Virus record (IMG/VR): IMGVR_UViG_3300033463_000025 | Span: 79,759-143,758 of that record | Source of the DNA: a virus | Taxonomy: Duplodnaviria > Caudoviricetes | Length of the DNA: 64,000 bases | Strand: one strand, 5' to 3' | Shown here: piece by piece, positions 1 to 64,000 of the stretch | How the letters are laid out: every line of letters begins with the position of its first letter | Position numbering within the stretch: position 1 is the stretch's first letter | The notes under the pieces: generated by a model | Database searches by the model: none | What the model was told of the DNA's origin: nothing | Seen by the model: only the letters and a program-made list of their open reading frames with translations | Made by a program: the position numbers and the translations under genes

Positions 1-772
1 TAATAGGAAATATCTGTGTCTTATTATTTAGCTTTAATCCAAGTGATTCAATAAAGCTCGTAATGGCTTCTAAACAGTATTTAAGATATTCTAAATCGTG
101 ATGTACAAGATAGAAGTCATCCATATACCTGCCGAAATAAGCAATACCAAGTTCGCCAGTTATAAGTTTATCTAATCCATCCAAGTATAATACAGCAAAC
201 ATCTGATTAACTTGATTGCCTAACGGCAAGCCAACATCTTCCGTGCTGTCAATAAACTTGTTACACAGCCACACAATTCCTTCGTCATATCCAAAATAGT
301 ATTCAACTATATCTTTCAATAAATCATGCGGTATGTTGTAGAAATATTTAGATATATCACACTTGAGAATATAGCCATTAAGACCGTGCCTTTTATAAAA
401 GTTCTTTAAATGTTTGCTTAATTGATTAAGTGCTAAATCAATTCCTTTACCGTCTTGCCCTGCGTAGTTATCTAATAAAAAGATTTCTTTTGAACGCAAC
501 TGCAAAACATTATCACACAGGCTATGCTGTACAACATTATCTTTAAAACCAGCGACTTTGATTTCACGCTCTTTAGGTTCAAAAACTAAAAAGGTATTAT
601 AAGCATCAAGTTCATACGTTCTGTTTTCAAGAAGTGATTTGATAGTTAGTACACCATCTAACGCACTAATGTCAAACTTAGCTGTACTCTTCTTTTTACC
701 TCTACCACATTTAGCATCCTTAAAAGCGTTATAAATGTTTTTAAAATCCGTTACTAATTCAAAATCTGTTAT
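1..772 (-). CDS. DGR reverse transcriptase (3' end beyond window)
   Basis: Not in the ORF track. Manual translation gives FEPKEREI, DNVVQHSL, YAGQDGKG, ILKCDISKYFYNI, GLPLGNQVNQ and GRYMDDF. Start is probably ATA (770-772) after a GAGGT RBS. Confidence 0.96.
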   Translation of the reverse strand, partial: MTDFELVTDFKNIYNAFKDAKCGRGKKKSTAKFDISALDGVLTIKSLLENRTYELDAYNTFLVFEPKEREIKVAGFKDNVVQHSLCDNVLQLRSKEIFLLDNYAGQDGKGIDLALNQLSKHLKNFYKRHGLNGYILKCDISKYFYNIPHDLLKDIVEYYFGYDEGIVWLCNKFIDSTEDVGLPLGNQVNQMFAVLYLDGLDKLITGELGIAYFGRYMDDFYLVHHDLEYLKYCLEAITSFIESLGLKLNNKTQIFPI

Positions 773-879
773 ACAGCATTACCTCTTTGCTTTTTATCCC
801 TATTGGGAAGGGTCATACATTCTTTTGGCAGTGGTGCATTGATTTCCGCCTTTTGCGTACTCTGTCGAGCTATCCACCA

Positions 880-950
880 ATACGGACGAAGCCCATTCTC
901 GTTGTTGTAGTTGTTGTTGTTGATGTTACCGTGAGGCGACACACAAAGAG
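880..950 (-). repeat. DGR template repeat (TR)
   Basis: tgtgtgtcgcctcacggtaacatcaacaacaacaactacaacaacgagaatgggcttcgtccgtat is AAC-rich, lies between avd and RT, and differs from VR1 and VR2 only at A positions over the aligned span. Confidence 0.96.
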
Positions 951-977
951 AAAGGTTACAACGCATAACCCATATAA

Positions 978-1349
978 CTACTTGTATTCTGACGTTCTCC
1001 ACGCAATAGATAAGTGTTTTACATCTTTTACCAAACCACTCCAATATTCCGCAGACTTGTCTGACAACAATTTAATTTCCATTGAAAGCTCGATATAAAA
1101 TAATAGTTCATCGCAATATGCAATAGCTTTAGTAATTGCTTCACAACGCTCCGCTTTATTGCGTCTATTATCAATTCGATTTGCTTCTAACAGTGTATCA
1201 AATATATCTAAACACTTAATTTGTATTTTATCTCCGAGAGAGTGACGATATTTCTTAGGGTATCTATCGCTATTTGAAGTTATAATATATGTATGTTTCG
1301 CAAGCTCTTTGGCTTTAGAAACAACTATCGGTTCATCATTTCGTGACAT
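978..1349 (-). CDS. avd: DGR accessory variability determinant (Avd, four-helix bundle)
   Basis: 123-aa basic helical protein with RYPKKYRHSLGDKIQ...LLEAN, immediately upstream of TR-RT. Confidence 0.88.
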   Translation of the reverse strand: MSRNDEPIVVSKAKELAKHTYIITSNSDRYPKKYRHSLGDKIQIKCLDIFDTLLEANRIDNRRNKAERCEAITKAIAYCDELLFYIELSMEIKLLSDKSAEYWSGLVKDVKHLSIAWRTSEYK

Positions 1350-1972
1350 TAGTTCGTTGGAGATACAAAGATATTAGAGTCAAAGATACAAAACGGACGA
1401 AGCCCATACTCGCGGTTGTAGACGTAGTGGTCGATGTCACCGCGAGGCGACACACACTTTACCCAAGTGCTATCCTCATGCTTAGGTGTGCTAAACGCCG
1501 TAACCAGCCACCACCATTTATTGACTTTAAACTTATCAAGAATATCGACATACCTACGATACAGGTTTGTGGTAAGCAAAGAAACCTTACGCTTAACCTT
1601 GCCATAATCCTTCAGACCATCATCAGAAGTAAGGTCAACCGTGTGTAAAACAAGATTATCTGCTCCGATAATACTCTCAATTTCTGTGGCGAAAACTTTA
1701 CAAGCATCATCAGCAAGCGAGCCATCAAAGTTATTGTTCTTGTTGCTAAACTTTTGGCAATCCTTGAGAAGATTTTTACAGATTACTGCGGTTGTAAAAG
1801 CTGAATGTTCAAGTACAATAAACTCGTACTTACCAATCTTGAATGTTCTACCTGCTTTCAGACTTCCTAACTGCACAGCACCAATACCGAAACTATCTTG
1901 GATTTCAGCTACTTGTGCATCGGTTAAGAAAATCTTTTGACCGTTAAGCTGAATAAAATTCTTGTTTGCCAT
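1349..1972 (-). CDS. DGR target protein 1 (DUF6273-like, putative C-type lectin fold C-terminus)
   Basis: KVSLLT, WWWLVTA and GLRPFC motifs; VR1 at the 3' end. Start reset to ATG 1972 (GGAGG RBS). Confidence 0.9.
   Translation of the reverse strand: MANKNFIQLNGQKIFLTDAQVAEIQDSFGIGAVQLGSLKAGRTFKIGKYEFIVLEHSAFTTAVICKNLLKDCQKFSNKNNNFDGSLADDACKVFATEIESIIGADNLVLHTVDLTSDDGLKDYGKVKRKVSLLTTNLYRRYVDILDKFKVNKWWWLVTAFSTPKHEDSTWVKCVSPRGDIDHYVYNREYGLRPFCIFDSNIFVSPTN
1391..1456 (-). repeat. DGR variable repeat VR1
   Basis: 11 mismatches to TR, all at TR adenines (cac>cgc, aac>gac/gac/cac/tac/gtc/cgc, aat>tat, tat>ttt). Confidence 0.95.
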
Positions 1973-2013
1973 TTTTGATTTCCTCCAACTATTATTAAAA
2001 ATTTTCAATATTC

Positions 2014-2352
2014 TCATTTTTTGTTAGCCCTACAAATCGTTCCGTGGTTCATAAAACCCATAAATGTGTGGAATTGCAAGCTCTCAATCCAACCGTAATG
2101 TCTAATTGCATCGCGCAAATAAAACATTGTTTCGCCTTTAGCTTTTAGTGCTAAATATTCTTCAACACTTTTAATAGGTTCGCCTTTGTAATACCGTCTA
2201 CGACTTTCTAAATATTCGTTATACTTTTTGTATTTTTCGCACTCACGACAAATCTTCGCCTTTTCTCCAAAATCACGAGCATAATATCGCACATTTCCAC
2301 TTTTATATTGATAGCTATATGCGTACTCGCATTTGTTACACGGTTTATTCAT
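2014..2352 (-). CDS. hypothetical protein with CxxC pairs
   Basis: ORF in the tightly packed - strand operon. Confidence 0.7.
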   Translation of the reverse strand: MNKPCNKCEYAYSYQYKSGNVRYYARDFGEKAKICRECEKYKKYNEYLESRRRYYKGEPIKSVEEYLALKAKGETMFYLRDAIRHYGWIESLQFHTFMGFMNHGTICRANKK

Positions 2353-2353
2353 T

Positions 2354-2695
2354 TTACACCGCCACAGCTCTACTATAATAACTTGTTACTTTGTTATTCA
2401 GTGTCTTCAGATGTTCCTGCGTTTCATTATGTAACTTAAACCTGTTTACCATTTGGAGAACAAGTAAAATCTGTTCAGCGGTTAATCCGTTAAGGTTAAT
2501 GGATTTGCCATTATTATTCTCTACGACCTTTTCATTTACTTTGTCTTTCAAAAGTAAAATCTGTGTTGGTGACAACTCGCAGTTTTCGTACTCTCCGAGT
2601 CTGTCATAAAGTTGCTTAATCGGAGGACAACTATGCGGAACATTTGTACCCTTGCCAACATACCATTTATCTGTCAATCGGTTCATATAGCACAC
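2354..2695 (-). CDS. hypothetical phage protein
   Basis: ORF with RBS; LYDRLGEYEN resembles LRNALGKYED in 8046-8306. Confidence 0.7.
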   Translation of the reverse strand: MCYMNRLTDKWYVGKGTNVPHSCPPIKQLYDRLGEYENCELSPTQILLLKDKVNEKVVENNNGKSINLNGLTAEQILLVLQMVNRFKLHNETQEHLKTLNNKVTSYYSRAVAV

Positions 2696-3185
2696 CCCTT
2701 AATTAATGTTAGCCATAAATAAACGCTACAAAAGGACATCATTCTCGTAACCTACTCTACGCTCAACTTCTTCGATAGATTGACGTAGCCACTCCATCTT
2801 AATAGTCCTTCTTCTTAAATATCTGCCCTCAGAAACAAGACCGACATCCTTTCGTAACGCTCCGCAAATCTTTTCGTGCTCTTGGTCGAGACCGCTGATG
2901 CACCAGTCGTCGGTAAGATTGCATTTTCGCCAAGCCAGTATTTTATTTCATCACATTTGCATTTCCCCGCATTAACGTAACGGTAGATGAAGTAACGCCG
3001 CACCTGTAACGGAACGAGAAACTTGTACCAAAAGTCCTCATATATCATTTCATCCGTTCGGCTTCTCGGTTATCCTTTGGTACAGGATAATCAATTTAAT
3101 ATGATTACATATCAACTAAACAGCGGCACACAGTATGGCAACTTTGTACTTGATAAAAACGCCGTAAAAATGATATAGTAAACAA

Positions 3186-3380
3186 CTAACCTGTGTAGTA
3201 ATTTGTCTTTCCGAAAAAGTCTTTTGCTTGCGTGTTATAGCATTGGCAAAAATTTTTCGGATTGCGTTTCATTTCTTCACCGCACTCTGGACACATATGC
3301 CCTTTGTCGGTATATTCGTGAACAGACATTATTACCTCTTCTTCATGCTCACATTTGGAGCAAATGAATTTATAAATCAT
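3186..3380 (-). CDS. FmdB-type zinc-ribbon protein
   Basis: MIYKFICSKCEH...CPECG pattern. Confidence 0.75.
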   Translation of the reverse strand: MIYKFICSKCEHEEEVIMSVHEYTDKGHMCPECGEEMKRNPKNFCQCYNTQAKDFFGKTNYYTG

Positions 3381-3515
3381 TTTTATTCACCTATTGACTT
3401 ATGTTATAAACTAAAAATATTATGTACTATATATTGTATTTTTCACATTGTTATACCACTATATATTGTGGTGTAATTGACAATGAAATCACAGTTTTAT
3501 TAGCATTTTTAAATT

Positions 3516-3593
3516 TGGTGCATCGTCTGGGAGTCGAACCCAGCACCTGTTGATTATGAGTCAACTGCTCTAAACCTGATGAGCTAACGATAC
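3516..3593 (-). tRNA. tRNA with CAT anticodon (Ile2 or elongator Met)
   Basis: Cloverleaf: GTATCGT/ACGATGC acceptor, GTTGA-CTCATAA-TCAAC anticodon arm, GGTTCGACTCC T-arm, encoded CCA. Confidence 0.92.
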
Positions 3594-3693
3594 GTCTTTG
3601 TATCGGTCTATTCCCGATTGCCAACTATACACTCAATGAGTGCATAGATTTTAATGAAAAGAAGTAAGTAATGAATCGTTGTACGAAGACAAC

Positions 3694-3768
3694 TGGCTGG
3701 GGAGGCGAGAATCGAACTCACGAATAATCGGGTCAAAGCCGAGTGCCTTACCGCTTGGCTACTCCCCA
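3694..3768 (-). tRNA. tRNA-Gln(TTG)
   Basis: TGGGGAGTAGCCAAGCGGTAAGGC...TCGG-CTTTGAC-CCGA...GTTCGATTC...CTCCCCAGCCA. Confidence 0.93.
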
Positions 3769-4156
3769 TCAAAGTGTGGTTACGCCACAACCGTTTTGTT
3801 ACCTTAACTTTTGCCTTGTGCGAACCACACACTCCGATGCTGAAAATCATTAGAGTTTGTAATTTGAGCCATAAGAATTTCACTTATGGGAGCGTAGGCT
3901 GGATTAGGCGGCACCTACCACGCCAGCGAATTTTGACTCTACAGTTTTCAAACTGGTCTTTTTACAAGCCTTCTCGTTGAGCCGACTTAATACTACGCTT
4001 TTTCACGTTCCACAATTTTATAATATAGGGGTCAACCTCTTTCGCAACCTTCCGATACTATCCACACCAAATACGAATTTGTACAGATTCGAGTTTGGCT
4101 TGCGCTTGTGGCAAGTTTCCCGTGGCTCTTACCCACACCTCAATCTTACGTTTCTT

Positions 4157-4212
4157 ATTATAGCACCATTAACAGCGTTTGTCAATAGCTCTATTGAATT
4201 ATTTTATAAAAT
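4157..4212 (-). promoter_or_regulatory. sigmaA-type promoter for the tRNA/ncRNA region
   Basis: TTGACA-17-TATAAT with an upstream TTTATAAAATAATTCAATA element. Confidence 0.8.
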
Positions 4213-4218
4213 TCTTAA

Positions 4219-4602
4219 TCATTCATTTTGTCCAAGAATAACAACAAAATCATCATTATCTTCAGCAAGTAAAGCCATCATATTTCTTGTATCGTCGTCG
4301 CAATAATCAACACGCTTTTGAATAATACTAAAACCACGCTCAAAATATGATTTGCTTGCCTCTAACTCTTCGCAAAACCAGTCCTCATAGTCTTCACCAT
4401 AGGTATCAAATAAATACTTGCGATAGTCTTCTTCATTCTTAAATATACAAGCATCTTCTGTTTCATAATAATACCTATTATTTTCAAAATGAACAAACAA
4501 TTCGACCATCTTATCAAAATACTTTACGGCAGGATTTTCACGGTAAGCGATGATAAAACTACTGCTTGAGCTATTTGTTACATAGTCTGTTCTTATTTTC
4601 AT
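4219..4602 (-). CDS. NSSSSS-leader family protein 6
   Basis: N-terminus MKIRTDYVTNSSSSSFII. Confidence 0.88.
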   Translation of the reverse strand: MKIRTDYVTNSSSSSFIIAYRENPAVKYFDKMVELFVHFENNRYYYETEDACIFKNEEDYRKYLFDTYGEDYEDWFCEELEASKSYFERGFSIIQKRVDYCDDDTRNMMALLAEDNDDFVVILGQNE

Positions 4603-4622
4603 ACTATCCTCCGCGTGATTTC

Positions 4623-5174
4623 TTATACTTGTTTATTCCAATCAGTAATAGCTTTCTCTCTACTATTTACGAATGAAGTTGTTTCCCAAGCATTACCACA
4701 TTGACAATTAACCTTATACCCTTTAGATTCATAGCCAGAACCGTAATCGCCTTCTGATACATAGAGCCATGATGTATTGCATTTAGGGCAAGGTTTGAGC
4801 TGTTCTTTAGATTGATTTTTGATATTGCTATCGACAACGATTCCGACGCAATACAGCTCACCGTCTTCATAGATATTGAACTCGGCGTGTGGCATTTCTG
4901 TTTTATAACTCCATGCACAATCGCGTTCTTTATCGCACCATACAGCTTCTATAGGTTTTGGCAATCTCTTATCCTCTATAATGCCACCACCAAAACAACC
5001 GTATTCGTCACGGAACGCTCCATAGATTTCACAGTTGTCATCACTATAACCAGTTACGACAATAAAGCCCAAACTCTTTGCAAGCTCTTCTTCGGCAGGA
5101 GATATTTCATTACCGTATTCCCCACCGTTAAGCATTTTTGCAAAATCATATATAGTCATATCCATATCTATCAC
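4623..5174 (-). CDS. phage protein with C-terminal Lar-like zinc ribbon
   Basis: C-terminal LKPCPKC...CQCG...AITDWN. Confidence 0.65.
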   Translation of the reverse strand: MIDMDMTIYDFAKMLNGGEYGNEISPAEEELAKSLGFIVVTGYSDDNCEIYGAFRDEYGCFGGGIIEDKRLPKPIEAVWCDKERDCAWSYKTEMPHAEFNIYEDGELYCVGIVVDSNIKNQSKEQLKPCPKCNTSWLYVSEGDYGSGYESKGYKVNCQCGNAWETTSFVNSREKAITDWNKQV

Positions 5175-5827
5175 CCCATATGGTTACAGTACAACGATGA
5201 TACTTTAGCAAGTGATTCTCTTACATAATCGGGAATATAGCAACCGTCTTCACCCCAAACAGCATAGTGACCGAATATGCTATATATTACATCTCTGCCT
5301 AATTTTCCTTTTATGCTACTGCACGTTAGCTTTTTCGTGTTAAACCTATAATCTTTTACACAGCAAATATCAGGGTAACACCCACCATCATAGCCGTTAT
5401 CAAGACAAGGTAAATACCAACCTGCAACGCTGTCCGCCGTGTCTGTGTCTTTGCTCAAATCGTGAATACTGAAGTCAATATACCATTTCCAATTTTTACC
5501 ATGCAAAGGCTCAAACTTTTTACGGAAATATGATATGTATTCATCATACGTTTCGCATGAATCTATCCAGCTATCATCACACTCTTCGTAAAACAAATCG
5601 TATGTTGATATACCATATTTATTTTTAATTCTCGTTTCGTTCTCATATTTCCAATTCCAATTATCCGCTTTACTGCCATACTTGCTTCTTATCAAATTTG
5701 ACTTTTCACGATGCTCTCTAAACTTTTCGCGGATAAAAGAATAAATATCATCAATAGTCCAGTCATCGCGGCTAATTACGAAAGAAGAACTACTCGAATT
5801 TGTTACAAAGTCTGTACGAATTTTCAT
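5171..5827 (-). CDS. NSSSSS-leader family protein 5
   Basis: MKIRTDFVTNSSSSSFVI; TAATG overlap with the upstream paralog; Cys-rich C-terminal half. Confidence 0.88.
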   Translation of the reverse strand: MKIRTDFVTNSSSSSFVISRDDWTIDDIYSFIREKFREHREKSNLIRSKYGSKADNWNWKYENETRIKNKYGISTYDLFYEECDDSWIDSCETYDEYISYFRKKFEPLHGKNWKWYIDFSIHDLSKDTDTADSVAGWYLPCLDNGYDGGCYPDICCVKDYRFNTKKLTCSSIKGKLGRDVIYSIFGHYAVWGEDGCYIPDYVRESLAKVSSLYCNHMG

Positions 5828-6210
5828 TAGCAACCACCCACTCCTATTACGAGTTTATCATTGTTAATACGGAAGGTATCTAAAAACATATCAAAGTCAT
5901 TGAGGTAATCATCAGTGTCAATCGTTCTTACATAAGCGATAAAGTCACCAATCTCAACATTCCAATATCCATTATCAGAAGAAACATAATCAAGAACAAT
6001 ATCCATTAATTCTTCTTTATCTTTCAACCTATCTTTTAACGAATATGGCAAATGAGCAAAATAACGCTTCATAGCTTTAACATATCTGCTATACCAATCT
6101 TTATCAGATTCAATAAGCTCACGCAGTTCATCACGAGTTACATCTTTGCGTTTTGCGATAATGAACGATGAGCTACTTGAATTTGTTACGAAATCAGTTC
6201 TAATCTTCAT
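5827..6210 (-). CDS. NSSSSS-leader family protein 4
   Basis: MKIRTDFVTNSSSSSFII. Confidence 0.88.
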   Translation of the reverse strand: MKIRTDFVTNSSSSSFIIAKRKDVTRDELRELIESDKDWYSRYVKAMKRYFAHLPYSLKDRLKDKEELMDIVLDYVSSDNGYWNVEIGDFIAYVRTIDTDDYLNDFDMFLDTFRINNDKLVIGVGGC

Positions 6211-6523
6211 AGAGAGAACCCCTTTCTTCTGGCTTTAGTAATATCCATTTTACAAAAGAAAAAATTGCAACAATTAAAAGTAACAATCCAAATACCAATA
6301 CCATAAATGCGTCTAATGGAAGAAAAACTATCTGAAACACAACTCCGACAATTATTCTTGGTATCAAACGATACTTTTTATTTGATATAAAATAATATGA
6401 TGATGGTAATGCAGGTGAAATAAATGTATCAATAAAAGGCGAGTGAGTCAGTTTATATATCATCATCCCGAAAAAAGCGGGAACATAAATAATAATGATT
6501 AATTCAAACAAAGTCATCAACAT
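6200..6523 (-). CDS. small membrane protein
   Basis: Two to three hydrophobic segments; overlaps the next gene inside the NSSSSS cluster. Confidence 0.75.
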   Translation of the reverse strand: MLMTLFELIIIIYVPAFFGMMIYKLTHSPFIDTFISPALPSSYYFISNKKYRLIPRIIVGVVFQIVFLPLDAFMVLVFGLLLLIVAIFSFVKWILLKPEERGSLYED

Positions 6524-6526
6524 ACC

Positions 6527-7033
6527 TCAATGATGATTATAAACACCAACAGTAAAGCCACAACGCGGGAGAATATGATGTTCCAATTCACAACCAACAA
6601 TATCATCATCGCCAAATGTTACAAGACAAACCAAATCTTTATCTTTGATTCTTGCTTTGACTCTTTTTATCTCATCTTGAATACGTTGTTCAATTTCCGC
6701 TTTTCCTTCTTCGGTTTTGCTATATTTGTATGCCTCAATATAAGATGTTCGGTTTTCAATTTCATAGTTATGTCTGACTTCATATTCAGCGTTCCAACGA
6801 TATTCCTCGTAAACTATCTCATCAATCTTTGCAACATTAAGCAAACCATTTAATTTATTCTTTAATTCTTCAATAACTGCTGGCTTATACTTTAAATAAT
6901 CCTCAACAGACCAACAATCCATATAACACTCAACGCTATTCTGAACTATTTGGTCAATATCATCGCTTGAATTAAACGCTAAAATAAAACTGCTACTGCT
7001 ACTATTAGTCACAAAGTCTGTGCGGATTTTCAT
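6527..7033 (-). CDS. NSSSSS-leader family protein 3
   Basis: MKIRTDFVTNSSSSSFIL; C-terminus LEHHILP...YNHH. Confidence 0.88.
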   Translation of the reverse strand: MKIRTDFVTNSSSSSFILAFNSSDDIDQIVQNSVECYMDCWSVEDYLKYKPAVIEELKNKLNGLLNVAKIDEIVYEEYRWNAEYEVRHNYEIENRTSYIEAYKYSKTEEGKAEIEQRIQDEIKRVKARIKDKDLVCLVTFGDDDIVGCELEHHILPRCGFTVGVYNHH

Positions 7034-7058
7034 TTGCAATCAACCCCTCTTTTAAAAA

Positions 7059-7433
7059 TCAATGATGACTATAACGTGTCACGGTACAGTATAAATAAGG
7101 GAAATATTCATGTTCTAAAAATGATTCTATATCAGTATCATCTTCAATTTCAATTTTAAAAAACCTATCAAATCCCTTTTTATCAGCAAGTTTTTTAATT
7201 CGTTCTACTTCAGCATCGCAATCGCTTCTGTAGTATTCTAACATAGATTTTATATTGTCCGTATCAACAACATCAGAAGCAAACTCAAGCAAATGTTCTA
7301 CTAAAGTATCAGCAAAATATCTATCAATACTATTTCTAATAGCATCAAATTTACTATCACATTCTTTTGAATTGTAGCCAATAATAAAACTGCTACTGCT
7401 ACTATTAGTTACAAAATCTTGTCTAAATTTCAT
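7059..7433 (-). CDS. NSSSSS-leader family protein 2
   Basis: MKFRQDFVTNSSSSSFII; C-terminus LEHEYFP...YSHH. Confidence 0.88.
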   Translation of the reverse strand: MKFRQDFVTNSSSSSFIIGYNSKECDSKFDAIRNSIDRYFADTLVEHLLEFASDVVDTDNIKSMLEYYRSDCDAEVERIKKLADKKGFDRFFKIEIEDDTDIESFLEHEYFPYLYCTVTRYSHH

Positions 7434-7779
7434 CTAAAATATCTCCTAATTCATTATCATCACAATTATACGGATTGCCTGGTAAATCATCTTCATCATA
7501 ATATATGTGAGAGCTGTCTACTCCAATGGCGCATAGAAAACTCTCTAAATCAAAATTATCCATTGATGTCCATGCACTAAGATAACGCCCTTCGTCAATA
7601 ATAGTCCACTCATCTTCAAAATCTGCCCAACCAAAATGATATGAACCTCTTTTAAGTAATCTCTTAGCAACCTCAATATGATTTTTGATTGCCCTAATTT
7701 GATTTTTAGTTAATCCACGCTTATCAATAATAAAGCTCGACGATGATGAATTTGTAACAAAATCTGTTCTGATTTTCAT
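7423..7779 (-). CDS. NSSSSS-leader family protein 1
   Basis: MKIRTDFVTNSSSSSFII. Confidence 0.88.
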   Translation of the reverse strand: MKIRTDFVTNSSSSSFIIDKRGLTKNQIRAIKNHIEVAKRLLKRGSYHFGWADFEDEWTIIDEGRYLSAWTSMDNFDLESFLCAIGVDSSHIYYDEDDLPGNPYNCDDNELGDILDEI

Positions 7780-7797
7780 ATGACTACCTCATCAAAA

Positions 7798-8049
7798 TTA
7801 TTTATCAAATTCTTTCCACTCTATTCTTTTTCCACAATGCCCACAATAATTAGAATGTGACCATGACTCTATCGGATATTTACAGCAACTACATTTACCC
7901 CAAAACCATTTCCCAAATGCAGTTTGTACTGTATTCATTTCTTCTGGTGTATTATGAGATATGCGGTAACACTCTGCAATTTCTTCTGTGATATTGTTGA
8001 TTTCTACTCCTGTGCGAATGTCACGAAACGGATAACTACTATTTTTCAT
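7798..8049 (-). CDS. zinc-ribbon phage protein
   Basis: CSCC...YCGHCGKRIEW. Confidence 0.7.
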   Translation of the reverse strand: MKNSSYPFRDIRTGVEINNITEEIAECYRISHNTPEEMNTVQTAFGKWFWGKCSCCKYPIESWSHSNYCGHCGKRIEWKEFDK

Positions 8050-8306
8050 AAATATATCATCCTCTTTAACAGCTTTATTCCATCGGTATTTAACAGCTTT
8101 TCTTTATCCTCATTATCCATGAGCTTTGCATTAACAAGGTAATTAACCAAAAAGCTATAATCTCTTATCAAATCTCTGGCGCAAAAGTTTAAATCTTCAT
8201 ATTTACCGAGAGCGTTCCTCAATGCCTGAATCTCATCATATGGGTTATCATATTCTACGCATGAACCATAATCACCCATAGAAGATTTATAAGTAAGCCT
8301 ACTCAT
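8046..8306 (-). CDS. hypothetical phage protein
   Basis: Start reset to MSRLTY; overlaps both neighbours. Confidence 0.65.
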   Translation of the reverse strand: MSRLTYKSSMGDYGSCVEYDNPYDEIQALRNALGKYEDLNFCARDLIRDYSFLVNYLVNAKLMDNEDKEKLLNTDGIKLLKRMIYL

Positions 8307-8610
8307 TATCTTCAACCACCATCTTAGAACGTATGCTGTACAATCCGCATAGAGCCATTTCAAGTTTTTCAATTCTGCCACGCAAAGACCTAATCGTTTC
8401 ATCTAAGTCTTTGCCATCAGCCGAATAATAATATCCACGATGACAAGAGCAAACCGCAAAACCGTCACTTCTTGCTTCGTTTATATATTGACGAACAGTA
8501 AACTCGCTAAGTGAAAATCTGTCACCTAATTCACGACCTATGATAGATTTGTCCTTTTCGTTGGCGTAAGTGATAATATAATTAATCAAAGGCATATATC
8601 TTTTCATCAT
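8299..8610 (-). CDS. winged-HTH DNA-binding protein
   Basis: GRELGDRFSLSEFTVRQYINEAR..G..V.S..RGYY. Confidence 0.7.
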   Translation of the reverse strand: MMKRYMPLINYIITYANEKDKSIIGRELGDRFSLSEFTVRQYINEARSDGFAVCSCHRGYYYSADGKDLDETIRSLRGRIEKLEMALCGLYSIRSKMVVEDNE

Positions 8611-9668
8611 ACACAATCCTTTTCTGCATTGTTGCAAAGTACAATTTCTCTGCAAATCGGACAGCCACCAGCACAGCAACCGCGCTTCGGGCAATTCGGA
8701 CAAGAGTTAGCCAGAGAATATCTAAACTTGTTAAATACTTCTCCATCCCATGCCTCTTGAATTGTGTGGTTTCGTAGATTAACAAACCATTTAGGATTCT
8801 GATTGCCAAAACTACAGGGCATGGCGTTCATATGAGCATCAATATACATCGAGAAGCGTCCGCCCTCGCAATAGTCGATACTGTCAAGATTGATTTTTGA
8901 CGTATTGTTTACGATGCCTGCACAAGAGCAAGAATCAAAACCGATTTTGAAGTCAAATTTTCCATTGTCTATAATATCGAAAAACTCTTTCACTTTCGGA
9001 TTGTCGGGCGTTAAGATGTTTTCAATCTTACCTAAACCGATAGGCTTATAAAGCAGAAAGACAATAGCGTTAATACCCTTATGGAAGCCGTTATTCTTTA
9101 AGCGGTCGATAGCATCATCAATACTCTTTGCAGATAAGACGTAATGGATGTTAGTCTTTACACCAGCCTCGATAAGAAGATTCAATGCTCTTTCGGTATA
9201 ATCAGCATTGTGCTCAGATACGGCGACCGCGCCACAATACTGTTTACAAAGCTCCGCCTTTTCTTTTGTAAAAGCGATACCAGATGTAGTAAAGTTCGGT
9301 ACAACTCCATACTGACGAGAGAGCTTTAAGATTTCTTCAAAGTGTTCGTGCGTATCAGGGTCGCCAGCTCCACCGAGAGCTACTTGGAACAGCTTGCCTT
9401 CTCCCTGTTTCATTATATCTTCGTAATCATCAAGGCTCATATTCTCGCCCGTTCTGTCACAAGCCTTTTGGTAACAATCCACTTTACACTTGTGAGCACA
9501 AACGCATCTTTCCATTATGCCAATGTCAATAAGCTGTGGGAAGTTCCGCATAAACGGGTCAACGCCTGTGTCTTTTCCATCCTCAATAACACCTGTTCTC
9601 ATATAAAAACCTGTGTTCGGGTCAAACTGTTCTACAAACTTGTTTTTTCTGTCAATATAAACGTTCAT
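8607..9668 (-). CDS. radical SAM enzyme with C-terminal SPASM domain
   Basis: Cys cluster CVCAHKCKVDCYQ, LGGAGDP, FTTSG; SPASM CEGG..MYID..MPCSF..CPNC..CAGGCP. Confidence 0.92.
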   Translation of the reverse strand: MNVYIDRKNKFVEQFDPNTGFYMRTGVIEDGKDTGVDPFMRNFPQLIDIGIMERCVCAHKCKVDCYQKACDRTGENMSLDDYEDIMKQGEGKLFQVALGGAGDPDTHEHFEEILKLSRQYGVVPNFTTSGIAFTKEKAELCKQYCGAVAVSEHNADYTERALNLLIEAGVKTNIHYVLSAKSIDDAIDRLKNNGFHKGINAIVFLLYKPIGLGKIENILTPDNPKVKEFFDIIDNGKFDFKIGFDSCSCAGIVNNTSKINLDSIDYCEGGRFSMYIDAHMNAMPCSFGNQNPKWFVNLRNHTIQEAWDGEVFNKFRYSLANSCPNCPKRGCCAGGCPICREIVLCNNAEKDCV

Positions 9669-9678
9669 AACTTACCTC

Positions 9679-10395
9679 TCAAATTTTCCATTGTTTATTT
9701 GCATTTTCAAAAATATATGTAAGGCGACGTGGCGCATATTGCCGTGTCGTCAATCCGTTAATAGCAGACTTCATATCAGCCAACATAACGGAATTAACCT
9801 TGCAATCAGAAAGCTGTCCGAGAATAAACAGCTCATCCTTAACCTTCCGCCGAGCAATCAGGCGTTCTTTTAGCATCAAACACAGAATGTATGCTTTGTA
9901 CATATCAAAGTTATTCAACTCAATAAAGTGTTCTATGTCGCTATCTTCAAGGTCTATTTCACTTAACGCTTGTCGCAACTTTGTCTTTCGTTCTTCCGCT
10001 GTAGTGATAAAGTCAGTTAAAGAATCAACCTCTGCATTTATTCTATCAATATGAGCACTGTTCAAATCAATGTCCGATATTGATTTTATAGATAACTTTT
10101 CAGTTGGCTTTGGAATTTCTTTCTGTACTGGTGTTATCTTTTCCACTTCAGGCTTTATCTTTTTAATGGTCTGTTCATCACTACTTTCTGTCGTAAGCTC
10201 TTTAACGTGATACCTCGCTCTCAAATTCTTATTGATTGAATTTTGTAGAACGTTCTTGGCTTTATAATAATTATCCCACATCTTTGCTAACATCCAGTTA
10301 TCAACAGGAATATAATTACCTTGTGCGTCTTCTCTTAGATAATGACCATGAGAGTCAACAAGCACAAACTTTCCCAACTTTTCCACCTCTTTCAT
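9679..10395 (-). CDS. hypothetical coiled-coil phage protein
   Basis: DIEHFIE...RRKVKDE...YAPR; first gene of the rSAM operon. Confidence 0.75.
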   Translation of the reverse strand: MKEVEKLGKFVLVDSHGHYLREDAQGNYIPVDNWMLAKMWDNYYKAKNVLQNSINKNLRARYHVKELTTESSDEQTIKKIKPEVEKITPVQKEIPKPTEKLSIKSISDIDLNSAHIDRINAEVDSLTDFITTAEERKTKLRQALSEIDLEDSDIEHFIELNNFDMYKAYILCLMLKERLIARRKVKDELFILGQLSDCKVNSVMLADMKSAINGLTTRQYAPRRLTYIFENANKQWKI

Positions 10396-10439
10396 ATCGT
10401 TATTTTATCACTCTATTGAGTTATGTTATAAATTATTTT

Positions 10440-10467
10440 TTATAGGGGCTGGTTAAGCCCCTATAAA
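10440..10467. terminator. intrinsic terminator-like hairpin
   Basis: TATAGGGGCT-GGTTA-AGCCCCTATA with flanking T/A runs. Confidence 0.7.
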
Positions 10468-10468
10468 A

Positions 10469-11410
10469 TTACACCACGAATGTACTTAATTGTGGTAACA
10501 GATTATACATTCTCGCTGGGTTCGCACCGTAATCTCTGAGATACGGAATAAGTACATCATTACTACCTTCACCCGTTACAGCTTTATCAACTACGTCCTT
10601 CCCCAACTTACTTACAAGATAATCATACAATCCGCGTTGCCACAATCTTGTAGCATTAAATCTTGTATTTGAATACGGGGTAACATCTCTTGAAAACTTA
10701 GACCGTGCTCGTAGCACTACATCTTTTAGCGGAATATCCTCAATGCTTTCGTCCTTCTCGCTGATGAGTCCCATATAACTTTTATGCCAAGTCAGGTTAT
10801 AGTATTTACGTCCTCGATATGCTGATACATAAAGCGGCGTATAATGTTGCTTCTCAAGCAGTTCCGCCGTTCTATCCGATAAAGTAATAGTCCTTCCTAA
10901 CAGTTTTATTCTCGGTAAGTCCACCATATCTTCCGTGATACTATAAAGCTCATCAAACGATGATATTCCTTCGTAGAACAGTCTAATTGAACACTCTAAA
11001 TGTTCCGCTGTGCATTTGCCAGACTTGTAGATTTCGTTAATTACATACTCAATCTCTTTCTTGTCCAACGGCGACAAGCGTTGTTTTGCACGTTCAAACA
11101 ATGCTTTTGGCGATAGCTCCGCTTTATTCCACGGATTTCGCACAGGCTCGTAAGTGTCAATATAGTATTCAAATACCTGCTTATAGAACCATACATAGGC
11201 TCTATACGTTGTTACCGATGTGCCTGGAGGATAAGCGTCCATCAATTCGATGCAGTCTTGAACAGTGAAGTCAATGAATTGTTTACCTAATTTTTTCTCG
11301 ACTTCAAATAGTTCAGGTCGCAAATAGACGTTGCGATTTCTCCGCACAACCTCATCATTACTTTTGTCGAACACTTCATCAAATAATTGCTGAGTAGAGA
11401 TAACTGCCAT
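10469..11410 (-). CDS. MrpR/YopR-like repressor candidate (degenerate tyrosine-recombinase fold)
   Basis: EKKLGKQFIDFT, NPW, RLFYEGI..EL, TRLWQRG; no HxxR or catalytic Tyr motif; has its own promoter. Confidence 0.6.
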   Translation of the reverse strand: MAVISTQQLFDEVFDKSNDEVVRRNRNVYLRPELFEVEKKLGKQFIDFTVQDCIELMDAYPPGTSVTTYRAYVWFYKQVFEYYIDTYEPVRNPWNKAELSPKALFERAKQRLSPLDKKEIEYVINEIYKSGKCTAEHLECSIRLFYEGISSFDELYSITEDMVDLPRIKLLGRTITLSDRTAELLEKQHYTPLYVSAYRGRKYYNLTWHKSYMGLISEKDESIEDIPLKDVVLRARSKFSRDVTPYSNTRFNATRLWQRGLYDYLVSKLGKDVVDKAVTGEGSNDVLIPYLRDYGANPARMYNLLPQLSTFVV

Positions 11411-11485
11411 ACAAATCTCCCCTTTAATTCCATAATAACATTATCCACAATAATTGTCAATAGATTTTTTGAATTATTCTATAAA

Positions 11486-11857
11486 TCATATCGCTTGCAA
11501 AATAGGAAATTGAATCAGCATCGCTTTCATTATTTCGCCTACGATATTCCCTTTTACTTCTCCGATTGGCTTATCCAAATTTTCCATTGGTAATGTACTA
11601 ATCTGTTCCACCAACAACGTACTTGGCACTCGCAATCCACATTCTTTATAATTCCAAATCTCAACGTGAATCGGTAACTTCCGTTTATTCATTTTTGAAG
11701 TAATCGGGATAACATTGACAATATCGGCATAAGTGTTATTCAAATCATTGGAAAGAATAAGCACAGGTCGATAACCACTCTGTACGCTCCCCGCCTTACT
11801 CGGCAGTTTGCACAGCCAAATCTGCCCACATTTAGGCTTATCGTTTTTGCCACACAT
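11486..11857 (-). CDS. mazF: MazF/PemK-family endoribonuclease
   Basis: GQIWLC..GSVQSGYRPVLILSND..N..VIPITS..LPIHV..S.LLVEQI.T. Confidence 0.92.
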   Translation of the reverse strand: MCGKNDKPKCGQIWLCKLPSKAGSVQSGYRPVLILSNDLNNTYADIVNVIPITSKMNKRKLPIHVEIWNYKECGLRVPSTLLVEQISTLPMENLDKPIGEVKGNIVGEIMKAMLIQFPILQAI

Positions 11858-12001
11858 AAAACCACCTCTCTGCATTGAAATATGTAACACAAATGCAAAT
11901 GGGTTTTATGCTCGCAATCAGCAATTATCCGTATTTACTTTTGGTAATTACACATCTCTCCTTTGGCAAAAGTAGTTTCCGTAGCATTATTGGTTTCTGT
12001 A

Positions 12002-12217
12002 TTATTCAAGATATTTTGTTTTAAGCTCAACGGGATTCGCCGCCTTTCCAAGTTTTTCCGCTTTATCATCTACCAGCTTATATAAGAAATATTGACTTCT
12101 CTCTATTTTGGAAGTAACAAAATAAGTTGTTCCGTTCGTATGGTACGTTTCCCACACAATCTCTGTCTTCGGTATTCCCTTAATGGCTTTATTCGGAATA
12201 GGGATGCCATCTATCAC
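12002..12217 (-). CDS. hypothetical protein
   Basis: 71-aa ORF overlapping the recombinase stop. Confidence 0.65.
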   Translation of the reverse strand: MIDGIPIPNKAIKGIPKTEIVWETYHTNGTTYFVTSKIERSQYFLYKLVDDKAEKLGKAANPVELKTKYLE

Positions 12218-13146
12218 TTAGCTACCCCCTCGGCATAACTGAACACATCATTGACAGCTTTAATATGAATTTGCGGGTCAGTAACATTCGCGTTCTGACA
12301 TCCTGCCTGATATGCCATAGTGATAAGTTCACGCAGGTCGTTGTTATCAAGCAACATCATGGGCGAGTCTGATTCGGGTGAATAGGTTTTATCACCAAAG
12401 ATATAATCCTTCCAAAAGTCACCCATATCAGAAGTGTACTTCTCTGTAGCCTCACGGTCAACGCCTGTATAGCGTCTTGTTACAGCTTCACTTGAATGAT
12501 TAAAGCCACGGCTTACAATCTGCATAGCATTTGGGTCTGTCTTATGAAGCTCAATGCTGGTTTTACCAAACGTCTTTCGGGAGCTGTGTGTGCCTAAATT
12601 ACGTTCGATGTTCAGCTTCTTCATAACGTCCTTCAGCGCATACATAGCACCAGAGTAGGACAACACAGAACCTTTGTGCGTTCCAGTAAACTGATAGAAC
12701 ACTTCGCGCTTGTAATCGTCGGTCGCTGGGTCATAACCAACAGCACAGAGATACTTGCCAATAGCAATCTTGACAGCCTCATTGATTTTTGGGGAAGCAT
12801 ACTTGCCTGTTTTCTGCTCTTTGATAGCCTTCAAGTTTTCTCTGAAATTACCCGTTTGCGGATTAAAGAAATCTTCCCACGTCAGCTTGCACATATCAGA
12901 AAAGCGTCGTGCAAGGTTATAAGACGTAACAAACAGAAGATAGTGAATCCACTTGTTATTCTGTTCAAAGTATTCTACCACACGCTTAGTGTCTTCGATA
13001 GATAACTCGTGAACCTCACAGCTTTTTCCTTTACACTTACTTGCTTTCTTAGCAACTGGCGTTTCTTCATGCTGAGGGAACAGCTCAATAACATTCCCTC
13101 TTGTAACTGTATTCGGATTATAATTTACAATAGCTGGTGCTGGCAT
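12214..13146 (-). CDS. tyrosine recombinase/integrase
   Basis: Full catalytic set: ARRFSD, EQKTGK, THSSRKT, FNHSS, TRRY. Start reset because the track start overlaps the -10 box. Confidence 0.92.
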   Translation of the reverse strand: MPAPAIVNYNPNTVTRGNVIELFPQHEETPVAKKASKCKGKSCEVHELSIEDTKRVVEYFEQNNKWIHYLLFVTSYNLARRFSDMCKLTWEDFFNPQTGNFRENLKAIKEQKTGKYASPKINEAVKIAIGKYLCAVGYDPATDDYKREVFYQFTGTHKGSVLSYSGAMYALKDVMKKLNIERNLGTHSSRKTFGKTSIELHKTDPNAMQIVSRGFNHSSEAVTRRYTGVDREATEKYTSDMGDFWKDYIFGDKTYSPESDSPMMLLDNNDLRELITMAYQAGCQNANVTDPQIHIKAVNDVFSYAEGVAK

Positions 13147-13176
13147 ATCCTTCAGCTCCTTTCTTAGATTGACTGC

Positions 13177-13446
13177 ATTATACCACAAGGAATAACATTT
13201 GTCAATAGGTTTATTGAGTTATTTTATAAAAAGTTTTTCACATACATGAATCAAATTTTCCATCAAGCGACTTTTAAACTAAGTTAAAAAAAACGCTATA
13301 TAGATGTAATATATAATTAATTTATATAGAATACTCTATTAGTATATAATCATATCTAATATAATCATATACTATATAACCTATTATCAACTATAAGATT
13401 ATTAACTAATATAATAATTATCTATTAAGTTGATAATAGGTACGTC
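13177..13446 (-). repeat. left copy of long inverted repeat, including promoter
   Basis: Reverse complement aligns to 39304-39567, with 41 bp identical (13352-13392 vs 39355-39395). Internal dyad ACCTATTATCAACT..AGTTGATAATAGGT; TTGACA-17-TATAAT. Confidence 0.9.
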
Positions 13447-13696
13447 ACCTCTTTTTACAATTTTTCCGTATTTTGCAAAATTTCAGTTAAATGAAATGGC
13501 TGTTTTATTGTAGAAAGTTTACCTCCCTATCAGCTTCGCCCACCCCTCTCGTTCCTCTGTGGCGTTCATATTTTGGTAGGGCACTCAACTTTTCCGTTCA
13601 AAGCAATTTAAAATGGAAAGTTGAAGTTCGCAAATATATGATTATATCCTATATCATAGGATAGTTCGTTAATTCTATAACAAACTTTTTCAGCAT

Positions 13697-13800
13697 AAAA
13701 ATAACAGCCCCCTCGGACACAAGGGGCTGTCGGTGTCAAAAGACAACAAACAAAGGAGTTAGGGGTAACTATGTTCGCTTGTTACCATCTTTGTTCATTA
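13697..13800 (-). ncRNA. candidate small RNA antisense to early-gene leaders/RBS
   Basis: TTGACA(13829-34)-17-TATAAT(13806-11), 5' hairpin, CU-rich core AACUCCUUUGUUUGUUGUCUUUUGACA, terminator stem 13704-13730; no sense ORF. Confidence 0.7.
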
Positions 13801-13830
13801 AGCAAATTATACACTACTACTTGCAATATG

Positions 13831-14100
13831 TCAAGTAACATCTGGCGTAGGATATTCCACGTCGAAATCACCACGAACGGCGGCGAAGGTCAAGGATGAG
13901 ATATATGCGTCATTTGTTCCGTCGCCTATGGCTATATACATTCTTGTTTGCGGTCTGATAGTAAATGTCTTATCTTCATTTAGCTTGTAGCTCTTGTGAA
14001 ATGTAATCACAGCATTTCTAACTTCGTTCTTATTCCGCACGAACAAGCCTTTGCCTGTCGTACCAATGGTAATTTCCTTGTCGTTATACAAACTAATCAT
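13831..14100 (-). CDS. hypothetical protein
   Basis: GAGGTG RBS before MISLYN. Confidence 0.65.
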   Translation of the reverse strand: MISLYNDKEITIGTTGKGLFVRNKNEVRNAVITFHKSYKLNEDKTFTIRPQTRMYIAIGDGTNDAYISSLTFAAVRGDFDVEYPTPDVT

Positions 14101-14110
14101 AGTACACCTC

Positions 14111-15928
14111 TTATGCAACCGTTTCTTCCAACATGAGCACTTTGCTTTCGGGAGAAACGATAAAACGCTCACGCTGGGCGAATGTCTGATTGTACGATTC
14201 CTCGCCTTCAAATTCATCTATTACTCGGCGTTCTTCTTCGTCCATAGCTTTGTATGTTTTCTTTCCGTAGGACGGCGGCAACCAGCCCTTCTTCATACAG
14301 CCGTAAATGTTAAACTTCTTCAGAACGTCAAGGTCGGTAAACTTGATATGAACTGTACCCTTCTTGTACACGTTTACATCGAAATACTTGAAATGCAAAT
14401 TCTTTGTGGTCTGCGTTTTTTCGTATGCCTCTAACCAATGGTGAAGGTCGCGCTGAATTTCATTTTCTCCACCATCAAGGAAGTCAAAACACTTTTCAAT
14501 ATCGTCAAGGATTCTGCCGATTTCTCCGTCATAGAAGTTATACTTGAATTTACCCCAAATAGAATCCCAACATCTACACCACGGCACAACAACCCTGGGA
14601 TTGATGATGAAAGCAGAGTTAGATTTCCAACCGCTGAAGTAGTGAACGTTTCCACTTGCTTCCATTGAATGTTTGTATGTCAGCTTTTCAAAGAGCGATA
14701 TGATTTTATCCTCGATACCTTGAGCTACAGACTTGAGCATATCAATTCTTACAGCGTAGATATTTGACAACGAAAAATCCTTCTTGGCATATTCCTTTAT
14801 ATCGGCAAAATACTGTTCTTTAAGATTGGAAGTAAGATTGCCGATAAATGCAGGCTTATGTAAAAGCTCATACCAATATTTGTATCTTACGGAATAAACA
14901 TACTTGTTCCACTCAAAAGCCTTACCTCTTCCGTCTACCAGTCCGATATGTGCGCCGCGCTTGTATGAAGGCAACTCTTTTTCATCGCTGGCAAAGTATA
15001 AAGAAATATGCGGCGATACGGCAAGGTATTCTTCATACAGCCTCTTCCCCATCGCTATTTCTTTTTTATACATCAGCACAGCTTGACGCATATAATCAGC
15101 GGTCACAATTTCAGAAGTGTTATAGTCAGGCTCATCAACAGTGATTTCCATTTCCTCAAGCTCATCAAGGATTGTGGAATGTGCATTGTTGAACGGCGAA
15201 GGAATATCAATACGCACGATTGCACACTCAACATCTGTCTGGCGTTCAGCCTGTTTGAAAGCACCGCTAACATATTCAATCTCGGCATTGTAGAAGTCGA
15301 GCTGTTTCTTCAATTCTTTGCGCCAATTAGAATAGGGATTGTCAAGAGTCTGACGGTTAAGCAGACAAATAATCTTTCCGCCTGTTTTCTTGGCTACGTT
15401 GATTGCGTGAAGAAGATGCTCGTCGCCGTTGCTAAAAGGCGGATTCATAATGATTAAGTCGAAGTGTTCATCGCCGTTAAACTCTAAGAAGTCGCTACCA
15501 ATAACGGTATAATCTTTGTCTTTAAGGATTGCTCTAAGTCCGTCGTCAACCTCGATACAATTAACGTCTAACTTTTCACATCCCTCACGAATGTCACCAA
15601 TGAGATAACGCCTTTCATCTTCATCTTGGCTATACTTTCTTTTGTTATAGTCTGCTATCCATTGAGTAGTCATGTACTTATAAATCATTTCTTCATAAGT
15701 AATTTTATAAGCAACATACTCTTCAAAGATAGGGTCTTTATAACGATAGCTCCCCATTCTGTGGCTAACGCAGTAACGCATATAGCAAATGAAGTCTGCA
15801 ATATCACCCTTGCCTGCTGACGGCTCAAGCACACTCTCAATATCGGTCAACTTAATGCCTTTAATCATTTCCGCTACAAGTTCTGGCGGAGTCGGATAAA
15901 ATTCAGTTAATGATTTGTATGTACTCAT
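14111..15928 (-). CDS. N6-adenine-type DNA methyltransferase with DUF4942-like C-terminus
   Basis: FYPTP, VLEPSAGKG, IIMNPPF; C-terminal GWKSN and YFDVNVYKKGTVHIKF. Confidence 0.88.
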   Translation of the reverse strand: MSTYKSLTEFYPTPPELVAEMIKGIKLTDIESVLEPSAGKGDIADFICYMRYCVSHRMGSYRYKDPIFEEYVAYKITYEEMIYKYMTTQWIADYNKRKYSQDEDERRYLIGDIREGCEKLDVNCIEVDDGLRAILKDKDYTVIGSDFLEFNGDEHFDLIIMNPPFSNGDEHLLHAINVAKKTGGKIICLLNRQTLDNPYSNWRKELKKQLDFYNAEIEYVSGAFKQAERQTDVECAIVRIDIPSPFNNAHSTILDELEEMEITVDEPDYNTSEIVTADYMRQAVLMYKKEIAMGKRLYEEYLAVSPHISLYFASDEKELPSYKRGAHIGLVDGRGKAFEWNKYVYSVRYKYWYELLHKPAFIGNLTSNLKEQYFADIKEYAKKDFSLSNIYAVRIDMLKSVAQGIEDKIISLFEKLTYKHSMEASGNVHYFSGWKSNSAFIINPRVVVPWCRCWDSIWGKFKYNFYDGEIGRILDDIEKCFDFLDGGENEIQRDLHHWLEAYEKTQTTKNLHFKYFDVNVYKKGTVHIKFTDLDVLKKFNIYGCMKKGWLPPSYGKKTYKAMDEEERRVIDEFEGEESYNQTFAQRERFIVSPESKVLMLEETVA

Positions 15929-16296
15929 AATCTTTTCTCCTTTAACATTATTTTATTTGTCTTTTGACTTATGCTGTACGGTATTTTTTAACCTCAACCA
16001 ACGATATTATTATAGCCGATTTTCGTTAAATTGTCAAGTGATTTTACTTTTTTTTATGGTTTTTAATATTGTGGTTTTCTGTTTTAGTAATATAAATAAT
16101 TATATACATTACTGCCGCAATTTGTATAAAATCGTTTACATTATTTTGTTTTGAAAAATGACACCTTTTTGCGGACATCCGCAAATTGGTCTACAAAAAT
16201 CCCTTGTTTTTCAAAATAAAACCTTTTTGCCAACGCTGGCAAAATGGTAAAAGAAAAACCACAACCGAAGCTGTGGTTTTTTATTTATACCTCTAA

Positions 16297-16560
16297 TTAA
16301 ATCATAGCATATCTCCAACTGGAACACTCAATAGCATTTGTCTGTACATACACTTCTCCATCATGTGCATATAAATATTTACCTTCAACCCAATCGGAAT
16401 CCAAAGAATCTTTGACTAAAATACTATCCCCTTCTTGTAATACTATTTTATCATCAACAATTACATCTTCAATTCCGACTGAATCGCCGTATGGAGAAAA
16501 TGTTAAATCTTTTTCTCTGTTATATTTATAAGACACATTATTATTTGGAAACACTGTCAC
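16297..16560 (-). CDS. hypothetical protein
   Basis: ORF with RBS, followed by a terminator at 16254-16281. Confidence 0.6.
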   Translation of the reverse strand: MTVFPNNNVSYKYNREKDLTFSPYGDSVGIEDVIVDDKIVLQEGDSILVKDSLDSDWVEGKYLYAHDGEVYVQTNAIECSSWRYAMI

Positions 16561-16600
16561 GATTACACCCTCTTAAAACCATATTAAATTGCTATTATGT

Positions 16601-16852
16601 TTAATCACTACATATTTCTATTTCGTTAAACCCATTATTATTAATAACAAGTTTTTTTGCTTTTAATAATTCTGTTGCGCTTTCACAACTACCAATTTTT
16701 AAAGAAGGATATCCAACAACATTTCCATACCATACAAATGCACCACTTTTACGTTCCCAATATCCAGCATATGTACGACGCAAAGAAGAAGTTAAAACGT
16801 CTATGTTTAAATCTTCTTTAATTTTTTTAGATAACTTTTCAAATACAGTCAT
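16601..16852 (-). CDS. hypothetical protein
   Basis: ORF with GAGG RBS; RRTYAGYW..GAFVW. Confidence 0.7.
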   Translation of the reverse strand: MTVFEKLSKKIKEDLNIDVLTSSLRRTYAGYWERKSGAFVWYGNVVGYPSLKIGSCESATELLKAKKLVINNNGFNEIEICSD

Positions 16853-16886
16853 TTTTTCCTCTTAAAAACTATTGCTTTACCTGTAA

Positions 16887-17177
16887 TCAATCTATATACT
16901 TATTTAAAATAATTTTAATCATTCCCAACTTAGCTTCTCTTACAACCGAACACACTTCATGTAACTTAGTCATAAGAGTAAGTCCAATATCATCGTATTG
17001 AGTATATTCCGCTACAGTTTTAACACATACAATAAACAATTTTTCATAATCTCTTTCTGTTAAAGCCATAGCCTTTGACTCTGCTTTTCTAATTTCATCA
17101 AAATACCCAATCTTAATCATATTCCCGTTATGGTCTACAATCTTATACTTGACTTCATCTCGTGTATAAATCTGCAT
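16887..17177 (-). CDS. hypothetical protein
   Basis: ORF with RBS. Confidence 0.65.
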   Translation of the reverse strand: MQIYTRDEVKYKIVDHNGNMIKIGYFDEIRKAESKAMALTERDYEKLFIVCVKTVAEYTQYDDIGLTLMTKLHEVCSVVREAKLGMIKIILNKYID

Positions 17178-17191
17178 ATTTTCACTTCCTT

Positions 17192-17440
17192 CTACATCAC
17201 TTCCATAGGGTATATCTCAAATAAATCATAGTCAGCACCGTCAGCAGACATATACATTTTCACTCTATCAATGTCACCATCATAAAAGTATATATCGCCC
17301 TTAGAATTTACAGTCCATTCTAACTGAGAAAGTTCATAGGTTTTTTCACAGTATTTTTTACATTTCAATAATGAATCAAACACTTTTACTTCTCTTACTC
17401 CGCCATATTCATATCCAATAAGCAAAACAAATACTTTCAT
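17192..17440 (-). CDS. hypothetical protein
   Basis: ORF with GAGGTG RBS. Confidence 0.65.
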   Translation of the reverse strand: MKVFVLLIGYEYGGVREVKVFDSLLKCKKYCEKTYELSQLEWTVNSKGDIYFYDGDIDRVKMYMSADGADYDLFEIYPMEVM

Positions 17441-17458
17441 AATATCACCTCTTGAAAA

Positions 17459-17983
17459 CTACGTTTTATTCAATTCCTCTTCTAACAATAATTTTACTTT
17501 TTCAATCTCTTTTGACGTATGTGGCGTACCACCAGTATTCATCTCGATATACCATTGTAAAACTTCCGCTTTAGTTTTAAGGTCATTCACATTAAAAAGG
17601 AAATCAATCTCAAACGGCAATTTATCTTCAAATTCCTTATAATAATGACCAAACGCAGGTATTTCGTTATGCAAAAAGGCAAGCACAGCAGTTAGCCTTT
17701 GCAATCCATCCACACAAACAAACTCATCATTAGGACTATATCTATAATGCCAGTTAGGACAATTAAAATAAATAATCCTTGCAGATTTTCCACCTTGTAA
17801 AATAAACTCTACATAGGCAATTTGTTGAACTTTTGTCCACACATGACCTCTTTGAAAATCGGGATTTAATTGCAAATTAAGTTCATTAGTATAATCATCT
17901 AAAGTCTTTTCTAAATATCTCCAAGGCACATTAACTTGATAATGACCATCTCTTGTAAGTTGAGGTATTTCAGAAAATTTCAT
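17459..17983 (-). CDS. stand-alone DUF262 (ParB/Srx-like, GmrS-type) protein
   Basis: NPDFQRGHVW, VDGLQRLT and MNTGG motifs. Confidence 0.85.
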   Translation of the reverse strand: MKFSEIPQLTRDGHYQVNVPWRYLEKTLDDYTNELNLQLNPDFQRGHVWTKVQQIAYVEFILQGGKSARIIYFNCPNWHYRYSPNDEFVCVDGLQRLTAVLAFLHNEIPAFGHYYKEFEDKLPFEIDFLFNVNDLKTKAEVLQWYIEMNTGGTPHTSKEIEKVKLLLEEELNKT

Positions 17984-18019
17984 TATAATCACCTCTTATT
18001 CTATATACTTAATAAAATA

Positions 18020-18718
18020 TTATTCATCTATTATTTCAAATTCAAGCCCTCTTGTATCAACCACTATCTCATCTTCGTTTCTGGTGTTGAAATATGCAAG
18101 AGCTTGTGACTTGTTTATTGTGGCTTTCTGTATATAACCTTTTCCAAACCTATTAGCAAACCATTGTGCTGTTTTAAGATTCTGCGTCCATGATAAACCT
18201 TTCGGATTGTGCCCTGGCGTAATACCACGGTACACCGTTATAGTTTCTGGTAATGCTTTATATACCTCGTAATCTTCCGCGCACATTAATGTTTCTTTAT
18301 CGGCGTGTTTAAACCATGAAGCAAGAGTCGCAACAGAAACATTTACATCCTGATTTGGATTTTCCGACGTAATCCAAGCATCGGCAAGCAGAGAGCTAAA
18401 GTCTTTTACTGACACATAGTTCTTGATATACTTTAAGAAAGTGAGCTTATATGATTTTCTGACAATAACATAAATGTCAATTATATCGCTGGCTGATTTA
18501 ATGCGATTCTCAAGCTGAGAAGTCGCTTTCTCTAACGTGGTTTCGTCTTCAAGTATATTGCCAATAGTAAAGTTTCCGTTGTCATTATAAGGGATAAGGG
18601 CTGATTCAAAAATCGGGTGCATAACGACAATAGGCGAATATTCAGTTTCTTCTACTGGCAGATATAAGAACATCAACGCAACTTCTTTTACCTTGTCAAG
18701 ATTTGTTTCTTTTCTCAT
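18020..18718 (-). CDS. ADP-ribosyltransferase-fold protein (putative)
   Basis: R-S-E triad: TVYRG, GLSWT, NEDEIVV. Confidence 0.6.
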   Translation of the reverse strand: MRKETNLDKVKEVALMFLYLPVEETEYSPIVVMHPIFESALIPYNDNGNFTIGNILEDETTLEKATSQLENRIKSASDIIDIYVIVRKSYKLTFLKYIKNYVSVKDFSSLLADAWITSENPNQDVNVSVATLASWFKHADKETLMCAEDYEVYKALPETITVYRGITPGHNPKGLSWTQNLKTAQWFANRFGKGYIQKATINKSQALAYFNTRNEDEIVVDTRGLEFEIIDE

Positions 18719-18733
18719 AAGTAATACCTCTAT

Positions 18734-18940
18734 TTATTTTGATTCAGCTTTTTCAAGCCGTGTCCATAGCTTTTCACTCAACCACATTTTGTTAAAGCAG
18801 GTTGTTCCAAAGTGTTCAGCCGTTCCGTCAGAGTATTTGACTGTAACTATTTCTGTTATCCATAATCCGCATTTATCGCAAGTGCAACCGTTGTTTCTTC
18901 CAACCTTGTTGGTCGTGATACTTCTAATGCTTTTCATCAC
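18734..18940 (-). CDS. small zinc-finger protein
   Basis: CDKCG...FGTTC. Confidence 0.6.
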   Translation of the reverse strand: MMKSIRSITTNKVGRNNGCTCDKCGLWITEIVTVKYSDGTAEHFGTTCFNKMWLSEKLWTRLEKAESK

Positions 18941-18948
18941 TTTTTCCT

Positions 18949-19293
18949 TTACTCTTGTTTTAAATACTTTTCTTTAAAATCAGCCTTGAAAAATTTACAT
19001 ATTTCTTCGGCAATCTCACAAGCTGATTCAACTTCTTTGATAAATAATTTAACACAATCAGAATTTCCGTTAAGTGATACTGTATTTATTTCATAATTAC
19101 TATCAAGTTTATTATCATCCGCCATTACATATAAATATATTTTTGCTCGGCTAACAGGGAATGAATGATTGATATGCACATCAAATGTGCGGTTTTCATA
19201 CCAAGTAAACCAAAACTGTGTTTCAATATTTAGATTAAATCTAAAAAATATTCCGTCATCCTCAAGCGATTTTTTATATTCAAGTATGAACAT
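18949..19293 (-). CDS. hypothetical protein
   Basis: ORF in operon. Confidence 0.65.
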   Translation of the reverse strand: MFILEYKKSLEDDGIFFRFNLNIETQFWFTWYENRTFDVHINHSFPVSRAKIYLYVMADDNKLDSNYEINTVSLNGNSDCVKLFIKEVESACEIAEEICKFFKADFKEKYLKQE

Positions 19294-19316
19294 TATAAAT
19301 TCACTTCTTTCTTTAT

Positions 19317-19679
19317 TTAGTTACCGCCTTTTAGCTGTGTTAAATCATAATTCAAGCGTACCCAATCATCAAAGCCAAGAACGGTATCAGTGTTCTTTTC
19401 GACATATTCCTCCATCAATTCTTCTTCAAGTCTGCAACCATCAACGCTATAATATACCCAATGGAGCTGTCCATATGTGTACATATTATTAATCTCGTTT
19501 CTGATTTTTACATCGCTTTCGCCGTAGTATTCCTGTCCTACAAAATGTTCTAAATCGCCTATATCCTCAAGTCCTGTGTAATAGTCGATTCTGTCATTAA
19601 TGATAATAGCCAAAACAAATCTGTTGTTATCATCTGGCATCGTAAACTTTAATACTTTACCAATAGTCGGGTTTTTCAT
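19317..19679 (-). CDS. hypothetical protein
   Basis: GGAGG RBS. Confidence 0.7.
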   Translation of the reverse strand: MKNPTIGKVLKFTMPDDNNRFVLAIIINDRIDYYTGLEDIGDLEHFVGQEYYGESDVKIRNEINNMYTYGQLHWVYYSVDGCRLEEELMEEYVEKNTDTVLGFDDWVRLNYDLTQLKGGN

Positions 19680-19697
19680 ATAAAATTCCTCCTTTTG

Positions 19698-20207
19698 TTA
19701 TATATTTTTTCCGTCATTTAGTAAAAAGTAACCTTCATATTTGCAACCTACGGTCTTTGCAAATTCTTTACGTTCATCGTCGGTCAGCTTGTCGGTCGTT
19801 AATCTACGTTCAACGCTCTGAATGTAGTGATGATGATTATACTTGCTGATAACGCTTTTAACTGTATCGTTGCTTATTGTTTTGAAGTTAGCTCCTACAT
19901 CTTTTCCGCTGTTCTGAATTATAACCATGCACATACGTTGCCAAGCTATACGGTCGCCGTTAATGGCTTTCTTGAGCATTTCGTTTAGGTTATCGCCTTC
20001 AATTACCTGCCCATTCTTATTGATGAGCCTCGCAACATATTGAACACCTGCGATTTTAGCTATTGTTCTAAGCTGTGCTGTGGTAAATTTACCACGCAAA
20101 CACTTTGTAGAGAAATTAGCGACGCTTGCACCGATAGCTCTTGCATAGTCGTCAACATTTGTTCCTGTTAAATAGGATAGCATAGCAAATTTCTGTTTGT
20201 AATCCAA
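19698..20207 (-). CDS. tandem XRE-like HTH regulator (putative)
   Basis: Internal repeat GKFT..QL..IA...G..Y / DKLT..E...A...G..Y; resembles 23688-24107. Confidence 0.55.
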   Translation of the reverse strand: MDYKQKFAMLSYLTGTNVDDYARAIGASVANFSTKCLRGKFTTAQLRTIAKIAGVQYVARLINKNGQVIEGDNLNEMLKKAINGDRIAWQRMCMVIIQNSGKDVGANFKTISNDTVKSVISKYNHHHYIQSVERRLTTDKLTDDERKEFAKTVGCKYEGYFLLNDGKNI

Positions 20208-20381
20208 TCTCTTCGCCTCCTTTTGCTAAATTATACCACACCTACAAATCTACGTCAAGTATTTTTGCGCTTTCTTTTAATTTTTAATATTCAATTTTTC
20301 CGTTAGTTGTAAACAATAAATCTTTGTTTTTCAAAATCGGCTTTTTCTGCTGGCTAAAACAAAACCGCCGAAGCTCGGCGG

Positions 20382-20738
20382 TCAGTTTAATTCATCAGCA
20401 TAATTGAAAACATACGGTATTCCGTCACGGTACGGATAAATCACAAAGCTATCATAGATTTTCCCTCTAAACTCGCCTTCAGCGAATACTCGCATAGCAT
20501 GAGGACTTCTTTCTTTACGGACAACAGCTTTATCTTTTCCATCAAATAGCATTTTGATTCTATCGGCTGAACAATATCTACATTCAAACTCAATCAGCTC
20601 AAAGATGTAGGATTTTTCCGTTTCTTTAACTCGCATCGTGATATAGTACGGGTCAAATACTTCATCGGACGGATTAACACACTTGTAAATCCCAGGCGTT
20701 AGCTTGTTCCTTTTCTCGTTGGCTTTCATGTTTTCCAC
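20382..20738 (-). CDS. hypothetical protein
   Basis: ORF followed by a terminator hairpin. Confidence 0.7.
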   Translation of the reverse strand: MENMKANEKRNKLTPGIYKCVNPSDEVFDPYYITMRVKETEKSYIFELIEFECRYCSADRIKMLFDGKDKAVVRKERSPHAMRVFAEGEFRGKIYDSFVIYPYRDGIPYVFNYADELN

Positions 20739-20741
20739 CTA

Positions 20742-20936
20742 CTATGCAAACTTAGATGCTAAACACCTATAGTAATCTCGCCGTTCTCTTATTTCCTGCC
20801 ACTTGTTATCTTGTCCGTGTTCGCTTTCATAATCGGTCATCTTGATAGAGTAATCCTTTGCCGTAAGCATCAGAACGGCGTAAATTTTACTTGATTCTAA
20901 TTTGGTAAGTTCTACTGTCATACTTTTCCTCCACAT
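20742..20936 (-). CDS. hypothetical protein
   Basis: Short ORF with a GGAGG RBS before the internal MTVEL. Confidence 0.55.
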   Translation of the reverse strand: MWRKSMTVELTKLESSKIYAVLMLTAKDYSIKMTDYESEHGQDNKWQEIRERRDYYRCLASKFA

Positions 20937-20971
20937 AAAACATAGATAATTAAAACTAAAATTGCCATATA

Positions 20972-21352
20972 TCAGCCCTCCAATGTTAGAACAAAATCAA
21001 GAAGTGTGCTGTAGTAATCTTCCGCAACTTCGCCAGCGATGTAGAAATGGATTTCTCTTATCCACTGGTAAACAAATTCTACATCGTCCTCGTAATCGTG
21101 CGCCCATTCCGAGGCTGTGAACGCCTTGAATTTATCCCAATTCTCGCGGATTAACTTACTCCATTCACATTCAATACTGCAATCGTCGATTTTCTTAATC
21201 ACGTTTACACGCTTCATCAGCTCGACGCAGAAGCGGTCGTAGTCATCCTTTGGATTCTCAATATAGCACACTGTAACTTCGCCGCTAATCTCTGTATCGT
21301 AGCAATCGTAATCGTTTTCTTCAATCTGCAAGTAATCATACAGTTTAACCAT
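20972..21352 (-). CDS. hypothetical acidic protein
   Basis: ORF with RBS. Confidence 0.7.
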   Translation of the reverse strand: MVKLYDYLQIEENDYDCYDTEISGEVTVCYIENPKDDYDRFCVELMKRVNVIKKIDDCSIECEWSKLIRENWDKFKAFTASEWAHDYEDDVEFVYQWIREIHFYIAGEVAEDYYSTLLDFVLTLEG

Positions 21353-21355
21353 AGC

Positions 21356-22201
21356 TCATTCCTCCACTAAGTTTTCGTCAATCAACAGGTTTTTAATTAT
21401 TTCTTCATTCGCCGCAACCAGACGATAATACTTTCCCCATTCGCTATACTTATGCTTGAGGTCTAACAAAATGGAATTGTAGAAAGATTTAGCTGTATCG
21501 GTCGGCTTGATTTCTTTAAAGCTATAAATAACTTCTTTACCAAGATAGAGCTTGTAACCAAAAATATCATGTTCAAAGTGTAACAGCTTGCCAATCAGAG
21601 AATAGTCAAGGTCATACACATACATATCTGTGTTGGTGATAAACTCTTGAATTTCCTCAACCGTCATCAGCTCTGCATTTTCCATGATGTAGTTAATGTT
21701 GTTGACGCAGATATTCTTGTCATTGACATCGAGCTTATCTTTCCAGCTCTCGCCGCAATCTTTTTTCATGTAGTCAGCAGGAGTTAAAGGATTATCATAG
21801 TCAAGGTCTGATTCTCCATAATGGATAAACGCATACTTAATAACAGGCTCTTCATCTTTTCTTGCAAAAACGTCAATTAAAAGCTGTCCATTGTTATTGC
21901 AATAGTCTGTAAAGATATATTCAGGCAGACTCTCGCCGTAGCCATATTCCAAGTATTCTTTGATGATGTTCGCGCTTATGGCAATATCCTTCATATCAAA
22001 GTTTACATCAAAGTATCTACGCAGTTTAATGATTCCAGTATGGTCTGTGAGCTGTGAATAGATATAATCTTCATAATCTTTGATATACTCAATACCATGT
22101 CTTGCTCGGCTTATCATACGCTCGGAATAATTCCACGAATAATAATTAGCCACAATAAGTTTTCCATTAAATCTTACATAAATTTGTGAACGCTGTCCCA
22201 T
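21356..22201 (-). CDS. hypothetical protein
   Basis: 281 aa, MGQRSQIY; own promoter. Confidence 0.8.
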   Translation of the reverse strand: MGQRSQIYVRFNGKLIVANYYSWNYSERMISRARHGIEYIKDYEDYIYSQLTDHTGIIKLRRYFDVNFDMKDIAISANIIKEYLEYGYGESLPEYIFTDYCNNNGQLLIDVFARKDEEPVIKYAFIHYGESDLDYDNPLTPADYMKKDCGESWKDKLDVNDKNICVNNINYIMENAELMTVEEIQEFITNTDMYVYDLDYSLIGKLLHFEHDIFGYKLYLGKEVIYSFKEIKPTDTAKSFYNSILLDLKHKYSEWGKYYRLVAANEEIIKNLLIDENLVEE

Positions 22202-22450
22202 AATATACTTCCTTTCTGTATTTTGTTATCTTTTGACTGCTCTTAAATTATAGCATAACTCAATAGAATTGTCAACTTATTTTATAGAATTTAATAATTT
22301 TTAATATTGAAATTAATTGCAGTTTTTTCACCGATTATGTTCATTTTTCAAAACGCAGAAAATTTGTAGCACACAAAAACAGCACCGCAAATTGCGATGC
22401 CGTTTGATAGATTTGAGGTATTTTGTTTGACAGATTTGAGATGCTATATG

Positions 22451-22696
22451 TTACATAGTATCAAGTAAGAAATCCCAAGTATGAACATATTGCTGTGCTT
22501 CTCGTATAGTCTGAAATTTTGGAGCTTCCCAATCAAGAACATTATACAGAAGATTGTTTAATCCGTCTTTGTTATAAAAAGCCAACTGATATTTTTCTTT
22601 CTCTGTTTTTCTGTCTGTCTTAGGTACGTCAACAACTATATACTTTTTACCGTTGAATGAAAATACCCTATTAGATGTGACGGGTGTAATTGTCAT
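22451..22696 (-). CDS. hypothetical protein
   Basis: ORF with RBS. Confidence 0.65.
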   Translation of the reverse strand: MTITPVTSNRVFSFNGKKYIVVDVPKTDRKTEKEKYQLAFYNKDGLNNLLYNVLDWEAPKFQTIREAQQYVHTWDFLLDTM

Positions 22697-22712
22697 ATCA
22701 TACCTTTTGGCG

Positions 22713-23162
22713 TTAAAGCCTTTCCTTTAATTCGTCGGTTGCTCTTTCCATAATCTCGTGATAATCAGGCTTGTCCTTTAATGTATCTGTGTCATATGCC
22801 GCGCAGTCGAGTTCCGCGATGATTCGCGCTAAGTCTTCTTTGCTAAACGATGTATAGTGTTGCATGATATAATCACAGAGATTTGCGTTTCTCATGGCTT
22901 TAATAAGACCACGGCGAACGCGGATATAATCGGGATGCTCTACATAATAGATTGTATTTGAAAATTCATCTTCTGTCGGGTCGATGTCTTTTCCTCGCAT
23001 TTCGGGCATAAGTTCAAGTGCGCGATATACAGCGTCTTTCGTTTCGGTAATCCCTTCAAATTTATGCTCAAGAATTGTACGGGCAAGATGTTCTAATTCT
23101 GTGTCGTTCTCGTCGCGTGTGTTCTCTTCAAACGTCAGGCGATAAAGTCCTTCATATGTCAT
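22713..23162 (-). CDS. hypothetical protein
   Basis: AAGGAGG RBS. Confidence 0.75.
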   Translation of the reverse strand: MTYEGLYRLTFEENTRDENDTELEHLARTILEHKFEGITETKDAVYRALELMPEMRGKDIDPTEDEFSNTIYYVEHPDYIRVRRGLIKAMRNANLCDYIMQHYTSFSKEDLARIIAELDCAAYDTDTLKDKPDYHEIMERATDELKERL

Positions 23163-23186
23163 TGTGGTAGCCTCCTTATGATTGTG

Positions 23187-23474
23187 TTAAAAGTAGCCTG
23201 TTGTCCATTCAAATTTCCAATCATCATATTCGTCTTCTTTATTCCATCTCCATTTGGTATCTCGCAAGTATTCTAAAACAGCAGGAGAGTTTCTTCTGTA
23301 TCTAAAGGGCTTTACTCCTTCTGTTGATGCTCGTTCTTGTTCATCTGTTTTGATAAAGTCGAATATGATTTCTAATGCAAGTTCTTTTTCCTCTGGCGTT
23401 AAATCATCATAATCTCTCACGGGAAATTGCTGATACTTAACAGGTAGGTTTTCCATAGTTTCATTTAGTTTCAT
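23187..23474 (-). CDS. hypothetical protein
   Basis: Start reset to MKLNE, downstream of the promoter. Confidence 0.65.
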   Translation of the reverse strand: MKLNETMENLPVKYQQFPVRDYDDLTPEEKELALEIIFDFIKTDEQERASTEGVKPFRYRRNSPAVLEYLRDTKWRWNKEDEYDDWKFEWTTGYF

Positions 23475-23687
23475 ATTAGCCACCTTTTTAAACCTCCTAA
23501 GTTTGTTTATTTTGCCTTTCGACACCACTATTATATCAAATTATTTTTGTTTTGTCAAGTTATTTTCATGTTTTTATTAATTTTTAATATTGTATTTTTC
23601 TGCTATATACAGAAAATTGTTGTTTTGCAAAATCAAGTTTTCCATTATTATAAAACAAAAAGCCTTGAAAATCAAGGCTCTGTCTGT

Positions 23688-24107
23688 TTATAATTCTATT
23701 CCATCGAGATAATATATTTCTTCGTAGAATCCGCCACAAGCAATAGCGATATTCTGAAGGTCGTCTACAATAAATCTTCCCTTGCTCACACGTTCAAAAG
23801 CGTTCTGTCTTGAGTGCATCATGCCTTTATCTGCAAGCACAGCATAACTCGTGCCCGTCTTTTCCATTAGCTCTTTAATCATAGCAGTAAAGCTAATACC
23901 TGTTATGGTTTTTCCACCAATAACAAACTGTGATGTATAGGTCAACTCTAAAATTTCAGCCAGTTTGTCTATTTCTTCCTTTGTATATAACTCTTTGCCG
24001 ATTATATAACTCATCTTGCTTTTATCAACACCGTATAATTCCGCAAGTTTCGGTACTTTCATTCCGCGTATTTTCATAGCCGCTTTGAATTTTTCCGTTC
24101 GTGCCAT
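23688..24107 (-). CDS. tandem XRE-like HTH regulator (putative)
   Basis: Two HTH-like repeats (KLAELYGVDKSKMS; VLADKG..SRQN); own promoter and terminator. Confidence 0.65.
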   Translation of the reverse strand: MARTEKFKAAMKIRGMKVPKLAELYGVDKSKMSYIIGKELYTKEEIDKLAEILELTYTSQFVIGGKTITGISFTAMIKELMEKTGTSYAVLADKGMMHSRQNAFERVSKGRFIVDDLQNIAIACGGFYEEIYYLDGIEL

Positions 24108-24346
24108 AATGATACCTCTTATACATATGATGATTGTTTTTCAAAATTAAATATTTCTGTGAAGCGTAAACAGCTTTCCTTAATTTTTCAAAATTGTATT
24201 TTCCTGTAAAAGAGTATATCAAATCCGCGCTGGTTTGTCAAGCGGTATTAGTATATCATTTACTTTTTAATATTAAGTTTTCCGACAATTAAAAGAGGAC
24301 AGCCGAAGCCGTCCTCAATTAGTCTTGACGTATTTTTGTCAATTAA

Positions 24347-24784
24347 TTATGTTATTGACGTTTTATAGTCAACTGTCGGAAGTTTAGATACCCACGTTAT
24401 AAGTTCCGATAAACAATGTAACTTCTCTTTTTCAAACTCTTCTTCCGTAGTCGCTCTGATAATGTATTCAATTACATTATCCTTCTTGTTGTGGTATTCA
24501 AACGGATAAGGAGGCTGATATTCCGCAGTCGTAAAGAGTTCATAATCCAAATGAAAAGATACATAAATGTTGATGTTTCCGTTGTAATGTGACTCACAAC
24601 AGCTCGCAGTCTTATATCCTTTTTCATTCAAAAGCCTTATGATTCCTTGCATATTCTGGTCTATAAAGATTAACTCCCACGGCGGATAAAGTTCGCAAGT
24701 GCATCTGTTTAACTGCTGAAAACAGTACGGGCATACATAGTTTAGGTAATCTTTCTTTGCAGGTCTATGTCGATTCAACGCCAT
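24347..24784 (-). CDS. Cys-containing hypothetical protein
   Basis: CPYC..C.C; LNEKGYKTASCCESH. Confidence 0.7.
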   Translation of the reverse strand: MALNRHRPAKKDYLNYVCPYCFQQLNRCTCELYPPWELIFIDQNMQGIIRLLNEKGYKTASCCESHYNGNINIYVSFHLDYELFTTAEYQPPYPFEYHNKKDNVIEYIIRATTEEEFEKEKLHCLSELITWVSKLPTVDYKTSIT

Positions 24785-24816
24785 ATAATCGCCCCTTTGC
24801 TCTGGTTATACCACCA

Positions 24817-25320
24817 TTATACCACAGCTTTTGAAGCCTTGCAAGGATTGTATTGATTATATTCTGTAGGGTTTTTGACGCTTTCTCGAACAGCTTTCAT
24901 AATATGATTCGGTGTGATTCCAAAATCTTCACAGCCCTGAACAATTCCGTAGAAGTAAGTCGCCGCAGGCGGAGCGATACCCTTTCGCTCCTTAGTCATA
25001 ACATAAACGGTAGCTTCTACGAGTTCGCCATCTTCAGTAATGACGTTCACTTTCTCGCGGGTATAGTATTTCGGATAACCTTCATACATATCAAGCCTTC
25101 CCCACTCTGACGGGTTAATGTCCCAAAGAGCTACAGGCAGAACATCCTTGTCGTCGCCTGTCGGGATAATATCAGCGTGAATATTGAATACCAACTTGTA
25201 ACCTTTGAGATATGCTTTACCAATGGGCACAGATAACGGGCAACGCCATCTCATCTGCTCTAAATTCATATTCGAGCCATACGCAACATAATAATTTTTC
25301 TTTGTCTTTTTCTTAGCCAT
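24817..25320 (-). CDS. gamma-glutamylcyclotransferase (AIG2-like)
   Basis: YVAYGSNM, RCP, LDMYEGYP, VYVM motifs. Confidence 0.9.
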   Translation of the reverse strand: MAKKKTKKNYYVAYGSNMNLEQMRWRCPLSVPIGKAYLKGYKLVFNIHADIIPTGDDKDVLPVALWDINPSEWGRLDMYEGYPKYYTREKVNVITEDGELVEATVYVMTKERKGIAPPAATYFYGIVQGCEDFGITPNHIMKAVRESVKNPTEYNQYNPCKASKAVV

Positions 25321-25353
25321 AATCTATTCCTCCATTTCTTTTAATACAAATAC

Positions 25354-25665
25354 TTAATTTGACGCAAGATTTTCTTCAATCTTTGCGATACATTCTTCTA
25401 TGGACTTATAAAAGCCCTTGCAACTTGTTTCTTTTAAATTGTTATCTTTTGTAAGCAAATAATCAACGATTTCAAAATGACTAAATTCGCCATCATATTT
25501 GATTCGGCAAGGTCTAACTATATGATAATAACCTTTCTGGTTCATATAGTAATAGAATTTACCTTCAGCAGATTTATAATACTTATTGATTGTAAATCTG
25601 GTTCTTTTTCCAGTCATACGGTCAATAGTTTCATGCGCTTCTTGTGAATAACTCGGCAACATCAT
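25354..25665 (-). CDS. hypothetical protein
   Basis: GGAGG RBS. Confidence 0.65.
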   Translation of the reverse strand: MMLPSYSQEAHETIDRMTGKRTRFTINKYYKSAEGKFYYYMNQKGYYHIVRPCRIKYDGEFSHFEIVDYLLTKDNNLKETSCKGFYKSIEECIAKIEENLASN

Positions 25666-25669
25666 TGTG

Positions 25670-25987
25670 CTATACCTCCTTAATTGTTATATCATATTTT
25701 CCCCATTCATTACTTTTACTTGCTATAATGGATAATCTTTTCAGCTTGGTAATATTGCCAGCATCATCAAATTCGACGATAGAGAATTTATCCTCTAAAT
25801 AATAATCCCCCATCGTTTGTAACAGCTTATTTAACGATGCTTTAGCTGTCCCAATCTTACTAAACAACTTTTCGGGTTTTAACAATTCTGCTTTCTCCCA
25901 AAACACTTGATACTTATTCCAACCGTTTATTAAATAATAAGTTCCTTCTGGTGATTCACTCTTTATTGTGTACCTCATATTTTCCAA
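25670..25987 (-). CDS. hypothetical protein
   Basis: Promoter plus RBS. Confidence 0.65.
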   Translation of the reverse strand: MENMRYTIKSESPEGTYYLINGWNKYQVFWEKAELLKPEKLFSKIGTAKASLNKLLQTMGDYYLEDKFSIVEFDDAGNITKLKRLSIIASKSNEWGKYDITIKEV

Positions 25988-26224
25988 CTCCTTTTTGTAG
26001 TTTGTCTATATTATAGCGTGTTGCAATAATTTTGTCAAGTTATTTCACTGTATCTATTGATTTTTAATATTGTGTTTTTCTGTTCTGCCTGCACGAAGAA
26101 TTATTGTTTTGCAAAATTATACTTTTCTGTTAATGGGTAGCAGAAATTTTCCATTTCAAAAAATAATATAACTAAAATAAAACCGTCGTTTCATCAACAA
26201 ACGACGGTCATATTTTCCATCTTA

Positions 26225-27691
26225 TTAGGCGGCAATAACGGCTTCTTTTAACTTGAACAGATAGTCGTTAAGTGTTGTTGAGCCTTTTGATTTTCCGCGT
26301 CTGAAATAGGTATAGCCAACTCCACCGTTATGATTAAAGTCAACCTCGTGCAACTTGTCATTAACAAAACCTTGCACCTTCAGCGGAACAGAAATATCAT
26401 ACTTGCGGAACAGATAATTGAAGATAGAATACTCATTTGCTTTGTAATCAAATTCTCCATCATCAGAAGTCTTTTTATAAATAGTGATATATTTATTACG
26501 GAGCGTTCCGCCGTTCTTTATCGTTTCAATAGCTTCTGCGATTTCTTCCTCGGACAGTCTTACACCGTCCTCAAATTCAGTCTTTCTTTTTCTTTCCGCT
26601 TCTGCTTTTCTCTCGGCTCTCTTATCCTCTTGCGCCTGTCTGTAATTCTTTCGAGCCTCCCAAGCTCCTGCCTCAAGGTCGGGGAAGGCAACTTTAATAA
26701 ATTCAACATGGACAAGATGCAACCATTTATTATTAGCAATCATATCTTCATACCAAGCGCGAAGGCAAGGTAATGAGTTAATATCTGACGTAGTGCGTTC
26801 AACTGTTTCTTTCACAGTACGGTCGGCGTATTCTTTATAAATCCACATACCAGTTTCATACTCGTCAAAGATAACATAAATGTCACACATTTTATTCCAG
26901 CCGTCACTTTCAGCCTCACCAACATAAAGTGTATCGCTGATTTTACGGACTTTCTTCTTATGAATAACAGCCTTGTTTCCATCTCTGCCGAACATAATCA
27001 GCCGTCGAGTTTCAGCCTTGCTCTTAACGTCGCTCAGCTTTGTATCAGGCGTTACCTCTACAACAGGTTCTTCGGGAGTTTCTACAACTTCCGCTTTCGG
27101 GTCGTAGTTTTCAACGTCTTCCAGCGTGAACACAATAGCGTTGGTGTTACAATCATCATAGCGCATCGGGCACAGAATAGCGGATATACCGTTCTTAGTG
27201 TTGTATTCTGTATCGCAGAGCACAATAGGCTTCAGCGGCTTACCAACACAAATAAACGCTTCCTTTTCGCCTATGATTTCCAGCAGGTCAAGAACATACT
27301 CTGCGTTCATATAAGCATCGCCAATATGAAGGACAATGCGCGAATATTTATTAGTACGCTCGCGCTTCTTAGTCGTCAGGAATTTTTTATACTTTGCCTT
27401 GTTTACTTGATAGGTCGTAAACTTTTCTGTATCGTCGGCAAAGTCGGTCAGTCTGTCGTGCATCAGCTTTGCTAATGATTGTACCCTGGATTTGCCGTTA
27501 GCGTCGAGGCTTTCATATGTTGCGAAGTCGTCATCGCAGGTCAGATTTGACAGAGCTGATTTAACCAATCTAAAACCATCTGTAATATAGGCTTCGTTTT
27601 CGTAAATCAAAATCTGTCTGAATACTTTGGTCTTATCTGTTTTGTTGTTGTGTAAAATCCTTGTGTACGCGGCTTTGTTTAACTTTTTCAT
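26225..27691 (-). CDS. 488-aa protein with N-terminal beta-clamp-like motifs
   Basis: AYITDGFRL, MNAEYVLDLL, KPIVL, AILCPMR; own promoter and terminator. Confidence 0.6.
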   Translation of the reverse strand: MKKLNKAAYTRILHNNKTDKTKVFRQILIYENEAYITDGFRLVKSALSNLTCDDDFATYESLDANGKSRVQSLAKLMHDRLTDFADDTEKFTTYQVNKAKYKKFLTTKKRERTNKYSRIVLHIGDAYMNAEYVLDLLEIIGEKEAFICVGKPLKPIVLCDTEYNTKNGISAILCPMRYDDCNTNAIVFTLEDVENYDPKAEVVETPEEPVVEVTPDTKLSDVKSKAETRRLIMFGRDGNKAVIHKKKVRKISDTLYVGEAESDGWNKMCDIYVIFDEYETGMWIYKEYADRTVKETVERTTSDINSLPCLRAWYEDMIANNKWLHLVHVEFIKVAFPDLEAGAWEARKNYRQAQEDKRAERKAEAERKRKTEFEDGVRLSEEEIAEAIETIKNGGTLRNKYITIYKKTSDDGEFDYKANEYSIFNYLFRKYDISVPLKVQGFVNDKLHEVDFNHNGGVGYTYFRRGKSKGSTTLNDYLFKLKEAVIAA

Positions 27692-28079
27692 GGTGTAAAC
27701 CTCCTTATATTCTGTGGGTCTTTTGACAATATAAATATACCACAGCTCGCGGTTTATGTCAAGTTATTTTATATTATTTATTACTTTTTAATATTGACAA
27801 ATTTTGAATTGAATTATGGATTTGCCAGTCGTCAAGGATTCCTTGACAGCTAAATCTTTATTTTACAAAATCAAGATTTCTTGTAATTTGTAAAGTGGAT
27901 AGAGCTGTAACAAAATAGCTTTTTACTATTTTTCAAAATTAATTTTTTCTGCTGTGTCAGAACAGAAAAATTGAATATTTAAAAATAAGTTATTATCGGC
28001 ATATGCGGATATTAAGTTTTGAAATATTAACTTTTTCTGTTGTGGAAGGCAAAACGAAAACCGCCTTTCGGCGGTTCGT

Positions 28080-28307
28080 TTAAATCTTTCGTTTTTCCAA
28101 GTATTTTGATATTGAATTATTTAATCCCTTTAAACATTCATCACATAAAACCATAAGTCGCGGACTGTGTACTCTTCCAATCCAAATTTCATTCAATGAG
28201 TCAACTCTCTTTTGTGGTAATCCACTGTCAAAAGTAATACCTCCACAATGTTCACAAGTTCCGATAAGTTCACTCGCTTCTTTGACTTTCATTTCTATAT
28301 TATCCAT
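28080..28307 (-). CDS. small zinc-finger protein
   Basis: CEHC...LCDEC. Confidence 0.65.
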   Translation of the reverse strand: MDNIEMKVKEASELIGTCEHCGGITFDSGLPQKRVDSLNEIWIGRVHSPRLMVLCDECLKGLNNSISKYLEKRKI

Positions 28308-28382
28308 TAGTCGCCCTCCAATAATACTTTATAAAATTATTATACCAAATTGTTATGATGTTGTAAAGCTAATAAAAAAAAG

Positions 28383-28595
28383 TTAGTTAATATACCTACC
28401 AACATTTGAAAGCACTTTGCGTAACTCTTCCGAAAAGTAACCATAAACTTTTGTTTTTAGTTCCATCATTTCTTTGTAAGTAATTACTTCGTTTATATAA
28501 AGAATATCAAGCTGTACTAAGTTTGCTCTGGTCGTATGCTGAAGGATTCCCAAGTCACCGTTATAAGAAAACTGAACATTAATCAAATCGGTCAT
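28383..28595 (-). CDS. hypothetical protein
   Basis: GAGG RBS before MTDLIN. Confidence 0.55.
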   Translation of the reverse strand: MTDLINVQFSYNGDLGILQHTTRANLVQLDILYINEVITYKEMMELKTKVYGYFSEELRKVLSNVGRYIN

Positions 28596-28596
28596 A

Positions 28597-28896
28597 TTAA
28601 AAACCTCGCTTTTCTTTGTAATAAAGTCTATCAAGTGCTTCAATGATTATCTTTGATTTATCTTTTGCATAATTACAAAGTTCTGTAAAAACGCTTCCAC
28701 AATCGTTCATCATCGCAACAATATTGCTACACAAATTAAACTGAGCTATATAATAGCTTGCATTAAGATAACAAGTTTCAATGCGCTTGCCGTTTGACGG
28801 TTTATTATTGATAATTTCCATCACCTCGGCATATGCAAAATCAATACATTCTTTTGCTTTATTGGTGAAGTATTCAATGTTAAAAGTATTATCCAT
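28597..28896 (-). CDS. hypothetical protein
   Basis: GGAGG RBS. Confidence 0.65.
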   Translation of the reverse strand: MDNTFNIEYFTNKAKECIDFAYAEVMEIINNKPSNGKRIETCYLNASYYIAQFNLCSNIVAMMNDCGSVFTELCNYAKDKSKIIIEALDRLYYKEKRGF

Positions 28897-28912
28897 TATT
28901 TTTAACCTCCTA

Positions 28913-29185
28913 TCATTTGCACTCGTCTAAGAAATTATATTTTGATAACTTGCCGAAGTGAGTTAAATATTCATCATTCATAAACGCGGCAACTTCTCTA
29001 AATTCAACTTCTTCAATAAGGTCTGATACAAAGTAACAGAACATATCTTTGCTGTTATGCTGATGCAGTAAACCATAAGTGATTATGTTTTCTACTGTAG
29101 CTCTGAACATGAAATTTTCCAAACCGTTATATTCGCTTTGCAGGTATTCCATAAAACCTTGTTTGTTAAAACCTCTGTCATTCAT
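28913..29185 (-). CDS. hypothetical protein
   Basis: Start reset to MNDRGF; the track TTG start is the -35 box. Confidence 0.7.
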   Translation of the reverse strand: MNDRGFNKQGFMEYLQSEYNGLENFMFRATVENIITYGLLHQHNSKDMFCYFVSDLIEEVEFREVAAFMNDEYLTHFGKLSKYNFLDECK

Positions 29186-29406
29186 TGTAATTACTCCTTT
29201 CATTTCTTTGTCTTTTGACGTTTTAATTATATCAAATCGGGCGGATGTTGTCAAGATATTTTACGTTGTATATTATTTTTTAATATTAAATTTTTCTGTC
29301 AAGTTTTCCATCTACTATACACATTATCTTTGTTTTTCAAAATCAAAGTTTCTTGTTGAGGCAAAAGAAAACCGTCAAGCCGAAGCCTGACGGTTAGCAA
29401 TTACTG

Positions 29407-29733
29407 TTACTGGACAAGTAAAGGACAATGGTTTTTATCTCCAATCCAAACGATTACTTTTCCTGTTTCGGTATTTCTTTCTGCAAAGCAATAACTAAAG
29501 CCATCAGCACAGTAAATCCATTCCTTGTCTTTTGTTTTCTTTGCGGTATTTATAGTTTCACGATAACATTCATAGTTTCCATTTTTCCAAAAGTATTCAA
29601 CGCAAATAGAAGCTGTGTTTTTATCTGATTTTAATTCGATAAATTTAATATTGATTTTATAATTGTTCATCTTTTTATGTGATTCTATGACGATTTTTCT
29701 AATTAAATCTACATCTTTCGGATAATTTTTCAT
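29407..29733 (-). CDS. hypothetical protein
   Basis: GGAGG RBS before MKNYPK. Confidence 0.6.
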   Translation of the reverse strand: MKNYPKDVDLIRKIVIESHKKMNNYKINIKFIELKSDKNTASICVEYFWKNGNYECYRETINTAKKTKDKEWIYCADGFSYCFAERNTETGKVIVWIGDKNHCPLLVQ

Positions 29734-29753
29734 GCTGATAACCTCCAATCTTT

Positions 29754-29957
29754 TTATACTAAGTCGGATTGCCCGTATTTCTTTTTCCATTCCTCACACT
29801 GTTTTTCAAGAACAGCCCTGTCATCGCTTCCGCCTCTGATTTCATCATCGCCTGCAACTCTTTCTCCACCAGGGAAGCGGTAACACGGGAAGCCGTGGTC
29901 AACTTCTGTGAATATCCCAATATACTCACAGCATCTAACATATTTCGGATATTTCAT
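29754..29957 (-). CDS. hypothetical protein
   Basis: GGAGG RBS before MKYPKY. Confidence 0.6.
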   Translation of the reverse strand: MKYPKYVRCCEYIGIFTEVDHGFPCYRFPGGERVAGDDEIRGGSDDRAVLEKQCEEWKKKYGQSDLV

Positions 29958-29972
29958 TTTGATAACCTCCAA

Positions 29973-30443
29973 TCAATACCAATTATTAGCGTCAGCGTCT
30001 TTTAAAAATCTTTCCTTTGCTCTCTTGAACGCATCTATTGTGTCTTTTCCATAGCCTGCCTCGGTCAGATATTCAGCATACCCATACCCATTCACAAACT
30101 CACATTCTTTGAAGCAACTGCAAACGTCATAGTCGCCCTGATAGTTTATATGGTATTCATGGTTTGCCATTTCAGAATAGAAAGCACCCTCGGCAAAGTC
30201 AGCGTCCTTCATAAGCTCATCAAGCGGGTCTTCCTTATGAAGCCAAGCCCTAATAATCGGCGCATCTTTCTTGAGATAGAAGCCGCCTCCGCTAATCTTA
30301 TAGATTTTGTCCGTGTCGTGAATTGTTAAGCCGCGCTCATTCATCGCCTTTTCAAACTGCTTATTGCTAAAAGCAAAGAATATCGGAAGCTCGTTAAATT
30401 CCTTTTGTCTCGCAGTTTTGTAGTCGTCGTAAGTAATAGTCAT
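29973..30443 (-). CDS. hypothetical phage protein
   Basis: PIFFAFSNKQF..GGGFY..EMANHEY; own promoter. Confidence 0.8.
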   Translation of the reverse strand: MTITYDDYKTARQKEFNELPIFFAFSNKQFEKAMNERGLTIHDTDKIYKISGGGFYLKKDAPIIRAWLHKEDPLDELMKDADFAEGAFYSEMANHEYHINYQGDYDVCSCFKECEFVNGYGYAEYLTEAGYGKDTIDAFKRAKERFLKDADANNWY

Positions 30444-30777
30444 CAGATTTTCCTCCTTTATTATATTGTTGTATCTTTTGACAATATAAGTATAGCATTT
30501 TCCTGTTGTGGTGTCAAGATATTTTCCTTCGTTTATTAGTTTTTAATATTAGTAAAATCTGTTTCTGATTATCCTCTTTGCACTGCATTGTTCAGTTCGG
30601 TTTGGTGTAATGCAAGCTAAACTGAATAATCCGATATTGCAAAATCATAATTTAGTAAATCGTAATTTTGCAAAATTGAGTTTTTCTGTTTGGCTAATAC
30701 AGAAAAACTTGATATTGAAAATTAAAGTCGTAAAGAAAAAAACCGCCTGTTACAGCGGATTTTTTCTATTATACTTT

Positions 30778-30990
30778 TTACCATTCTTCAAATTTTCGTT
30801 TTGGTCTCTCGTCATAAAACAAGGTGTAGCCGTTAATATATGGCTCAAATGTTTTCCGTTCTTTTACGTTTGTCCATTCAATAGTTTCTGTTACACCGTC
30901 AGCAAACTTTAAGTCAGCAATAGGTGTTACGTTGTACTCATTAAAATAAATTCTTACTGCAACAATATGGCGCATTAAAGTGTTATTCAT
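30778..30990 (-). CDS. hypothetical protein
   Basis: Downstream of DGR target 2 in the same unit. Confidence 0.6.
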   Translation of the reverse strand: MNNTLMRHIVAVRIYFNEYNVTPIADLKFADGVTETIEWTNVKERKTFEPYINGYTLFYDERPKRKFEEW

Positions 30991-31020
30991 AACTTAATTA
31001 CCCCTTTTATTTTTTTTGGT

Positions 31021-31641
31021 TTAGTCAATAGGAGATACAAAGATAGTAGATTTGAAGATAAAAAACGGACGAAGCCCAATCACGCCGTAGTAGCTGACGT
31101 AGTAGATGCTACCGAGAGGCGACACACAAAGAGCTAATGAACTATCATAGTGAGGTAGTGTGCTCCAAGCCGTTGCAAGCCACCACCAAATATCTAACTT
31201 ATATTTGTCAAAAATTTCTGTGTTTGCGCGGTAGAAGTCAAGAGTCGCAAGGCTGATTCGTGAAGTCATAGTGCCAAATACCTTTAACCCATCAAGAGTA
31301 GTCAGGTCTGTGGTAAATTCTAAAACATTATCATCACCAACAGCGGCAATTACCTGCGGCAGATATTCTTCCTTGAGAAGCGTTAATGCGTGACTCTTGC
31401 TAAAGTCGTTTGTGTTGTCGTCAAACTTTTCATCAGTATAAACTGCGTCTTTAGTCATAACAACAGCTTTTCCATCGCTCTCGGAGAACTTAATAAATGT
31501 GATTCCGCCAATCTCAAAAGTGCTTCCATCTTCGATTTTTGAAAGCTGGACGGTTTTTCTGTTTGCTTTGTTTACGAGGCTCAGAAGGTTTGCTCTTTCC
31601 TCTTCAGTCAGGTTATCCATATTGATTGTGATAGTTTCCAT
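31021..31641 (-). CDS. DGR target protein 2 (remote paralog of target 1)
   Basis: TDLTTLDGLK, WWWLATA, CVSP..GLRPF..IFVSP. Start reset to METITI. Confidence 0.9.
   Translation of the reverse strand: METITINMDNLTEEERANLLSLVNKANRKTVQLSKIEDGSTFEIGGITFIKFSESDGKAVVMTKDAVYTDEKFDDNTNDFSKSHALTLLKEEYLPQVIAAVGDDNVLEFTTDLTTLDGLKVFGTMTSRISLATLDFYRANTEIFDKYKLDIWWWLATAWSTLPHYDSSLALCVSPLGSIYYVSYYGVIGLRPFFIFKSTIFVSPID
31063..31133 (-). repeat. DGR variable repeat VR2
   Basis: 13 mismatches to TR, all at TR adenines. Confidence 0.95.
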
Positions 31642-31917
31642 AATGCTTACTCCTTTGTAATATAGTATTTGTCTTTGTGACATCCTTATTATAACATAAT
31701 TCAATAGTTTAGTCAAGTTATGTTATAATTTTTATAATTACCTTTTTCTGTTCAGATTCATCAAGAAATAATAGTTTTTCAAAAATAGATTTTTCTGAAA
31801 TTTTCCACCAACTATTATTATTTTGCAAAATTGATTATTCTTGCGCCATGACGCAGAATTGTTCAATATCAAAAACTAAAAGCCACAACAGAAAACCCGC
31901 CTTTCGGCGGGTAACTG

Positions 31918-32421
31918 TTAATCCTCATACTCCCTTGAGAGTATAAAGTCATATCGTTCGCAGTCGTCTACAAAATCTGTGTCGGGATTATAAATCAGGT
32001 AAGTCAGCATCAGTGTACCGTCACTAATAGGAATACCCAAATCAAAGTATGAAATATAATTGTATTCTGATTCCGTGTTCAATATTCTCCCGTCACCTTT
32101 GGTTTTATTAACAACTTTTCCGATAACTCTTTCAACTATAAGCGTATTGCTTGCCGTTCTGGTTTCGAGGATTTCAGCGGTCAGCTCATCGGGATTATAA
32201 ATCTTGAAATTTTCCAAATCTAATATGAAGTTTTCCTCTAATGGTTTATAGGGATATTGTTCATCAAGTGTGATTTCATCCATTGTGGTTTGCTCGGCTG
32301 GTTCGTTTACTTGCCCAACAGCATTGAAAATCGCGCCAACTGTTCCCAATAAAGACATCACAACTAATAGTGTTGCAAAAATAATAATAAATACCATAGT
32401 AAATTTATTCATGGTCTGCAC
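31918..32421 (-). CDS. N-terminally membrane-anchored or exported protein
   Basis: Hydrophobic N-terminal helix followed by an acidic domain. Confidence 0.75.
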   Translation of the reverse strand: MQTMNKFTMVFIIIFATLLVVMSLLGTVGAIFNAVGQVNEPAEQTTMDEITLDEQYPYKPLEENFILDLENFKIYNPDELTAEILETRTASNTLIVERVIGKVVNKTKGDGRILNTESEYNYISYFDLGIPISDGTLMLTYLIYNPDTDFVDDCERYDFILSREYED

Positions 32422-32426
32422 CTCCT

Positions 32427-32681
32427 TTATAATCTCACGCCGTAATTCATGTTGATTTCAATATCTGTGCCGTCGAAATTGCCGCCCTGCTTTTTGAAGT
32501 GTTCCTTGCAATACTCAATAGCTTCATCCTCAGACTTGGTAAAGCGTCCGATTCCGCAGTAATAATATGTTTTGCCTGCATCAACACTTGTGTAAACCTG
32601 TGCATTGTGTGTGTACCCGTCAACAGGGAAGTACATTTTCTCGATTCCGTATCTGAATTTTATTTTGCTCATGTTTTCCAA
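32427..32681 (-). CDS. hypothetical protein
   Basis: Promoter plus RBS. Confidence 0.65.
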   Translation of the reverse strand: MENMSKIKFRYGIEKMYFPVDGYTHNAQVYTSVDAGKTYYYCGIGRFTKSEDEAIEYCKEHFKKQGGNFDGTDIEINMNYGVRL

Positions 32682-32997
32682 CTCCTTAATATATTATGTC
32701 TTTTGACAATCTAATTATAGCAAATCGTCGGTTGTTCTGTCAAGTATTTTCCCGCGTTTTATTAATTTTTAATATCTCAAATTCCTGCGTGATTTTCCTC
32801 TGCCTGGTCTGCTCGGCGCAGGATTCCTTTGTTTTCCAAAATCAAACTTTTCTGTTGAGCAAAACAGTTTTTCTTAATATTTCAAAATCAAATTTTCCAC
32901 CAACTATATAACCCAATAAACGAAAATCACCAGAGCCGAAGCCCTGGTGATTCCCGCAAATAGAAAGGAGATTTATGAAAACAAATAAAAGTGGATG

Positions 32998-33294
32998 TCA
33001 AATTGTAAAAGCCTGCCCAATCTGCTCATAGTCAGTAGCAATAAATGGTTTCTGAAGATATGCTTCGATGCCGTTCATCAGAGCCTTCTCGATTGCGTCC
33101 TCATTATACTTGCCCTGTTTGTAACTATAGCCCCAGCGAAAAATCTTCATCAGCTCCGCAACTTTTTCAGCGGTAGTGCTCTTGTCAAAAACTCTTTTTA
33201 AAAAATCACAGTGCGCCAGCGCATAGTTATAAGCGATTTTCTGTTCGGCTGAACATACTCTAATGCTAACTTTAGATATTTTGTGCAACTTCAT
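32998..33294 (-). CDS. hypothetical protein
   Basis: Start reset to MKLHK. Confidence 0.7.
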   Translation of the reverse strand: MKLHKISKVSIRVCSAEQKIAYNYALAHCDFLKRVFDKSTTAEKVAELMKIFRWGYSYKQGKYNEDAIEKALMNGIEAYLQKPFIATDYEQIGQAFTI

Positions 33295-33590
33295 TTTGGT
33301 TTGCTCCCTTCGGTTTATTACAATCGTATTGTAGCACGTCCGCGTTATTTTGTCAAGATATTTTCCGCTATTCATTACTTTTTAATATCAGCGTTTTCTG
33401 CTCTCCGTGCGGTCGGCAAAGAGTTTTAATTTTGCAAAATCATATTTTTCTGTTGCTCCTGCGGATGCCAGCACAGAAATTTTCCATTTTTCAAAATTAA
33501 GATTTTCCGTTACTAATAAGCAATAAGAAAAACGCCGCCTGTTGGCGACGTTCTTCTTCTGCTCAACTATATCTTTTCTCTTTAGGAGGA

Positions 33591-33923
33591 TTAATCTATT
33601 GTACGGTAAAAATAATCGAGCTGTTCACCCTTCAGATTTTCCCTTGCATAATTGTCGGCGGTCTCCCAGAGTTCATTGTAAACTTCCGCGTAGGCTTTAT
33701 GCCCTGCGTTATAATGCTCCCAAATTTTCCAATTAAGAGCCATTACTAACTCTGTTAAGTAGATGTGGTTATTTTTCCAAGCTCTCATCGCTCTGCGGTA
33801 AGTGTCGCGGATTGCGGGGATGCCGAATCGGTCAGCGATAGAAAAGTCCATGTAGAAAGTAGTCTGAGGCTTGTAACCTGTGATTGCCTCGATATTCCAG
33901 TCTTTGTAAGTCATTGTAGCCAT
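33591..33923 (-). CDS. hypothetical phage protein
   Basis: TTFYMDFSIAD..LTELVMALNWKIW; own promoter and terminator. Confidence 0.8.
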   Translation of the reverse strand: MATMTYKDWNIEAITGYKPQTTFYMDFSIADRFGIPAIRDTYRRAMRAWKNNHIYLTELVMALNWKIWEHYNAGHKAYAEVYNELWETADNYARENLKGEQLDYFYRTID

Positions 33924-34263
33924 TTGTCAAATCTCCTTTGTTATAGTTTATTTTGTCTTTTGACAACCTTATTATAACAAATAGGTTTTTATTTGTCAAG
34001 ATATTTTCCGCTATTTAATAATTTTTAATATTGCGTTTTTCTGTTGCCATGGTTCTGTCGCGGCTCGCCCAGCGCAAGGAATCTTTGTTTTTCAAAATCA
34101 CGATTTTCTGTGGAGCTTCAACAGAAAAATCAAATTTTCCAAAATAAAGAATTATAGCGCGGTCGCGCAGAAAAGTGGGATATTTCAAAATCAAGTTTTC
34201 CGTTTACTATTAGCGGCAAAAAAAACAACCCGCCTTTCGGCGGGTCTGCTTTTGTGTTTTTCC

Positions 34264-34758
34264 TTATGCTGTAATTCTCGCTTGCTCTTCGGTCTCAACT
34301 TCCTGACTGCCCCAAAGATTTCTAATTTCATTCATTGTATAGGTTTTCTTGCCCTTCTTCACATAGTCCTCAGTGTGATAATACCATGCAGACTTGTTTT
34401 TGCTCCATCTGAACTTTAATTCCTTCAAGATTTCCTTGTACGGTTTAGTGTTACCAGAGAGCCAGAGCCACGAGCCGCAAATCTCAATAAGCACGTTTTC
34501 AAAGTGAATCAGCTTGTTGATGATTTCGATAAATTCAGCAGGCTTTTCCTTTACCTCGGTGTCGGTCGTGTAGACTTCACCCTTCGCGTTGGTGTGGGTA
34601 TTCTTGAGCAGGTGGAATAATGTCTGATACTCGTTGTTGATTTCTTTCATGTCCTGTTCAAGTCCGCCAATGTCGGGATGATGCTCCATCGCTAACTTGC
34701 GGTACTGCTTCTTCAGCTCTTCCAGTGTACGCGGATTTTCAAACCATTTTGTTCTCAT
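34264..34758 (-). CDS. J-domain (DnaJ-type) protein
   Basis: LKKQYRKLAMEHHPDIGG..MKEINNEY. Confidence 0.88.
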   Translation of the reverse strand: MRTKWFENPRTLEELKKQYRKLAMEHHPDIGGLEQDMKEINNEYQTLFHLLKNTHTNAKGEVYTTDTEVKEKPAEFIEIINKLIHFENVLIEICGSWLWLSGNTKPYKEILKELKFRWSKNKSAWYYHTEDYVKKGKKTYTMNEIRNLWGSQEVETEEQARITA

Positions 34759-35114
34759 AATGACAACTCCTTTAAAAATATTTTATTGTCTTTTGACATC
34801 TATATTATAATGCCGCCCGTTCGTATTGTCAAGTATTTTTGCTGTGTTTATTGATTTTTAATATTTCATTTTTCTGTCCTGGTGCCTCGGTCGCCAGAGC
34901 GTCCGCAGGTCAGCAGGATTGCTTTGTTTTTCAATATTGAGATTTTTTGCTGAAGCTCCGCCTCGCGGTCGCTGGATTCCTTTATTTTGCAAAATCAAGA
35001 AAAACTGTTGCTCCCCAGCACGGGAGAACAGAAAAGTATAATTTTGAAAAATTAAGTTTTTCTGCGATGCCAGGCAAAAAGAAAAGCCGCCTCGGTCGGC
35101 GGCTCTCGCGTTGG

Positions 35115-35348
35115 TTAAATATCATACACTCCGTTCTCTTCTTGTCTCGCTAAGATAGCATCTTCATAATCAGGATAACTACAATTATAAGCGTTATAAG
35201 GTGAAGTCTTATAGCCTCTCAATCCATCGGTGCAAATCTTGCCGTTCGTGATAGCGTAACAGTTATTACACAGTCCATCGCAAATCTGATTCTTCCATTT
35301 ACATTTAGTGCCGTAAATATCTTTTACATAGTCTGGTATAATAGTCAT
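35115..35348 (-). CDS. small Cys-rich protein
   Basis: Start reset to MTIIP. Confidence 0.6.
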   Translation of the reverse strand: MTIIPDYVKDIYGTKCKWKNQICDGLCNNCYAITNGKICTDGLRGYKTSPYNAYNCSYPDYEDAILARQEENGVYDI

Positions 35349-35362
35349 TGTTATAACCTCCT

Positions 35363-35632
35363 TTATATGTATTGAAGTCTTTTTAATCCCCAATCAGTTA
35401 TTCTTTCTTTAACGTATTTTAATTCCCAATCTTCAAAACCCTCTTTGAATAAGTAGCCGAAAATCATCAAGGAATAATCAACTGCATCTTCAAATTGTAA
35501 AAACGGGTCGAATCTGTTAATCTCTTCGCCTGTCTCGTGTCCTTCGTGCATTAAGCAAACGAGGCAAGCGATTAGCTTTTCCGTATTAAGTGTATAAATA
35601 CTTGCTCTTTCTTGAATTTCTTTTGTAGTCAT
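35363..35632 (-). CDS. hypothetical protein
   Basis: Start reset to MTTKE. Confidence 0.65.
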   Translation of the reverse strand: MTTKEIQERASIYTLNTEKLIACLVCLMHEGHETGEEINRFDPFLQFEDAVDYSLMIFGYLFKEGFEDWELKYVKERITDWGLKRLQYI

Positions 35633-36552
35633 AATCAAAATCTCCTTTGACAAATTTATTGTGGTTATAATATATCATAGACTTTGATATGCTGTCAAGT
35701 ATTTTCAGTAAATCTATTAATTTTTAATATTCAAGTTTTCTGTTGCTCCTTCCCTGGTGCATGGTGCTTCAGGTTTCCTTTGTTTTGCAAAATTCAATTT
35801 TTCCGTTATACCCATATGCACGGTAGCAATTAATCTTTATTTTTCAAAATTAAGATTTATTGTTTACTCTCCACTGGTTGATGCAGAAATTATCCATATT
35901 GAAAAATATTGTTTTTTTGAATAATAGTATTTTCCTCTGGTCAGATAACTTGTCATATATTGCAAATTATCTTTTATATCGCCGTTTAACTTGCAGTATT
36001 TTACAAATTAACTACAATGGTTTTTCTCGCGTCCTCTCGCGCTCTCTGTCTCTGTTTTACGCTTTAATAATATCCAGTTATTCTTTTATTGATTCGTTCA
36101 ATACAGGGCAATTCTCGCAATAATAAAGCTATGGTTTCACGGCTCAAATTTTCCATCAAGGGCAGGCAGTAAAAGAAGATTCAAATTTTCCATCAAGGCG
36201 GATGCTCCAAACTCTTTAACCTCGGTGATACAATAAATCTTTATTTTTCAAAATTATATTTTTCTGTTGCATTATCTTTTCCATAGTCGCCAATGAATAT
36301 GATGTTATATAGTATATTATATCTTCCTCTTTTTTCCTCTTCCCTCTCTCGCTCGCCGTTCCACTGGTTGCCGTCCGCGTTTTCCTTGCTCGCCGTCGGT
36401 CGGTCAGAATTTCCCAATATTGCAAAATGAATTTTTCCAAAGTCGCCATAACAGATAATTATAATTTTCCAATATAGTGAATTTTTGTTCAGTGAAGTTT
36501 TCTTCAGCATAAGTAAAGCCCCGCAGGATTTTCCCGCAGGGCTGTCGGTCGG

Positions 36553-36855
36553 TTAGGCTGTTTTCTTTTTCCTCGGCTCAAATTTTCCTATTGCCAGCAT
36601 AAAGCCAATAATAAATATTATTACTATAGCAGTAATATCTGTTTTTCCGTTCACCGTGTCAAGTATTCCACTAAATGATAATAGGATTGCAGAAGTCATA
36701 ACAATTATTCCAGCCAGCCGCGTATAACGTGCAAGTCGTTTTTTTCTTTTGCTTTCTAACTTTCTTCGGCGGCTCTTGCGCTGAAGCTCAAGAAATTTCC
36801 GCCTCTCGTCAAGTCTGATATTTTCCAAGTCAAGGTCGTTTAAATAGTAGGTCAT
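36553..36855 (-). CDS. basic two-TM membrane protein
   Basis: Arg/Lys-rich N-terminus and two hydrophobic helices. Confidence 0.7.
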   Translation of the reverse strand: MTYYLNDLDLENIRLDERRKFLELQRKSRRRKLESKRKKRLARYTRLAGIIVMTSAILLSFSGILDTVNGKTDITAIVIIFIIGFMLAIGKFEPRKKKTA

Positions 36856-37320
36856 AATTTCCAGCTCCTTTGATTTCTGTTTGGTTTCTGTTTGTCTTTT
36901 GACATTTTCCATTATAATGCCGTAAAAGAATTTTGTCAAGATATTTTCCGTAAATCATTATTTTTTAATATCAAATTTTCCTGTTTGTCACAGCTCAAAT
37001 TTTCCAAAATGATTGCCTGGTCAGATTTTCCTTCTTGACATCTTCCGCCAAGCAATATATGATTATTTTTAGAAATTGAAATTTTCTGCTTGCTCAGGTT
37101 GCTCCGCCGCAAATTTCCGCGATTTTGAAAAATAAAGAAATTCTGTAGGGACGCAGGCTGAAGCCAGGGAGAAGCCACAGAAAAAGATAATTTTGCAAAA
37201 TTGAAAATTTTTGCGGATGCAGGCGGCTCAGACGCAGAAAAATTGAATTTTGAAAAATAAAGTTTTTCTGCGGGAGCACAAAAAAAAATGACCCGCCTTT
37301 CGGCGGGTCTGTCGGTCTGA

Positions 37321-38199
37321 TTAGCGGCTGATGTACTTGTTGTAGATTTTGACTAACTTCTGAGCTGTGACCTGTGCTTTGTGCTTCCTGTAGCTGGTCT
37401 TGTTGGGGTATCTGGTGCTGTCCTTCGGCTCGTCGTTGAAGTGCAGGATGAAGTTGTTGATGATTGCGTCAACCATCTCGGTACAACATTTCGCCGCCTT
37501 CATGTACTGCTTCGCGCTGATGAACTTGCAGATTCTGAACTCGATTCTGTTGTCGTGCTGGAGGTTGATGAAGTTGCGGTGCTCGCTCGCGCTGGTGTAC
37601 ACGCTATAGCCGCAAGCCCAGCCGCCCAGTGCTCTTCCGAACAGCTCTGCTGTTGCTGTCCTGTTAGCTTCCATCGCTTCGGTGAGCGGTACGAACAGGC
37701 TGTTGCAGAATCGGCGGATATAGTCAACGGTGACTTCGTTGATGTGCTCTGTGTCGCCTATGTTCAAGTGAGTGCCGCAGTTGCTGTGGATGGTGTTGAA
37801 GTCGCCTGTTGCGTTGAGTCGCTCGACGGTCTCGCAGTCCTTGCTCAGTGCGTTGAGTCCGCGATAGATAGCAGTCTTGTACTCGATAGCAACAGTGCTG
37901 TCAGAAGTCGCCAGCCAGCCGCGCCCCAGGAACTCGATTCTTGCGCGCTCTGAGTCAGCCATAGACTCAAATTCAACGCCGTAGGTTTTGTTGTTGGCTT
38001 TGACTTTGCCGTGAATAGTCGTAGACTCAGCGTAGTAGCTGTCACGCCTGGAGGCGCAGTACGGACACAGGTACGCCGCGCCCATGCCGTGAGCGTCCGC
38101 GTATAAGCCGCCGCGGTCGTTTTTGTAGACGCGAACCATGCGCTCTACGTTGTCAGTGTGATGGCAGTTAGGATTGATACAGGTTGCAGTGATTTTCAT
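37321..38199 (-). CDS. amidoligase (COOH-NH2 ligase, Amidoligase_2-like)
   Basis: YGVEFE, SDST, EYKT, CGTHLNIG, RNFIN, RIEFR; visibly GC-rich. Confidence 0.82.
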   Translation of the reverse strand: MKITATCINPNCHHTDNVERMVRVYKNDRGGLYADAHGMGAAYLCPYCASRRDSYYAESTTIHGKVKANNKTYGVEFESMADSERARIEFLGRGWLATSDSTVAIEYKTAIYRGLNALSKDCETVERLNATGDFNTIHSNCGTHLNIGDTEHINEVTVDYIRRFCNSLFVPLTEAMEANRTATAELFGRALGGWACGYSVYTSASEHRNFINLQHDNRIEFRICKFISAKQYMKAAKCCTEMVDAIINNFILHFNDEPKDSTRYPNKTSYRKHKAQVTAQKLVKIYNKYISR

Positions 38200-39303
38200 A
38201 GCTAATCTCCTTTGCTTTGGCTCCCGTCGTGGGAGGCGGTTTGTTGTGCTTTCGACACCATTATCTTAGCACGAGCCGCGCCCAGATGTCAAGCTAAATT
38301 TTGCAAAATCCTGATTTTTTGCTTATATTCGTGCAATTTGAACAGTTGACACGGTTTATTTTTGCGGTCTTTTGTGCAATATTCACAAAGCCTCTTTCGT
38401 CAATTTGCACAATTAGCAGGTAGGTTATTTGTGCAGTTTGCTATCTGTCATCGCCCTGGTGCCTGAGCGCGAACACGGGCGTAAATTTGCTATTAGTTTT
38501 ATTATAATAACATAATTTGCACAAAAATTTTGGTCTGTCGCAAGCCCTGGTGAAGTCGTCAAAGTACGAAAAACGGTACTCTGAAAAGCGAGAAAATGTG
38601 AAGATTTTTCACCAAAACGAACCAGACGAAAAAAGACAGGAGAGCTATTTAAAATTTATTTTAAATAGCTCAACTTCGGTGGATGTGAAAATTTTTCACC
38701 ACTTCCCGAAGCAAAAAATCTTGATTTTTCAAAATCAAGAAATTCTGATGAAATCCCTGTTTTATTACCTACGGTAATAACTCTCGGTAACTGAAGGTTT
38801 TGCAAAAGGCTACAGTTACCACGGAATTATGACGGTTAGCTTTAGCTAACCGCTCACGAACCAACCTACGACGGGGGTAGGTTTACATCTCCAACCTTTC
38901 TTCTACCCTTAAACCTCTTAATAGGAGCTATCCCCTAAACTCCCAAAAATTCACTTCTCTCCGATTCTCTTTTCCTTATTCCTCACTATCCCAAAAAATG
39001 ATAGGTTGCAACTTAAAAACGAAGCCACAAACCGAATAAAAATAACCTACCGTAAAAATGGCAGGTTGATTTTTCTCATCGGCTGATGCTCGGCAAAGCC
39101 GTAAAATACAGGTCGAAGGTTTATTCTTTTAGCTTATACCCTTAATTTAACTTGCAAGCTGTAAAAGTCTGATATAATTATACGCCCGAAAATTGAGTAA
39201 TCGGGCTTAATTTTTTACCTCGTGTTTCTTGTGGTTTGGAATAGGATTGCCAGCTTTTTGATTCAAATTCAGCTCGAATTTGCAAAATTGAATTTCCGAA
39301 GTG

Positions 39304-39567
39304 GACGTACCTATTATCAACTTTAGTTAATTATTATATTAGTTAATAATCTCAAGTTGATAATAGGTTATATAGTATATGATTATATTAGATATAATAA
39401 TTAACTAATAAGGTATTCTATTATAATATATTATATATACCTATATATATGTCATTTTTGGCGTGAGTTTGTACGCAAGTTTGGCGTGTTTTTGTTTTCA
39501 GAAATACGCAACTTTTTATAAAATATTTTTATTATACTATTGACATTTGCTGTAATTGTGATATAAT
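39304..39567 (+). repeat. right copy of long inverted repeat, including RNAP promoter
   Basis: See left copy. Dyad arms 39309-39322 and 39355-39368; TTGACA(39540)-16-TATAAT with extended TG. Confidence 0.9.
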
Positions 39568-39720
39568 ATTAGTGGAGGAACGTCTACTTTTTCTCCCTGT
39601 GGCTTCTGTGCCACATTTATTTTGAGTTATAACATATTTTTATTGAACAATAAAGTTTTGTTATTATGTGCTGTTGGCACATCTGTAAAGAACGAAAGAA
39701 CGAATGGAGGTGGATAGCCG

Positions 39721-42519
39721 TTGGAACAGAAGGCGAGCTTAAAGCTGATTTATAAATTGCACACTTCTCAATTAAAGAAGGCTAAGTGGAATTTGACCCT
39801 ACCCCTTACTGTTGCTATGCGTGACTATCCTGAGAACGTGGTATCAATAAGCGATAGCCAACTGCTTCGCTTTATTGACGAACTTAATGGAGTAGTAGAC
39901 TATGACGTTAAAGTTAAGTCGCTTCAGAACAGAATTAAGCGTGAAAAGAAAAGAGCTAAGACCGCTACGGACTTAGCCAAATGCAGAGCGAACATTAGAA
40001 GTTTGTATGAACAGCTCTATTCTTTGCAATTCCAACCTGACTATCTCTGTGTGGTGATGGATAAACCAAAGGACTACGATAAGGCTGAACTCGGATTTAA
40101 AGTAAACGGCATTTCATATAAGCGTTTTCTCGGAACGAACGGCGGAGTTAAAAAGCGTACTATCACCTACGTTAATGTGAAATTGTATGATGAGCTTAAA
40201 CGGCGAATGGATAACGGACGAAATATGAATGTCCCTCTTGTACCTGCAAAGCTCGAAGCCTATCAAGGCTTGCTGTGTTCTGGCTCTACCCCTATTCCTG
40301 AACCTGCTGGCATTATTGTTGTTAAAGATTGCATCACGCATTTCAAAGATAACGTGATAATGATTAATGACGAACAGGCAGGCGACCCCGTTTTAACTAA
40401 GGTTGACGGTTACGAGGTCGAACACAATGATTCTGACGGATATGGTTTAATGCTCCCATCTTATTCTCGTAAGGTCAATAAATATCTTACTGGCGTTGAC
40501 GACACCATATCGGGTATGAATACTCGATACGCATGGACTAAGGGCATGGTTTACACCTTCGACTTTGTTGAGTTTGCGGAACAGGTTGCAGACACATACG
40601 AGATTGTTGACGTTTGGGGAACAAAGCGTGACGTTCGTAATGCGGAGGTCATACTTACGGAATCCATGCTCAAGCTGTGGGATAGTTATGATAGCTGGGA
40701 GGACTTCTACCGTAACTGTCAAGAAAACCATTACCAATTCTCTACTCCAAAGATAACGCCTGATAAATTAGAGAACGTTCGCAATACAAATTATCAATTC
40801 CTTCAAAGCTATGAATTTACGGACGAGGAACTTCAAGAACTTTGCAAACCAACGATTGACGAGATTGCTGACGTATTAGGACTTGACTATCGCAAGAGCT
40901 TAACATTTCTTGCTGGCTTTGGTCTTAATATCAATAACGTTATGTGTGGTGAACTTGACCCTTGCATTAAAGCGTTGATGATTGACCGCCGTTTGATTAA
41001 TGACTCTTATATTCGCCACAAGATTTGGAACATGATAATGAAGCGTATAGAAATGGCAAAACGCGGCGCAATTAAGATTGACGCTAACTTTGCTATGATT
41101 TCTGGCGACCCCTATGCTTTGGCACAAAGTATGTTTGGGATTGAAATTACTGGTCTGCTTAAAGCTGGGGAACTTTATCACAAGTATTGGATTGATAAGG
41201 GCGCAACAGAGCTTGCTTGTTTCCGCGCTCCGATGACGTGTCACAATAACGTTCGCAAACTGCGTTTGGCAAATACGGAACAGATGGCGCATTGGTATCA
41301 ATATATCAAGACGGCTATTATTCTTAATGCGTGGGACACTACTTGCGACGCTATGAACGGTTCGGACAAGGACGGCGATACAAACATGGACACGGATAAT
41401 CCCATAATCTTGAAGCGCACAAGAAATGACCCTACTATCATTTGCGTCCAACGTAAGGCTGAAAAGAAAATCGTAGAAGAGTGTGACTTTATTTCTGCGA
41501 ACAAACTTGCCTTTAATGACGACATTGGTACGGTTACGAATTATGTGACCTCGATGTTTGAAGTCAGAGCAGGATTTGAAAAAGGAACACTTGAGTACGA
41601 AGAACTTACATACCGCATTATGTGTGGGCAACTCCTTCAGCAAAATTGTATTGACCGCGCAAAAGGAATTATTGCAAAGTCTATGCCTGAGTATTGGTAC
41701 AGTATAAGAGATAATCTGCCTAAAGACGGTGACGATGCAGATACTTTGAAGCGCAAAGAATTTGACCTTAGAATATCTGCGGCTCATAAACCCTATTTTA
41801 TGACCTATGTATATCCTCGACTGAGAACACGCAATCGGCAGTATATGTCTAACAATGACTATGGTGCTGTTATGCGCTTTGGCGAATACGGTATAGACTC
41901 CATTAGTGACTTATATTCTTATTCGCCCAAGACTCCTGAAATGGTTGATTATTTGTACCACTACGAGGATAACGTAACTGTGGGATATAACCCTTGTGTG
42001 GTAAACCGTATCTGCTGGATATTTGAAAAGCGTTTTAATAACTACCTTCGTAAAGAACCGCCTGCGGCTCACTTTGATTCTAACTCTTTGAAAAGCGGAG
42101 AGCAGTATAGCCGCGCTAATTATGATTCTATTTTGAAGTTGCACAAAGAATATCAGAATCGAATAATCAATATTCAAAGCAACGCATCAGCCGAGAAAGA
42201 CGATAATGACCTGTCTGTTCGTATGCAGTTTGATATTTTGGCAAGAGAGTTTAGACGCGAGTGTGAACAAATCTGTCCTAATGAAAATGAGCTTTGCGAT
42301 ATTATTATCGACATTTGCTATTCCAAAGAAGGCTCAAAACAATTCGTATGGGATATGTGTGGAGAAACTATCGTGACAAACTTACTTAAAAAGTTTGATG
42401 GAATTTACCACTATCCCCAACATACTGACGATGATGAATACGACTTTACATACTGCGGTGAACGTTTTGTGATGGTTGAAGGTAAGATGGAGGATGACGA
42501 TGAGAATTATATTGAATGA
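39721..42519 (+). CDS. YonO-like single-subunit RNA polymerase (cellular RdRP-related)
   Basis: DSDGYG, KGMV, FRAP, catalytic MNGSDKDGD, IGTVTN and QNCIDRAKG; directly before the late genes. Confidence 0.85.
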   Translation: MEQKASLKLIYKLHTSQLKKAKWNLTLPLTVAMRDYPENVVSISDSQLLRFIDELNGVVDYDVKVKSLQNRIKREKKRAKTATDLAKCRANIRSLYEQLYSLQFQPDYLCVVMDKPKDYDKAELGFKVNGISYKRFLGTNGGVKKRTITYVNVKLYDELKRRMDNGRNMNVPLVPAKLEAYQGLLCSGSTPIPEPAGIIVVKDCITHFKDNVIMINDEQAGDPVLTKVDGYEVEHNDSDGYGLMLPSYSRKVNKYLTGVDDTISGMNTRYAWTKGMVYTFDFVEFAEQVADTYEIVDVWGTKRDVRNAEVILTESMLKLWDSYDSWEDFYRNCQENHYQFSTPKITPDKLENVRNTNYQFLQSYEFTDEELQELCKPTIDEIADVLGLDYRKSLTFLAGFGLNINNVMCGELDPCIKALMIDRRLINDSYIRHKIWNMIMKRIEMAKRGAIKIDANFAMISGDPYALAQSMFGIEITGLLKAGELYHKYWIDKGATELACFRAPMTCHNNVRKLRLANTEQMAHWYQYIKTAIILNAWDTTCDAMNGSDKDGDTNMDTDNPIILKRTRNDPTIICVQRKAEKKIVEECDFISANKLAFNDDIGTVTNYVTSMFEVRAGFEKGTLEYEELTYRIMCGQLLQQNCIDRAKGIIAKSMPEYWYSIRDNLPKDGDDADTLKRKEFDLRISAAHKPYFMTYVYPRLRTRNRQYMSNNDYGAVMRFGEYGIDSISDLYSYSPKTPEMVDYLYHYEDNVTVGYNPCVVNRICWIFEKRFNNYLRKEPPAAHFDSNSLKSGEQYSRANYDSILKLHKEYQNRIINIQSNASAEKDDNDLSVRMQFDILAREFRRECEQICPNENELCDIIIDICYSKEGSKQFVWDMCGETIVTNLLKKFDGIYHYPQHTDDDEYDFTYCGERFVMVEGKMEDDDENYIE

Positions 42520-43363
42520 GAAATCTTTTGCTGAAGAATGTATTGAAAATAAGACGCTGGGCGAAAAACCATACTACACGCTCGGTGTGTTAGCAAAGTA
42601 TTATTATAAATATCACAACTTACGCAAGGTTAAGATTATTAAGACGCTCACAGCTTTTATAGAGAATTACTATCCCCCATATCACTATTCAAAAGCTATG
42701 TGGGATGAATCCATTGAACGAATTGCAAAACACGCTGGCAAATATCCCCTCTATGAGATTGATGGCGTATGGGTAACAGACAAAGAACTTGCAAAGATAG
42801 ATGAGCTTCCTAATAAGGTGTTGCGTAGATTAGCCTTTACCCTACTTTGTCTTGCAAAGCTCAATCATATTCGTACATATAGTAATCACGGTTGGGTCAA
42901 TCAAGATGCAAAAATCATTTTTGAGTTGGCGCGAATTGACTGCCCAAAGATTGAACGCTATCGAAAGCTGGGAGAGCTTCGTCAGCTCGGTTATCTTGAA
43001 TTACCAAAGGCAAATGATAACTTGAGCGTGAGAGTGACCTACATGGACGAAGATGCAAAAGACGGTTTATTTATTTCAGACTTTCGTGAACTCGGCTATG
43101 AGTATATGAAACTAAAAGGCGTTAATCTTATTCGATGCGCTGAATGTGGTGTGCTTACTCGTGGCAATAAGAACGGCACAAGAAAGTATTGTAAGAATTG
43201 TGCAACATATAAACCAAAGGATTATAAGACCGTTACTTGTATTGACTGCGGAAAAACCTTTAATGTATTAGGCAATAATCGGCGTACAAAGAGATGTTCA
43301 GACTGTCAAAACAGTGCAAACAAAGAGAAAAAGCGTGTATGGAAACAGCAGAATAATTCTTGA
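42500..43363 (+). CDS. hypothetical protein with C-terminal zinc ribbons
   Basis: CAEC/CKNC/CIDC/CSDC; overlaps the RNAP stop. Confidence 0.8.
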   Translation: MRIILNEKSFAEECIENKTLGEKPYYTLGVLAKYYYKYHNLRKVKIIKTLTAFIENYYPPYHYSKAMWDESIERIAKHAGKYPLYEIDGVWVTDKELAKIDELPNKVLRRLAFTLLCLAKLNHIRTYSNHGWVNQDAKIIFELARIDCPKIERYRKLGELRQLGYLELPKANDNLSVRVTYMDEDAKDGLFISDFRELGYEYMKLKGVNLIRCAECGVLTRGNKNGTRKYCKNCATYKPKDYKTVTCIDCGKTFNVLGNNRRTKRCSDCQNSANKEKKRVWKQQNNS

Positions 43364-43645
43364 GTAGAAATTTATATTTTGAGATGGCTATTTTTATTTG
43401 TGCATTTTGCATAACGATTGTTCCCATATTTAGGGCATTTTCAACAACGTTATACTATATGTAGAAAAAATACCCCCTTTCTAATATGAAGGGAATAATA
43501 ATAAATAAAATCCCTTGTTGTTCTCATTTCTTTATTCTTTCTCTTTTTTTTTCTTTGTGAAGGGTAGCTGGTGTGGCAATAGTTGCATCAGCTACGACAC
43601 TAATTATAAATTGAATTGTATCATCACAGTGATACGATTATATAT

Positions 43646-43721
43646 CGCGGGATGGAGCAGAGGTAGCTCGTCAGGTTCATGTCCTGAAGGTCGTGTGGTT
43701 CAAGTCCCACTCCCGCCTCCA
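43646..43721 (+). tRNA. tRNA-Met(CAT), initiator-like
   Basis: CGCGGGA...TCCCGCC-T-CCA with a C1:C72 mismatch; TCAGG-TTCATGT-CCTGA anticodon arm. Confidence 0.85.
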
Positions 43722-43804
43722 ATAATACAATACCCTTTGCGGGTCATATAAATCTCGCCATTATTGGCGATAAACTAAGTCAAATATAAAAATTAATTAA
43801 GGAT

Positions 43805-43981
43805 GTGTTCATTATCAAACAGATTACTAAGGAAGAAATGAAGAAGTTAATTGAGAACGGTTACATTTACAATACAGCAAGAGGCTTTAAAGACAGCCGT
43901 GGTAGAGAAGTTGGTTTTCGTAATACTCGCAATAAGAAATTCATTGATGATAAGTTTGCGAATATTGCAAAACAATTATGA
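43805..43981 (+). CDS. small hypothetical protein
   Basis: 58-aa ORF below the track cut-off (KQITKEEMKKLIENG...). Confidence 0.5.
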   Translation: MFIIKQITKEEMKKLIENGYIYNTARGFKDSRGREVGFRNTRNKKFIDDKFANIAKQL

Positions 43982-43989
43982 GGTGTTAA

Positions 43990-44601
43990 ATGATTTTTGA
44001 TGATTATTCTGTTGCATATAGTCTCACGTTAAGTGATAAGTATGAGATTGAGGACGTTGAAAACCGTAGACTTCGTTTGAACGATACAGTTGACGATGGG
44101 GTATTAGATACTATTGCCTATCTCATTCTTAGATATAATCGCTTAGACGAGAATATTGAGCCGCAGGAACGCCAGCCGATTATTCTTTATATCAATTCCG
44201 ATGGTGGTGAAACATCAGCGGGATTCGGTTTGATTGATATTATTCTCAACAGTAAAACTCCTATATATACTGTTAATCTTGCTAAAAGCCATTCTATGGC
44301 TTGCTTAATCTTCTTAGCTGGTGATAAGCGATATGCTCTTAGTCATTCTACGTTCTTACTTCACGATGGTAGTGCTGGGCTTTTTAGCTCGGTTGGTAAG
44401 ATGCAGAATTTTATGGACTTTATCAAAAACCATCTTGAGAAAGAAACGAAAGATTTTGTACTGTTAAGAAGTAAGATTAGTGATGAAGAATACGATAAGA
44501 AATATTATAACGATTGGTGGTTTTCAGCCCAAGAGGGAAAAGATATTGGTGTAGTTGATTATATCATAGGCGAAGATTGTCCTATGTCCGATGTTGTGTA
44601 A
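43990..44601 (+). CDS. clpP: ClpP-family protease
   Basis: PIILYINSDGG, AKSHSMA, STFLLHD, DWWFSAQE..GVVD. Confidence 0.85.
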   Translation: MIFDDYSVAYSLTLSDKYEIEDVENRRLRLNDTVDDGVLDTIAYLILRYNRLDENIEPQERQPIILYINSDGGETSAGFGLIDIILNSKTPIYTVNLAKSHSMACLIFLAGDKRYALSHSTFLLHDGSAGLFSSVGKMQNFMDFIKNHLEKETKDFVLLRSKISDEEYDKKYYNDWWFSAQEGKDIGVVDYIIGEDCPMSDVV

Positions 44602-44635
44602 GCCTCCATATTGTGAAATTAGGGAGGAAGAATTT

Positions 44636-45868
44636 GTGATTGATGCGAATGATTATTTATTTACACAGCTAAAAGACGGAGAGACAGAGCTTGAATACTT
44701 ATGGCGATTAGGACAAGCTAAAGATAATGGATTAATCAATATTGATTGGAACGATGTCGCTGACCTTATCAATAAGGCTTTTCGGAGCGACGAGAGCGAA
44801 TACCGCACAGAGGCTTCCTATCGCAAACCTTATCAGCAGGCGAATCGTTTTTATCTTGCTGGAATATTTAACAAGTTTTCTGAAGAAGAATACTTGAAGT
44901 GGCTTGAGGACGCTAAATACGAGATACGCAAAGAAAAGTATCAAATGCACGATGAACGTGTAGCTCGGAATCGTATTGAGCGTGAAGAAGCTCGGCGTAT
45001 ATCAATGGTTGACATTGTGAAAAGTGCCATTGATACATACAAGCCTATTAACTTTGACTATACGCCAAATCACGTTAAGGACAGTGATAAAGATTTAATC
45101 ATTCACTTAACAGATATTCATTATGGCGTTGATATAGATACACCACTTAACAAATGTAATTCAGATATAATTGCTGATAGATTAAAACTATTCCTTGATG
45201 AAATTGCTGATGCTGTGGAGCTGTATAAGCCACAGAAAGCATATCTCATTATTGGCGGCGACCTTATTCAAGGATTGATACACCTTAATGCGCGATTAGA
45301 AGCTAAGGAACATATTGTAGACCAAATAATTCACGTTTCGGATTTAGTAAGCAACTTTATATTTGAATTAAGCAAGATGTTTCAATCTGTCGAGGTTCAT
45401 TCTACCGCTGGCAATCATTCACGAGTAACAGAAAGCAAGGAACATACTTCGCATGGCGAAAACTTTGATATGCTTGTGCCGTACACTTGCAAGAAAGATT
45501 TGAAAAATGTCGAGAATGTTCATTTTGTAGATAACTACCTTGACTACGATATTGCAAACTTCACTGTGCGCGGTTGGAACGTTTATGCAACTCACGGCGA
45601 CAAAGACACACAAAAGTCTGTAGTTTACAATATGACAAAGTTTGCTCGTAAGGCAAGACTGCCATTACCTGATATGTGCTATCTTGGACACAGACATAAA
45701 AACGGATATGACACAGTAGATGACGTTAAGGTTATCGAATCGGGTTGTGTTGACGGCATGGATAACTATGCGATTTCAAAACGATTAGTTGGTATGCCAG
45801 AACAGACGATAACTGTTGTGACAGAACAAAACAGAATAAAAGCACTTATTGATGTGCAACTATATTAA
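44636..45868 (+). CDS. calcineurin-like metallophosphoesterase
   Basis: TDIHYG, GGDL, AGNH, THGD, GHRH. Confidence 0.88.
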   Translation: MIDANDYLFTQLKDGETELEYLWRLGQAKDNGLINIDWNDVADLINKAFRSDESEYRTEASYRKPYQQANRFYLAGIFNKFSEEEYLKWLEDAKYEIRKEKYQMHDERVARNRIEREEARRISMVDIVKSAIDTYKPINFDYTPNHVKDSDKDLIIHLTDIHYGVDIDTPLNKCNSDIIADRLKLFLDEIADAVELYKPQKAYLIIGGDLIQGLIHLNARLEAKEHIVDQIIHVSDLVSNFIFELSKMFQSVEVHSTAGNHSRVTESKEHTSHGENFDMLVPYTCKKDLKNVENVHFVDNYLDYDIANFTVRGWNVYATHGDKDTQKSVVYNMTKFARKARLPLPDMCYLGHRHKNGYDTVDDVKVIESGCVDGMDNYAISKRLVGMPEQTITVVTEQNRIKALIDVQLY

Positions 45869-45957
45869 GTAACAGACCCCAGCAAGCCTCTTGACAATGC
45901 TCAAACTGCTGGGGTTTTTTATATTTATTATGAAAGAATAAAGGGGATAAGTTCAAT

Positions 45958-46245
45958 ATGACAAAGAAAGAAATGATTGACCGTATTGCCATTTCGACCT
46001 TCTTACCAAAAGACGATTGTGAAAGGGTAATTGACGGTTTTATAGATGAGGTTATTAATTCTTTACTTAATGATGACAAAATCGTGATTAAGGGATTTAT
46101 GACTATGGAGACAGGACGACTTGCCGAAAGAAAGATTTACAATCCAAACAAAGGCAAGCTGACTATTGCACCAGCCAAAAAGACGGTGCATTGTAAGATG
46201 AGCAAAAGTATAATTGATATTTTGAATAAAGAGGATGAGGATTAA
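45958..46245 (+). CDS. HU/IHF-like DNA-binding protein
   Basis: MTKKEMI..IKGF..ERKIYNP..IAPAKK. Confidence 0.85.
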   Translation: MTKKEMIDRIAISTFLPKDDCERVIDGFIDEVINSLLNDDKIVIKGFMTMETGRLAERKIYNPNKGKLTIAPAKKTVHCKMSKSIIDILNKEDED

Positions 46246-46247
46246 GA

Positions 46248-46754
46248 ATGACTGTATTACAAATACGCCAGATTGAAACACTGGCTGAATATATGATTGC
46301 GGGAGCGCGAAATGGTAAGTATATCGTTTCCGTGCTTTTCTATTATGAAGCGATAGATTTAATGCGAGAGCTTATGCGATACAAGGAGATTGTTCCTGTA
46401 TCATTTGAAATCACTGAGCCTGAATGTAAAGGCTATGACGGTGAATATTATGTGTCGCTTTATGGTTATGATAACGAATATGATGATAGCATTTATCTCA
46501 GTGTTGAGCCAGTGTTTTACAAAGGCAAAATGCTCAAGGCAGAAGCGGAAGTGACTTTAATTGACGGCGATGCTCGTAGTTCAATTCTTAAAGACGTTCC
46601 CGATGATTCTTGCCTGCAATTAGATTTTGACGCATATAAGGAAGAGTGTGAAAACATAACAAGCAAGAGTGACGCAAAAGACCCATACGGAGCTTGTATA
46701 ATGCTATTCAAGTGTAATGACAATGATATACAAAGTATTAAAGAATTATTTTAA
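46248..46754 (+). CDS. hypothetical protein
   Basis: ORF with RBS. Confidence 0.7.
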   Translation: MTVLQIRQIETLAEYMIAGARNGKYIVSVLFYYEAIDLMRELMRYKEIVPVSFEITEPECKGYDGEYYVSLYGYDNEYDDSIYLSVEPVFYKGKMLKAEAEVTLIDGDARSSILKDVPDDSCLQLDFDAYKEECENITSKSDAKDPYGACIMLFKCNDNDIQSIKELF

Positions 46755-46821
46755 TTAGTTGAAAATGAATTTAGGCTTTTGCCTTTCGGTTTTAGTTGAG
46801 AATTAAAGGGAGGTGCTTAGT

Positions 46822-47787
46822 ATGGCAAAAAAGAAAAATAATTCTACTCAAGATGAAAATGAAGTAAGTTGTTCGTGTTATCATTGTGGAATAGAATTGG
46901 AACAAGATAGATTCCATACATCAAACAGCACTTTCTTTGAGGGCTTGGGTTATCTGCCAGTTTGTAAAGATTGTTTACAGAGAATCTTTAGCCATTACAT
47001 TATAAAATACGGTGATACAAAGCGAGCCATACAGCGTGTCTGCATGGCTTTTGATTTATATTATGACGAGCGAATTTTCAAAAGCACTGATACTGGACAG
47101 CCCGATATGCTGGGGGCGTACATTAAACAATGTAATATGGTTCAGTATAGAGGAAAGACTTTTGATACATCGTTGGAAAAAGGATTTTTATTTGCCGATG
47201 AAAAGACAGCCGAGGCAGTCGAAACAGCTATTGAAGAGTCGCCAATTATTGACGAGCCTGATAATGATATTGGTATTGATAGTAAGGACGATAGCGGCGG
47301 TAAGGTTAAACAGGTTGACATCAAACGATGGGGCGACGATTTTGACCCCATAGATTATACTACGTTAAATAGTCAGTACAAGCTATTGAAACAAGCAAAT
47401 CCAAAATGTGATAGCAACCAAGAGAACGGTATTATTGATTTATGCTACATTCAAATGTTAAAGATGAAAGCATTACGAGAAGGCAACATTAGCGACTTTA
47501 ATAAATTATCGGAAAACTACCGTAAAACATTTTCTCAGCTCGGTTTGAAAGTTGGCGAAGAGGAAGAAAAGAACGAAAACGACACTTGGGGAACTCTTGT
47601 ACAACAAGTCGAGCAATATGTTCCCGCTGAAATTTATGTCAATCAAAAGCTGTATAAGGACATTGATGATTTAGATTATTATGGAAGATTTGTAGGTCGT
47701 CCACGAGATAATATTCTTCAGAAAACTACGGAGCGTGACCCAGAATATTACGTCCACGAGGAAGACGGTGATATTGATGTTGACTGA
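46822..47787 (+). CDS. probable terminase small subunit
   Basis: Zn motif CYHC..CKDC; overlaps the large terminase start (positional call). Confidence 0.55.
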   Translation: MAKKKNNSTQDENEVSCSCYHCGIELEQDRFHTSNSTFFEGLGYLPVCKDCLQRIFSHYIIKYGDTKRAIQRVCMAFDLYYDERIFKSTDTGQPDMLGAYIKQCNMVQYRGKTFDTSLEKGFLFADEKTAEAVETAIEESPIIDEPDNDIGIDSKDDSGGKVKQVDIKRWGDDFDPIDYTTLNSQYKLLKQANPKCDSNQENGIIDLCYIQMLKMKALREGNISDFNKLSENYRKTFSQLGLKVGEEEEKNENDTWGTLVQQVEQYVPAEIYVNQKLYKDIDDLDYYGRFVGRPRDNILQKTTERDPEYYVHEEDGDIDVD

Positions 47788-49642
47788 TATTGATTTAGCT
47801 CAACGTAAAGAATATAAGCCGTCCGAATTATTTGATGAATTTCAGTTAGATGCTTATAAGCAAATGGCATCGACAAGCTATCTGAGCGATAAACAATTCT
47901 TTCTTAACTTTATTGAATGGAATACTTTTTTTCGTAGAAACTTCCATAGGTATGCTATGGACGGATTAAAGATACCGTTATACCCTTATCAATCGCTAAC
48001 AATGTATGAATTGGGTATAAACAACAGTAATGTTATTGTCGCCGCCCGTGGTGATGCTAAGTCACTGTTGATTGCTTTGTACGGCTGTGAGCGAAGCATA
48101 CTTTATCCAGGTAGTAAGACTTTGCTAACGTCCGCAACAAAAGGTCAGAGTGAACTTATTGTAACCGAAAAGATAGAAAGCGAACTTATGGCATGGTCTC
48201 CGATGTTAGCGCGAGAGATTGAAAGCATAAAGAGCAACCAAAATAAAACCGTTGTTAAATTTAAGAACGGTAGTAAAATCACGGTCGTTGTTGCTGGCGA
48301 AAGTGCCAGAGGTAATCGTTCTAATGTTATCGTTCGTGAAGAGTTTAGACAAATTCAAAAGAAAACGGATGACGCTATTCTTTCTCCGTGTCAGATATTA
48401 AGAAAGCCTCCGTATATGTTGAAGAATCCATACTATCAAAGTATTCCGCAATTAAAAGAACAGCCCGTAGATATTTACATATCCTCAAGTTGGTATGACG
48501 ATGGGCATTGGATGTGGAAACTGGTAGATGATACTTGGAAACAAGTACAAGAAGGCAAACCGTCTTGTTTATTAGCGTTTGACGAAGCTGTTGTATTGAA
48601 ACATGAAATAAAGTCGATGGAGCAGTTGCTTAAAGAAAAGCGCAAAATCGACCCGCTTTCGTGGGCGTTAGAATACTTAAATATTCGACTTCAAGAAAAC
48701 AAGTCGGCATATTTCAAATATACCCTATTCCAACAGAATCAACGAAGTAAGCACGTTTTCTATCCTCGTAATAATTTGGATTTTCGTGCAGGACGCAAAA
48801 ATCCTTATGCCATTCCGAAACAGCATAACGAGATTAGAATTATATCGTGTGATATGGCTTTCGTTGTTGGAAATAAAAACGATAATTCGATTTTCTCTTG
48901 CCTGCGTTGTTTGCCTGAAAAGATAACTTTTACCAAAGAGGGCGCAGACAATATTGATATGGATAACGGCTTCAGAGTATCAATCCCATATATGGAAGGT
49001 ATGCTCGGAGGCGGCGGCGACGGTATCAAACAAGCGTGTCGTATCAGACAGCTTTATGAAGATTTTGATGCCGATTACATTGTACTTGACTTTAGAAACG
49101 GTGGCTCTGTCATTTATTCCCTTTTAGCAAGGGCTTTATATGACGAAGACCGTGGTGTGGAATATTCACCATTGGCAATTATGAACGGCGACGATAAGAC
49201 GTTCAAAGATAAAAAGCTACCCAAAGTTGACGGAGCTAAAGAATGTATTTATTGTATCAGTGCTTCTAAAGCGTTGAATAGTACAATAGCCCAAACGTTT
49301 AGACAGCGATTAGCTGAAGGTCGAATTGATTTATTAGTTGGTGTTGAACAAGCCAAAGAAGAAATACTTTGCAATATCAAGGAGTATATGACTACACCCG
49401 ATGCGGATGAGCAGATTTATTATGAAAAGCCATTCCTTGAAACGCAAGCTATGATTAGCGAAAGCATCAACTTGGTATATGAAAAAGATTTACAATCGGG
49501 AGCGATTACTATTTATGAAACCGCTTCTAACAGAAAAGATAGATACACGAGTGTAAGCTATGGCGTATATTTTGCTTCATTATTGGAGCAGAGCCAGCTT
49601 ATACAAGCTGAAGAATACGAATATAGCACATTCATCAATTAG
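47777..49642 (+). CDS. terL: terminase large subunit
   Basis: Walker A ARGDAKS, Walker B VIVREE; nuclease SCDMA, VLDFRNGG, KDRYTS. Confidence 0.9.
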   Translation: MLTDIDLAQRKEYKPSELFDEFQLDAYKQMASTSYLSDKQFFLNFIEWNTFFRRNFHRYAMDGLKIPLYPYQSLTMYELGINNSNVIVAARGDAKSLLIALYGCERSILYPGSKTLLTSATKGQSELIVTEKIESELMAWSPMLAREIESIKSNQNKTVVKFKNGSKITVVVAGESARGNRSNVIVREEFRQIQKKTDDAILSPCQILRKPPYMLKNPYYQSIPQLKEQPVDIYISSSWYDDGHWMWKLVDDTWKQVQEGKPSCLLAFDEAVVLKHEIKSMEQLLKEKRKIDPLSWALEYLNIRLQENKSAYFKYTLFQQNQRSKHVFYPRNNLDFRAGRKNPYAIPKQHNEIRIISCDMAFVVGNKNDNSIFSCLRCLPEKITFTKEGADNIDMDNGFRVSIPYMEGMLGGGGDGIKQACRIRQLYEDFDADYIVLDFRNGGSVIYSLLARALYDEDRGVEYSPLAIMNGDDKTFKDKKLPKVDGAKECIYCISASKALNSTIAQTFRQRLAEGRIDLLVGVEQAKEEILCNIKEYMTTPDADEQIYYEKPFLETQAMISESINLVYEKDLQSGAITIYETASNRKDRYTSVSYGVYFASLLEQSQLIQAEEYEYSTFIN

Positions 49643-49662
49643 GAAAGGAGGGTTGTGCTACT

Positions 49663-51321
49663 ATGTCAAAGAATAAGAATAACACCAATCCTTCTTCGGG
49701 AAATAATCAAGGTGCTTCATATGAGGTGAACTCATTTTATAACAATGAAACAAATGCTCTTACTGGCGCGGATATTTCAATGTTTTATTTTGGCGTAAAT
49801 ATACTTGACGCATATACACCAGAAACGCTTATGTCGCTTGTAAAGAATCCTATGGTGAATAACAAGCTGTTGCGAGAATTATCTTTGAGGCTTTATGGAA
49901 CTAACGGCGTATTTAGAAACGCTGTTGATTATACTGTTGCATTACCAACTTTAGCAAGCGTAGTTGTTGTTAAAGATTATTCGGGTAAAAAGAATACTAA
50001 GCCAAGAATAGATAATAAAAAAGCAAACAACAAATTGAAAACCGAAGCGGTATTAAAAGATGTGCGTCATAAGGAAATTGCAAGAGATTCCTTATTAAAA
50101 GATATGGTTGAGGGCGTGTCGTTCTATTATTACGAAACGAATAAACAAAAGCCAGTAAACGATAAGTTTATGACAGACTACGATATAAATGATATGGTAG
50201 AGATAAGCCAACAATTTGAAAGCAACACTTCAATTATGGTATTGCCAACAAATTATACGCGGATAGTTGGCATGAGAAATTCATCATATGTCATAGCATT
50301 TAATTTGGAATACTTTTTGGAGTTTAACAGTAAGACACAAGAAAAGAAATTACGACAATTCCCGAAAGAAATTAGAGATGCCTTTAACAAAAGAAAAGTT
50401 GCTAAAAAAGGAAAGACTGACTACGGTAATTGGCTTGTATTAGATTGCGACCATACAATAACAACTAAGGCAGGTTCAAAACGAGAAGAGCCGTGGGGTC
50501 GTCCTATTGTCTTGGCGGCGATTGAGGATATTCTTTATGGTACTTATTTTACACAGACAAAGCGTAATATCCTTAATGAAATGAACAATAAGATTGTTTA
50601 TCAAACATTCCCTGAAGGTAAAGAAAAAGGCACATCGGGATTAACTCAAAAGCAACAAAAGGAACAACACGAAGCTGTCAAGAGTGCAATACTCAAGAAG
50701 AACAACCGAGGGGGTACATCTGTATTCTCTGTTGCCGCTGGCACAAAAATTAATACTATTGATTTTGCCAACTCGGATATGTTTGACAGCAAATATGAAG
50801 CTGACCTTAATGATAGAATAGCACTTGCTTTAGGATTCGCGGCGAGTGCATTAAACGGTGTTGGTAGTGGTAGTTATTCTGCACAGCAAACAAACCTTGA
50901 GCTTGTGTCTGCACAAGTATTTCAATGGTTAGAGCAGTTTACAAACGAGCTGAACAAGTGTATTGCCGCTAACACTGTCAAAGACAAAAAATATCCAACA
51001 GAGGTATGTTATTTACCTATCACATATATAAGCGGCTCTAAAGTCGTTGAGAACGCAAAGAATCTTTATCTGCAAGGTAAGGGTTCTCTTATTTATTGGA
51101 TTAGTGCGTGTGGTATTGACCCAGACGCATATCTCGCATTGATGGATTATGAATTAGAGAATGATTTTGAAAACCTCTACCCTGTTCATCAGACAAGCTA
51201 TACACAATCCAGTAAAGATAATAATAGTGGGCGACCAACTACGGACGACCCATCGGATAATACAGTTAAGTCACGGGCGAACGATGGGAATAATTTACCA
51301 TCGCCAAGTGACAACGAATAA
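49663..51321 (+). CDS. portal protein
   Basis: 552 aa directly after terL; PWGRP motif. Confidence 0.75.
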   Translation: MSKNKNNTNPSSGNNQGASYEVNSFYNNETNALTGADISMFYFGVNILDAYTPETLMSLVKNPMVNNKLLRELSLRLYGTNGVFRNAVDYTVALPTLASVVVVKDYSGKKNTKPRIDNKKANNKLKTEAVLKDVRHKEIARDSLLKDMVEGVSFYYYETNKQKPVNDKFMTDYDINDMVEISQQFESNTSIMVLPTNYTRIVGMRNSSYVIAFNLEYFLEFNSKTQEKKLRQFPKEIRDAFNKRKVAKKGKTDYGNWLVLDCDHTITTKAGSKREEPWGRPIVLAAIEDILYGTYFTQTKRNILNEMNNKIVYQTFPEGKEKGTSGLTQKQQKEQHEAVKSAILKKNNRGGTSVFSVAAGTKINTIDFANSDMFDSKYEADLNDRIALALGFAASALNGVGSGSYSAQQTNLELVSAQVFQWLEQFTNELNKCIAANTVKDKKYPTEVCYLPITYISGSKVVENAKNLYLQGKGSLIYWISACGIDPDAYLALMDYELENDFENLYPVHQTSYTQSSKDNNSGRPTTDDPSDNTVKSRANDGNNLPSPSDNE

Positions 51322-51410
51322 TATAATAAAAATATTATTTCATCAGCAGGAGAGCTGTCTTCGGATAGCTCTCTTTTTATATATAACACACGGAAAGGCG
51401 GTGAAATCGT

Positions 51411-52616
51411 ATGAAAAGATTTGAAATTTCAAGTAAAGCAGATAAAGACGGGATGCGGAATTTCAAAATAGTTTTACATACCATATTTCCTGACTCCTGT
51501 GTAGATGAAGAAAATCAAGTAGGAACAGAGTACCAAACCAACGGTATTACTTGGATTGAGGAATATTGTGAAAAAGCGTTGCCATCTATGATTGGCAAGA
51601 GTGTTCGCGTGGAGTTCATTGATAAAGAAAGAACGGAAATAGCGGGACACGGTGAGACTGGAATTGCACCAGACGGCACACCTACATACGAAGACGCAGT
51701 AGTGGTTGGCACATTCAATAAAGTTTATATTGATGATGTCGAAGGCGACGACGGTGAGCCTATCCGTGCGGCTATAGGCGAAGGTACAATAGATGCTCAA
51801 TGCTACCATAATTTTTGTACCAAATTAGATGAGGATATTGCCAATGATATTTTACCTTATGGAAGTGTTGAAATCATGCACGATAAAGACCATGAGGGAA
51901 TTGGTTACTTATATGGATATAAAGAACTTGGCAGAATACCGACCGAGTTTGTGTATTCTGGTTATGCGTTGTTAGGCGTTATGCCTGCTGATTACAACGC
52001 AAGATTACTTGAATTAAACAACCAACATAAGGAGGAATTACATATGGACAAGGCTGAAATGAAGGCTTTTGCTACTGAAGTAGCTTCTGAGATTTCTAAC
52101 CAACAGGCTCAGATTGACGCTTGCAAAGCTGATTGCGAAGCGAAGATTGCCGAGGCTAATGCCGCTACTGAGGCGGTTGTTACCGAGAAGAATGAAATTC
52201 AGGCTACTGTTGATGAGCTGAAGGCGGCACTTGAAAAGGTGCAGGCTGAATATAAGGCACTCAACGAGAAGTATGATGCGCTTTATGAAGAGCGTTGTGC
52301 TCTTGAAAAGGCACTTGGCGAAGCTAAGGCTAAGGAGCGTCTTGCCGAGCTGGATGCGGCTATTGAGCCGTTTAGCGAGCAGGAGCAGGCTTACGCTGAA
52401 GCTGAGATTGAGGCTTACAAAGCTGACCCCATCAATTCTGAGGTCAATTCTGTAATAAGCAAGATTTATGAAGGCATCGGTAAATCGGCAAAGGAAAAGG
52501 AAGACGAGGATGCTAAAAAGGCTGAAACTAATTCCGCAAATACCGATTTTGACATTTTCGGTGCTGTTGAAGATACAGATGTCGAGCAGGGTGCTGACTT
52601 CGATATGTATGCTTAA
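51411..52616 (+). CDS. prohead protease/scaffold fusion
   Basis: GHG and GSVEI in the N-terminal domain, long acidic coiled coil C-terminally. Confidence 0.7.
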   Translation: MKRFEISSKADKDGMRNFKIVLHTIFPDSCVDEENQVGTEYQTNGITWIEEYCEKALPSMIGKSVRVEFIDKERTEIAGHGETGIAPDGTPTYEDAVVVGTFNKVYIDDVEGDDGEPIRAAIGEGTIDAQCYHNFCTKLDEDIANDILPYGSVEIMHDKDHEGIGYLYGYKELGRIPTEFVYSGYALLGVMPADYNARLLELNNQHKEELHMDKAEMKAFATEVASEISNQQAQIDACKADCEAKIAEANAATEAVVTEKNEIQATVDELKAALEKVQAEYKALNEKYDALYEERCALEKALGEAKAKERLAELDAAIEPFSEQEQAYAEAEIEAYKADPINSEVNSVISKIYEGIGKSAKEKEDEDAKKAETNSANTDFDIFGAVEDTDVEQGADFDMYA

Positions 52617-52640
52617 TAACTTATAAGGAGGAAAAATACT

Positions 52641-53186
52641 ATGATTAAATTTGAAACTCTTGGTATGTATAGTGTTGCGAAGAACGAGCCTACTCTGACT
52701 TCTTTAACCGACATCCAAAATTATTCTTTTGTTACTGTCGATGGTATTCTGTACCTCGTTTCTCAGGAGCAGAGTGGTGACAAGCAGTACGCTAAGGATT
52801 ATACCATCAAGGCTGGCGAGTTTTTCAAGGGTTATGTTGTAGCTTCTCTGGCTGATAAGAAGCTCGTTATTGATGGCAAGCATATCGCTTATGATGATGG
52901 TAAGGGTTATAGCGACCTTGCAAAAGACGATATCCTTACTCTGAATGGCGAGAACAAGCTCGCGGTTGCTCTTAGTGCTCCCGCTTCTGGCGTTTATTTT
53001 GTTATTTCTGATGTAGATGTTACTCTGACCGAGCCTGCGATTAAGGCTTACGTTAAGGTTGCTGACAACACTGGTACTGCTACTCTGGCTGGTCTTACCG
53101 ATGTTGATACTACTGGTGCTACCAACGGTCAGGTTCTGAAGTATGACGGTACTAAGTGGGCACCAGCGGCTGACGCTACCGAGTAA
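52641..53186 (+). CDS. capsid decoration protein with C-terminal fibre-like module
   Basis: Position before MCP; LAGLTDVD..NGQVLKYDGTKW. Confidence 0.6.
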   Translation: MIKFETLGMYSVAKNEPTLTSLTDIQNYSFVTVDGILYLVSQEQSGDKQYAKDYTIKAGEFFKGYVVASLADKKLVIDGKHIAYDDGKGYSDLAKDDILTLNGENKLAVALSAPASGVYFVISDVDVTLTEPAIKAYVKVADNTGTATLAGLTDVDTTGATNGQVLKYDGTKWAPAADATE

Positions 53187-53217
53187 TCAATTCTTTAAGA
53201 AAGGAAGGTAATTAACT

Positions 53218-54339
53218 ATGACGCAAGTTGAATTAAATATGTGCAAGATTGATGATAAGCAGGCTTATCAGGGCACTATGACTAAAAGCTCCCCCATCGT
53301 TGAGGTGTTTAGTGCTATGGCTAATGAGGGTTCTGTTGAGGGTCTTGTTGGTAAGTACGGTAAGGCTAACGTAAATGCTACCGTTGCTCACATTAAGGGT
53401 CTTGGCGAGCGCATTGGTGCTGGCGACGCTTCCGCTATGGTTGAGCTGAATACCGTTAGACGTTTTGTTCTTGAAGCTCCCGTTATGGAAGAGCTGAAGG
53501 CTCTGAGCGTTTTCGGTTCTTATGAGAATGTTGCTTATGGCGAGTCCGTTGAGCGCGAGGTTTACAATCGCGGCGGCGAGTTCTCTCGTGAGCAGGCGGC
53601 TGGCGGCGACGTGGTATTCCCTGTGACTTCCACCAATACTTATCCCGTTCCGTTCTTCACCGTTTCTGGTGGTTTTGCTACCGATTATCGCAAGCTCCAA
53701 AGTGGTGATATGACTGCTGAGAACGAGGGTCTTCAGGCTGTTCGTACCGACATTCTGAACAACGCTCAAAAGCGTATTCTGAAGACTATTATTGCCGCTA
53801 TCAAGGCTGGCGATATTAAGCACGTTTATGAACACGCTGGTCTTACTAAGACTGGTGTTGATAAGGTTATCAGAGACATCCGTAGATATGCTGGTAAGGC
53901 TACCGTTCTGGGTGACATCTCTCTGACCTCTCAGTTTAATGATTTTGCTGGCTATCAGGCTACCATTAACTCTAAGGACATCCTCGGCATTTCGCAGAAG
54001 ATTCTTGACGAGATTGCCGCTAACGGTGCTCTGTCCAACTACAATGGTACTATCATTAACACTCTCGACAATACTTATGACTTCTATCGCTTTGTTGGTA
54101 CTGGCGACAACAAGAATTATGCTACCGTTTATCCAGAGGGTATCGGTCTTGTTCTGCCTGTTGGTAAGAAGTCTCCTGTTGCCACCTTCTCTCGTGGCGG
54201 TCTGACCTCCTTCTCTGGCAACGACGTTGCTACTGGTAAGGTTCTCACTCGCTTCGACGTCGAGGTTGCTGGTGACGTTGCTCAGGGTCGTGAGGGTGAA
54301 GTCGGTCTCATCATCGACTCCAACCTTGCTGGTCTCTAA
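53218..54339 (+). CDS. major capsid protein
   Basis: 373 aa, strongly biased codons, position, followed by a terminator at 54361-54385. Confidence 0.8.
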   Translation: MTQVELNMCKIDDKQAYQGTMTKSSPIVEVFSAMANEGSVEGLVGKYGKANVNATVAHIKGLGERIGAGDASAMVELNTVRRFVLEAPVMEELKALSVFGSYENVAYGESVEREVYNRGGEFSREQAAGGDVVFPVTSTNTYPVPFFTVSGGFATDYRKLQSGDMTAENEGLQAVRTDILNNAQKRILKTIIAAIKAGDIKHVYEHAGLTKTGVDKVIRDIRRYAGKATVLGDISLTSQFNDFAGYQATINSKDILGISQKILDEIAANGALSNYNGTIINTLDNTYDFYRFVGTGDNKNYATVYPEGIGLVLPVGKKSPVATFSRGGLTSFSGNDVATGKVLTRFDVEVAGDVAQGREGEVGLIIDSNLAGL

Positions 54340-54405
54340 TATCAGTATTGAGATAATAATAGCCCCACGTTTCGGCGTGGGGCTTAATTGTAGTGAGGTA
54401 GTCCA

Positions 54406-54597
54406 ATGACAGAAAAAGAATATTTTTATTGTTATTCATATCGTCTTCACCACTTCCTTATGGCGTTTGACGAAAAATGCCACGGTTCTGATTTACACCC
54501 CAAGACCAAAAACAGGTATTGGAAATTCAAGAAATCGGAAAGGCTGGATAACATAATCAAATTATATAACGAAATAAAATTCACGAAATTTAGTTGA
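54406..54597 (+). CDS. small hypothetical protein (DUF5659-like)
   Basis: YFYCYS.RL..FL...HPKT...YW.F. Confidence 0.6.
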   Translation: MTEKEYFYCYSYRLHHFLMAFDEKCHGSDLHPKTKNRYWKFKKSERLDNIIKLYNEIKFTKFS

Positions 54598-54637
54598 CAA
54601 CGTAAAACTTACAAATAGTTGAAATGAGGTATTTATT

Positions 54638-55156
54638 ATGGCTAATAGACGAAATGAACAGATTTTAGAAAATGAACCAGAGGTTCAAGAGCAAGAGCTT
54701 AATTTAGATAAAAAGGTTACTGTTAAAAACATCTCGGATTGGGATGTTGGTTTTAAAAGAGAAGTTGAAAACGGCGGAGATGTATCTATTGCGCCTTTTG
54801 GTACAGCACGTCTTTCACGTCTTGAGATTATTGCACAGTCACAAAACAATAATGCTTTGTTCAATGGATTAGGTGATGGCGAACACGCTACATTATACAT
54901 TGATGATGCACCTACTCGCGTTGAGCTTGGATTTGAAAGTGCAAACGGCAAGAAAAAGCAAGTAATCTTTTCGGATGATGTTGTTAAGAAACTGTTTAAG
55001 ATTGACAATCAAGAGGAATTTGAAAAGGCGTATTATAATGCAATCAGGACGAGAGCTGAAAGGAGAGCTATTGTAGCCGCTATCAGCCGTCTTAAACTTA
55101 ATGACTATTCTAAAATTCGGTTCATTGAAAGGGCAACTGGCTTTAATGTTAAGTAA
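54638..55156 (+). CDS. hypothetical virion-associated protein
   Basis: Position in the morphogenesis cluster. Confidence 0.7.
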   Translation: MANRRNEQILENEPEVQEQELNLDKKVTVKNISDWDVGFKREVENGGDVSIAPFGTARLSRLEIIAQSQNNNALFNGLGDGEHATLYIDDAPTRVELGFESANGKKKQVIFSDDVVKKLFKIDNQEEFEKAYYNAIRTRAERRAIVAAISRLKLNDYSKIRFIERATGFNVK

Positions 55157-55182
55157 CAGCATTTAACACGCGGAGGTGTTTT

Positions 55183-55584
55183 ATGGCTAATAATAATGTT
55201 ACTACGGCAAAAGATGTAATTGAAAGGTTTGAGGGTTCTTTTCAGGATAAAAAAGTTATCCCGTTAGAGCTTGAACTTATCTGGTTGGATATGGCGGTTG
55301 CAAGATATTCTGTTGAATTAGAGGAACTTGATTATGATTCTGATTCGCAGAAATTTAGCACCAAAGTAAACAGCTATGCCATTAGTACACTTGCCGCTTT
55401 TATGAAGCAAAGTTACCAAGAGCGAGAAGTATCTAAGGTTAATAAGCGAGTATCAATCGTTGGAAAAGATTTAAGTATCAATGCTGGCGGTCATCAAACG
55501 ACTGCCGCAAGGGAAGAACTTGCCTATGATGAACGAAAATCTAACCTTATGATTGATAATCAGAAACCTACCGCATATGTGTGA
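55183..55584 (+). CDS. probable head-tail adaptor
   Basis: Size, helical character and position. Confidence 0.5.
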   Translation: MANNNVTTAKDVIERFEGSFQDKKVIPLELELIWLDMAVARYSVELEELDYDSDSQKFSTKVNSYAISTLAAFMKQSYQEREVSKVNKRVSIVGKDLSINAGGHQTTAAREELAYDERKSNLMIDNQKPTAYV

Positions 55585-55594
55585 GGTGAATTGA

Positions 55595-56749
55595 ATGAGA
55601 CTTTCACATAATGAATTTGTTGAAAGGGCAAAACAATCATCTCCATATATTATTCCGCTGGATATATATAAAGGTGTTACTACTCCAATAAAGGTTAAAT
55701 GTGAATTGTGCGATAATGAATGGGTTATTAAAAATCCATTACGGTTGGTAAATTATAATTGTGTATGTCCTAATTGTAAATGTATGAAGATTGGACATAA
55801 CGATACGAGGTATTTAGCAAATTCACACCCAGATATTGCTATAAATCTTTTTGATAAAAACGATGGTTATAGATGTATGACACAATCGGCAAAAAAGGTT
55901 GACTGGATATGCCCTAATTGTGGAGAAGTTGTAAGTGACATTCCTGTTAATAAAGTAGTAAATAGGAAACACATTCCTTGCAAAAAGTGTTCTGATGGAA
56001 TTAGTTATCCAAACAAATTTATGTATAATGTATTAAAACAACTTGGAGAAGAGTTTATAACTGAATATTCGCCAAGCTGGATAAAACCCAAACGATATGA
56101 TTTTTATTTACCTAACAAAAATATTATTATTGAAATGGATGGTGCAATAGGTCACGGTGGTAAAACGATTGATGGAACGGATAGTATTATGAGTAAATCC
56201 GTTGATGACTATAAGGATTTGGAAGCAAGTCGTCGTGATATATGTGTGATAAGAATTGATTGTAAAATAAGTGATAAAGATTACATATGCAACAATATCA
56301 CAACTTCAAAACTGTGTAATTATTTAAACTTTGATAATATTGATTGGGAGTTGTGTGAAAAAGAAAGTCTTTCTTCTTTATTGACTAAAACTTGCAACCT
56401 TTGGAATCAAACAAATGATATTGTAGATGTTATCAATCGTTCAAAATTATCTCGAAGCACTGTTATTAGATATTTAAAAACGGGTAATAAGTATGGCTTT
56501 TGTAAATATGATGCCAGACAACAAATGAAAACGTGTGGGTATAAAAACATTATTAACGCTTATACTGCAAATCGTAAAGCCGTTATGTGCATTGAAACAA
56601 AAGAGGTTTTTGAATCTTGCAGGGAAGCGTATAAATGGCTTGGATATAATATTGATGGACACAGCATACAGGATAACTGTAATGGGATTACAAAAAGTGC
56701 AGGAAAACATCCAGTAACAAAAAATAAATTGCATTGGCAATTCATATAA
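55595..56749 (+). mobile_element. free-standing homing-endonuclease-like gene
   Basis: Zinc ribbons, YDFYLP..IIIEMDG..H..D..K (Vsr/DUF559-like) and a NUMOD-like C-terminus (VMCIET..F.S..EA); AT-rich insert among neck genes. Confidence 0.75.
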
Positions 56750-56771
56750 TTCAGCGGAAAGAGGTGATACT

Positions 56772-57851
56772 ATGGCTCAAGAATGGTATTTAATGAGGTC
56801 TCCCTACGACCAAGTAAGCGGTTTTGAGGATGAGGCACTCGACGATTTTGCACAAGAAGGCTTTTTAGAGGCACTAAGTACATCTATTGCCGATGAAGTT
56901 GAACTGATAAATTATGACCTAACTGTAATTACCAAGCTCAGGGTTATAATGGAAGGCAAATTGCAAGACACAAAGTTAAAGAGCTTGGTACGCCAAATGT
57001 TAGCCCCCATCGGCTCATGCAAGGCTGGTGACTATATAAAATACAAGGGGCGATATTGGATTATTACAGGTTTAGTAGACGATAATGGTATGTACGAAAA
57101 GGCAGTATTGTATCTTTGCAACTATCTATTAACGTGGATAAACACAGAGGGACAAATCACACAGCGTTGGGTTAATGTTGCTTCTGCTTCACAGTATAAC
57201 AATGGTGAAACAAGTACACAGAATTACTTTACACGCACAGACCAATTACTTGTGATTATGCCGCCCGATGACGAAAGTAAATTATTGACTACGGGACATC
57301 GTTTTATTATTGACGATAGAACACGAATTTACCAAAAGAAATTTGGTGATGACGTTGTTTGTGAAACCACATACCCCGTAAACGTATATAAGATTACTCG
57401 CTCGGATAGTGTTTTATTTGATTACGAAGATTGCGGACACCATCAATTTATGTGTTATCAAGACGAACAACAAGATACAGATGGCTACTACGTTATAGGC
57501 GGAAAAGGCTATTGGCTTTGTGACGTTCCGCAAAAGGATAAAGAAGAAATTGATGTTGTATTCAAATCACAGATTATATGTGATACTCAACCGATTATTG
57601 AGCTTGGTGGCGTTCCGACAACATTTACAGCGAGATTTGAAAACTACAAAGGTGAAGATACAGAAGTCGAGCCGATTTGGAATATTACTTGTGACTTTAT
57701 GAACAAGTTGACCGTTGTGCAAAACGGCAATTCAATTTCCATTTCTGCCATAGATAAAACCAAAAAGATTATAAATAAATCATTTGAGCTATCTTTAAGT
57801 GCAGAAAATTATGAACCGACAACACTTACCATAACTATTAAACCTTTTTAA
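56772..57851 (+). CDS. probable head-closure/neck protein with C-terminal Ig-like region
   Basis: GDYI..YWII..CNY.L.W; position. Confidence 0.55.
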   Translation: MAQEWYLMRSPYDQVSGFEDEALDDFAQEGFLEALSTSIADEVELINYDLTVITKLRVIMEGKLQDTKLKSLVRQMLAPIGSCKAGDYIKYKGRYWIITGLVDDNGMYEKAVLYLCNYLLTWINTEGQITQRWVNVASASQYNNGETSTQNYFTRTDQLLVIMPPDDESKLLTTGHRFIIDDRTRIYQKKFGDDVVCETTYPVNVYKITRSDSVLFDYEDCGHHQFMCYQDEQQDTDGYYVIGGKGYWLCDVPQKDKEEIDVVFKSQIICDTQPIIELGGVPTTFTARFENYKGEDTEVEPIWNITCDFMNKLTVVQNGNSISISAIDKTKKIINKSFELSLSAENYEPTTLTITIKPF

Positions 57852-57869
57852 CAAGGAAGGTGAGCGACG

Positions 57870-58367
57870 TTGGCTAAGAAGCGTTTTAAGGCTGGTATAA
57901 CTTCTGCAAATATCAAGCAAGAAATTAACACAGCTCTATTCAATAATGAGGATTTGCGTAAAATGGTTCTTGAACAAACCAACGCTGATGACACGCTTAG
58001 AGGGCAGAAACAAGCCTTTAAGAAGCGTGTCTTCTCTCATTTATTCATAGATGAAACCATCGAAGAAACTGGCACTTATATTTTCTACGATGTAGTATTC
58101 CCGTCACTACATCCCGAAACAAAGACTTGCCAGCTTTGGATGTATATTATCTGCCACCGAACACTTATTGATGATTTTTCAAGTGATAAGTATTATGGCA
58201 ATCGCATAGATGCGTTAATGCAAATGGTGGAAGACTCTATACTTAACGATGATGATGTAGCCCTGAATTTTGGAATTGGCAGGCTCTCGTTAGACAGCAC
58301 CGAGGTCTACAATTCAATGAGAATGTATGGGTATTCTTTGGTTTTTAGTGTACCTGACTTTAGATGA
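57870..58367 (+). CDS. probable tail completion protein
   Basis: NRIDAL..G.G.L; position. Confidence 0.5.
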   Translation: MAKKRFKAGITSANIKQEINTALFNNEDLRKMVLEQTNADDTLRGQKQAFKKRVFSHLFIDETIEETGTYIFYDVVFPSLHPETKTCQLWMYIICHRTLIDDFSSDKYYGNRIDALMQMVEDSILNDDDVALNFGIGRLSLDSTEVYNSMRMYGYSLVFSVPDFR

Positions 58368-59176
58368 GATTAAGCTACGGTACACAGATAGGATATTCCC
58401 CCATAAGGCTGTCTATGGGTTCAATAATAAAACCCAAGCTGAAAGATATTGATTCCGATGATATGTCATTTGAGCAGTTATATTTCTATGAGTTTTTAGC
58501 CGTTATGACCCCAGAAGATTATTTTACTAAGATGAAGGGTGACGAAGGCAAAGAACAATGGGAAATGATTAACGAGGATGATAGGTCTAAGATAAAAATA
58601 TTTGATGTTATCAATGCAGACCAAACTTTGCAACAGAGTTTTTTAGGATTATTCAATTTCTTTTTTAAGGAAACGGTATTGTATTCCGATGGGTATTTTG
58701 TGACGTTACAGCCGAACAAACATTACAATATCCCAAGCGATATTAAAAAAAATGATATTGTCGGTGTTATCACAAATGATAACTTCTCAGAGGTTTTAGA
58801 TATCATACGTCAAATATGTTGCATTGACGTTGACATTGAAAAGACCGAACAGCCCAAGTTTAAGAACAGGGCGGCTGAGAGGATTTTTAAGAAAATCGAA
58901 AAAGCTGAGTCAAAAAAGAAGAAAAAGGCAAATAAGAATTTGACCTTACCTAATATAATCTCATCCATCACAGTCAAACATAACTCAATCAATTTTACAA
59001 ACATTTGGGATTATACGATATTTCAACTGTTAGATAATTTCTATCGGTTGCAAACTGAGGATATACACCAGATTGATTGTACAAGAGTATCTGTTTGGGG
59101 TGATGAGAAAAATACTTTTGACCCCGCAAGATGGTATAAAAACGAATATGACAAAGATGAGCCTGACGAACAGTAG
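58364..59176 (+). CDS. hypothetical tail-region protein
   Basis: IWDYTIFQL..F.R; position. Confidence 0.65.
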   Translation: MRLSYGTQIGYSPIRLSMGSIIKPKLKDIDSDDMSFEQLYFYEFLAVMTPEDYFTKMKGDEGKEQWEMINEDDRSKIKIFDVINADQTLQQSFLGLFNFFFKETVLYSDGYFVTLQPNKHYNIPSDIKKNDIVGVITNDNFSEVLDIIRQICCIDVDIEKTEQPKFKNRAAERIFKKIEKAESKKKKKANKNLTLPNIISSITVKHNSINFTNIWDYTIFQLLDNFYRLQTEDIHQIDCTRVSVWGDEKNTFDPARWYKNEYDKDEPDEQ

Positions 59177-59207
59177 GCTTTTCTAATGTAATAAGGAGGA
59201 TTAAATT

Positions 59208-60233
59208 ATGCCTAATGCAAATAAAGCGAACAGACAGGTTGCCGACGTTTTACTTCAGGATTATAAGACTAAAGCTCCTTTTCTGAACTTCGATACTGCG
59301 AACACCACTACTACTGGTGTTACTGGCGATGCCGTGTATGCTATGGCTAAGGGTGCTAAGAGGATTGCTTTCCAAAATGCTATGGAAGGTACTCTGACTA
59401 TTGAGAGCCAGATTCATCCTTTTAAGTATTACTCCCTGTTTAGCGACGGCACTGTTGATACTACCGCCGCTTATGGTGACACACAGACCATTACTGCCGC
59501 TACTGGTGGTACTCTGACTCTGAATGTTCCTGCTGATGGTACTATTCAGACTGGTAGTGTGTTTGTTTATCCTGCTGATTCATTTGGTGAGGATGGTGCG
59601 TTAATCCCTGCGACTTATGAGAGTGGTGTTGTTACTGCTACTGTTACCGCGCAGATTGAGCAGGGTCACGCTTATACGGTTGGTTATGTAATTAGCCGTA
59701 CCGCTAATGTTAAGAAGATTTCTTTCAACAACAAGAGACTGCCCAAAGATTTCTACATCACTATGTCCACTCTTGAGAAGGACGAGGACGGCGTTTATAC
59801 ACCGTTTAAGATGGTTGTCTATAAAGCGACTCCGCAGAGAGGCTTCGAGGTTACTCTTAGTTCTGAGGGCGACCCAGCAAGTATTACGGCGACTTTCGAC
59901 CTGCTGGAAGACAAAGATGGTAACTTCCTCGACTTTGTTGAGATTACCGATGCGCCGCTTTCTACAAGCAGAAATGTCCTGTCTATAGTTCAGGGTGGTA
60001 GAAGTGCTGATATTACAATCGACAACGCCGTTGGTGCTATAACTGCCGCTATAAAGGATAGCTCTGATGCGACCTATTCTAAGGTTAAGGCGACTATTTC
60101 AGGCGACAACGATACCATTATCGTAACGGCTGATGCTGATGCCGCTGTTGGTACTTACACTGTGACGCTGACCGATTCTGCGTCTACTCCGCAGACTACA
60201 GTTATCACGGTTTATGTTATCGCTTCGACCTAA
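59208..60233 (+). CDS. tail tube (major tail) protein with C-terminal Ig-like domain
   Basis: Thr/Ala-rich, SSEGDPAS..TFD, biased codons, terminator after the gene. Confidence 0.75.
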   Translation: MPNANKANRQVADVLLQDYKTKAPFLNFDTANTTTTGVTGDAVYAMAKGAKRIAFQNAMEGTLTIESQIHPFKYYSLFSDGTVDTTAAYGDTQTITAATGGTLTLNVPADGTIQTGSVFVYPADSFGEDGALIPATYESGVVTATVTAQIEQGHAYTVGYVISRTANVKKISFNNKRLPKDFYITMSTLEKDEDGVYTPFKMVVYKATPQRGFEVTLSSEGDPASITATFDLLEDKDGNFLDFVEITDAPLSTSRNVLSIVQGGRSADITIDNAVGAITAAIKDSSDATYSKVKATISGDNDTIIVTADADAAVGTYTVTLTDSASTPQTTVITVYVIAST

Positions 60234-60335
60234 TCTAACGATATAAATTAAGGGGGCGAGGGTTTTTATCCACCCTCCCCCTCTTTTAATCTCCTTCAGT
60301 TGTGGGAGATTACTAACAACTAAAAGGAGTTAATT

Positions 60336-60629
60336 ATGATTAAGAATTGTAAAGTTTTGATTAACAACGAATATGTAACCGTTGTTGATTTTGGAGACCG
60401 ACAGGTACAGTTACCTTCAATTAAACGTAAGGCAAATTGTATTAAGGTTGAATACAAAGACGGTATTTATACCGTGTTACCCGATGACTATATTGAGCAG
60501 AAGGTTGAAGAAGGCGCAACCGTTATTGCCGAAGCTGGCAAGGCAATAGCCGTTTCTGAAAAACCGACTGTAAAGCCAAAGGGTAAAACCACTAAGAAAA
60601 CAACAAAAAGAAAAACGGAAAGCAAGTAA
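60336..60629 (+). CDS. hypothetical protein with basic tail
   Basis: ORF with RBS. Confidence 0.65.
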   Translation: MIKNCKVLINNEYVTVVDFGDRQVQLPSIKRKANCIKVEYKDGIYTVLPDDYIEQKVEEGATVIAEAGKAIAVSEKPTVKPKGKTTKKTTKRKTESK

Positions 60630-60843
60630 GGTAATACCAATGATGCGACAAAACCGAAATAGTTGTATTGAGTTAATGAGTTAGGGAAACAAATCCAACT
60701 AATATACGGTTTTGTTTCCCTATGTTTTTGCGTTCCTTATATGAACTATTCGCTCATATTTTGTGCTTCTTGTATGAGTTATTCGCTCATATTTTGTTGT
60801 TGATAAATAAATTAGTTTAATAATAAAGAAAGGAAATAAAGAA

Positions 60844-61071
60844 ATGCCAAAGATTGCAGGATTTGAAACACTCCAAGATGTGTTCGATTGCTATGGGAGA
60901 GAGAATTTAATTCCAATAGATTATTTGCCACAGATACTTTTTTATACCTCACACGGTTATCAACCTGAATTTGTTTATGAAAACGAGATTAAGGGTGGTC
61001 GCCTTACAGCGTGGTATCATAAAAAGAAAACCCAAAATGTTTACAAAGAGTGGATGAACAATCGGGGCTGA
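60844..61071 (+). CDS. hypothetical protein
   Basis: ORF with RBS. Confidence 0.65.
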   Translation: MPKIAGFETLQDVFDCYGRENLIPIDYLPQILFYTSHGYQPEFVYENEIKGGRLTAWYHKKKTQNVYKEWMNNRG

Positions 61072-61601
61072 ATGATGTGGCGACCAATGTAGGAAAAATA
61101 TTTGAAGAACAGATTAAAAAAAGTTTGCCCGATTATGTTAAGTTTAGGCGATTAAACGATTCGGCTCAATCGTTTGGTGGTACAAGTAATTTGCGTTTTA
61201 GCTCCAATAACCCATTTGATTGTTTTATTTGGAACTCAAAACAGTTTAGACTGTATTGCCTTGAATTAAAAAGTAAGCAAGGAAAGTCTATATCTTTTGA
61301 AAGAACAAAGAATGATAAAGGTGATATACACTATCATCAAATCGTTGGGCTTAATGAATGGGATAAATACGCTGGCACTGTATGTGGATTTTTAATCGAA
61401 TTTCGTGAAATTGAAACAACGGTGTTTTTTCATATTCGTTATTTCAATGAACTAATAGAAAAGTTAAATAAGAAAAGTTTTAGCTGGGGTGACTTGCAAA
61501 AAAGCGGTCTACCCTATTTTGTTATCCCACAAGAGAAAAAACGCACGAGATACTTATACAATATGGACGCTTTCTTATCTAATAACAACGATATAGCATA
61601 A
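61050..61601 (+). CDS. recU: RecU-like Holliday junction resolvase
   Basis: GKIFE, NPFD, LELKS, HQI..L, G.LIEF. Confidence 0.8.
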   Translation: MDEQSGLNDVATNVGKIFEEQIKKSLPDYVKFRRLNDSAQSFGGTSNLRFSSNNPFDCFIWNSKQFRLYCLELKSKQGKSISFERTKNDKGDIHYHQIVGLNEWDKYAGTVCGFLIEFREIETTVFFHIRYFNELIEKLNKKSFSWGDLQKSGLPYFVIPQEKKRTRYLYNMDAFLSNNNDIA

Positions 61602-61736
61602 TTGCGTCGTTTGGTTAGCTTACGCTAACCGTGTAGCGTTTTTGTGTGTAAAACGTAAAAGTGTATTCAGAAGATTAAAACGCGATACAGGGCAATTCTG
61701 GGCAAAATAGAGGCATATTTGATTGGAGGATTTTTA

Positions 61737-61898
61737 ATGCAGAAAATCGTTAAATTTAGAGTAAGTGAATCGGCGGAAGTTGACGAGCAGATTTCTGATT
61801 ATTTAGATGATAATTCAACTGAAGAGATTGTTACACTTACTACCGTTCATAATCACGGTGACGAAATTGTAATTGCTGTGGTTGATGATGGACAATAA
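61737..61898 (+). CDS. small acidic protein
   Basis: 53 aa with GGAGG RBS, below the track cut-off. Confidence 0.55.
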   Translation: MQKIVKFRVSESAEVDEQISDYLDDNSTEEIVTLTTVHNHGDEIVIAVVDDGQ

Positions 61899-61942
61899 AA
61901 GATTAGTTTCATTAGCAAAACAAGAAAGGATGAAAGAAATAT

Positions 61943-62629
61943 ATGGAGACTAACACAAAATTATCTGTGCTTGAGTATTGCGTAGTTGTTGAGGCTATTG
62001 CGAACGGCTTTTTTACTTCGCCAGCGGAAGATGAAGACGCTGAAACATTTGTACCTAAGTATTCGCCTCACTATGGCAGGCTTAATGCTATGAGGATTTT
62101 TTATAACGTCTGTGTAACAAAGTGCAAGTTTGACGAGGAAATACCGCACAATGTAGACGAAAACTTTACCGTCCTTAATCCTGTATTCGAGGATGATGAG
62201 TTTATTTCTGCTTTTATGAACGGTATTCAGGTCGGCATGAGTGGTTATGGTCTTAACTTCGCTAATGCTTTTCAAGATGCTATGGAAATGGTAGCCAACA
62301 GAAAGCAATACTATAACTCTGGCGTGATTTACTTACAGAAAGTTATCAAGAAAGTCAAGGGTATTTTTGGCGATTTGTTTAGTGAGGAAAACATTGGCTA
62401 TTTATCTGCACTTGCTGAAAATATGTCTAATGGCAAAATCAGTAATGAAGGTATTGTAGAGGCTTATGGCAAATCAGAAATGTTCAAAAAGATAATTGAT
62501 TTTCCTACTAAAAAGGATTTAGACTCTTCCGTTGATAAGCTGAGTAAACTTGGATTAGAAAACGCGGCTACACCAGAACAAATTAGTGCTGTCATTGATG
62601 GGGCAAAATTGATAGACAAGGAAGAGTGA
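61943..62629 (+). CDS. hypothetical protein
   Basis: ORF with RBS. Confidence 0.7.
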   Translation: METNTKLSVLEYCVVVEAIANGFFTSPAEDEDAETFVPKYSPHYGRLNAMRIFYNVCVTKCKFDEEIPHNVDENFTVLNPVFEDDEFISAFMNGIQVGMSGYGLNFANAFQDAMEMVANRKQYYNSGVIYLQKVIKKVKGIFGDLFSEENIGYLSALAENMSNGKISNEGIVEAYGKSEMFKKIIDFPTKKDLDSSVDKLSKLGLENAATPEQISAVIDGAKLIDKEE

Positions 62630-62633
62630 TTAT

Positions 62634-63077
62634 ATGGCAGTTGCCAGAAATTTAGACGAGCTTCGTAAGATGATTATGAAGCAGATGGCTGTTGGTGTAG
62701 AAAATGCGTCAACGGCTATGGAAGAAGATACAAGAGAAGGACTTGAAGGATATTATCGGAGTGGTTCGCCTAATACAAGTGCGCCGTTCCATTATGTGAG
62801 AACAGATACAATGAAAAACACACCTCGCCGTTATAAGATTAAGCGAGCTGGCGATACCGTGACTGGTGGAGTTTATTTAGAAACAAGTCACCAATATGAT
62901 ACCGCTTCAAAGCCGACAATGTTGCAGGTATTAAATCTTGCCAACTATGGAATAAGGTTTAGGACAAGAGGCGGTGGACTTGCTCATCCTACTGCTGGTA
63001 AACGCGGCTTTTGGGAAAAGTCTTTAGAGGCGATGGATAAGTCATTTAACAGAGAGATGAACAAAGCTCTCAAATAA
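62634..63077 (+). CDS. probable neck/tail component (HK97 gp10-like)
   Basis: YVRTDTM..ANYG..RGFWEKS. Confidence 0.5.
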   Translation: MAVARNLDELRKMIMKQMAVGVENASTAMEEDTREGLEGYYRSGSPNTSAPFHYVRTDTMKNTPRRYKIKRAGDTVTGGVYLETSHQYDTASKPTMLQVLNLANYGIRFRTRGGGLAHPTAGKRGFWEKSLEAMDKSFNREMNKALK

Positions 63078-63091
63078 TACGAGGTGGTACT

Positions 63092-64000
63092 ATGGCTATA
63101 AAGGGTAGAACTACTGTTTATAACAATATTACTTCCAAAGAAAAATTGGAGAAGGTCGATAAAGAAAATTTAGAATTAGGCGAGGATTTCTTAGCACATC
63201 TAAAAGATATTGACCGCGCTCCCAGCACAATAGAACAGTACAGGTCTGATTTAAAAATCTTTTGGTGCTGGAATTTAGAATATAACAATAATGAAAAATT
63301 TGTCAGGTTTAAGAGAAGACAATTTGCAAAGTTTCAAGGATTTGCTATGAACGAATGGGGTTGGTCGCCAAAGCGAATACGCAGAGTAAAATCCACGTTA
63401 AGCTCTCTTTCAAATTATATTGCCGATATGTTAGAAGACGAGTATGAGGATTTTCAGCCCATTGTAAGAAAGATTGAATCTCCGCCCGATGAGGAAGTTA
63501 GAGAAAAATCGGTCTTTACTTGGAAACAACTGCAACCCCTTCTTGATAAGTTGGTTGAAAAGAAAAAGTATCAACAGGCTTGTTGGCTTGCTCTCGCTAT
63601 GTATGGTGGTAGGCGCAAGGAAGAAACAACGTTATTCAAAGTATCTTACTTTACAGATGATTGTTTAACTAACGGCGGTGCTTTATACAAAACACCAGAA
63701 AAGATTAGAACAAAAGGCAGAGGTAAACGCGGAAAGATGATACAGGTTTACACTTTAGCAAAACCGTTCAAGCCTTATCTTGATTTGTGGCTTGAGGAAA
63801 GAGCAAGGATAGTTGATATTGAAACAGATTGGCTATTCCCACGTTGCGAAAAAATAAACGGCAAGGTTGTATGGTATGATGAACCTTTTTCAACAACAAC
63901 AATCGACTCATATGCCCAAACGTTTAGCAGAATGTTAGGCAGACCCATGAACCCACATTGTTTACGTCATAGCTTTACATCGGAATTACTTAGTAACGGT
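63092..64000 (+). CDS. tyrosine recombinase (truncated by window end)
   Basis: Not in the track. Manual translation: MAIKGRTT..STIEQY..GGRRKEE..RTKGRG..NPHCLRHSF. Confidence 0.85.
   Translation, partial: MAIKGRTTVYNNITSKEKLEKVDKENLELGEDFLAHLKDIDRAPSTIEQYRSDLKIFWCWNLEYNNNEKFVRFKRRQFAKFQGFAMNEWGWSPKRIRRVKSTLSSLSNYIADMLEDEYEDFQPIVRKIESPPDEEVREKSVFTWKQLQPLLDKLVEKKKYQQACWLALAMYGGRRKEETTLFKVSYFTDDCLTNGGALYKTPEKIRTKGRGKRGKMIQVYTLAKPFKPYLDLWLEERARIVDIETDWLFPRCEKINGKVVWYDEPFSTTTIDSYAQTFSRMLGRPMNPHCLRHSFTSELLSNG

What the first reader, a model, noticed from the sequence alone, without database searches (positions are those of the whole stretch)
4219..9668. Radical SAM/SPASM enzyme co-encoded with six proteins sharing a near-invariant MKIRTDFVTNSSSSSF N-terminus: candidate new protein-modification system
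Seen: six genes (118-218 aa) begin MK(I/F)R(T/Q)D(F/Y)VTNSSSSSF(I/V)(I/L) and then largely diverge. The five Ser codons switch between TCN and AGY across paralogs (AGC TCA AGC AGT AGT; TCG AGT AGT TCT TCT; TCA TCA TCG TCG AGC), so the motif is kept at the peptide level and is not a DNA repeat. They lie in one tightly packed - strand run downstream of an rSAM-SPASM gene, together with a membrane protein and an HTH protein. Established: SPASM rSAM enzymes (anSME, ranthi/sactipeptide maturases, PqqE, spliceases) modify peptides or proteins at short motifs, and anSME converts Ser/Cys to formylglycine. Inference: the 16-residue tag is a portable recognition or modification site placed on several cargo domains, and the phage modifies full-size proteins rather than RiPP precursors. 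Alternatives are an autoprocessing N/S site or a shared assembly strand. I do not recognise a characterised family.
Basis: partly seen in the sequence, partly recalled or inferred. Interest (0 to 1): 0.92.

Follow-up and report, generated by a model that had tools for sequence, protein, structure and literature searches.

The report
Radical-SAM enzyme with serine-tagged client proteins
This gut phage encodes one iron-sulfur "radical SAM" enzyme and six otherwise unrelated small proteins that all start with the same 16-residue serine-rich tag. The same enzyme-plus-tag pair recurs in hundreds of phages and many anaerobic bacteria, so it is probably an undescribed system that chemically matures whole proteins.

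Summary
Six minus-strand genes (118-218 aa) begin MK[IF]R[TQ]D[FY]VTNSSSSSF. Thirteen columns are invariant, while 6-14 of the 16 tag codons differ synonymously between paralogs.

With the tag removed, only two of the six bodies are detectably related. Two AlphaFold models of unrelated bodies both place residues 1-10/11 at low confidence and start the first beta-strand at the end of the Ser run.

The link to the rSAM/SPASM gene (8607-9668) is very strong:
- 70 of 76 tag-seeded viral loci carry the rSAM.
- 73 of 78 rSAM-seeded viral loci carry tags.
- 72 of 80 bacterial loci carry both.
- In 50,697 cultured phages, the same ~170 T4-like phages (including RB43) hold both.
- No third gene family is conserved.

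In bacteria the unit is an Xre regulator, one tag protein and the rSAM. It sits beside CRISPR or restriction-modification genes, without phage structural genes.

Best reading (0.6): the enzyme docks on and modifies the exposed N-terminal tag of folded, mostly acidic effector proteins. The chemistry and the biological role are not shown. I found no description of the system in the literature. Earlier notes of this scan record the same system on other DNA at least 17 times.

The parts
10402..10468 (-). Terminator-like hairpin (10468-10438) closing the upstream gene, followed by a promoter-like site (10429-10402). Probable start of the transcription unit.
   Evidence: 13-bp stem plus T tail; ATAACA-16-TAAAAT with a TG extension. 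This is a consensus scan only.
9679..10395 (-). 238-aa protein of unknown function, first gene of the run. Not a conserved partner.
   Evidence: No Pfam hit. Homologues in 6 of 49 non-redundant loci.
8607..9668 (-). Radical SAM / SPASM enzyme, 353 aa. The Cys triad is in CVCAHKCKVDCY (Cx3Cx3C here). It has a GGxGD SAM-binding motif and the full SPASM cysteine set: C323-x2-C326-x5-C332-x3-C336...C345, plus C247, C267 and C285.
   Evidence: (phrog_7293, 1.6e-28).
8299..8610 (-). HTH_11 DNA-binding protein (about 103 aa). Its start overlaps the rSAM stop codon.
   Evidence: 27.8 bits, cut-off 25. Homologues in 8 of 49 non-redundant loci.
8046..8306 (-). 86-aa protein of unknown function.
   Evidence: no family.
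7798..8049 (-). 83-aa protein rich in Cys pairs (zinc-ribbon-like), phrog_10714.
7423..7779 (-). Tag protein F (118 aa). Body type 'TSMDNFD', with invariant D74 and N75.
   Evidence: AlphaFold model: residues 1-11 below pLDDT 50, strand at 14-19.
7059..7433 (-). Tag protein E (124 aa). Short form of the 'LEH...SHH' body type.
   Evidence: hhalign against protein D gives 99.5% probability.
6527..7033 (-). Tag protein D (168 aa). 'LEH...(S/N)HH' body type with invariant E151 and H168. It has a homologue in phage RB43.
   Evidence: pLDDT 91.9; residues 1-10 below 50; strand 13-20; hhalign 98.9% to the RB43 protein.
6200..6523 (-). 107-aa protein with three hydrophobic segments (membrane protein by inspection). 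Not conserved with the system.
   Evidence: No homologue in the 76 tag-seeded viral loci.
5827..6210 (-). Tag protein C (127 aa), its own body type.
5171..5827 (-). Tag protein B (218 aa, 9 Cys), its own body type. Its ATG overlaps the stop codon of protein C (TAATG).
4623..5174 (-). 183-aa protein without the tag: phrog_25176 N-terminal part plus a Lar-like zinc ribbon at the C-terminus.
   Evidence: Lar_restr_allev 25.1 bits, below the 28.6 cut-off. (phrog_25176, 7.8e-22; phrog_599, 1.5e-4).
4219..4602 (-). Tag protein A (127 aa). 'IIAY...DNDDFVIL' body type.

Best explanation
This is a two-part protein-maturation module. One part is a radical SAM/SPASM enzyme. The other is a set of client proteins that carry an invariant N-terminal tag (consensus MKIR-x-D-F-V-T-N-S-S-S-S-S-F). 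In each client, the first 10-12 residues form an exposed tail, and the end of the Ser run plus the following hydrophobic residues form the first beta-strand of an otherwise unrelated, mostly acidic body. The proposed mechanism is inferred, not shown. The enzyme takes the tail into its active site and, using the SAM-derived radical and its two auxiliary clusters, modifies one or more residues of the most conserved core, [FY]-x-[TS]-N-S-S-S. The most plausible reactions are oxidation of a Ser/Thr side chain or a cross-link. One enzyme therefore matures every client, and the variable bodies supply different targets. Several features suggest the clients are effectors in phage-host or mobile-element conflict: early-operon position, tandem hypervariable arrays, acidity, LRR fusions, and bacterial copies beside CRISPR and restriction-modification genes. 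Whether they act for attack or for defence is unknown.
For: The tag is kept at the peptide level only: 0-3 non-synonymous against 3-14 synonymous codon differences.

Tag and rSAM co-occur in both directions:
- 70 of 76 tag-seeded viral loci have the rSAM on the same strand.
- 73 of 78 rSAM-seeded loci have 1-7 tags, all on the same strand. The five without tags are short or cut contigs.
- A complete 244-kb phage keeps both genes 21 kb apart.
- 72 of 80 bacterial loci have both, usually one tag gene directly upstream of the rSAM.
- Among 50,697 cultured phages, the rSAM is in 170 records and a D-type tag protein in 175, with nearly the same genus counts.
- RB43 has two tag genes 20-24 kb from its rSAM.

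Across 49 non-redundant loci, the tag family is present in 46-47 and the next commonest family in only 13. With the tag removed, only one pair of the six bodies is homologous. Two AlphaFold models of unrelated bodies both give a low-confidence tail (residues 1-10 or 1-11) followed by a first strand.

The enzyme has an intact SPASM cysteine set. Its nearest solved relatives act on peptides or proteins: SkfB, PqqE and anSME. Bacterial cassettes lie next to a type I-E cas operon, and next to restriction-modification, helicase and T4SS genes, with no phage structural genes. Bodies are acidic: median pI 4.6, and 87% are below 5. Two tag proteins are fused to LRR repeats. There is precedent for rSAM-matured full-size conflict proteins in HxsB/C-HxsA (PMC13128918).
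Against: No experiment or complex model shows that the enzyme touches the tag. Low pLDDT in an invariant terminal segment can be an artefact of missing covariation. The tag has no Cys, so the best-known SPASM chemistries (thioethers) do not apply, and the anSME motif (C/S)xPxR is absent. The enzyme has no RiPP recognition element. Covariation between tag D6->G and loss of rSAM K171/K241 appears in two clades, but the overlap is not significant and L071 is a counter-example. The radical SAM cysteine spacing is non-canonical in this clade, and the Pfam Radical_SAM score is below its cut-off.
Confidence: 0.6

Rival explanations
1. Adaptor model. The tag is only a docking peptide and is not itself modified. 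Each client uses its variable body to bind a different host or phage molecule and brings it to the rSAM enzyme, which modifies that third party.
For: This model explains the same co-occurrence, the exposed tail and the unrelated bodies. LRR fusions look like binding modules. All three paralogs of the L134 clade carry the same D6->G change, which fits a shared docking partner.
Against: Docking interfaces normally drift. Here the NSSS core is invariant, and the whole 16-residue tag is nearly so, while the enzyme falls to 29% identity. That fits a catalytic substrate better. Characterised SPASM enzymes act on the genetically linked peptide or protein itself.
Confidence: 0.15
2. The tag has a function of its own. 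It could be self-processing at the Asn-Ser bond, an anion or metal-binding loop, or a site that binds or carries a small molecule made by the rSAM. Under this reading the enzyme is linked only indirectly.
For: The end of the Ser run and FII(A) are predicted as the first core strand. The D-type body has invariant E151 and H168 and near-invariant D142. These might sit near the Ser run and form a site.
Against: These acidic and His residues are absent from the other body types, yet the tag is identical in all of them. K2, R4 and the tail are just as invariant despite the low-confidence, exposed prediction. I had no model coordinates to test proximity.
Confidence: 0.15
3. The tag is a capsid-targeting or other virion-packaging signal, like the shared N-terminal sequence of the T4 internal proteins. 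Under this reading the rSAM is a syntenic bystander.
For: The resemblance is one invariant N-terminal peptide on hypervariable small acidic phage proteins in tandem. The comparison with T4 internal proteins rests on my own knowledge.
Against: The tag-rSAM pair occurs as a small cassette in bacterial chromosomes with no phage structural genes nearby. It occurs in phages with unrelated virion types, both T4-like and SPbeta-like. Co-occurrence with the rSAM persists even when the two are 20 kb apart.
Confidence: 0.03
4. Plain synteny. The tag family and the rSAM are merely neighbours in a conserved early-gene block, with no functional link.
For: They sit in one operon here.
Against: No other gene of the block is conserved with them: the next family is in 13 of 49 loci. 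The pair is found across Bacillota phages, enterobacterial T4-like phages and several bacterial phyla, in different contexts.
Confidence: 0.03

Closest known systems
Anaerobic sulfatase-maturating enzymes (anSME/AtsB) with their sulfatase clients
   Same: A SPASM radical SAM enzyme acts on full-size proteins at a short Ser/Cys-containing motif near the N-terminus, and one enzyme serves several clients. The SPASM region matches anSME weakly (E 4e-3).
   Different: There is no (C/S)xPxR motif and there are no sulfatase bodies. The tag is at the extreme N-terminus. The clients are unrelated small acidic proteins. The system is borne by phages and mobile cassettes. The relationship holds only at superfamily level.
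RiPP radical SAM/SPASM or twitch maturases with families of precursors that share a leader (SkfB, PqqE, MftC, sactipeptide and ranthipeptide synthases)
   Same: One enzyme sits beside several co-encoded substrates that have a conserved N-terminal part and a variable remainder. SkfB is the best solved-structure match (3e-4).
   Different: The clients are 118-218 aa with confidently predicted folds. There is no RRE domain and no conserved protease or exporter. The conserved part is 16 residues and contains no Cys.
HXS anti-phage system: HxsB/HxsC radical SAM enzymes maturing the HxsA effector (PMC13128918)
   Same: It is a radical SAM-matured full-size protein effector in phage-bacterium conflict, with a Ser-containing short motif and N-terminal processing.
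   Different: It uses different enzyme families: no NCBIfam Hxs model was among the families the rSAM matched. HxsA has internal HxS repeats and is periplasmic. That system is bacterial and defensive. Here the tag is at the N-terminus, one enzyme is enough, and the system is mainly phage-borne.
T4 internal proteins (IPI-III) with their shared capsid-targeting sequence (from my own knowledge)
   Same: Tandem, hypervariable, small phage proteins share only a short invariant N-terminal peptide.
   Different: That peptide directs packaging and is cut by the prohead protease. Here the peptide travels with a radical SAM enzyme and also occurs in bacteria without virion genes.
KpAvs2-Avap1-Avap2 operon (PMC11564622)
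   Same: A radical SAM protein of unknown role (Avap1) is encoded next to a small accessory protein (Avap2) in a defence operon. Earlier notes of this scan call it a sister form.
   Different: Avap2 is defined by DUF6375 (PF19902). That model finds nothing in this phage, and no tag gene in five tag-bearing bacterial genomes. I could not compare Avap1 with this rSAM clade.

Membership tests
Radical SAM superfamily (PF04055) | Three-cysteine motif that binds the SAM-cleaving [4Fe-4S] cluster (canonical CX3CX2C) | tested here: inconclusive
   Three Cys are always present, but the spacing varies by clade. It is CX3CX2C in the distant clade (L053/L065/L073/L075), Cx3Cx3C in the window clade, and Cx7Cx6C in the 53%-identity clade. 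The Pfam score of 26.8 bits is below the 29.5 cut-off.
Radical SAM superfamily (PF04055) | Gly-rich 'GGE'-type SAM-binding motif after the second strand | tested here: met
   ALGG(A/R)GD, with L98, G99, G100 and G102 invariant in 57 homologues.
SPASM domain (PF13186 / TIGR04085) | C-terminal cysteine set CX2CX5CX3C...C plus upstream Cys for two auxiliary clusters | tested here: met
   Pfam SPASM 28.8 bits against a 21.5 cut-off. C323, C326, C332, C336 and C345 are conserved at 91-100%. C247, C267 and C285 are invariant.
anSME / AtsB sulfatase maturases | Substrate motif (C/S)-x-(P/A)-x-R in a co-occurring sulfatase | tested here: not met
   The tag has no Pro or Arg after the Ser run. No sulfatase family appears in the neighbourhood census. 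The sequence match covers the SPASM part only.
RiPP radical SAM maturase systems | RRE (PqqD-like) leader-binding domain in or beside the enzyme | tested here: not met
   Pfam gives only SPASM and Radical_SAM. The N-terminal extension is about 50 residues. No conserved third gene exists. A structural RRE was not searched for.
RiPP radical SAM maturase systems | Short precursor peptides with leader and core, released by a protease and/or exporter | tested here: not met
   Clients are 118-218 aa with predicted folds of pLDDT 92 and 77. No protease or transporter family is conserved.
PHROG families phrog_7397 (clients) and phrog_7293 (enzyme), both of unknown function | Profile match | tested here: met
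   All six clients hit phrog_7397 (E 4.5e-8 to 0.042, mostly through the tag). The enzyme hits phrog_7293 at 1.6e-28.
Avap2 / DUF6375 (PF19902) of the KpAvs2 operon | Match to the DUF6375 profile | tested here: not met
   No match at E<=10 in the phage genome. In five tag-bearing bacterial genomes there were only two sub-threshold hits, and none lay at a tag gene.
His-Xaa-Ser (Hxs) and FxSxx-COOH (Fxs) radical SAM systems | Match to the curated NCBIfam maturase models, and the HxS or FxSxx substrate motifs | tested here: not met
   The NCBIfam scan lists no Hxs or Fxs model. The best hits (tungsten-cofactor maturase, PqqE, MftC) are far below their cut-offs. The substrate motif here is N-terminal TNSSSSS.
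T4-type capsid-targeting sequence proteins | Restricted to phages with the matching prohead scaffold and protease | tested here: not met
   The cassette occurs in bacterial chromosomes beside cas and restriction-modification genes, with no virion genes within 10 kb.

The most novel reading that the evidence does not exclude
This is a previously unrecognised kind of post-translational system. A portable N-terminal peptide marks any folded protein for radical SAM chemistry of a new type, for example a Ser/Thr-derived aldehyde, an ether, or an aromatic cross-link in F-V-T-N-S-S-S. Phages use it to arm or switch on a whole arsenal of hypervariable effectors, and bacteria keep a one-client version under an Xre regulator.
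Probability: 0.3. Interest if true: 0.92.

Novelty: new variant of a known kind. Interest (0 to 1): 0.8.

Why it matters
Radical SAM/SPASM enzymes are known mostly as makers of small modified peptides and of a few cofactor-like protein modifications. This clade is large: 501 representatives at 50% identity score E<=1e-30, and 2,098 score E<=1e-10. Its clients appear to be whole proteins of many unrelated types, recognised through one 16-residue tag.

If the modification is real, it would add three things. The first is a new enzyme-substrate pair with unknown chemistry. The second is a possible general tag for enzymatic protein modification. The third is a function for hundreds of 'hypothetical' early proteins of gut, rumen and T4-like phages.

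The pair is present in cultured E. coli, Klebsiella, Enterobacter and Cronobacter phages such as RB43. The question can therefore be tested directly with standard genetics and mass spectrometry.

Tried and rejected
- **Family and structure searches.** Pfam, NCBIfam and PADLOC gave nothing for the clients. A PDB sequence search with the D-type profile had a best E-value of 0.8.
- **Fold searches of the 168-aa model.** Foldseek against the PDB had a best E-value of 1.7. VIA-align against 48,161 chains had a best Z of 6.5, on a helical hairpin only. BFVD had a best E-value of 0.14. The ESM Atlas returned only unnamed, mostly viral clusters for proteins D and B. I therefore do not claim a known fold or a new one.
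- **tblastn of protein D against cultured phages.** No match. The T4-like members were found only through the rSAM and through RB43's own client.
- **Capsid-targeting idea.** Rejected because of the bacterial cassettes.
- **DUF6375/Avap2 link from earlier notes.** Not supported here.
- **Charge covariation.** Tag D6->G against loss of rSAM K171/K241 appears in two clades. However, the overlap test gives P=0.17, and L071 keeps D6 without either lysine. I treat this as weak.
- **Literature searches.** I searched for the motif strings and for phage radical SAM/SPASM systems and found no description.
- No model coordinates were available, so I could not measure distances between the Ser run and the conserved D/E/H residues. 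Complex prediction was not on offer.

Full report
**What is there.** The window lies in a complete 143.8-kb phage genome with direct terminal repeats. Earlier notes of this scan describe it as an SPbeta-like phage of gut Clostridia.

On the minus strand, a tightly packed run extends from a promoter-like site just after a strong terminator (10468-10402) down to 4219. A consensus promoter for a tRNA block follows. The gene order is:
- a 238-aa protein of unknown function
- the rSAM/SPASM gene (8607-9668)
- an HTH_11 gene (8299-8610)
- two small proteins of unknown function
- tag proteins F, E and D
- a small membrane protein
- tag proteins C and B
- a 183-aa protein with a Lar-like zinc ribbon
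- tag protein A

- The six tag proteins share 13 invariant columns at their extreme N-terminus, and identity of the other five to the first paralog is 27-37%.
- Between paralogs, 3-14 of the 16 tag codons differ synonymously and only 0-3 non-synonymously. One pair has 14 synonymous and no non-synonymous differences. Selection therefore acts on the peptide.
- Each tag gene has its own Shine-Dalgarno-like sequence, and several starts overlap the preceding stop codon.
- The genome holds no further copies of the tag.

**The tag heads unrelated bodies.** I removed the tag and compared profiles built from each paralog's relatives. Only the 124-aa and 168-aa proteins are related (hhalign 99.5%). Every other pair scores below 16% probability. 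So there are at least five body types in this one phage.

Each type has its own conserved residues. The D/E type has a C-terminal LEH...(S/N)HH with invariant E151 and H168. The F type has an invariant D74-N75 in TSMDNFD. Elsewhere the same tag is fused to roughly 450-550-aa proteins with BspA-type leucine-rich repeats. Across 386 distinct bodies the median pI is 4.6, and 87% are below 5.

**Structure predictions.** The 168-aa protein folds with pLDDT 91.9 and pTM 0.84, and the 118-aa protein with pLDDT 77. In both, the only long low-confidence segment is the tag's first 10-11 residues, and the first beta-strand starts at S13/S14 and runs through FII. The tag therefore looks like an exposed tail that leads into the first core strand. 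One caveat applies: an invariant terminal segment gives AlphaFold no covariation, so low confidence does not prove disorder. No known fold was found for the 168-aa model.

**The enzyme.** The SPASM cysteine pattern is complete and conserved, and the GGxGD SAM-binding motif is invariant. The cluster-binding triad is always three cysteines, but the spacing differs by clade. It is canonical CX3CX2C in the most distant members, Cx3Cx3C in the window clade and Cx7Cx6C in another.

The nearest solved proteins are SkfB (3e-4), PqqE and anSME. All three act on peptides or proteins, and all are only distant relatives. No curated NCBIfam model reaches its cut-off. The clade is large: 501 representatives at 50% identity score E<=1e-30.

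**The link between tag and enzyme.** This is the key result.
- Starting from the tag, 154 viral stretches were confirmed and 76 loci were kept. They carry arrays of 1-7 tag genes.
- Of those 76 loci, 70 have a homologue of this rSAM (24-78% identity) on the same strand, usually 0-3.5 kb upstream. Two of the six exceptions are cut at that end.
- In one complete 244-kb phage the enzyme lies 21 kb away from the tag gene.
- Starting from the enzyme, 73 of 78 loci have tag genes. All 293 tag occurrences are on the enzyme's strand. The five loci without tags are short or truncated contigs.
- After collapsing to 49 enzyme clusters at 90% identity, the tag family is present in 46-47. The next most frequent family is present in 13. 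So the conserved core is two parts only.
- In bacterial genomes, 72 of 80 tag loci carry the enzyme. The hosts are mostly Lachnospiraceae and Oscillospiraceae. They also include Desulfovibrionaceae, Desulfobacterales, Bacteroidales, Arcobacteraceae, Synergistaceae, Selenomonadaceae and others.
- The usual bacterial form is a single 121-129-aa client ending in GIDTDLSY, directly upstream of the enzyme. An Xre-type HTH_3 gene sits beside it in all three loci tested.
- Two bacterial contexts were annotated. One is immediately upstream of a type I-E cas operon. The other lies between a restriction-modification pair, a Schlafen-like helicase and a PIN protein on one side, and a PIF1-like helicase, ClpP and a T4SS coupling protein on the other. 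Neither has phage structural genes.

**Cultured phages.** Enzyme homologues at 29-31% identity and over 90% coverage occur in 170 of 50,697 records, all T4-like phages of Klebsiella, Enterobacter, Cronobacter, Citrobacter and Escherichia.

RB43 has no tag within 7 kb of its enzyme gene. It does have two genes that begin MKIRSGFVSNSSSSSF, 20-24 kb away. One of them is a full-length homologue of the window's 168-aa protein, including the LEH...SHH end (hhalign 98.9%). That client occurs in 175 records with almost the same genus counts as the enzyme. The pair therefore stays together across very distant phages, even when the genes are not adjacent.

**How it most likely works.**
- Shown: peptide-level conservation, portability of the tag, strict co-inheritance with one SPASM radical SAM clade, and independence from any third gene and from virion genes.
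- Inferred: the enzyme binds the exposed tail and modifies it within the most conserved core, [FY]-x-[TS]-N-S-S-S. This core stays fixed even where D6 becomes G, or T9 becomes S.
- The chemistry is open. There is no Cys, so thioether formation within the tag is excluded. Side-chain oxidation as in anSME, epimerisation, an ether, or an aromatic-to-beta-carbon cross-link are all possible.
- Biological role: the bodies probably carry the function. The clues are early expression, tandem hypervariable arrays, acidity, LRR fusions, a Lar-like gene inside the array, and defence-island or mobile-element contexts in bacteria. Together they point to conflict effectors. Nothing here tells attack from defence.

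**Rivals.**
- A docking-only (adaptor) role for the tag fits nearly all the data. It is the main alternative.
- I looked for covariation between tag D6->G and the enzyme. Both G6 clades have lost K171 and K241, two of six conserved basic positions. However, the overlap is not significant (P=0.17), and L071 keeps D6 without these lysines.
- An intrinsic role for the Ser run, such as self-cleavage or a binding loop, is possible. It does not explain why the tail is equally invariant on unrelated bodies.
- Capsid targeting and plain synteny are disfavoured by the bacterial cassettes and by the unlinked but co-inherited copies.

**Comparison with what is known.** It works like an anSME-sulfatase or leader-dependent RiPP system, with one SPASM enzyme and several linked ribosomal substrates. 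It fails their defining tests. There is no (C/S)xPxR motif, no RRE, no short precursors and no protease or exporter.

HxsB/C-HxsA shows that radical SAM-matured whole-protein effectors exist in phage defence. Kaur et al. predicted SPASM-modified peptides in other conflict systems. The Avap1/Avap2 lead from earlier notes was read. Its testable part, Avap2 = DUF6375 = tag protein, was not met.

I found no paper that describes this tag or this pairing. Earlier notes of this scan report the same system on other DNA at least 17 times.

**Verdict.** This is a real, widespread and so far undescribed enzyme-client module. The modification itself remains an inference. I class it as a new variant of a known kind (radical SAM/SPASM maturase with genetically linked substrates), with interest 0.8.

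Noticed in passing
L068:5961-8321: The rSAM homologue of this viral contig is a 786-aa ORF interrupted by an intein that carries a LAGLIDADG endonuclease (Intein_splicing 38.9 bits). Several 659-794-aa representatives in the large search look similar.
   Followed up: partly
window 4623-5174 (-): A 183-aa protein without the tag sits inside the tag array. It joins a phrog_25176 N-terminal part to a Lar-like restriction-alleviation zinc ribbon (below the Pfam cut-off). It may be an anti-restriction gene.
   Followed up: no
window 9494-9506 (-) region of the rSAM; loci L053, L065, L041 and others: The spacing of the radical SAM cysteine triad changes between clades (CX3CX2C, Cx3Cx3C, Cx7Cx6C), while the three cysteines are always kept.
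   Followed up: partly
P0121, P0122 (metagenomic proteins): The same N-terminal tag is fused to 469-546-aa proteins with C-terminal BspA-type LRR_5 repeats.
   Followed up: no
L156 (Gastranaerophilales MAG contig), 4899-~13000: The largest array seen: ten tag genes downstream of one rSAM gene.
   Followed up: no
L165:9584-9898, L171:11534-11848, L198:11459-11830: Bacterial tag-rSAM cassettes carry an Xre-type HTH_3 gene next to the pair. The phage window has an HTH_11 gene instead (8299-8610).
   Followed up: partly
L182:8169-8888: A variant tag, MKIRTDFVTNSSSYSS, on a 239-aa protein lies directly upstream of the rSAM in Pseudoflavonifractor phocaeensis. A canonical tag gene lies downstream.
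   Followed up: no
window 10438-10468 and 4157-4185 (-): A 13-bp terminator hairpin precedes the operon. A perfect TTGACA-17-TATAAT promoter with a TG extension follows it and drives the tRNA-Gln/tRNA-Met block.
   Followed up: no

Follow-up and report, generated by a model that had tools for sequence, protein, structure and literature searches.

The question raised by this locus is why a large rumen phage (143,758 bp, circularly assembled) carries two inverted copies of an AT-rich sequence at the two ends of its early gene array. The window analysed here was a stretch of 64,000 nucleotides of this genome (IMGVR_UViG_3300033463_000025:79759-143758), and coordinates refer to the window unless the genome is named. 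An earlier note on the window had proposed duplicated control elements, twin replication origins, or crossover sites that invert the array, and had leaned towards control or origin. The iteron cluster, the melting ranks, and the recurrence in relatives reported below support this leaning. The modules are more likely to be sites at which DNA copying starts or is controlled than a switch that flips genes, because related phages keep the same paired layout.

The inverted repeat pair

The left module (IR-L, 13297-13446, minus strand, GC about 0.15) is about 150 bases long and consists of an iteron cluster and an AT-rich tract. Its inverted partner (IR-R, 39304-39450, plus strand) lies 26 kb away, where leftward early genes give way to the rightward genes for RNA polymerase (RNAP) and structural proteins. 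The copies were 90.9% identical over 121 columns. Repeat searches recovered arms at 13309-13392 and 39355-39438 (84 nt, 87%), at 13396-13424 and 39324-39352 (29 nt, 97%) and, in the promoter part, at 13200-13235 and 39510-39545 (36 nt, 81%). An exact stretch of 41 nt (13352-13392) is the reverse complement of 39355-39395. The inverted repeat with 41 identical bp described earlier was thus confirmed by repeat search, BLAST, and global alignment, and both of its junctions were reproduced by independent Logan contigs.

When 39304-39450 was compared with the whole genome by BLAST, the matches were the query itself and 13446-13326 (E = 2e-35). No third copy was found genome-wide at E <0.001, apart from self-inverse words within the module, so the design is restricted to two sites. 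Identity in the global alignment was 0.8-1.0 in the module, dropped to about 0.5 in the 60 bases that follow, and recovered to about 0.7 where the promoters lie. Similarity reaching the promoters had also been claimed; it is present there, but as a shared promoter class and not as an extended duplication; promoters of the same class are also present at 4157, 10379, and 11432 (families D11 and I5). Past the module, the inner flanks were without similarity (local score 29 vs. a shuffled mean of 28.5). Between the modules (13447-39303, minus strand) lies the early array of about 50 small genes, in which one promoter family is represented 15 times and the repeat CAGAAAA..TTTTGCAAAAT has 21-22 copies.

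Iterons and duplex stability of the modules

The dyad with a long spacer reported for each copy was present in both. In the left copy (13379-13441) it reads ACCTATTATCAACT, 35 nt, AGTTGATAATAGGT, with arms at 13379-13392 and 13428-13441, and the spacer contains one more AGTTAATAAT-type repeat. In the right copy (39309-39368) the arms are 15 nt long (39309-39323 and 39354-39368) and the spacer is 30 nt, or 32 nt when 14-nt arms are counted. Searching the window for the dyad 14-mer with up to two mismatches yielded four matches, all exact, against 0.83 expected, and four matches were reached in 1 of 100 shuffles. These four are also the only exact copies in the genome.

The modules are clusters of a 10-nt repeat, AGTTRATWAT, and the dyad is the outer pair of each cluster, which explains its long spacer. 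This repeat occurs 14 times in the 143,758 bp. Eight copies are inside the modules, three in the left and five in the right (39313(-), 39325, 39341, 39355(+), and 39397(-)); the remaining six are scattered singles, where a Markov model expects 5.2 copies genome-wide. Since the spacer itself contains additional copies of the arm motif, an iteron cluster describes the site better than a simple recombinase core.

The extremely AT-rich tract noted in each copy was borne out by GC contents of 0.10-0.15 and by the least stable duplex of the genome. By nearest-neighbour duplex stability the modules were the two lowest sites of the genome (ranks 1 and 2) at scales of 60, 100, and 150 bp, with z values of 4.1-4.8 compared to 3.1-3.7 for the next site. 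Modules of related phages ranked similarly: 1-3 for the three modules of G001 and 1-2 for those of G002, at 100 and 150 bp. Those of G003 ranked 1 and 2 at 100 bp, and at 150 bp the primary copy alone was in the top six. Two features of an iteron origin were therefore found, namely an adjacent AT-rich unwinding element, as judged from these ranks, and repeated, putatively protein-binding words confined to the site, the latter in both the window phage and G001.

Outward promoters and flanking genes

Each module is followed by an outward-facing sigma-A promoter, as the earlier note had described. On the left (13177-13205, minus strand) TTGACA at 13205 is separated by 17 nt from TG-TATAAT at 13177 and has an upstream TTTTATAAAA element; read on the minus strand, the order is dyad, AT tract, promoter. 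On the right (39540-39567, plus strand) TTGACA at 39540 and TG-TATAAT at 39567 are 16 nt apart. Both promoters had consensus scores of 12/12, a TG ahead of the -10 element, and a distance of about 90 bp from the module. The left one, of promoter class D11, drives a tyrosine recombinase, and the right one drives the RNAP operon via a 150-nt leader. The genes flanking the modules encode the recombinase and a methyltransferase.

The recombinase gene (12214-13146, minus strand, ATG at 13146, RBS AAAGGAG) encodes 310 aa, lacks a long N-terminal core-binding domain, and matched Pfam Phage_integrase (E = 3.8e-8) and phrog_216 (E = 1e-26). Residues R80/R81, K112/K115, H187-x-x-R190, H217, and Y226 were invariant in 4/4 orthologues, and we take them to be the R-K-H-x-x-R-H-Y catalytic set. 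With the full set present, the enzyme is predicted to be catalytically intact, in agreement with the earlier description. The RNAP (39721-42519, plus strand, 932 aa), a YonO-like single-chain RNA polymerase, matched phrog_25339 (E = 4e-182); a tblastn comparison also aligned it with SPbeta yonO, at 25% identity over residues 125-613 (E = 1e-19). The label MrpR-like given to the gene at 10469-11410 has very little support: its match to Pfam MrpR_N_CB was weak (E = 0.1), and no tblastn match was found in 50,697 phage records and no match in PDB.

Related phages

Conservation in relatives, on which the earlier note had let its reading depend, was found in 3/3 related rumen phages examined (G001, G002, and G003), where the paired inverted layout recurred with unrelated sequences. 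One module stands ahead of the YonO-like polymerase operon, and the inverted one lies 9-11 kb into the early array. The pair encloses the array and leads up to the recombinase in the window phage but not in the three relatives (one of four phages overall), in which the second module is mid-array, 9.5-13.5 kb from the orthologous recombinase. A 16-nt iteron of G001, TTAAGACTATTCTTAA, occurred 13 times with at most one mismatch, at a spacing of about 31 bp, and all 13 copies were in its three modules (0 expected).

The score for module similarity within vs. between genomes was 204 vs. at most 62 for the window phage and 173-237 vs. at most 63 for G001, and in G002 and G003 each copy was nearest to its orthologue and not to its partner in the same genome. 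It follows that the two-copy state is old and maintained. A strong outward promoter was present 45-100 bp from the AT-rich end in six of the nine module copies seen (two in the window; one primary copy each in G001, G002, and G003; one second copy each in G002 and G003; two extra copies in G001), and also in the single copy of locus L001. No adjacent consensus promoter was seen at the two extra copies of G001. By locus, an outward promoter at this distance was found in L001, L002, L003, L004, L056, and L049. In 8 of the 13 loci examined, the 100-bp site of lowest stability lay 297-1,799 bp upstream of the start of the RNAP gene, and dyads with 12-16-nt arms and 25-32-nt spacers preceded the RNAP gene in L001, L002/L015, L003, and L004/L013. 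The other five loci, from more distant relatives (L005, L007/L009, and L014/L105), showed no module that stood out upstream of this gene.

Genome position and replication genes

The right module occupies the gap between divergent early and late genes. Cumulative GC skew was lowest in the genome bin at 114-116 kb, about 3 kb from the right module, and highest near the integrase (genome 30-32 kb), a pattern confounded by the co-orientation of all genes with the presumed forks, the minimum coinciding with the switch in gene orientation. The phage encodes an SPP1-like toolkit of DnaB-type helicase, primase, Sak annealase, exonuclease, SSB, and Holliday-junction resolvase, in genes 41-77 kb from the modules. 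Among PHROGs and Pfam matches in the early region, where many ORFs are unassigned, no initiator, helicase loader, Rep, or partition protein was recognised; a cognate initiator encoded by the element, expected of an iteron origin and usually located next to or around it, was thus not found by these matches. No DnaA-box cluster was present, with two perfect boxes genome-wide and none with up to one mismatch at 12000-14500 or 38000-40000 of the window.

The k-mer depth of the 26,022-nt inter-module contig was 1.11x and 1.21x that of the outer contig (two runs, one sample), which is a weak hint of origin activity. Strain mixture or base-composition bias could cause such a depth difference.

Functional interpretation

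We tentatively read the modules as paired iteron-plus-unwinding units of the replication-origin type, like SPP1 oriL/oriR, and consider this a real possibility. The AGTTRATWAT repeats, in both orientations, would be sites for a phage-specific DNA-binding protein beside the DNA that is most easily unwound. The right module would be the primary origin, since early and late transcription diverge there and cumulative GC skew is lowest. The left module may serve as another origin, or as an auxiliary site to which the same protein binds. Firing from it could proceed outward and opposite in direction, or it could arrest the leftward fork and thereby set off the change to concatemer synthesis that has been proposed for SPP1 oriR. 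Through the strong outward promoters some 90 bp off, occupancy or opening of the modules may be coupled to the expression of both the RNAP operon and the recombinase/MazF/MrpR-like block. What the sequences show is the repeat, its internal structure and instability, its confinement to two sites, and the recurrence of the paired design in relatives; that a protein binds, that the modules act as origins, and what part each copy plays are inferred.

Promoter placement near the AT-rich ends fits a promoter-control element equally well. The modules would then be upstream control regions through which a phage repressor, an activator, or an architectural protein, such as the HU-like one encoded at 45958-46245, co-sets the late-gene RNAP and the recombinase/MazF/MrpR-like block, possibly by looping between the copies. 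A polar and constant layout speaks for such a role: in both window copies the dyad is followed by the AT tract and then, some 90 bp on, by a consensus promoter that faces outward, and in the six loci named above this promoter is at 45-100 bp. The primary module, always ahead of the RNAP operon, would be a natural master switch. The promoter of the SPbeta yonP-yonO operon is one of ten MrpR/SPBRE targets described in the cited text (PMC10516654). Nevertheless, we regard control as doubtful, if conceivable. No adjacent consensus promoter was seen at the two extra G001 copies, the module repeats are absent from other promoters, and promoters of the array and the regulatory block have different conserved elements of their own (D1, D3, D4, and D11). 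Elements of 150-230 bp with GC 0.07-0.15 and at least five repeats, centred 100-250 bp upstream of the -35 element, would also be unusual for a sigma-A operator. That the modules are pac sites for the small terminase is very unlikely in our view, even though repeats flanking a bendable AT tract suit terminase binding, as in lambda cosB and SPP1 pac. Five Enterocloster phage records begin 251-851 bp ahead of the RNAP gene, and the genome opening point reported for SPbeta-like phages is between yonR and yonP (bioRxiv 10.1101/2021.11.22.469490), a divergent gap that precedes the yonP-yonO operon and is topologically equivalent to the one here. This SPbeta gap, however, has no AT-rich iteron module. 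The PhageTerm-defined pac of Enterocloster phage PMBT24 (PMC11035940) is at position 1 of its record, 9.6 kb from the RNAP gene, and bears no similarity to the 228-nt AT palindrome ahead of that gene. Moreover, packaging from two inverted pac sites would run in opposite directions, and the terminase genes lie at a distance of 8 kb.

Two sites in inverted orientation in 4/4 phages, and a non-integrase tyrosine recombinase that keeps the complete R-K-H-x-x-R-H-Y set in the same four, would also suit crossover sites at which this small enzyme inverts the intervening segment (26 kb here, 9-11 kb in the relatives). A candidate 13-7-13 core with an identical asymmetric 7-nt spacer (ATTAGAT) is common to both window copies, at 13341-13373 on the minus strand (13-nt arms, 2 mismatches) and at 39374-39406 on the plus strand (left arm and spacer identical, right arm degenerate with 3/13 mismatches). 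Identity between the copies is highest exactly at this site (41 nt exact), and the G002 copies also share a 13-7-13 site (1 and 2 mismatches). We still judge inversion unlikely. G003 had no shared core at this threshold, imperfect dyads are common in AT-rich repeat DNA (26, 8, and 15 candidates in the G001 copies), the modules are much larger than a core site, and the recombinase gene adjoins a module in one of the four phages and is unlinked in the others. Inversion would alter no promoter-gene link, as both promoters are outside the segment. Logan contigs (k = 31) end at the 41-nt exact repeat and are compatible with either orientation of the segment. In the comparison of array orientation proposed in the earlier note, inter-module genes had the same co-directional orientation in all four assemblies, the window included.

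Comparison with known systems

Duplicated sites of dyad or iteron type, bound by a single protein, are known from herpes simplex oriS, phage P4 ori/crr, and lambda OL/OR. oriS lies within inverted repeats between divergent promoters, and ori and crr cooperate at a distance. The organisms and proteins are unrelated, and the analogy is architectural only. The yeast 2-micron plasmid has inverted repeats with FRT sites for its own tyrosine recombinase, Flp (13-nt arms and a short asymmetric spacer), and an origin near one repeat. It is far-fetched, and we think it most improbable, that the twin modules and the non-integrase tyrosine recombinase are a phage version of this amplification device. Replication would start at the module beside the RNAP operon, and, before the distal module has been replicated, the recombinase would act at the 13-7-13 core to exchange strands; one fork would flip, the forks would chase each other, and concatemers would be spun out. 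If so, concatemers for headful packaging could come from a single initiation. Differences from the 2-micron plasmid are the weak core candidate, the iteron/AT make-up of the modules, and a link between recombinase and module in one of four phages.

SPbeta, as portrayed in the cited account, is a similar case: a large and temperate phage of Firmicutes that encodes a YonO polymerase, with tyrosine-recombinase-fold proteins nearby and a repeated element at the polymerase operon promoter (PMC10516654). Its SPBRE spans 15 bp and recurs at about ten promoters, whereas the module motif clusters at two sites only and is not, as expected of an MrpR operator, repeated at many early promoters. In lactococcal c2-type phages (Ceduovirus) the origin is described from the gap between divergent early and late modules and is, as here, non-coding and promoter-flanked, with diverse sequence and conserved function (PMC7150918). 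It differs in being a single copy in a 22-kb genome, with function demonstrated by plasmid replication.

SPP1 is reported to have two origins about 13 kb apart, each combining direct repeats with an unwinding element rich in AT; gp38 binds both, and oriR is the proposed fork barrier for the theta-to-sigma switch (PMC6316719; PMC3485210). Unlike in SPP1, no gp38/gp39 homologue was recognised in our phage, neither module is inside an initiator gene, and the modules are inverted, each with an outward promoter and one at the RNAP operon, with no sequence similarity to oriL/oriR. The two systems are alike in their two dispersed units of repeats and AT unwinding element, which in SPP1 as here are among the strongest AT islands (PMC6316719), and in the toolkit of DnaB-type helicase, annealase, exonuclease, SSB, and resolvase.

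Structure of the paired modules

Two copies of a short AT-rich unit lie in inverted orientation at 13297-13446 (minus strand; left module) and 39304-39450 (plus strand; right module). They share 90.9% identity over 121 columns with 41 bases exact, and the 14-mer forming the arms occurs four times, all exact, against 0.83 expected. These data confirm the inverted repeat with an internal dyad claimed in the earlier note, and the paired element is real and non-chance. The module sequence was reproduced in independent Logan contigs, both from the sample that is probably the source and from another sample. A genome-wide search for a third copy was negative. The earlier note had followed the similarity outward to the promoters; what is shared there is instead a class of promoter found at 4157, 10379 and 11432 as well. 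On the inner side no extension of the repeat beyond the modules was found, the flanks being unrelated, and the duplicated unit is therefore approximately 150 bp.

The dyad described as having a 32/35-nt spacer is the outermost pair within a cluster of the word AGTTRATWAT, present five times in the right module (39313-, 39325+, 39341+, 39355+, and 39397-) and three times in the left. Eight of the 14 occurrences genome-wide fall within the modules' 300 bases, and the remaining six correspond to chance level. A second word, ATTATATTAG, is found twice per module copy, the modules holding 4/5 of its genomic copies. Module GC content is 0.10-0.15, and a nearest-neighbour stability scan identified the modules as the genome's least stable 60-, 100-, and 150-bp stretches. 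Single-stranded folding yielded two or three adjacent hairpins per module (z -3.8; -5.1 and -6.7 in relatives). In a 1.1-kb gene-poor stretch adjoining the right module on its inner side, the palindrome GTGAAAATTTTTCAC is present at 38598-38612 and 38685-38699, 87 bp apart; it has five strand-wise matches within the window (0.65 expected).

Modules in related phages

Fifteen viral loci encode relatives of the RNA polymerase (RNAP). The nearest isolate-derived relative is in a Ruminococcus sp. genome (RNAP identity 53%). In the closer clade (RNAP identity 53-62%) the gap preceding the RNAP operon keeps the same order of parts, though sequences differ: array-type repeats, dyad(s) with arms of 12-16 nt and spacers of 25-32 nt, a (TA)-rich tract, and an RNAP-facing promoter (TTGACA-17-TACAAT). 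In 8 of the 13 loci examined, the 100-bp stretch of lowest stability is found 297-1,799 bp upstream of the RNAP start; these loci represent five lineages, including that of Enterocloster phage PMBT24. No such site precedes the RNAP gene in the other loci (L005, L007/L009, and L014/L105). In PMBT24, an isolated virulent phage, a 228-nt palindrome (L062 9072-9299; 83% self-complementary, GC 0.07-0.17) stands directly ahead of the RNAP gene, and the accessible portions of the genome paper do not mention it (PMC11035940).

Three larger records of related phages (G001, G002, and G003) were each searched with their own module, and all three contain a second copy inside the early array, the minus-strand genes that in the window lie between the modules. 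Compared with the primary copy, which precedes the RNAP operon, one copy is inverted in every case. The layout is conserved in all three, with differing sequences. G001, apparently a prophage carried by a cultured isolate of Ruminococcus, has two additional copies arranged back to back (66.9-67.6 kb); each contains five 16-nt iterons at an even spacing of ~31 bp, a dyad, and a (TA)n run. Seen as a whole (locus L030), this region comprises two complete facing modules ~220 bp apart, which together make up a 700-bp palindrome that contains 5+5 iterons and has a (TA)n run at either end. The second copy of G002 is at 27.8 kb and that of G003, which is diverged, at 117.0 kb; at both an outward consensus promoter was again recognized by eye. 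Within their own records the module copies hold instability ranks 1-3 (G001), 1-2 (G002), and 1-2 (G003, whose second copy ranks two at 100 bp only). In the window phage and in G001, the copies of one genome resemble each other far more than they resemble those of other phages; in G002 and G003 each copy is closest to its orthologue. This pattern indicates that the pair is old and has been homogenised in some lineages.

An early array bounded by the modules, with the second module directly upstream of the recombinase gene, was found as claimed, but in the window phage alone. In the other three phages the second module is mid-array, 9.5-13.5 kb from the recombinase gene, which there has an ordinary promoter. 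A small protein encoded just inside the second module of G001, G002, and G003 looked ribbon-helix-helix-like by eye and was dropped as evidence, since Pfam searches returned nothing significant and no homologue was found in the window genome (best E 0.014).

Promoters and transcription signals

The outward-facing promoter claimed for each copy was found at both, matching the sigma-A consensus at 12/12 positions with an extended -10. A second promoter class, with the upstream element TTTTATAAAA, is located at 4157-4211, 10379-10433, 11432-11486, and 13177-13231 on the minus strand and at 39514-39558 on the plus strand. Several members of the class have a palindrome, TCAATA-N2-4-TATTGA, that overlaps the -35 and is a candidate repressor operator controlling the regulatory block; its left half-site is missing from the RNAP promoter. 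A terminator-like hairpin with a T-run (39598-39615), in the 150-nt leader between promoter and RNAP start codon, is a possible attenuator of polymerase expression.

The early array has its own promoter family, fifteen minus-strand copies in 16028-36984 (CTTGACA, 17 nt, TATAAT) with a conserved upstream AATATTAAAAA. The same interval contains 21-22 copies, frequently 57 bp apart, of the repeat CAGAAAA..TTTTGCAAAAT. It resembles SPBRE in distribution and is a candidate early-array operator or bent-DNA element. Related motifs extend to the inner edge of both modules. Immediately inside the left module, 13697-13834 (minus strand) looks like a small RNA gene, with a 12/12 consensus promoter (13834-13806) followed ~95 nt on by a strong terminator (13731-13703).

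Genome setting and regulatory block

The window makes up the final 64 kb of a viral contig of 143,758 bp. The two contig ends share a 127-base overlap, indicating a circular assembly. From 38,200 back to genome position 34 kb, minus-strand early genes encode nucleotide metabolism, a PolIII-alpha-like polymerase, primase, DnaB-type helicase, Sak annealase, SSB, several methylases, and a diversity-generating retroelement (DGR). The plus-strand genes begin at 39,721 with the RNAP, continue with terminase, portal, and structural genes, and wrap round as far as an integrase at about genome 33 kb. A sequencing search listed 11 bovine, goat or gut runs, and those containing the sequence are bovine gut metagenomes. 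The stretches 12000-16000 and 38200-42600, used as nucleotide queries on 50,697 phage records, produced short chance-level matches only.

The first early gene beside the right module (37321-38199, minus strand) has a GC content of 0.49 and positive GC skew in a 37% GC genome, and looks like a recent acquisition. The DGR has a reverse transcriptase (RT; genome 79433-80263), Avd, and a template-like repeat. Repeats of the system are at 838-945, 1349-1456, and 31021-31128, and genes at 978-1349, 1349-2017, and 31021-31716. One target-gene repeat adjoins the DGR; a second, 79% identical (family D9), is in a paralogous gene 30 kb off inside the early array, and both genes match phrog_9958. An Rfam scan returned nothing in 38100-39800 and, in the whole window, only tRNAs (Met, Gln, Met; 3516-3593 and 3694-3768 on the minus strand, 43646-43721 on the plus strand) and an abiF RNA above gathering score (45878-45914, plus strand).

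Four phages share the gene order RNAP, module, variable early array (19-26 kb), recombinase, small gene, MazF-like toxin, 313-333-aa recombinase-fold protein, and DGR. The polymerase (39721-42519) proved to be a YonO relative, as stated earlier. The tyrosine recombinase (12214-13146, minus strand) is predicted to be catalytically intact, in line with the earlier note: R80/R81, K112/K115, H187-x-x-R190, H217, and Y226, which we take to be the catalytic set of the family, are present and invariant across four orthologues. Among the 25 of 148 matching records listed, its best phage matches come from streptococcal and Bacillus cereus-group phages (~30% identity) and are small 'site-specific recombinases' encoded mid-genome. 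There was no support for a YopP/YopR identity of the block to the left of the module, with no SPbeta-type record among those 25. PDB sequence searches with this protein and the 313-aa recombinase-like protein (10469-11410) gave no meaningful match. The MazF/PemK-like toxin gene (11486-11890; Pfam E 4e-22) and the conserved 71-aa gene preceding it (12002-12217), both on the minus strand, are syntenic with the recombinase in 4/4 phages and possibly form a toxin-antitoxin pair within a putative lysogeny block.

Function of the modules

The best-supported reading is that the modules are origin-type nucleoprotein sites, because the binding words are restricted to the site and adjoin the genome's most meltable DNA, the design is conserved while sequence turns over, and a second copy is maintained. 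The site also occupies the gap between the divergent early and late genes, where GC skew is at its minimum, although skew there is confounded with gene orientation. These features agree with the leaning of the earlier note towards control or origin function over inversion. On the other side, an initiator was not found, and a host DnaA-dependent origin was rejected, no DnaA-box cluster having been detected. In two runs of one sample the depth of the inner contig was 11% and 21% higher, which fits a copy-number gradient among other explanations. A transcriptional control element accounts for the modules about as well, given their tight, polar coupling to strong promoters.

Inversion of the 26-kb segment between the modules by the recombinase is possible but less likely. 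A 13-7-13 site is common to the two window copies, its asymmetric spacer identical in both; the site in G002 is better, and the recombinase is conserved and apparently intact; yet the shared core is absent in G003, the recombinase-module linkage is not conserved, and both promoters are outside the segment. Array orientation was the same in 4/4 assemblies including the window, with none opposite. Searches via the recombinase for near-identical phages with the opposite arrangement gave nothing useful in viral contigs (9 loci, all ≤31% identity) or metagenome contigs (24 loci, all ≤38%), and exact-pattern dyad scans had 0 matches in either, the window's own records being possibly masked. Logan contigs (k=31) from four runs placed on 11800-15000 all stop at the 41-nt repeat; the inner contig (26,022 nt) ends in it on both sides, and the repeat unitig has approximately double depth. 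A role as packaging (pac) site is suggested by position in SPbeta only (bioRxiv 10.1101/2021.11.22.469490). PMBT24 contradicts it: there the experimentally placed pac site (PMC11035940) is separated from the RNAP gene by 9.6 kb and bears no relation to the AT palindrome that precedes this gene.

Taken together, the elements are most likely origin-type or control-type protein-binding modules. They are a variant of a known element type, sharply bounded, with two or three sites per genome and a layout kept in several lineages. To our knowledge, large phages of gut and rumen Clostridia with a YonO polymerase have no defined replication origin, packaging site or early/late switch element, and our literature searches found no description of such modules. 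Since G001 is an apparent prophage of a cultured isolate, replication start and late-polymerase timing are directly testable.

General points of comparison are the 2-micron model, HSV oriS, P4 ori/crr, and lambda cosB. The closest documented cases are oriL/oriR of SPP1 (PMC6316719; PMC3485210) and the c2-type origin in an early/late gap (PMC7150918). The annealase, exonuclease, SSB, and resolvase of the SPP1 model are all encoded by the window phage. The second module may, by analogy, act as another origin or as a fork barrier that sets off concatemer synthesis. If the second copy is a fork barrier or recombination partner, the SPP1 model of the theta-to-concatemer switch would extend to a very different phage group.

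Follow-up and report, generated by a model that had tools for sequence, protein, structure and literature searches.

Within the window analysed here, the final 64 kb of one virus record of 143,758 bp (G+C 37%), a leader sequence repeated ahead of early genes on the - strand occurs once in inverted orientation, near 13.7 kb, enclosed between a consensus promoter and an intrinsic terminator. The locus raises the question of what this inverted copy does: it could encode an RNA able to recognise the leaders, provide one more site for a DNA-binding protein, open a gene of its own, or simply be left over from a rearrangement. The stretch looks like a stand-alone gene for a ~100-nt non-coding RNA, and a probability of roughly one half is given to the reading in which this RNA is a working trans-antisense repressor of those early leaders that carry a common tag; a single RNA would then probably brake the whole gene array.

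The phage was classified as a distant SPbeta-like one on the basis of its portal protein: identity is 43% with the portals of SPR, BUCT082 and some SPbeta-like phages, and 25% with the SPbeta portal. Genes are found on the - strand from 1 to 38.2 kb, and on the + strand from 39.7 kb on. The region between 16 and 38.3 kb contains about 18 sigmaA-type promoters on the - strand, many of them matching the consensus at 12/12 positions, organised as an array of cassettes in which each promoter precedes a short leader, then a small gene or a few of them, with an intrinsic terminator at the end. Two further features recur in most cassettes: the element AATATTAAAAAWTAAT, located upstream at about -67 to -53, and A-rich sequence adjoining the -35. 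The final operon of the array runs from promoter P16037 through a 605-aa DUF4942/MTase-like gene to an 89-aa orphan gene, and ends at 13.83 kb. Downstream of the 89-aa gene a stretch of ~500 bp is free of genes; it is followed by a consensus promoter (13205-13177) leading to a tyrosine-recombinase-like gene, a 71-aa ORF and a MazF-like toxin gene. The features of the locus are listed below.

13829..13834, - strand: -35 element TTGACA, overlapping the TGA stop of the upstream 89-aa gene; 12/12 match together with the -10.
13806..13811, - strand: -10 element TATAAT, separated from the -35 by a 17-nt spacer.
13697..13799, - strand: predicted ~100-nt non-coding RNA, with a probable start 7-8 nt past the -10 and an end within the U-tract.
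13764..13786, - strand: 5' hairpin GGUAAC-N11-GUUACC with a 6-bp stem, from fold prediction.
13734..13760, - strand: anti-leader core AACUCCUUUGUUUGUUGUCUUUUGACA, complement of tag and SD.
13758-13752, - strand: anti-SD CUCCUUU, within the core.
13744-13735, - strand: anti-tag GUCUUUUGAC, within the core, in the short linker ahead of the terminator.
13694..13731, - strand: intrinsic terminator, an 11-bp stem (13731-13703) followed by the U-tract ATTTTTAT.
13771..13899, + strand: 42-codon frame, preceded by AAAGGAG and 12 nt, starting from the ATG at 13771; no promoter at the cassette position.

The preliminary description had proposed a unit running from a consensus - strand promoter through a 5' hairpin to an intrinsic terminator, and these three parts were found as described: TTGACA-17-TATAAT occupies positions 13834-13806, the GGUAAC/GUUACC hairpin is present in the fold, and the terminator combines 11 pairs with the U-tract. 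Only about a dozen promoters of the 144-kb genome score 12/12, and most of them drive array genes. The same terminator stem also closes the upstream operon (P16037, 605-aa gene, 89-aa gene). The unit had been described as devoid of ORFs, which holds for the - strand, where the sole frame between promoter and terminator is one of 9 codons without SD, and fails for the + strand, because of the 42-codon frame. The generic marks of a stand-alone sRNA, namely a promoter, no - strand ORF, an intrinsic terminator and a stable fold, are all present at the sequence level.

When the segment between 13799/13800 and about 13697 was folded as the candidate RNA, the minimum-energy structure had -34.1 kcal/mol, against -20.6 ± 3.0 for shuffled sequences (z -4.5). 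An outer 11-bp stem is predicted, in which the RNA 5' end AAUGAACAAAG pairs with the portion CUUUGUUUGUU of the core (core positions 13755-13745 with 13799-13789). According to the base-pair probabilities, the anti-spacer part of the core is paired, and UUUU, within the anti-tag, and CCCUAAC are mostly open. The unpaired core initially suggested is thus borne out only by half. The predicted sequestration of half of the core inside the RNA counts against its reading as a working RNA.

The complement of the anti-tag is found along the array. The tag GTCAAAAGAC occurs on the - strand at 15959, 27718, 29210, 32698, 33955, 34788 and 36894, the seven sense positions given in the preliminary description, while its only exact + strand match in the window is at 13735, which bears out the claim that the 13.7-kb copy is the sole inverted one. 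The five additional variants indicated there (at 22228, 30473, 23514, 31671 and 38246) are also real, so that 12 of the 18 sigmaA-type early promoters of the array carry the tag or a variant, as listed below in the order of the array, starting from its first promoter.

38246..38256, - strand: tag variant GTCGAAAGCAC, at +1 of the first early promoter, P38292; predicted duplex -30.6, net -19.2 kcal/mol.
36894..36903, - strand: leader tag GTCAAAAGAC, promoter P36939.
34788..34797, - strand: leader tag, promoter P34832.
33955..33964, - strand: leader tag, promoter P33999.
32698..32707, - strand: leader tag, promoter P32743.
31671..31681, - strand: tag variant GTCACAAAGAC, promoter P31716.
30473..30482, - strand: tag variant GTCAAAAGAT, promoter P30517.
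29210..29219, - strand: leader tag, promoter P29254.
27718..27727, - strand: leader tag, promoter P27762.
23514..23523, - strand: tag variant GTCGAAAGGC, promoter P23558.
22228..22237, - strand: tag variant GTCAAAAGAT, promoter P22275, 9 nt past the -10.
15959..15968, - strand: leader tag, promoter P16037, 40 nt past the -10, within the 5' UTR.

Allowing up to one mismatch, 14 matches to GTCAAAAGAC were counted, against 5.6 expected, a number reached by none of 100 shuffled sequences. Extending the search to the whole genome (143,758 bp) added one exact copy, located on the - strand in a coding region and lacking a leader context, which is about what chance predicts for one 10-mer. The tag starts 6 nt after the -10 in nine of the 12 tagged promoters, and 7, 9 and 40 nt after it in one promoter each. 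Since its G lies in those nine at the usual +1 position, the tag probably represents the first 10 nt of the early mRNAs. In the P16037 leader, tag and SD keep the spacing seen elsewhere in the array, in spite of the 40-nt offset from the -10, which indicates that the tag is tied to the leader and not to the promoter.

The variants (GTCAAAAGAT twice, GTCGAAAGGC, GTCGAAAGCAC and GTCACAAAGAC once each) involve five substitutions on the sense strand: C10>U twice, A4>G twice and A9>G once. All of them keep a G.U pair with the candidate RNA, a pattern whose probability may be estimated, by our reckoning, at about 0.005-0.04, according to the number of independent events assumed. A GUC/GAC mini-hairpin inside the leader accounts for the same substitutions equally well; for this reason they favour a role of the tag at the RNA level in general, not specifically the pairing with the candidate RNA. 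Two variants read GTGTCGAAAG, and the tag was accordingly compared with the Spo0A box, TGTCGAA. This reading was set aside as a main explanation: the T is missing from three tags, the core G is replaced by A in most of them, and the GAC conserved on the 3' side falls outside the 0A box.

The inverted copy reads GTGTCAAAAGACAACAAACAAAGGAGTT and includes the tag, an A-rich spacer and the array SD AAAGGAG with its usual flank; no other leader-type inverted arrangement GTCAAAAGAC...AAAGGAG is found. Read as its reverse complement, the core gives an early leader in minimal consensus form, with the tag GUCAAAAGAC, a short spacer rich in A, and AAAGGAG as the SD. Complementarity to the leaders of the array, already claimed for the core, proved to involve both tag and SD in 12 early leaders, with practically no other partner in the genome.

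Interactions with the start regions of the genome were evaluated by partition-function cofolding, the net energies including the cost of opening both RNAs; plain RNAduplex runs on full-length RNAs gave uninformative whole-length pairings, and were replaced by cofolding and by duplexes formed by the core only. With the + strand of the RNA's own locus, an exact complement, set aside, the 12 tagged leaders occupy ranks 1-12 among 223 SD-preceded start regions, at net energies of -12.7 to -23.6 kcal/mol, high scores which are largely obtained by construction, because the leaders share tag and SD. For the remaining start regions, the same screen gave a mean of -4.2 (sd 2.7) and a best value of -11.5 kcal/mol. 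Nine leaders with at most one tag mismatch range from -13.3 to -18.9 kcal/mol in cofolding. When only the segment from the putative +1 to the start codon was used, the 12 tagged leaders scored from -13.0 to -19.2, and the five scorable untagged leaders of the array from -0.6 to -9.9. In the core-only duplexes the whole core of 24-28 nt pairs on 12/12 leaders; the variable spacer is left as a loop, and the energies range from -25 to -32 kcal/mol. Such an RNA would be specific for the tagged regulon.

In addition, the reverse complements of 13 versions of the leader, including the real one, were compared as hypothetical antisense sequences. The real copy is the shortest and has the best energy on its weakest target (-23.6); it also has the best energy per nucleotide, -1.00 against -0.37 to -0.79 within the 13 candidates, and the second-best mean energy. 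The proposal that one sRNA silences about a dozen early transcripts is sustained, in silico, by the anatomy of the unit and by the complementarity to 12 leaders; it is weakened by a core which is predicted to be only half unpaired.

The tag could also act at the level of DNA or of transcription initiation, as an operator, a roadblock or an element of the initial transcribed sequence, the inverted copy being one more site, active in either orientation. Its fixed location at +1..+10 in nine of the 12 tagged promoters is a classic operator position, the arms of GTC-N4-GAC are symmetric over 3 bp, and a tyrosine-recombinase-like gene is found 500 bp away. In SPbeta, the master repressor MrpR, which has a tyrosine-recombinase fold, binds a repeated element, SPBRE, at many early promoters (PMC10516654). 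SPBRE was derived from the listed SPbeta target promoters in NC_001884 (those upstream of aimR, yonT, yonP, yonX, yopV, yopM and yorE) as a palindrome of ~15-17 bp, about AAATACAAAWAATATGTAT. The possibility that GTCAAAAGAC is the SPBRE of this phage was discarded, as the tag is asymmetric and unrelated to AAATACAAAWAATATGTAT. Moreover, the local recombinase-like protein retains, as judged by eye, the R, HxxR and Y motifs, unlike MrpR.

BLAST comparison of the region against the genome brought out a perfect 12-bp palindrome, ATTTTGCAAAAT, present in the window in 26 copies with at most one mismatch, against 1.4 expected. The copies are nearly all intergenic within the array, and often occur as pairs with a spacing of 57 bp; a copy adjoins the -35 of P38292, and another is found at 13470. 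The palindrome is more likely than the tag to be the DNA operator, and the availability of such an orthodox candidate makes a protein-binding role less likely for the tag, which is short, asymmetric and constant in strand. A DNA-level function would also leave the intact SD block of the inverted copy unexplained, the copy at 15959 keeps its distance from the SD and not from the promoter, and the A4 centre is never flipped in the 12 array copies. The orientation-independent operator, which the preliminary description had named among the results that would count against an antisense RNA, is therefore considered distinctly unlikely.

The antisense reading leaves to be explained how the inverted copy came about. 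It is specifically similar to the leader of P38292, its closest paralogue, and the similarity includes bases around the ATG of that leader: GGTGTCAAAAG-ACAACAAAC in the copy corresponds to GGTGTCGAAAGCACAACAAAC, and AAAGGAG-TTAG..CTATG to AAAGGAGATTAGCTATG. An inverted repeat of ~300 bp links the two regions (13170-13480 and 39270-39580); it is 83% identical overall, with 121 nt at 91%, and carries two homologous consensus promoters facing outward. The copy and the P38292 leader both flank the repeat on the side facing the array, and each is directed away from it. Because of this matching position and of the similarity to P38292, the anti-leader very probably owes its origin to an old duplication, in inverted orientation, of the early control region. 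The 42-codon + strand frame may be read, on the same grounds, as the relic of the duplicated start of the first early gene.

This frame might alternatively be the functional part of the locus. The + strand would then be the sense strand, with a 42-aa gene preceded by an array-type leader and controlled in cis by the overlapping - strand RNA, in a layout similar to that of type I toxin-antitoxin systems. Tag, AAAGGAG, ATG and 42 open codons do follow one another, and an ATG at a usable distance followed by so long a frame has a chance of about 1% or less, by our estimate. Every promoter element of the cassettes is, however, absent from the + strand ahead of the copy, and the best match nearby reaches 9/12; the SD is 12 nt from the ATG, instead of the 8-9 of the array; the frame overlaps, in antisense, the 3' end of the 89-aa gene, and the - strand promoter lies within it. 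On inspection, the peptide has no hydrophobic helix of the kind found in type I toxins, and with no promoter at the cassette position a type I assignment does not apply. A + strand gene appears highly improbable.

Duplication accounts for the origin of the copy, not for its retention, and sequence relatives were sought in several collections. Megablast and blastn searches of GenBank phages gave no match, nor did an exact-pattern search for the core in IMG/VR; a looser pattern, combining promoter and tag, returned only single chance matches across 118 contigs, and four IMG/VR contigs compared with the phage had no similarity to it. Searches anchored on proteins (the 89-aa, the 605-aa and the recombinase-like ones) in viral, metagenome and genome contigs reached at best 31-45% identity, the best homologue of a neighbouring protein being 44-45% identical; the 89-aa protein had no homologue outside this phage. 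The phages found through the neighbouring proteins have another promoter architecture, and both the tag and the AATATTAAAAA element are missing from them. Among the phages and the viral, metagenome and genome contigs searched, none was related closely enough for a covariation analysis.

The main alternative to the antisense reading is that the locus is a neutral relic: the old inverted duplication would have left a fragment with leader and ATG, the hairpin would simply be the operon terminator, and a chance or remnant promoter would produce a transcript with no regulatory role. The homology to the P38292 leader and the placement of both sequences beside the repeat fit such a history, and no close relative was found in which conservation of the copy could be seen. 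A neutral copy as old as the diverged spacers should, however, have lost some of its 10/10 tag and 7/7 SD positions, while the copy agrees with the leader consensus at 13/13 positions in the tag region and 9/9 in the SD region, and the spacers of the array have diverged freely. Moreover, a 12/12 promoter with a 17-nt spacer, of which ~0.1 would be expected genome-wide from composition (our estimate), is found exactly here, 100 nt ahead of a terminator. The distance between stop codon and terminator is 6-33 nt for eight array terminators and 100 nt here, and this gap, following the stop codon of the 89-aa gene, contains the RNA promoter. Finally, the copy is the best generalist antisense among the 13 tested. 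A neutral relic is thus regarded as unlikely. Retention by selection can be argued from the consensus match, the placement of the promoter, the quality of the copy as a generalist antisense and the G.U-compatible variants.

If the copy is indeed retained as an antisense RNA, its action may be pictured as follows. The RNA would be driven by the sigmaA-type promoter overlapping the stop codon of the last early gene, and ended by the strong terminator. The partly open anti-tag, placed just upstream of the terminator hairpin, would capture the extreme 5' end of a tagged mRNA; pairing would then spread, displacing the RNA's own 5' arm from the anti-SD, to give a duplex spanning the mRNA from nt 1 to the end of the SD, in which the variable spacer forms a loop. 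This duplex would block ribosome binding, and would probably constitute a substrate for double-strand RNases. Masking of the anti-SD may serve to prevent pairing with every SD, the open anti-tag being a toehold for tagged mRNAs only.

The same pairing might have the opposite sign. A cover placed on the 5' end could shield tagged mRNAs from decay depending on that end, and boost early expression; sRNAs protecting mRNA 5' ends are exemplified by FasX-ska and RoxS-yflS. The part of the core most accessible is indeed the anti-tag, which pairs with mRNA nt 1-10, and the anti-SD is sequestered in the stem of the RNA. Each of the predicted duplexes also covers the SD, over 6-11 pairs, and should block initiation, which makes a protective effect very unlikely compared with repression.

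As to the timing of the proposed repression, the RNA promoter has neither the upstream element of the array, nor the tag, nor the palindromic operator, and is therefore likely to be constitutive. One sRNA gene facing 12 strong promoters would act as a threshold: the RNA may mop up leaky or incoming early transcripts while the array is repressed, in lysogeny or upon superinfection, and would be out-titrated during the full lytic burst. We infer transcription of the RNA, as well as the direction and timing of its effect, and a choice between early shut-off and lysogeny maintenance, the two roles initially suggested, would be pure conjecture. The mRNA of the P16037 operon carries a tagged leader together with the anti-leader in its 3' UTR, and, as the operon ends at the same terminator, a form of the RNA derived from the 3' UTR is possible.

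Taken together, these elements can be tentatively combined into a model in which a 10-nt address at the 5' end of a dozen early mRNAs is read, along with the SD, by one constitutive anti-leader RNA whose anti-SD stays masked until the address is engaged, the whole forming an immunity or threshold layer over the early regulon; this is somewhat doubtful in its full extent. If true, it would provide a one-to-many post-transcriptional switch over the early programme of a phage, acting on ~12 separately promoted transcripts, and a simple model of immunity and noise suppression at the RNA level, layered on repressor control. The pair formed by a 5'-end address and a masked anti-SD could be reused as a programmable multi-gene brake in Bacillota.

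Several known systems share features with the locus. As with SPBRE and MrpR, many early promoters of a large temperate phage of the Bacillus type share a repeated element; SPBRE, however, is a DNA palindrome bound by a protein, for which ATTTTGCAAAAT is the likelier analogue here, tag and anti-tag being an added RNA layer. RsaE/RoxS of Bacillota resembles the candidate RNA in its layout, with a 5' hairpin, an anti-SD segment that is single-stranded and rich in pyrimidines, and a terminator, and it acts on the SD regions of many mRNAs, as is predicted here. The candidate RNA differs by the absence of the C-rich CCCC motifs and by its tag complement, a phage-specific feature, and its weak match to RF01820 (18.6 bits, E 1.9) is well below the gathering score of 79, so that it is not assigned to the family. 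No Rfam family reached its gathering score on the whole window.

Small phage antisense RNAs such as sar of P22 and OOP of lambda repress translation, or promote decay, of the mRNA of a phage regulator (PMC12197685). The candidate RNA is similarly small and has its own promoter and terminator; sar and OOP, however, are cis-encoded and overlap a single target, whereas here the targets are many and 2-25 kb away. The c4 RNA of P1 and P7 is a phage RNA acting in trans on ribosome-binding regions of phage transcripts, with immunity as the result (PMC12197685). Together with CI of P4, c4 is the closest functional analogue, as it combines short antisense blocks including the ribosome-binding site with trans action on transcripts of the same phage. 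The corresponding property of the candidate RNA is its complementarity to the tag and SD of 12 leaders, from which a c4-like action is predicted. It does not belong to the C4 family, since the covariance model RF01695 gave no match at gathering score in the window, nor at E <= 5 within 13150-13900. While c4 is processed from an operon transcript, the candidate RNA has its own promoter. To our knowledge, each of the phage antisense RNAs described so far (c4, CI, sar, OOP) has a single transcript or operon under its control; compared with c4, which addresses one operon, the candidate RNA would address 12 separate transcripts by means of the tag at their extreme 5' end.

The window holds 26 copies of the perfect 12-bp palindrome ATTTTGCAAAAT when one mismatch is tolerated, where 1.4 would be expected. 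The majority are intergenic and fall within the early array of minus-strand cassettes, between 23600 and 39300, where they are frequently paired with a spacing of 57 bp. Representative copies are listed below.

33429/33486, pair of copies
34984/35041, pair of copies
35782/35839, pair of copies
37190/37247, pair of copies
13470-13481, copy
38298-38309, copy, abutting the -35 box of the first early promoter

The palindrome is probably the operator recognized by the master repressor of the phage. A different upstream element, AATATTAAAAAWTAAT, which includes the palindrome ATTAA-N3-TTAAT, is conserved in 14 of the 18 array promoters at about -67 to -53 (e.g. 32780-32765), and is followed by an A-rich stretch beside the -35 box. 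This element could function as an UP element, or another regulator could bind there.

The first early gene (37321-38199, -) is faced at its 3' end by a near-consensus promoter on the opposite strand (TTGACA-17-TATGAT, 11/12; 37035-37063, +), which may give rise to a second antisense transcript. The region 38300-39300, about 1 kb, contains no ORF; it includes several palindromes resembling GTGAAAAATNTTCAC and a G+C-rich stretch, folded in appearance, around 38800-38960. An origin of replication and an unknown RNA are both possible readings of this region.

As to other RNA features, the Rfam abiF RNA motif was detected at 45878-45914 (+), with 48.5 bits vs a gathering score of 37, directly downstream of a plus-strand gene of 425 aa. 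Three tRNA genes (Met, Gln, Met) are located at 3516-3768 (-) and 43646-43721 (+).

The entire 26-kb early array is flanked by an inverted repeat of about 300 bp (13170-13480 and 39270-39580), whose copies share 83% identity, with 121 nt at 91%. Each contains an internal 14-bp inverted repeat, ACCTATTATCAACTT / AAGTTGATAATAGGT, and ends in a consensus promoter that faces outward (13205- and 39540+). The length of a 26,022-nt Logan contig corresponds to the spacing of the two copies, suggesting either that the assembly broke at the repeat or that the segment is polymorphic for an inversion.

One copy is adjoined by the gene for a Phage_integrase-family protein of 310 aa (12214-13146, -), with a toxin-like gene and a small ORF in the operon behind it.

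11486-12217, -, gene for a 134-aa MazF/PemK-like toxin (Pfam E 4e-22) and preceding 71-aa ORF, which could encode its antitoxin

The 310-aa protein has no sequence match in PDB. Because the R (ARRFSD), HxxR (HSSR), H and Y (RRY) motifs are, by eye, retained, it may have recombinase activity, as an integrase or an invertase, and not be a repressor similar to MrpR of SPbeta. The repeated DNA element bound by MrpR, SPBRE, probably has its functional analogue, in the present phage, in ATTTTGCAAAAT.
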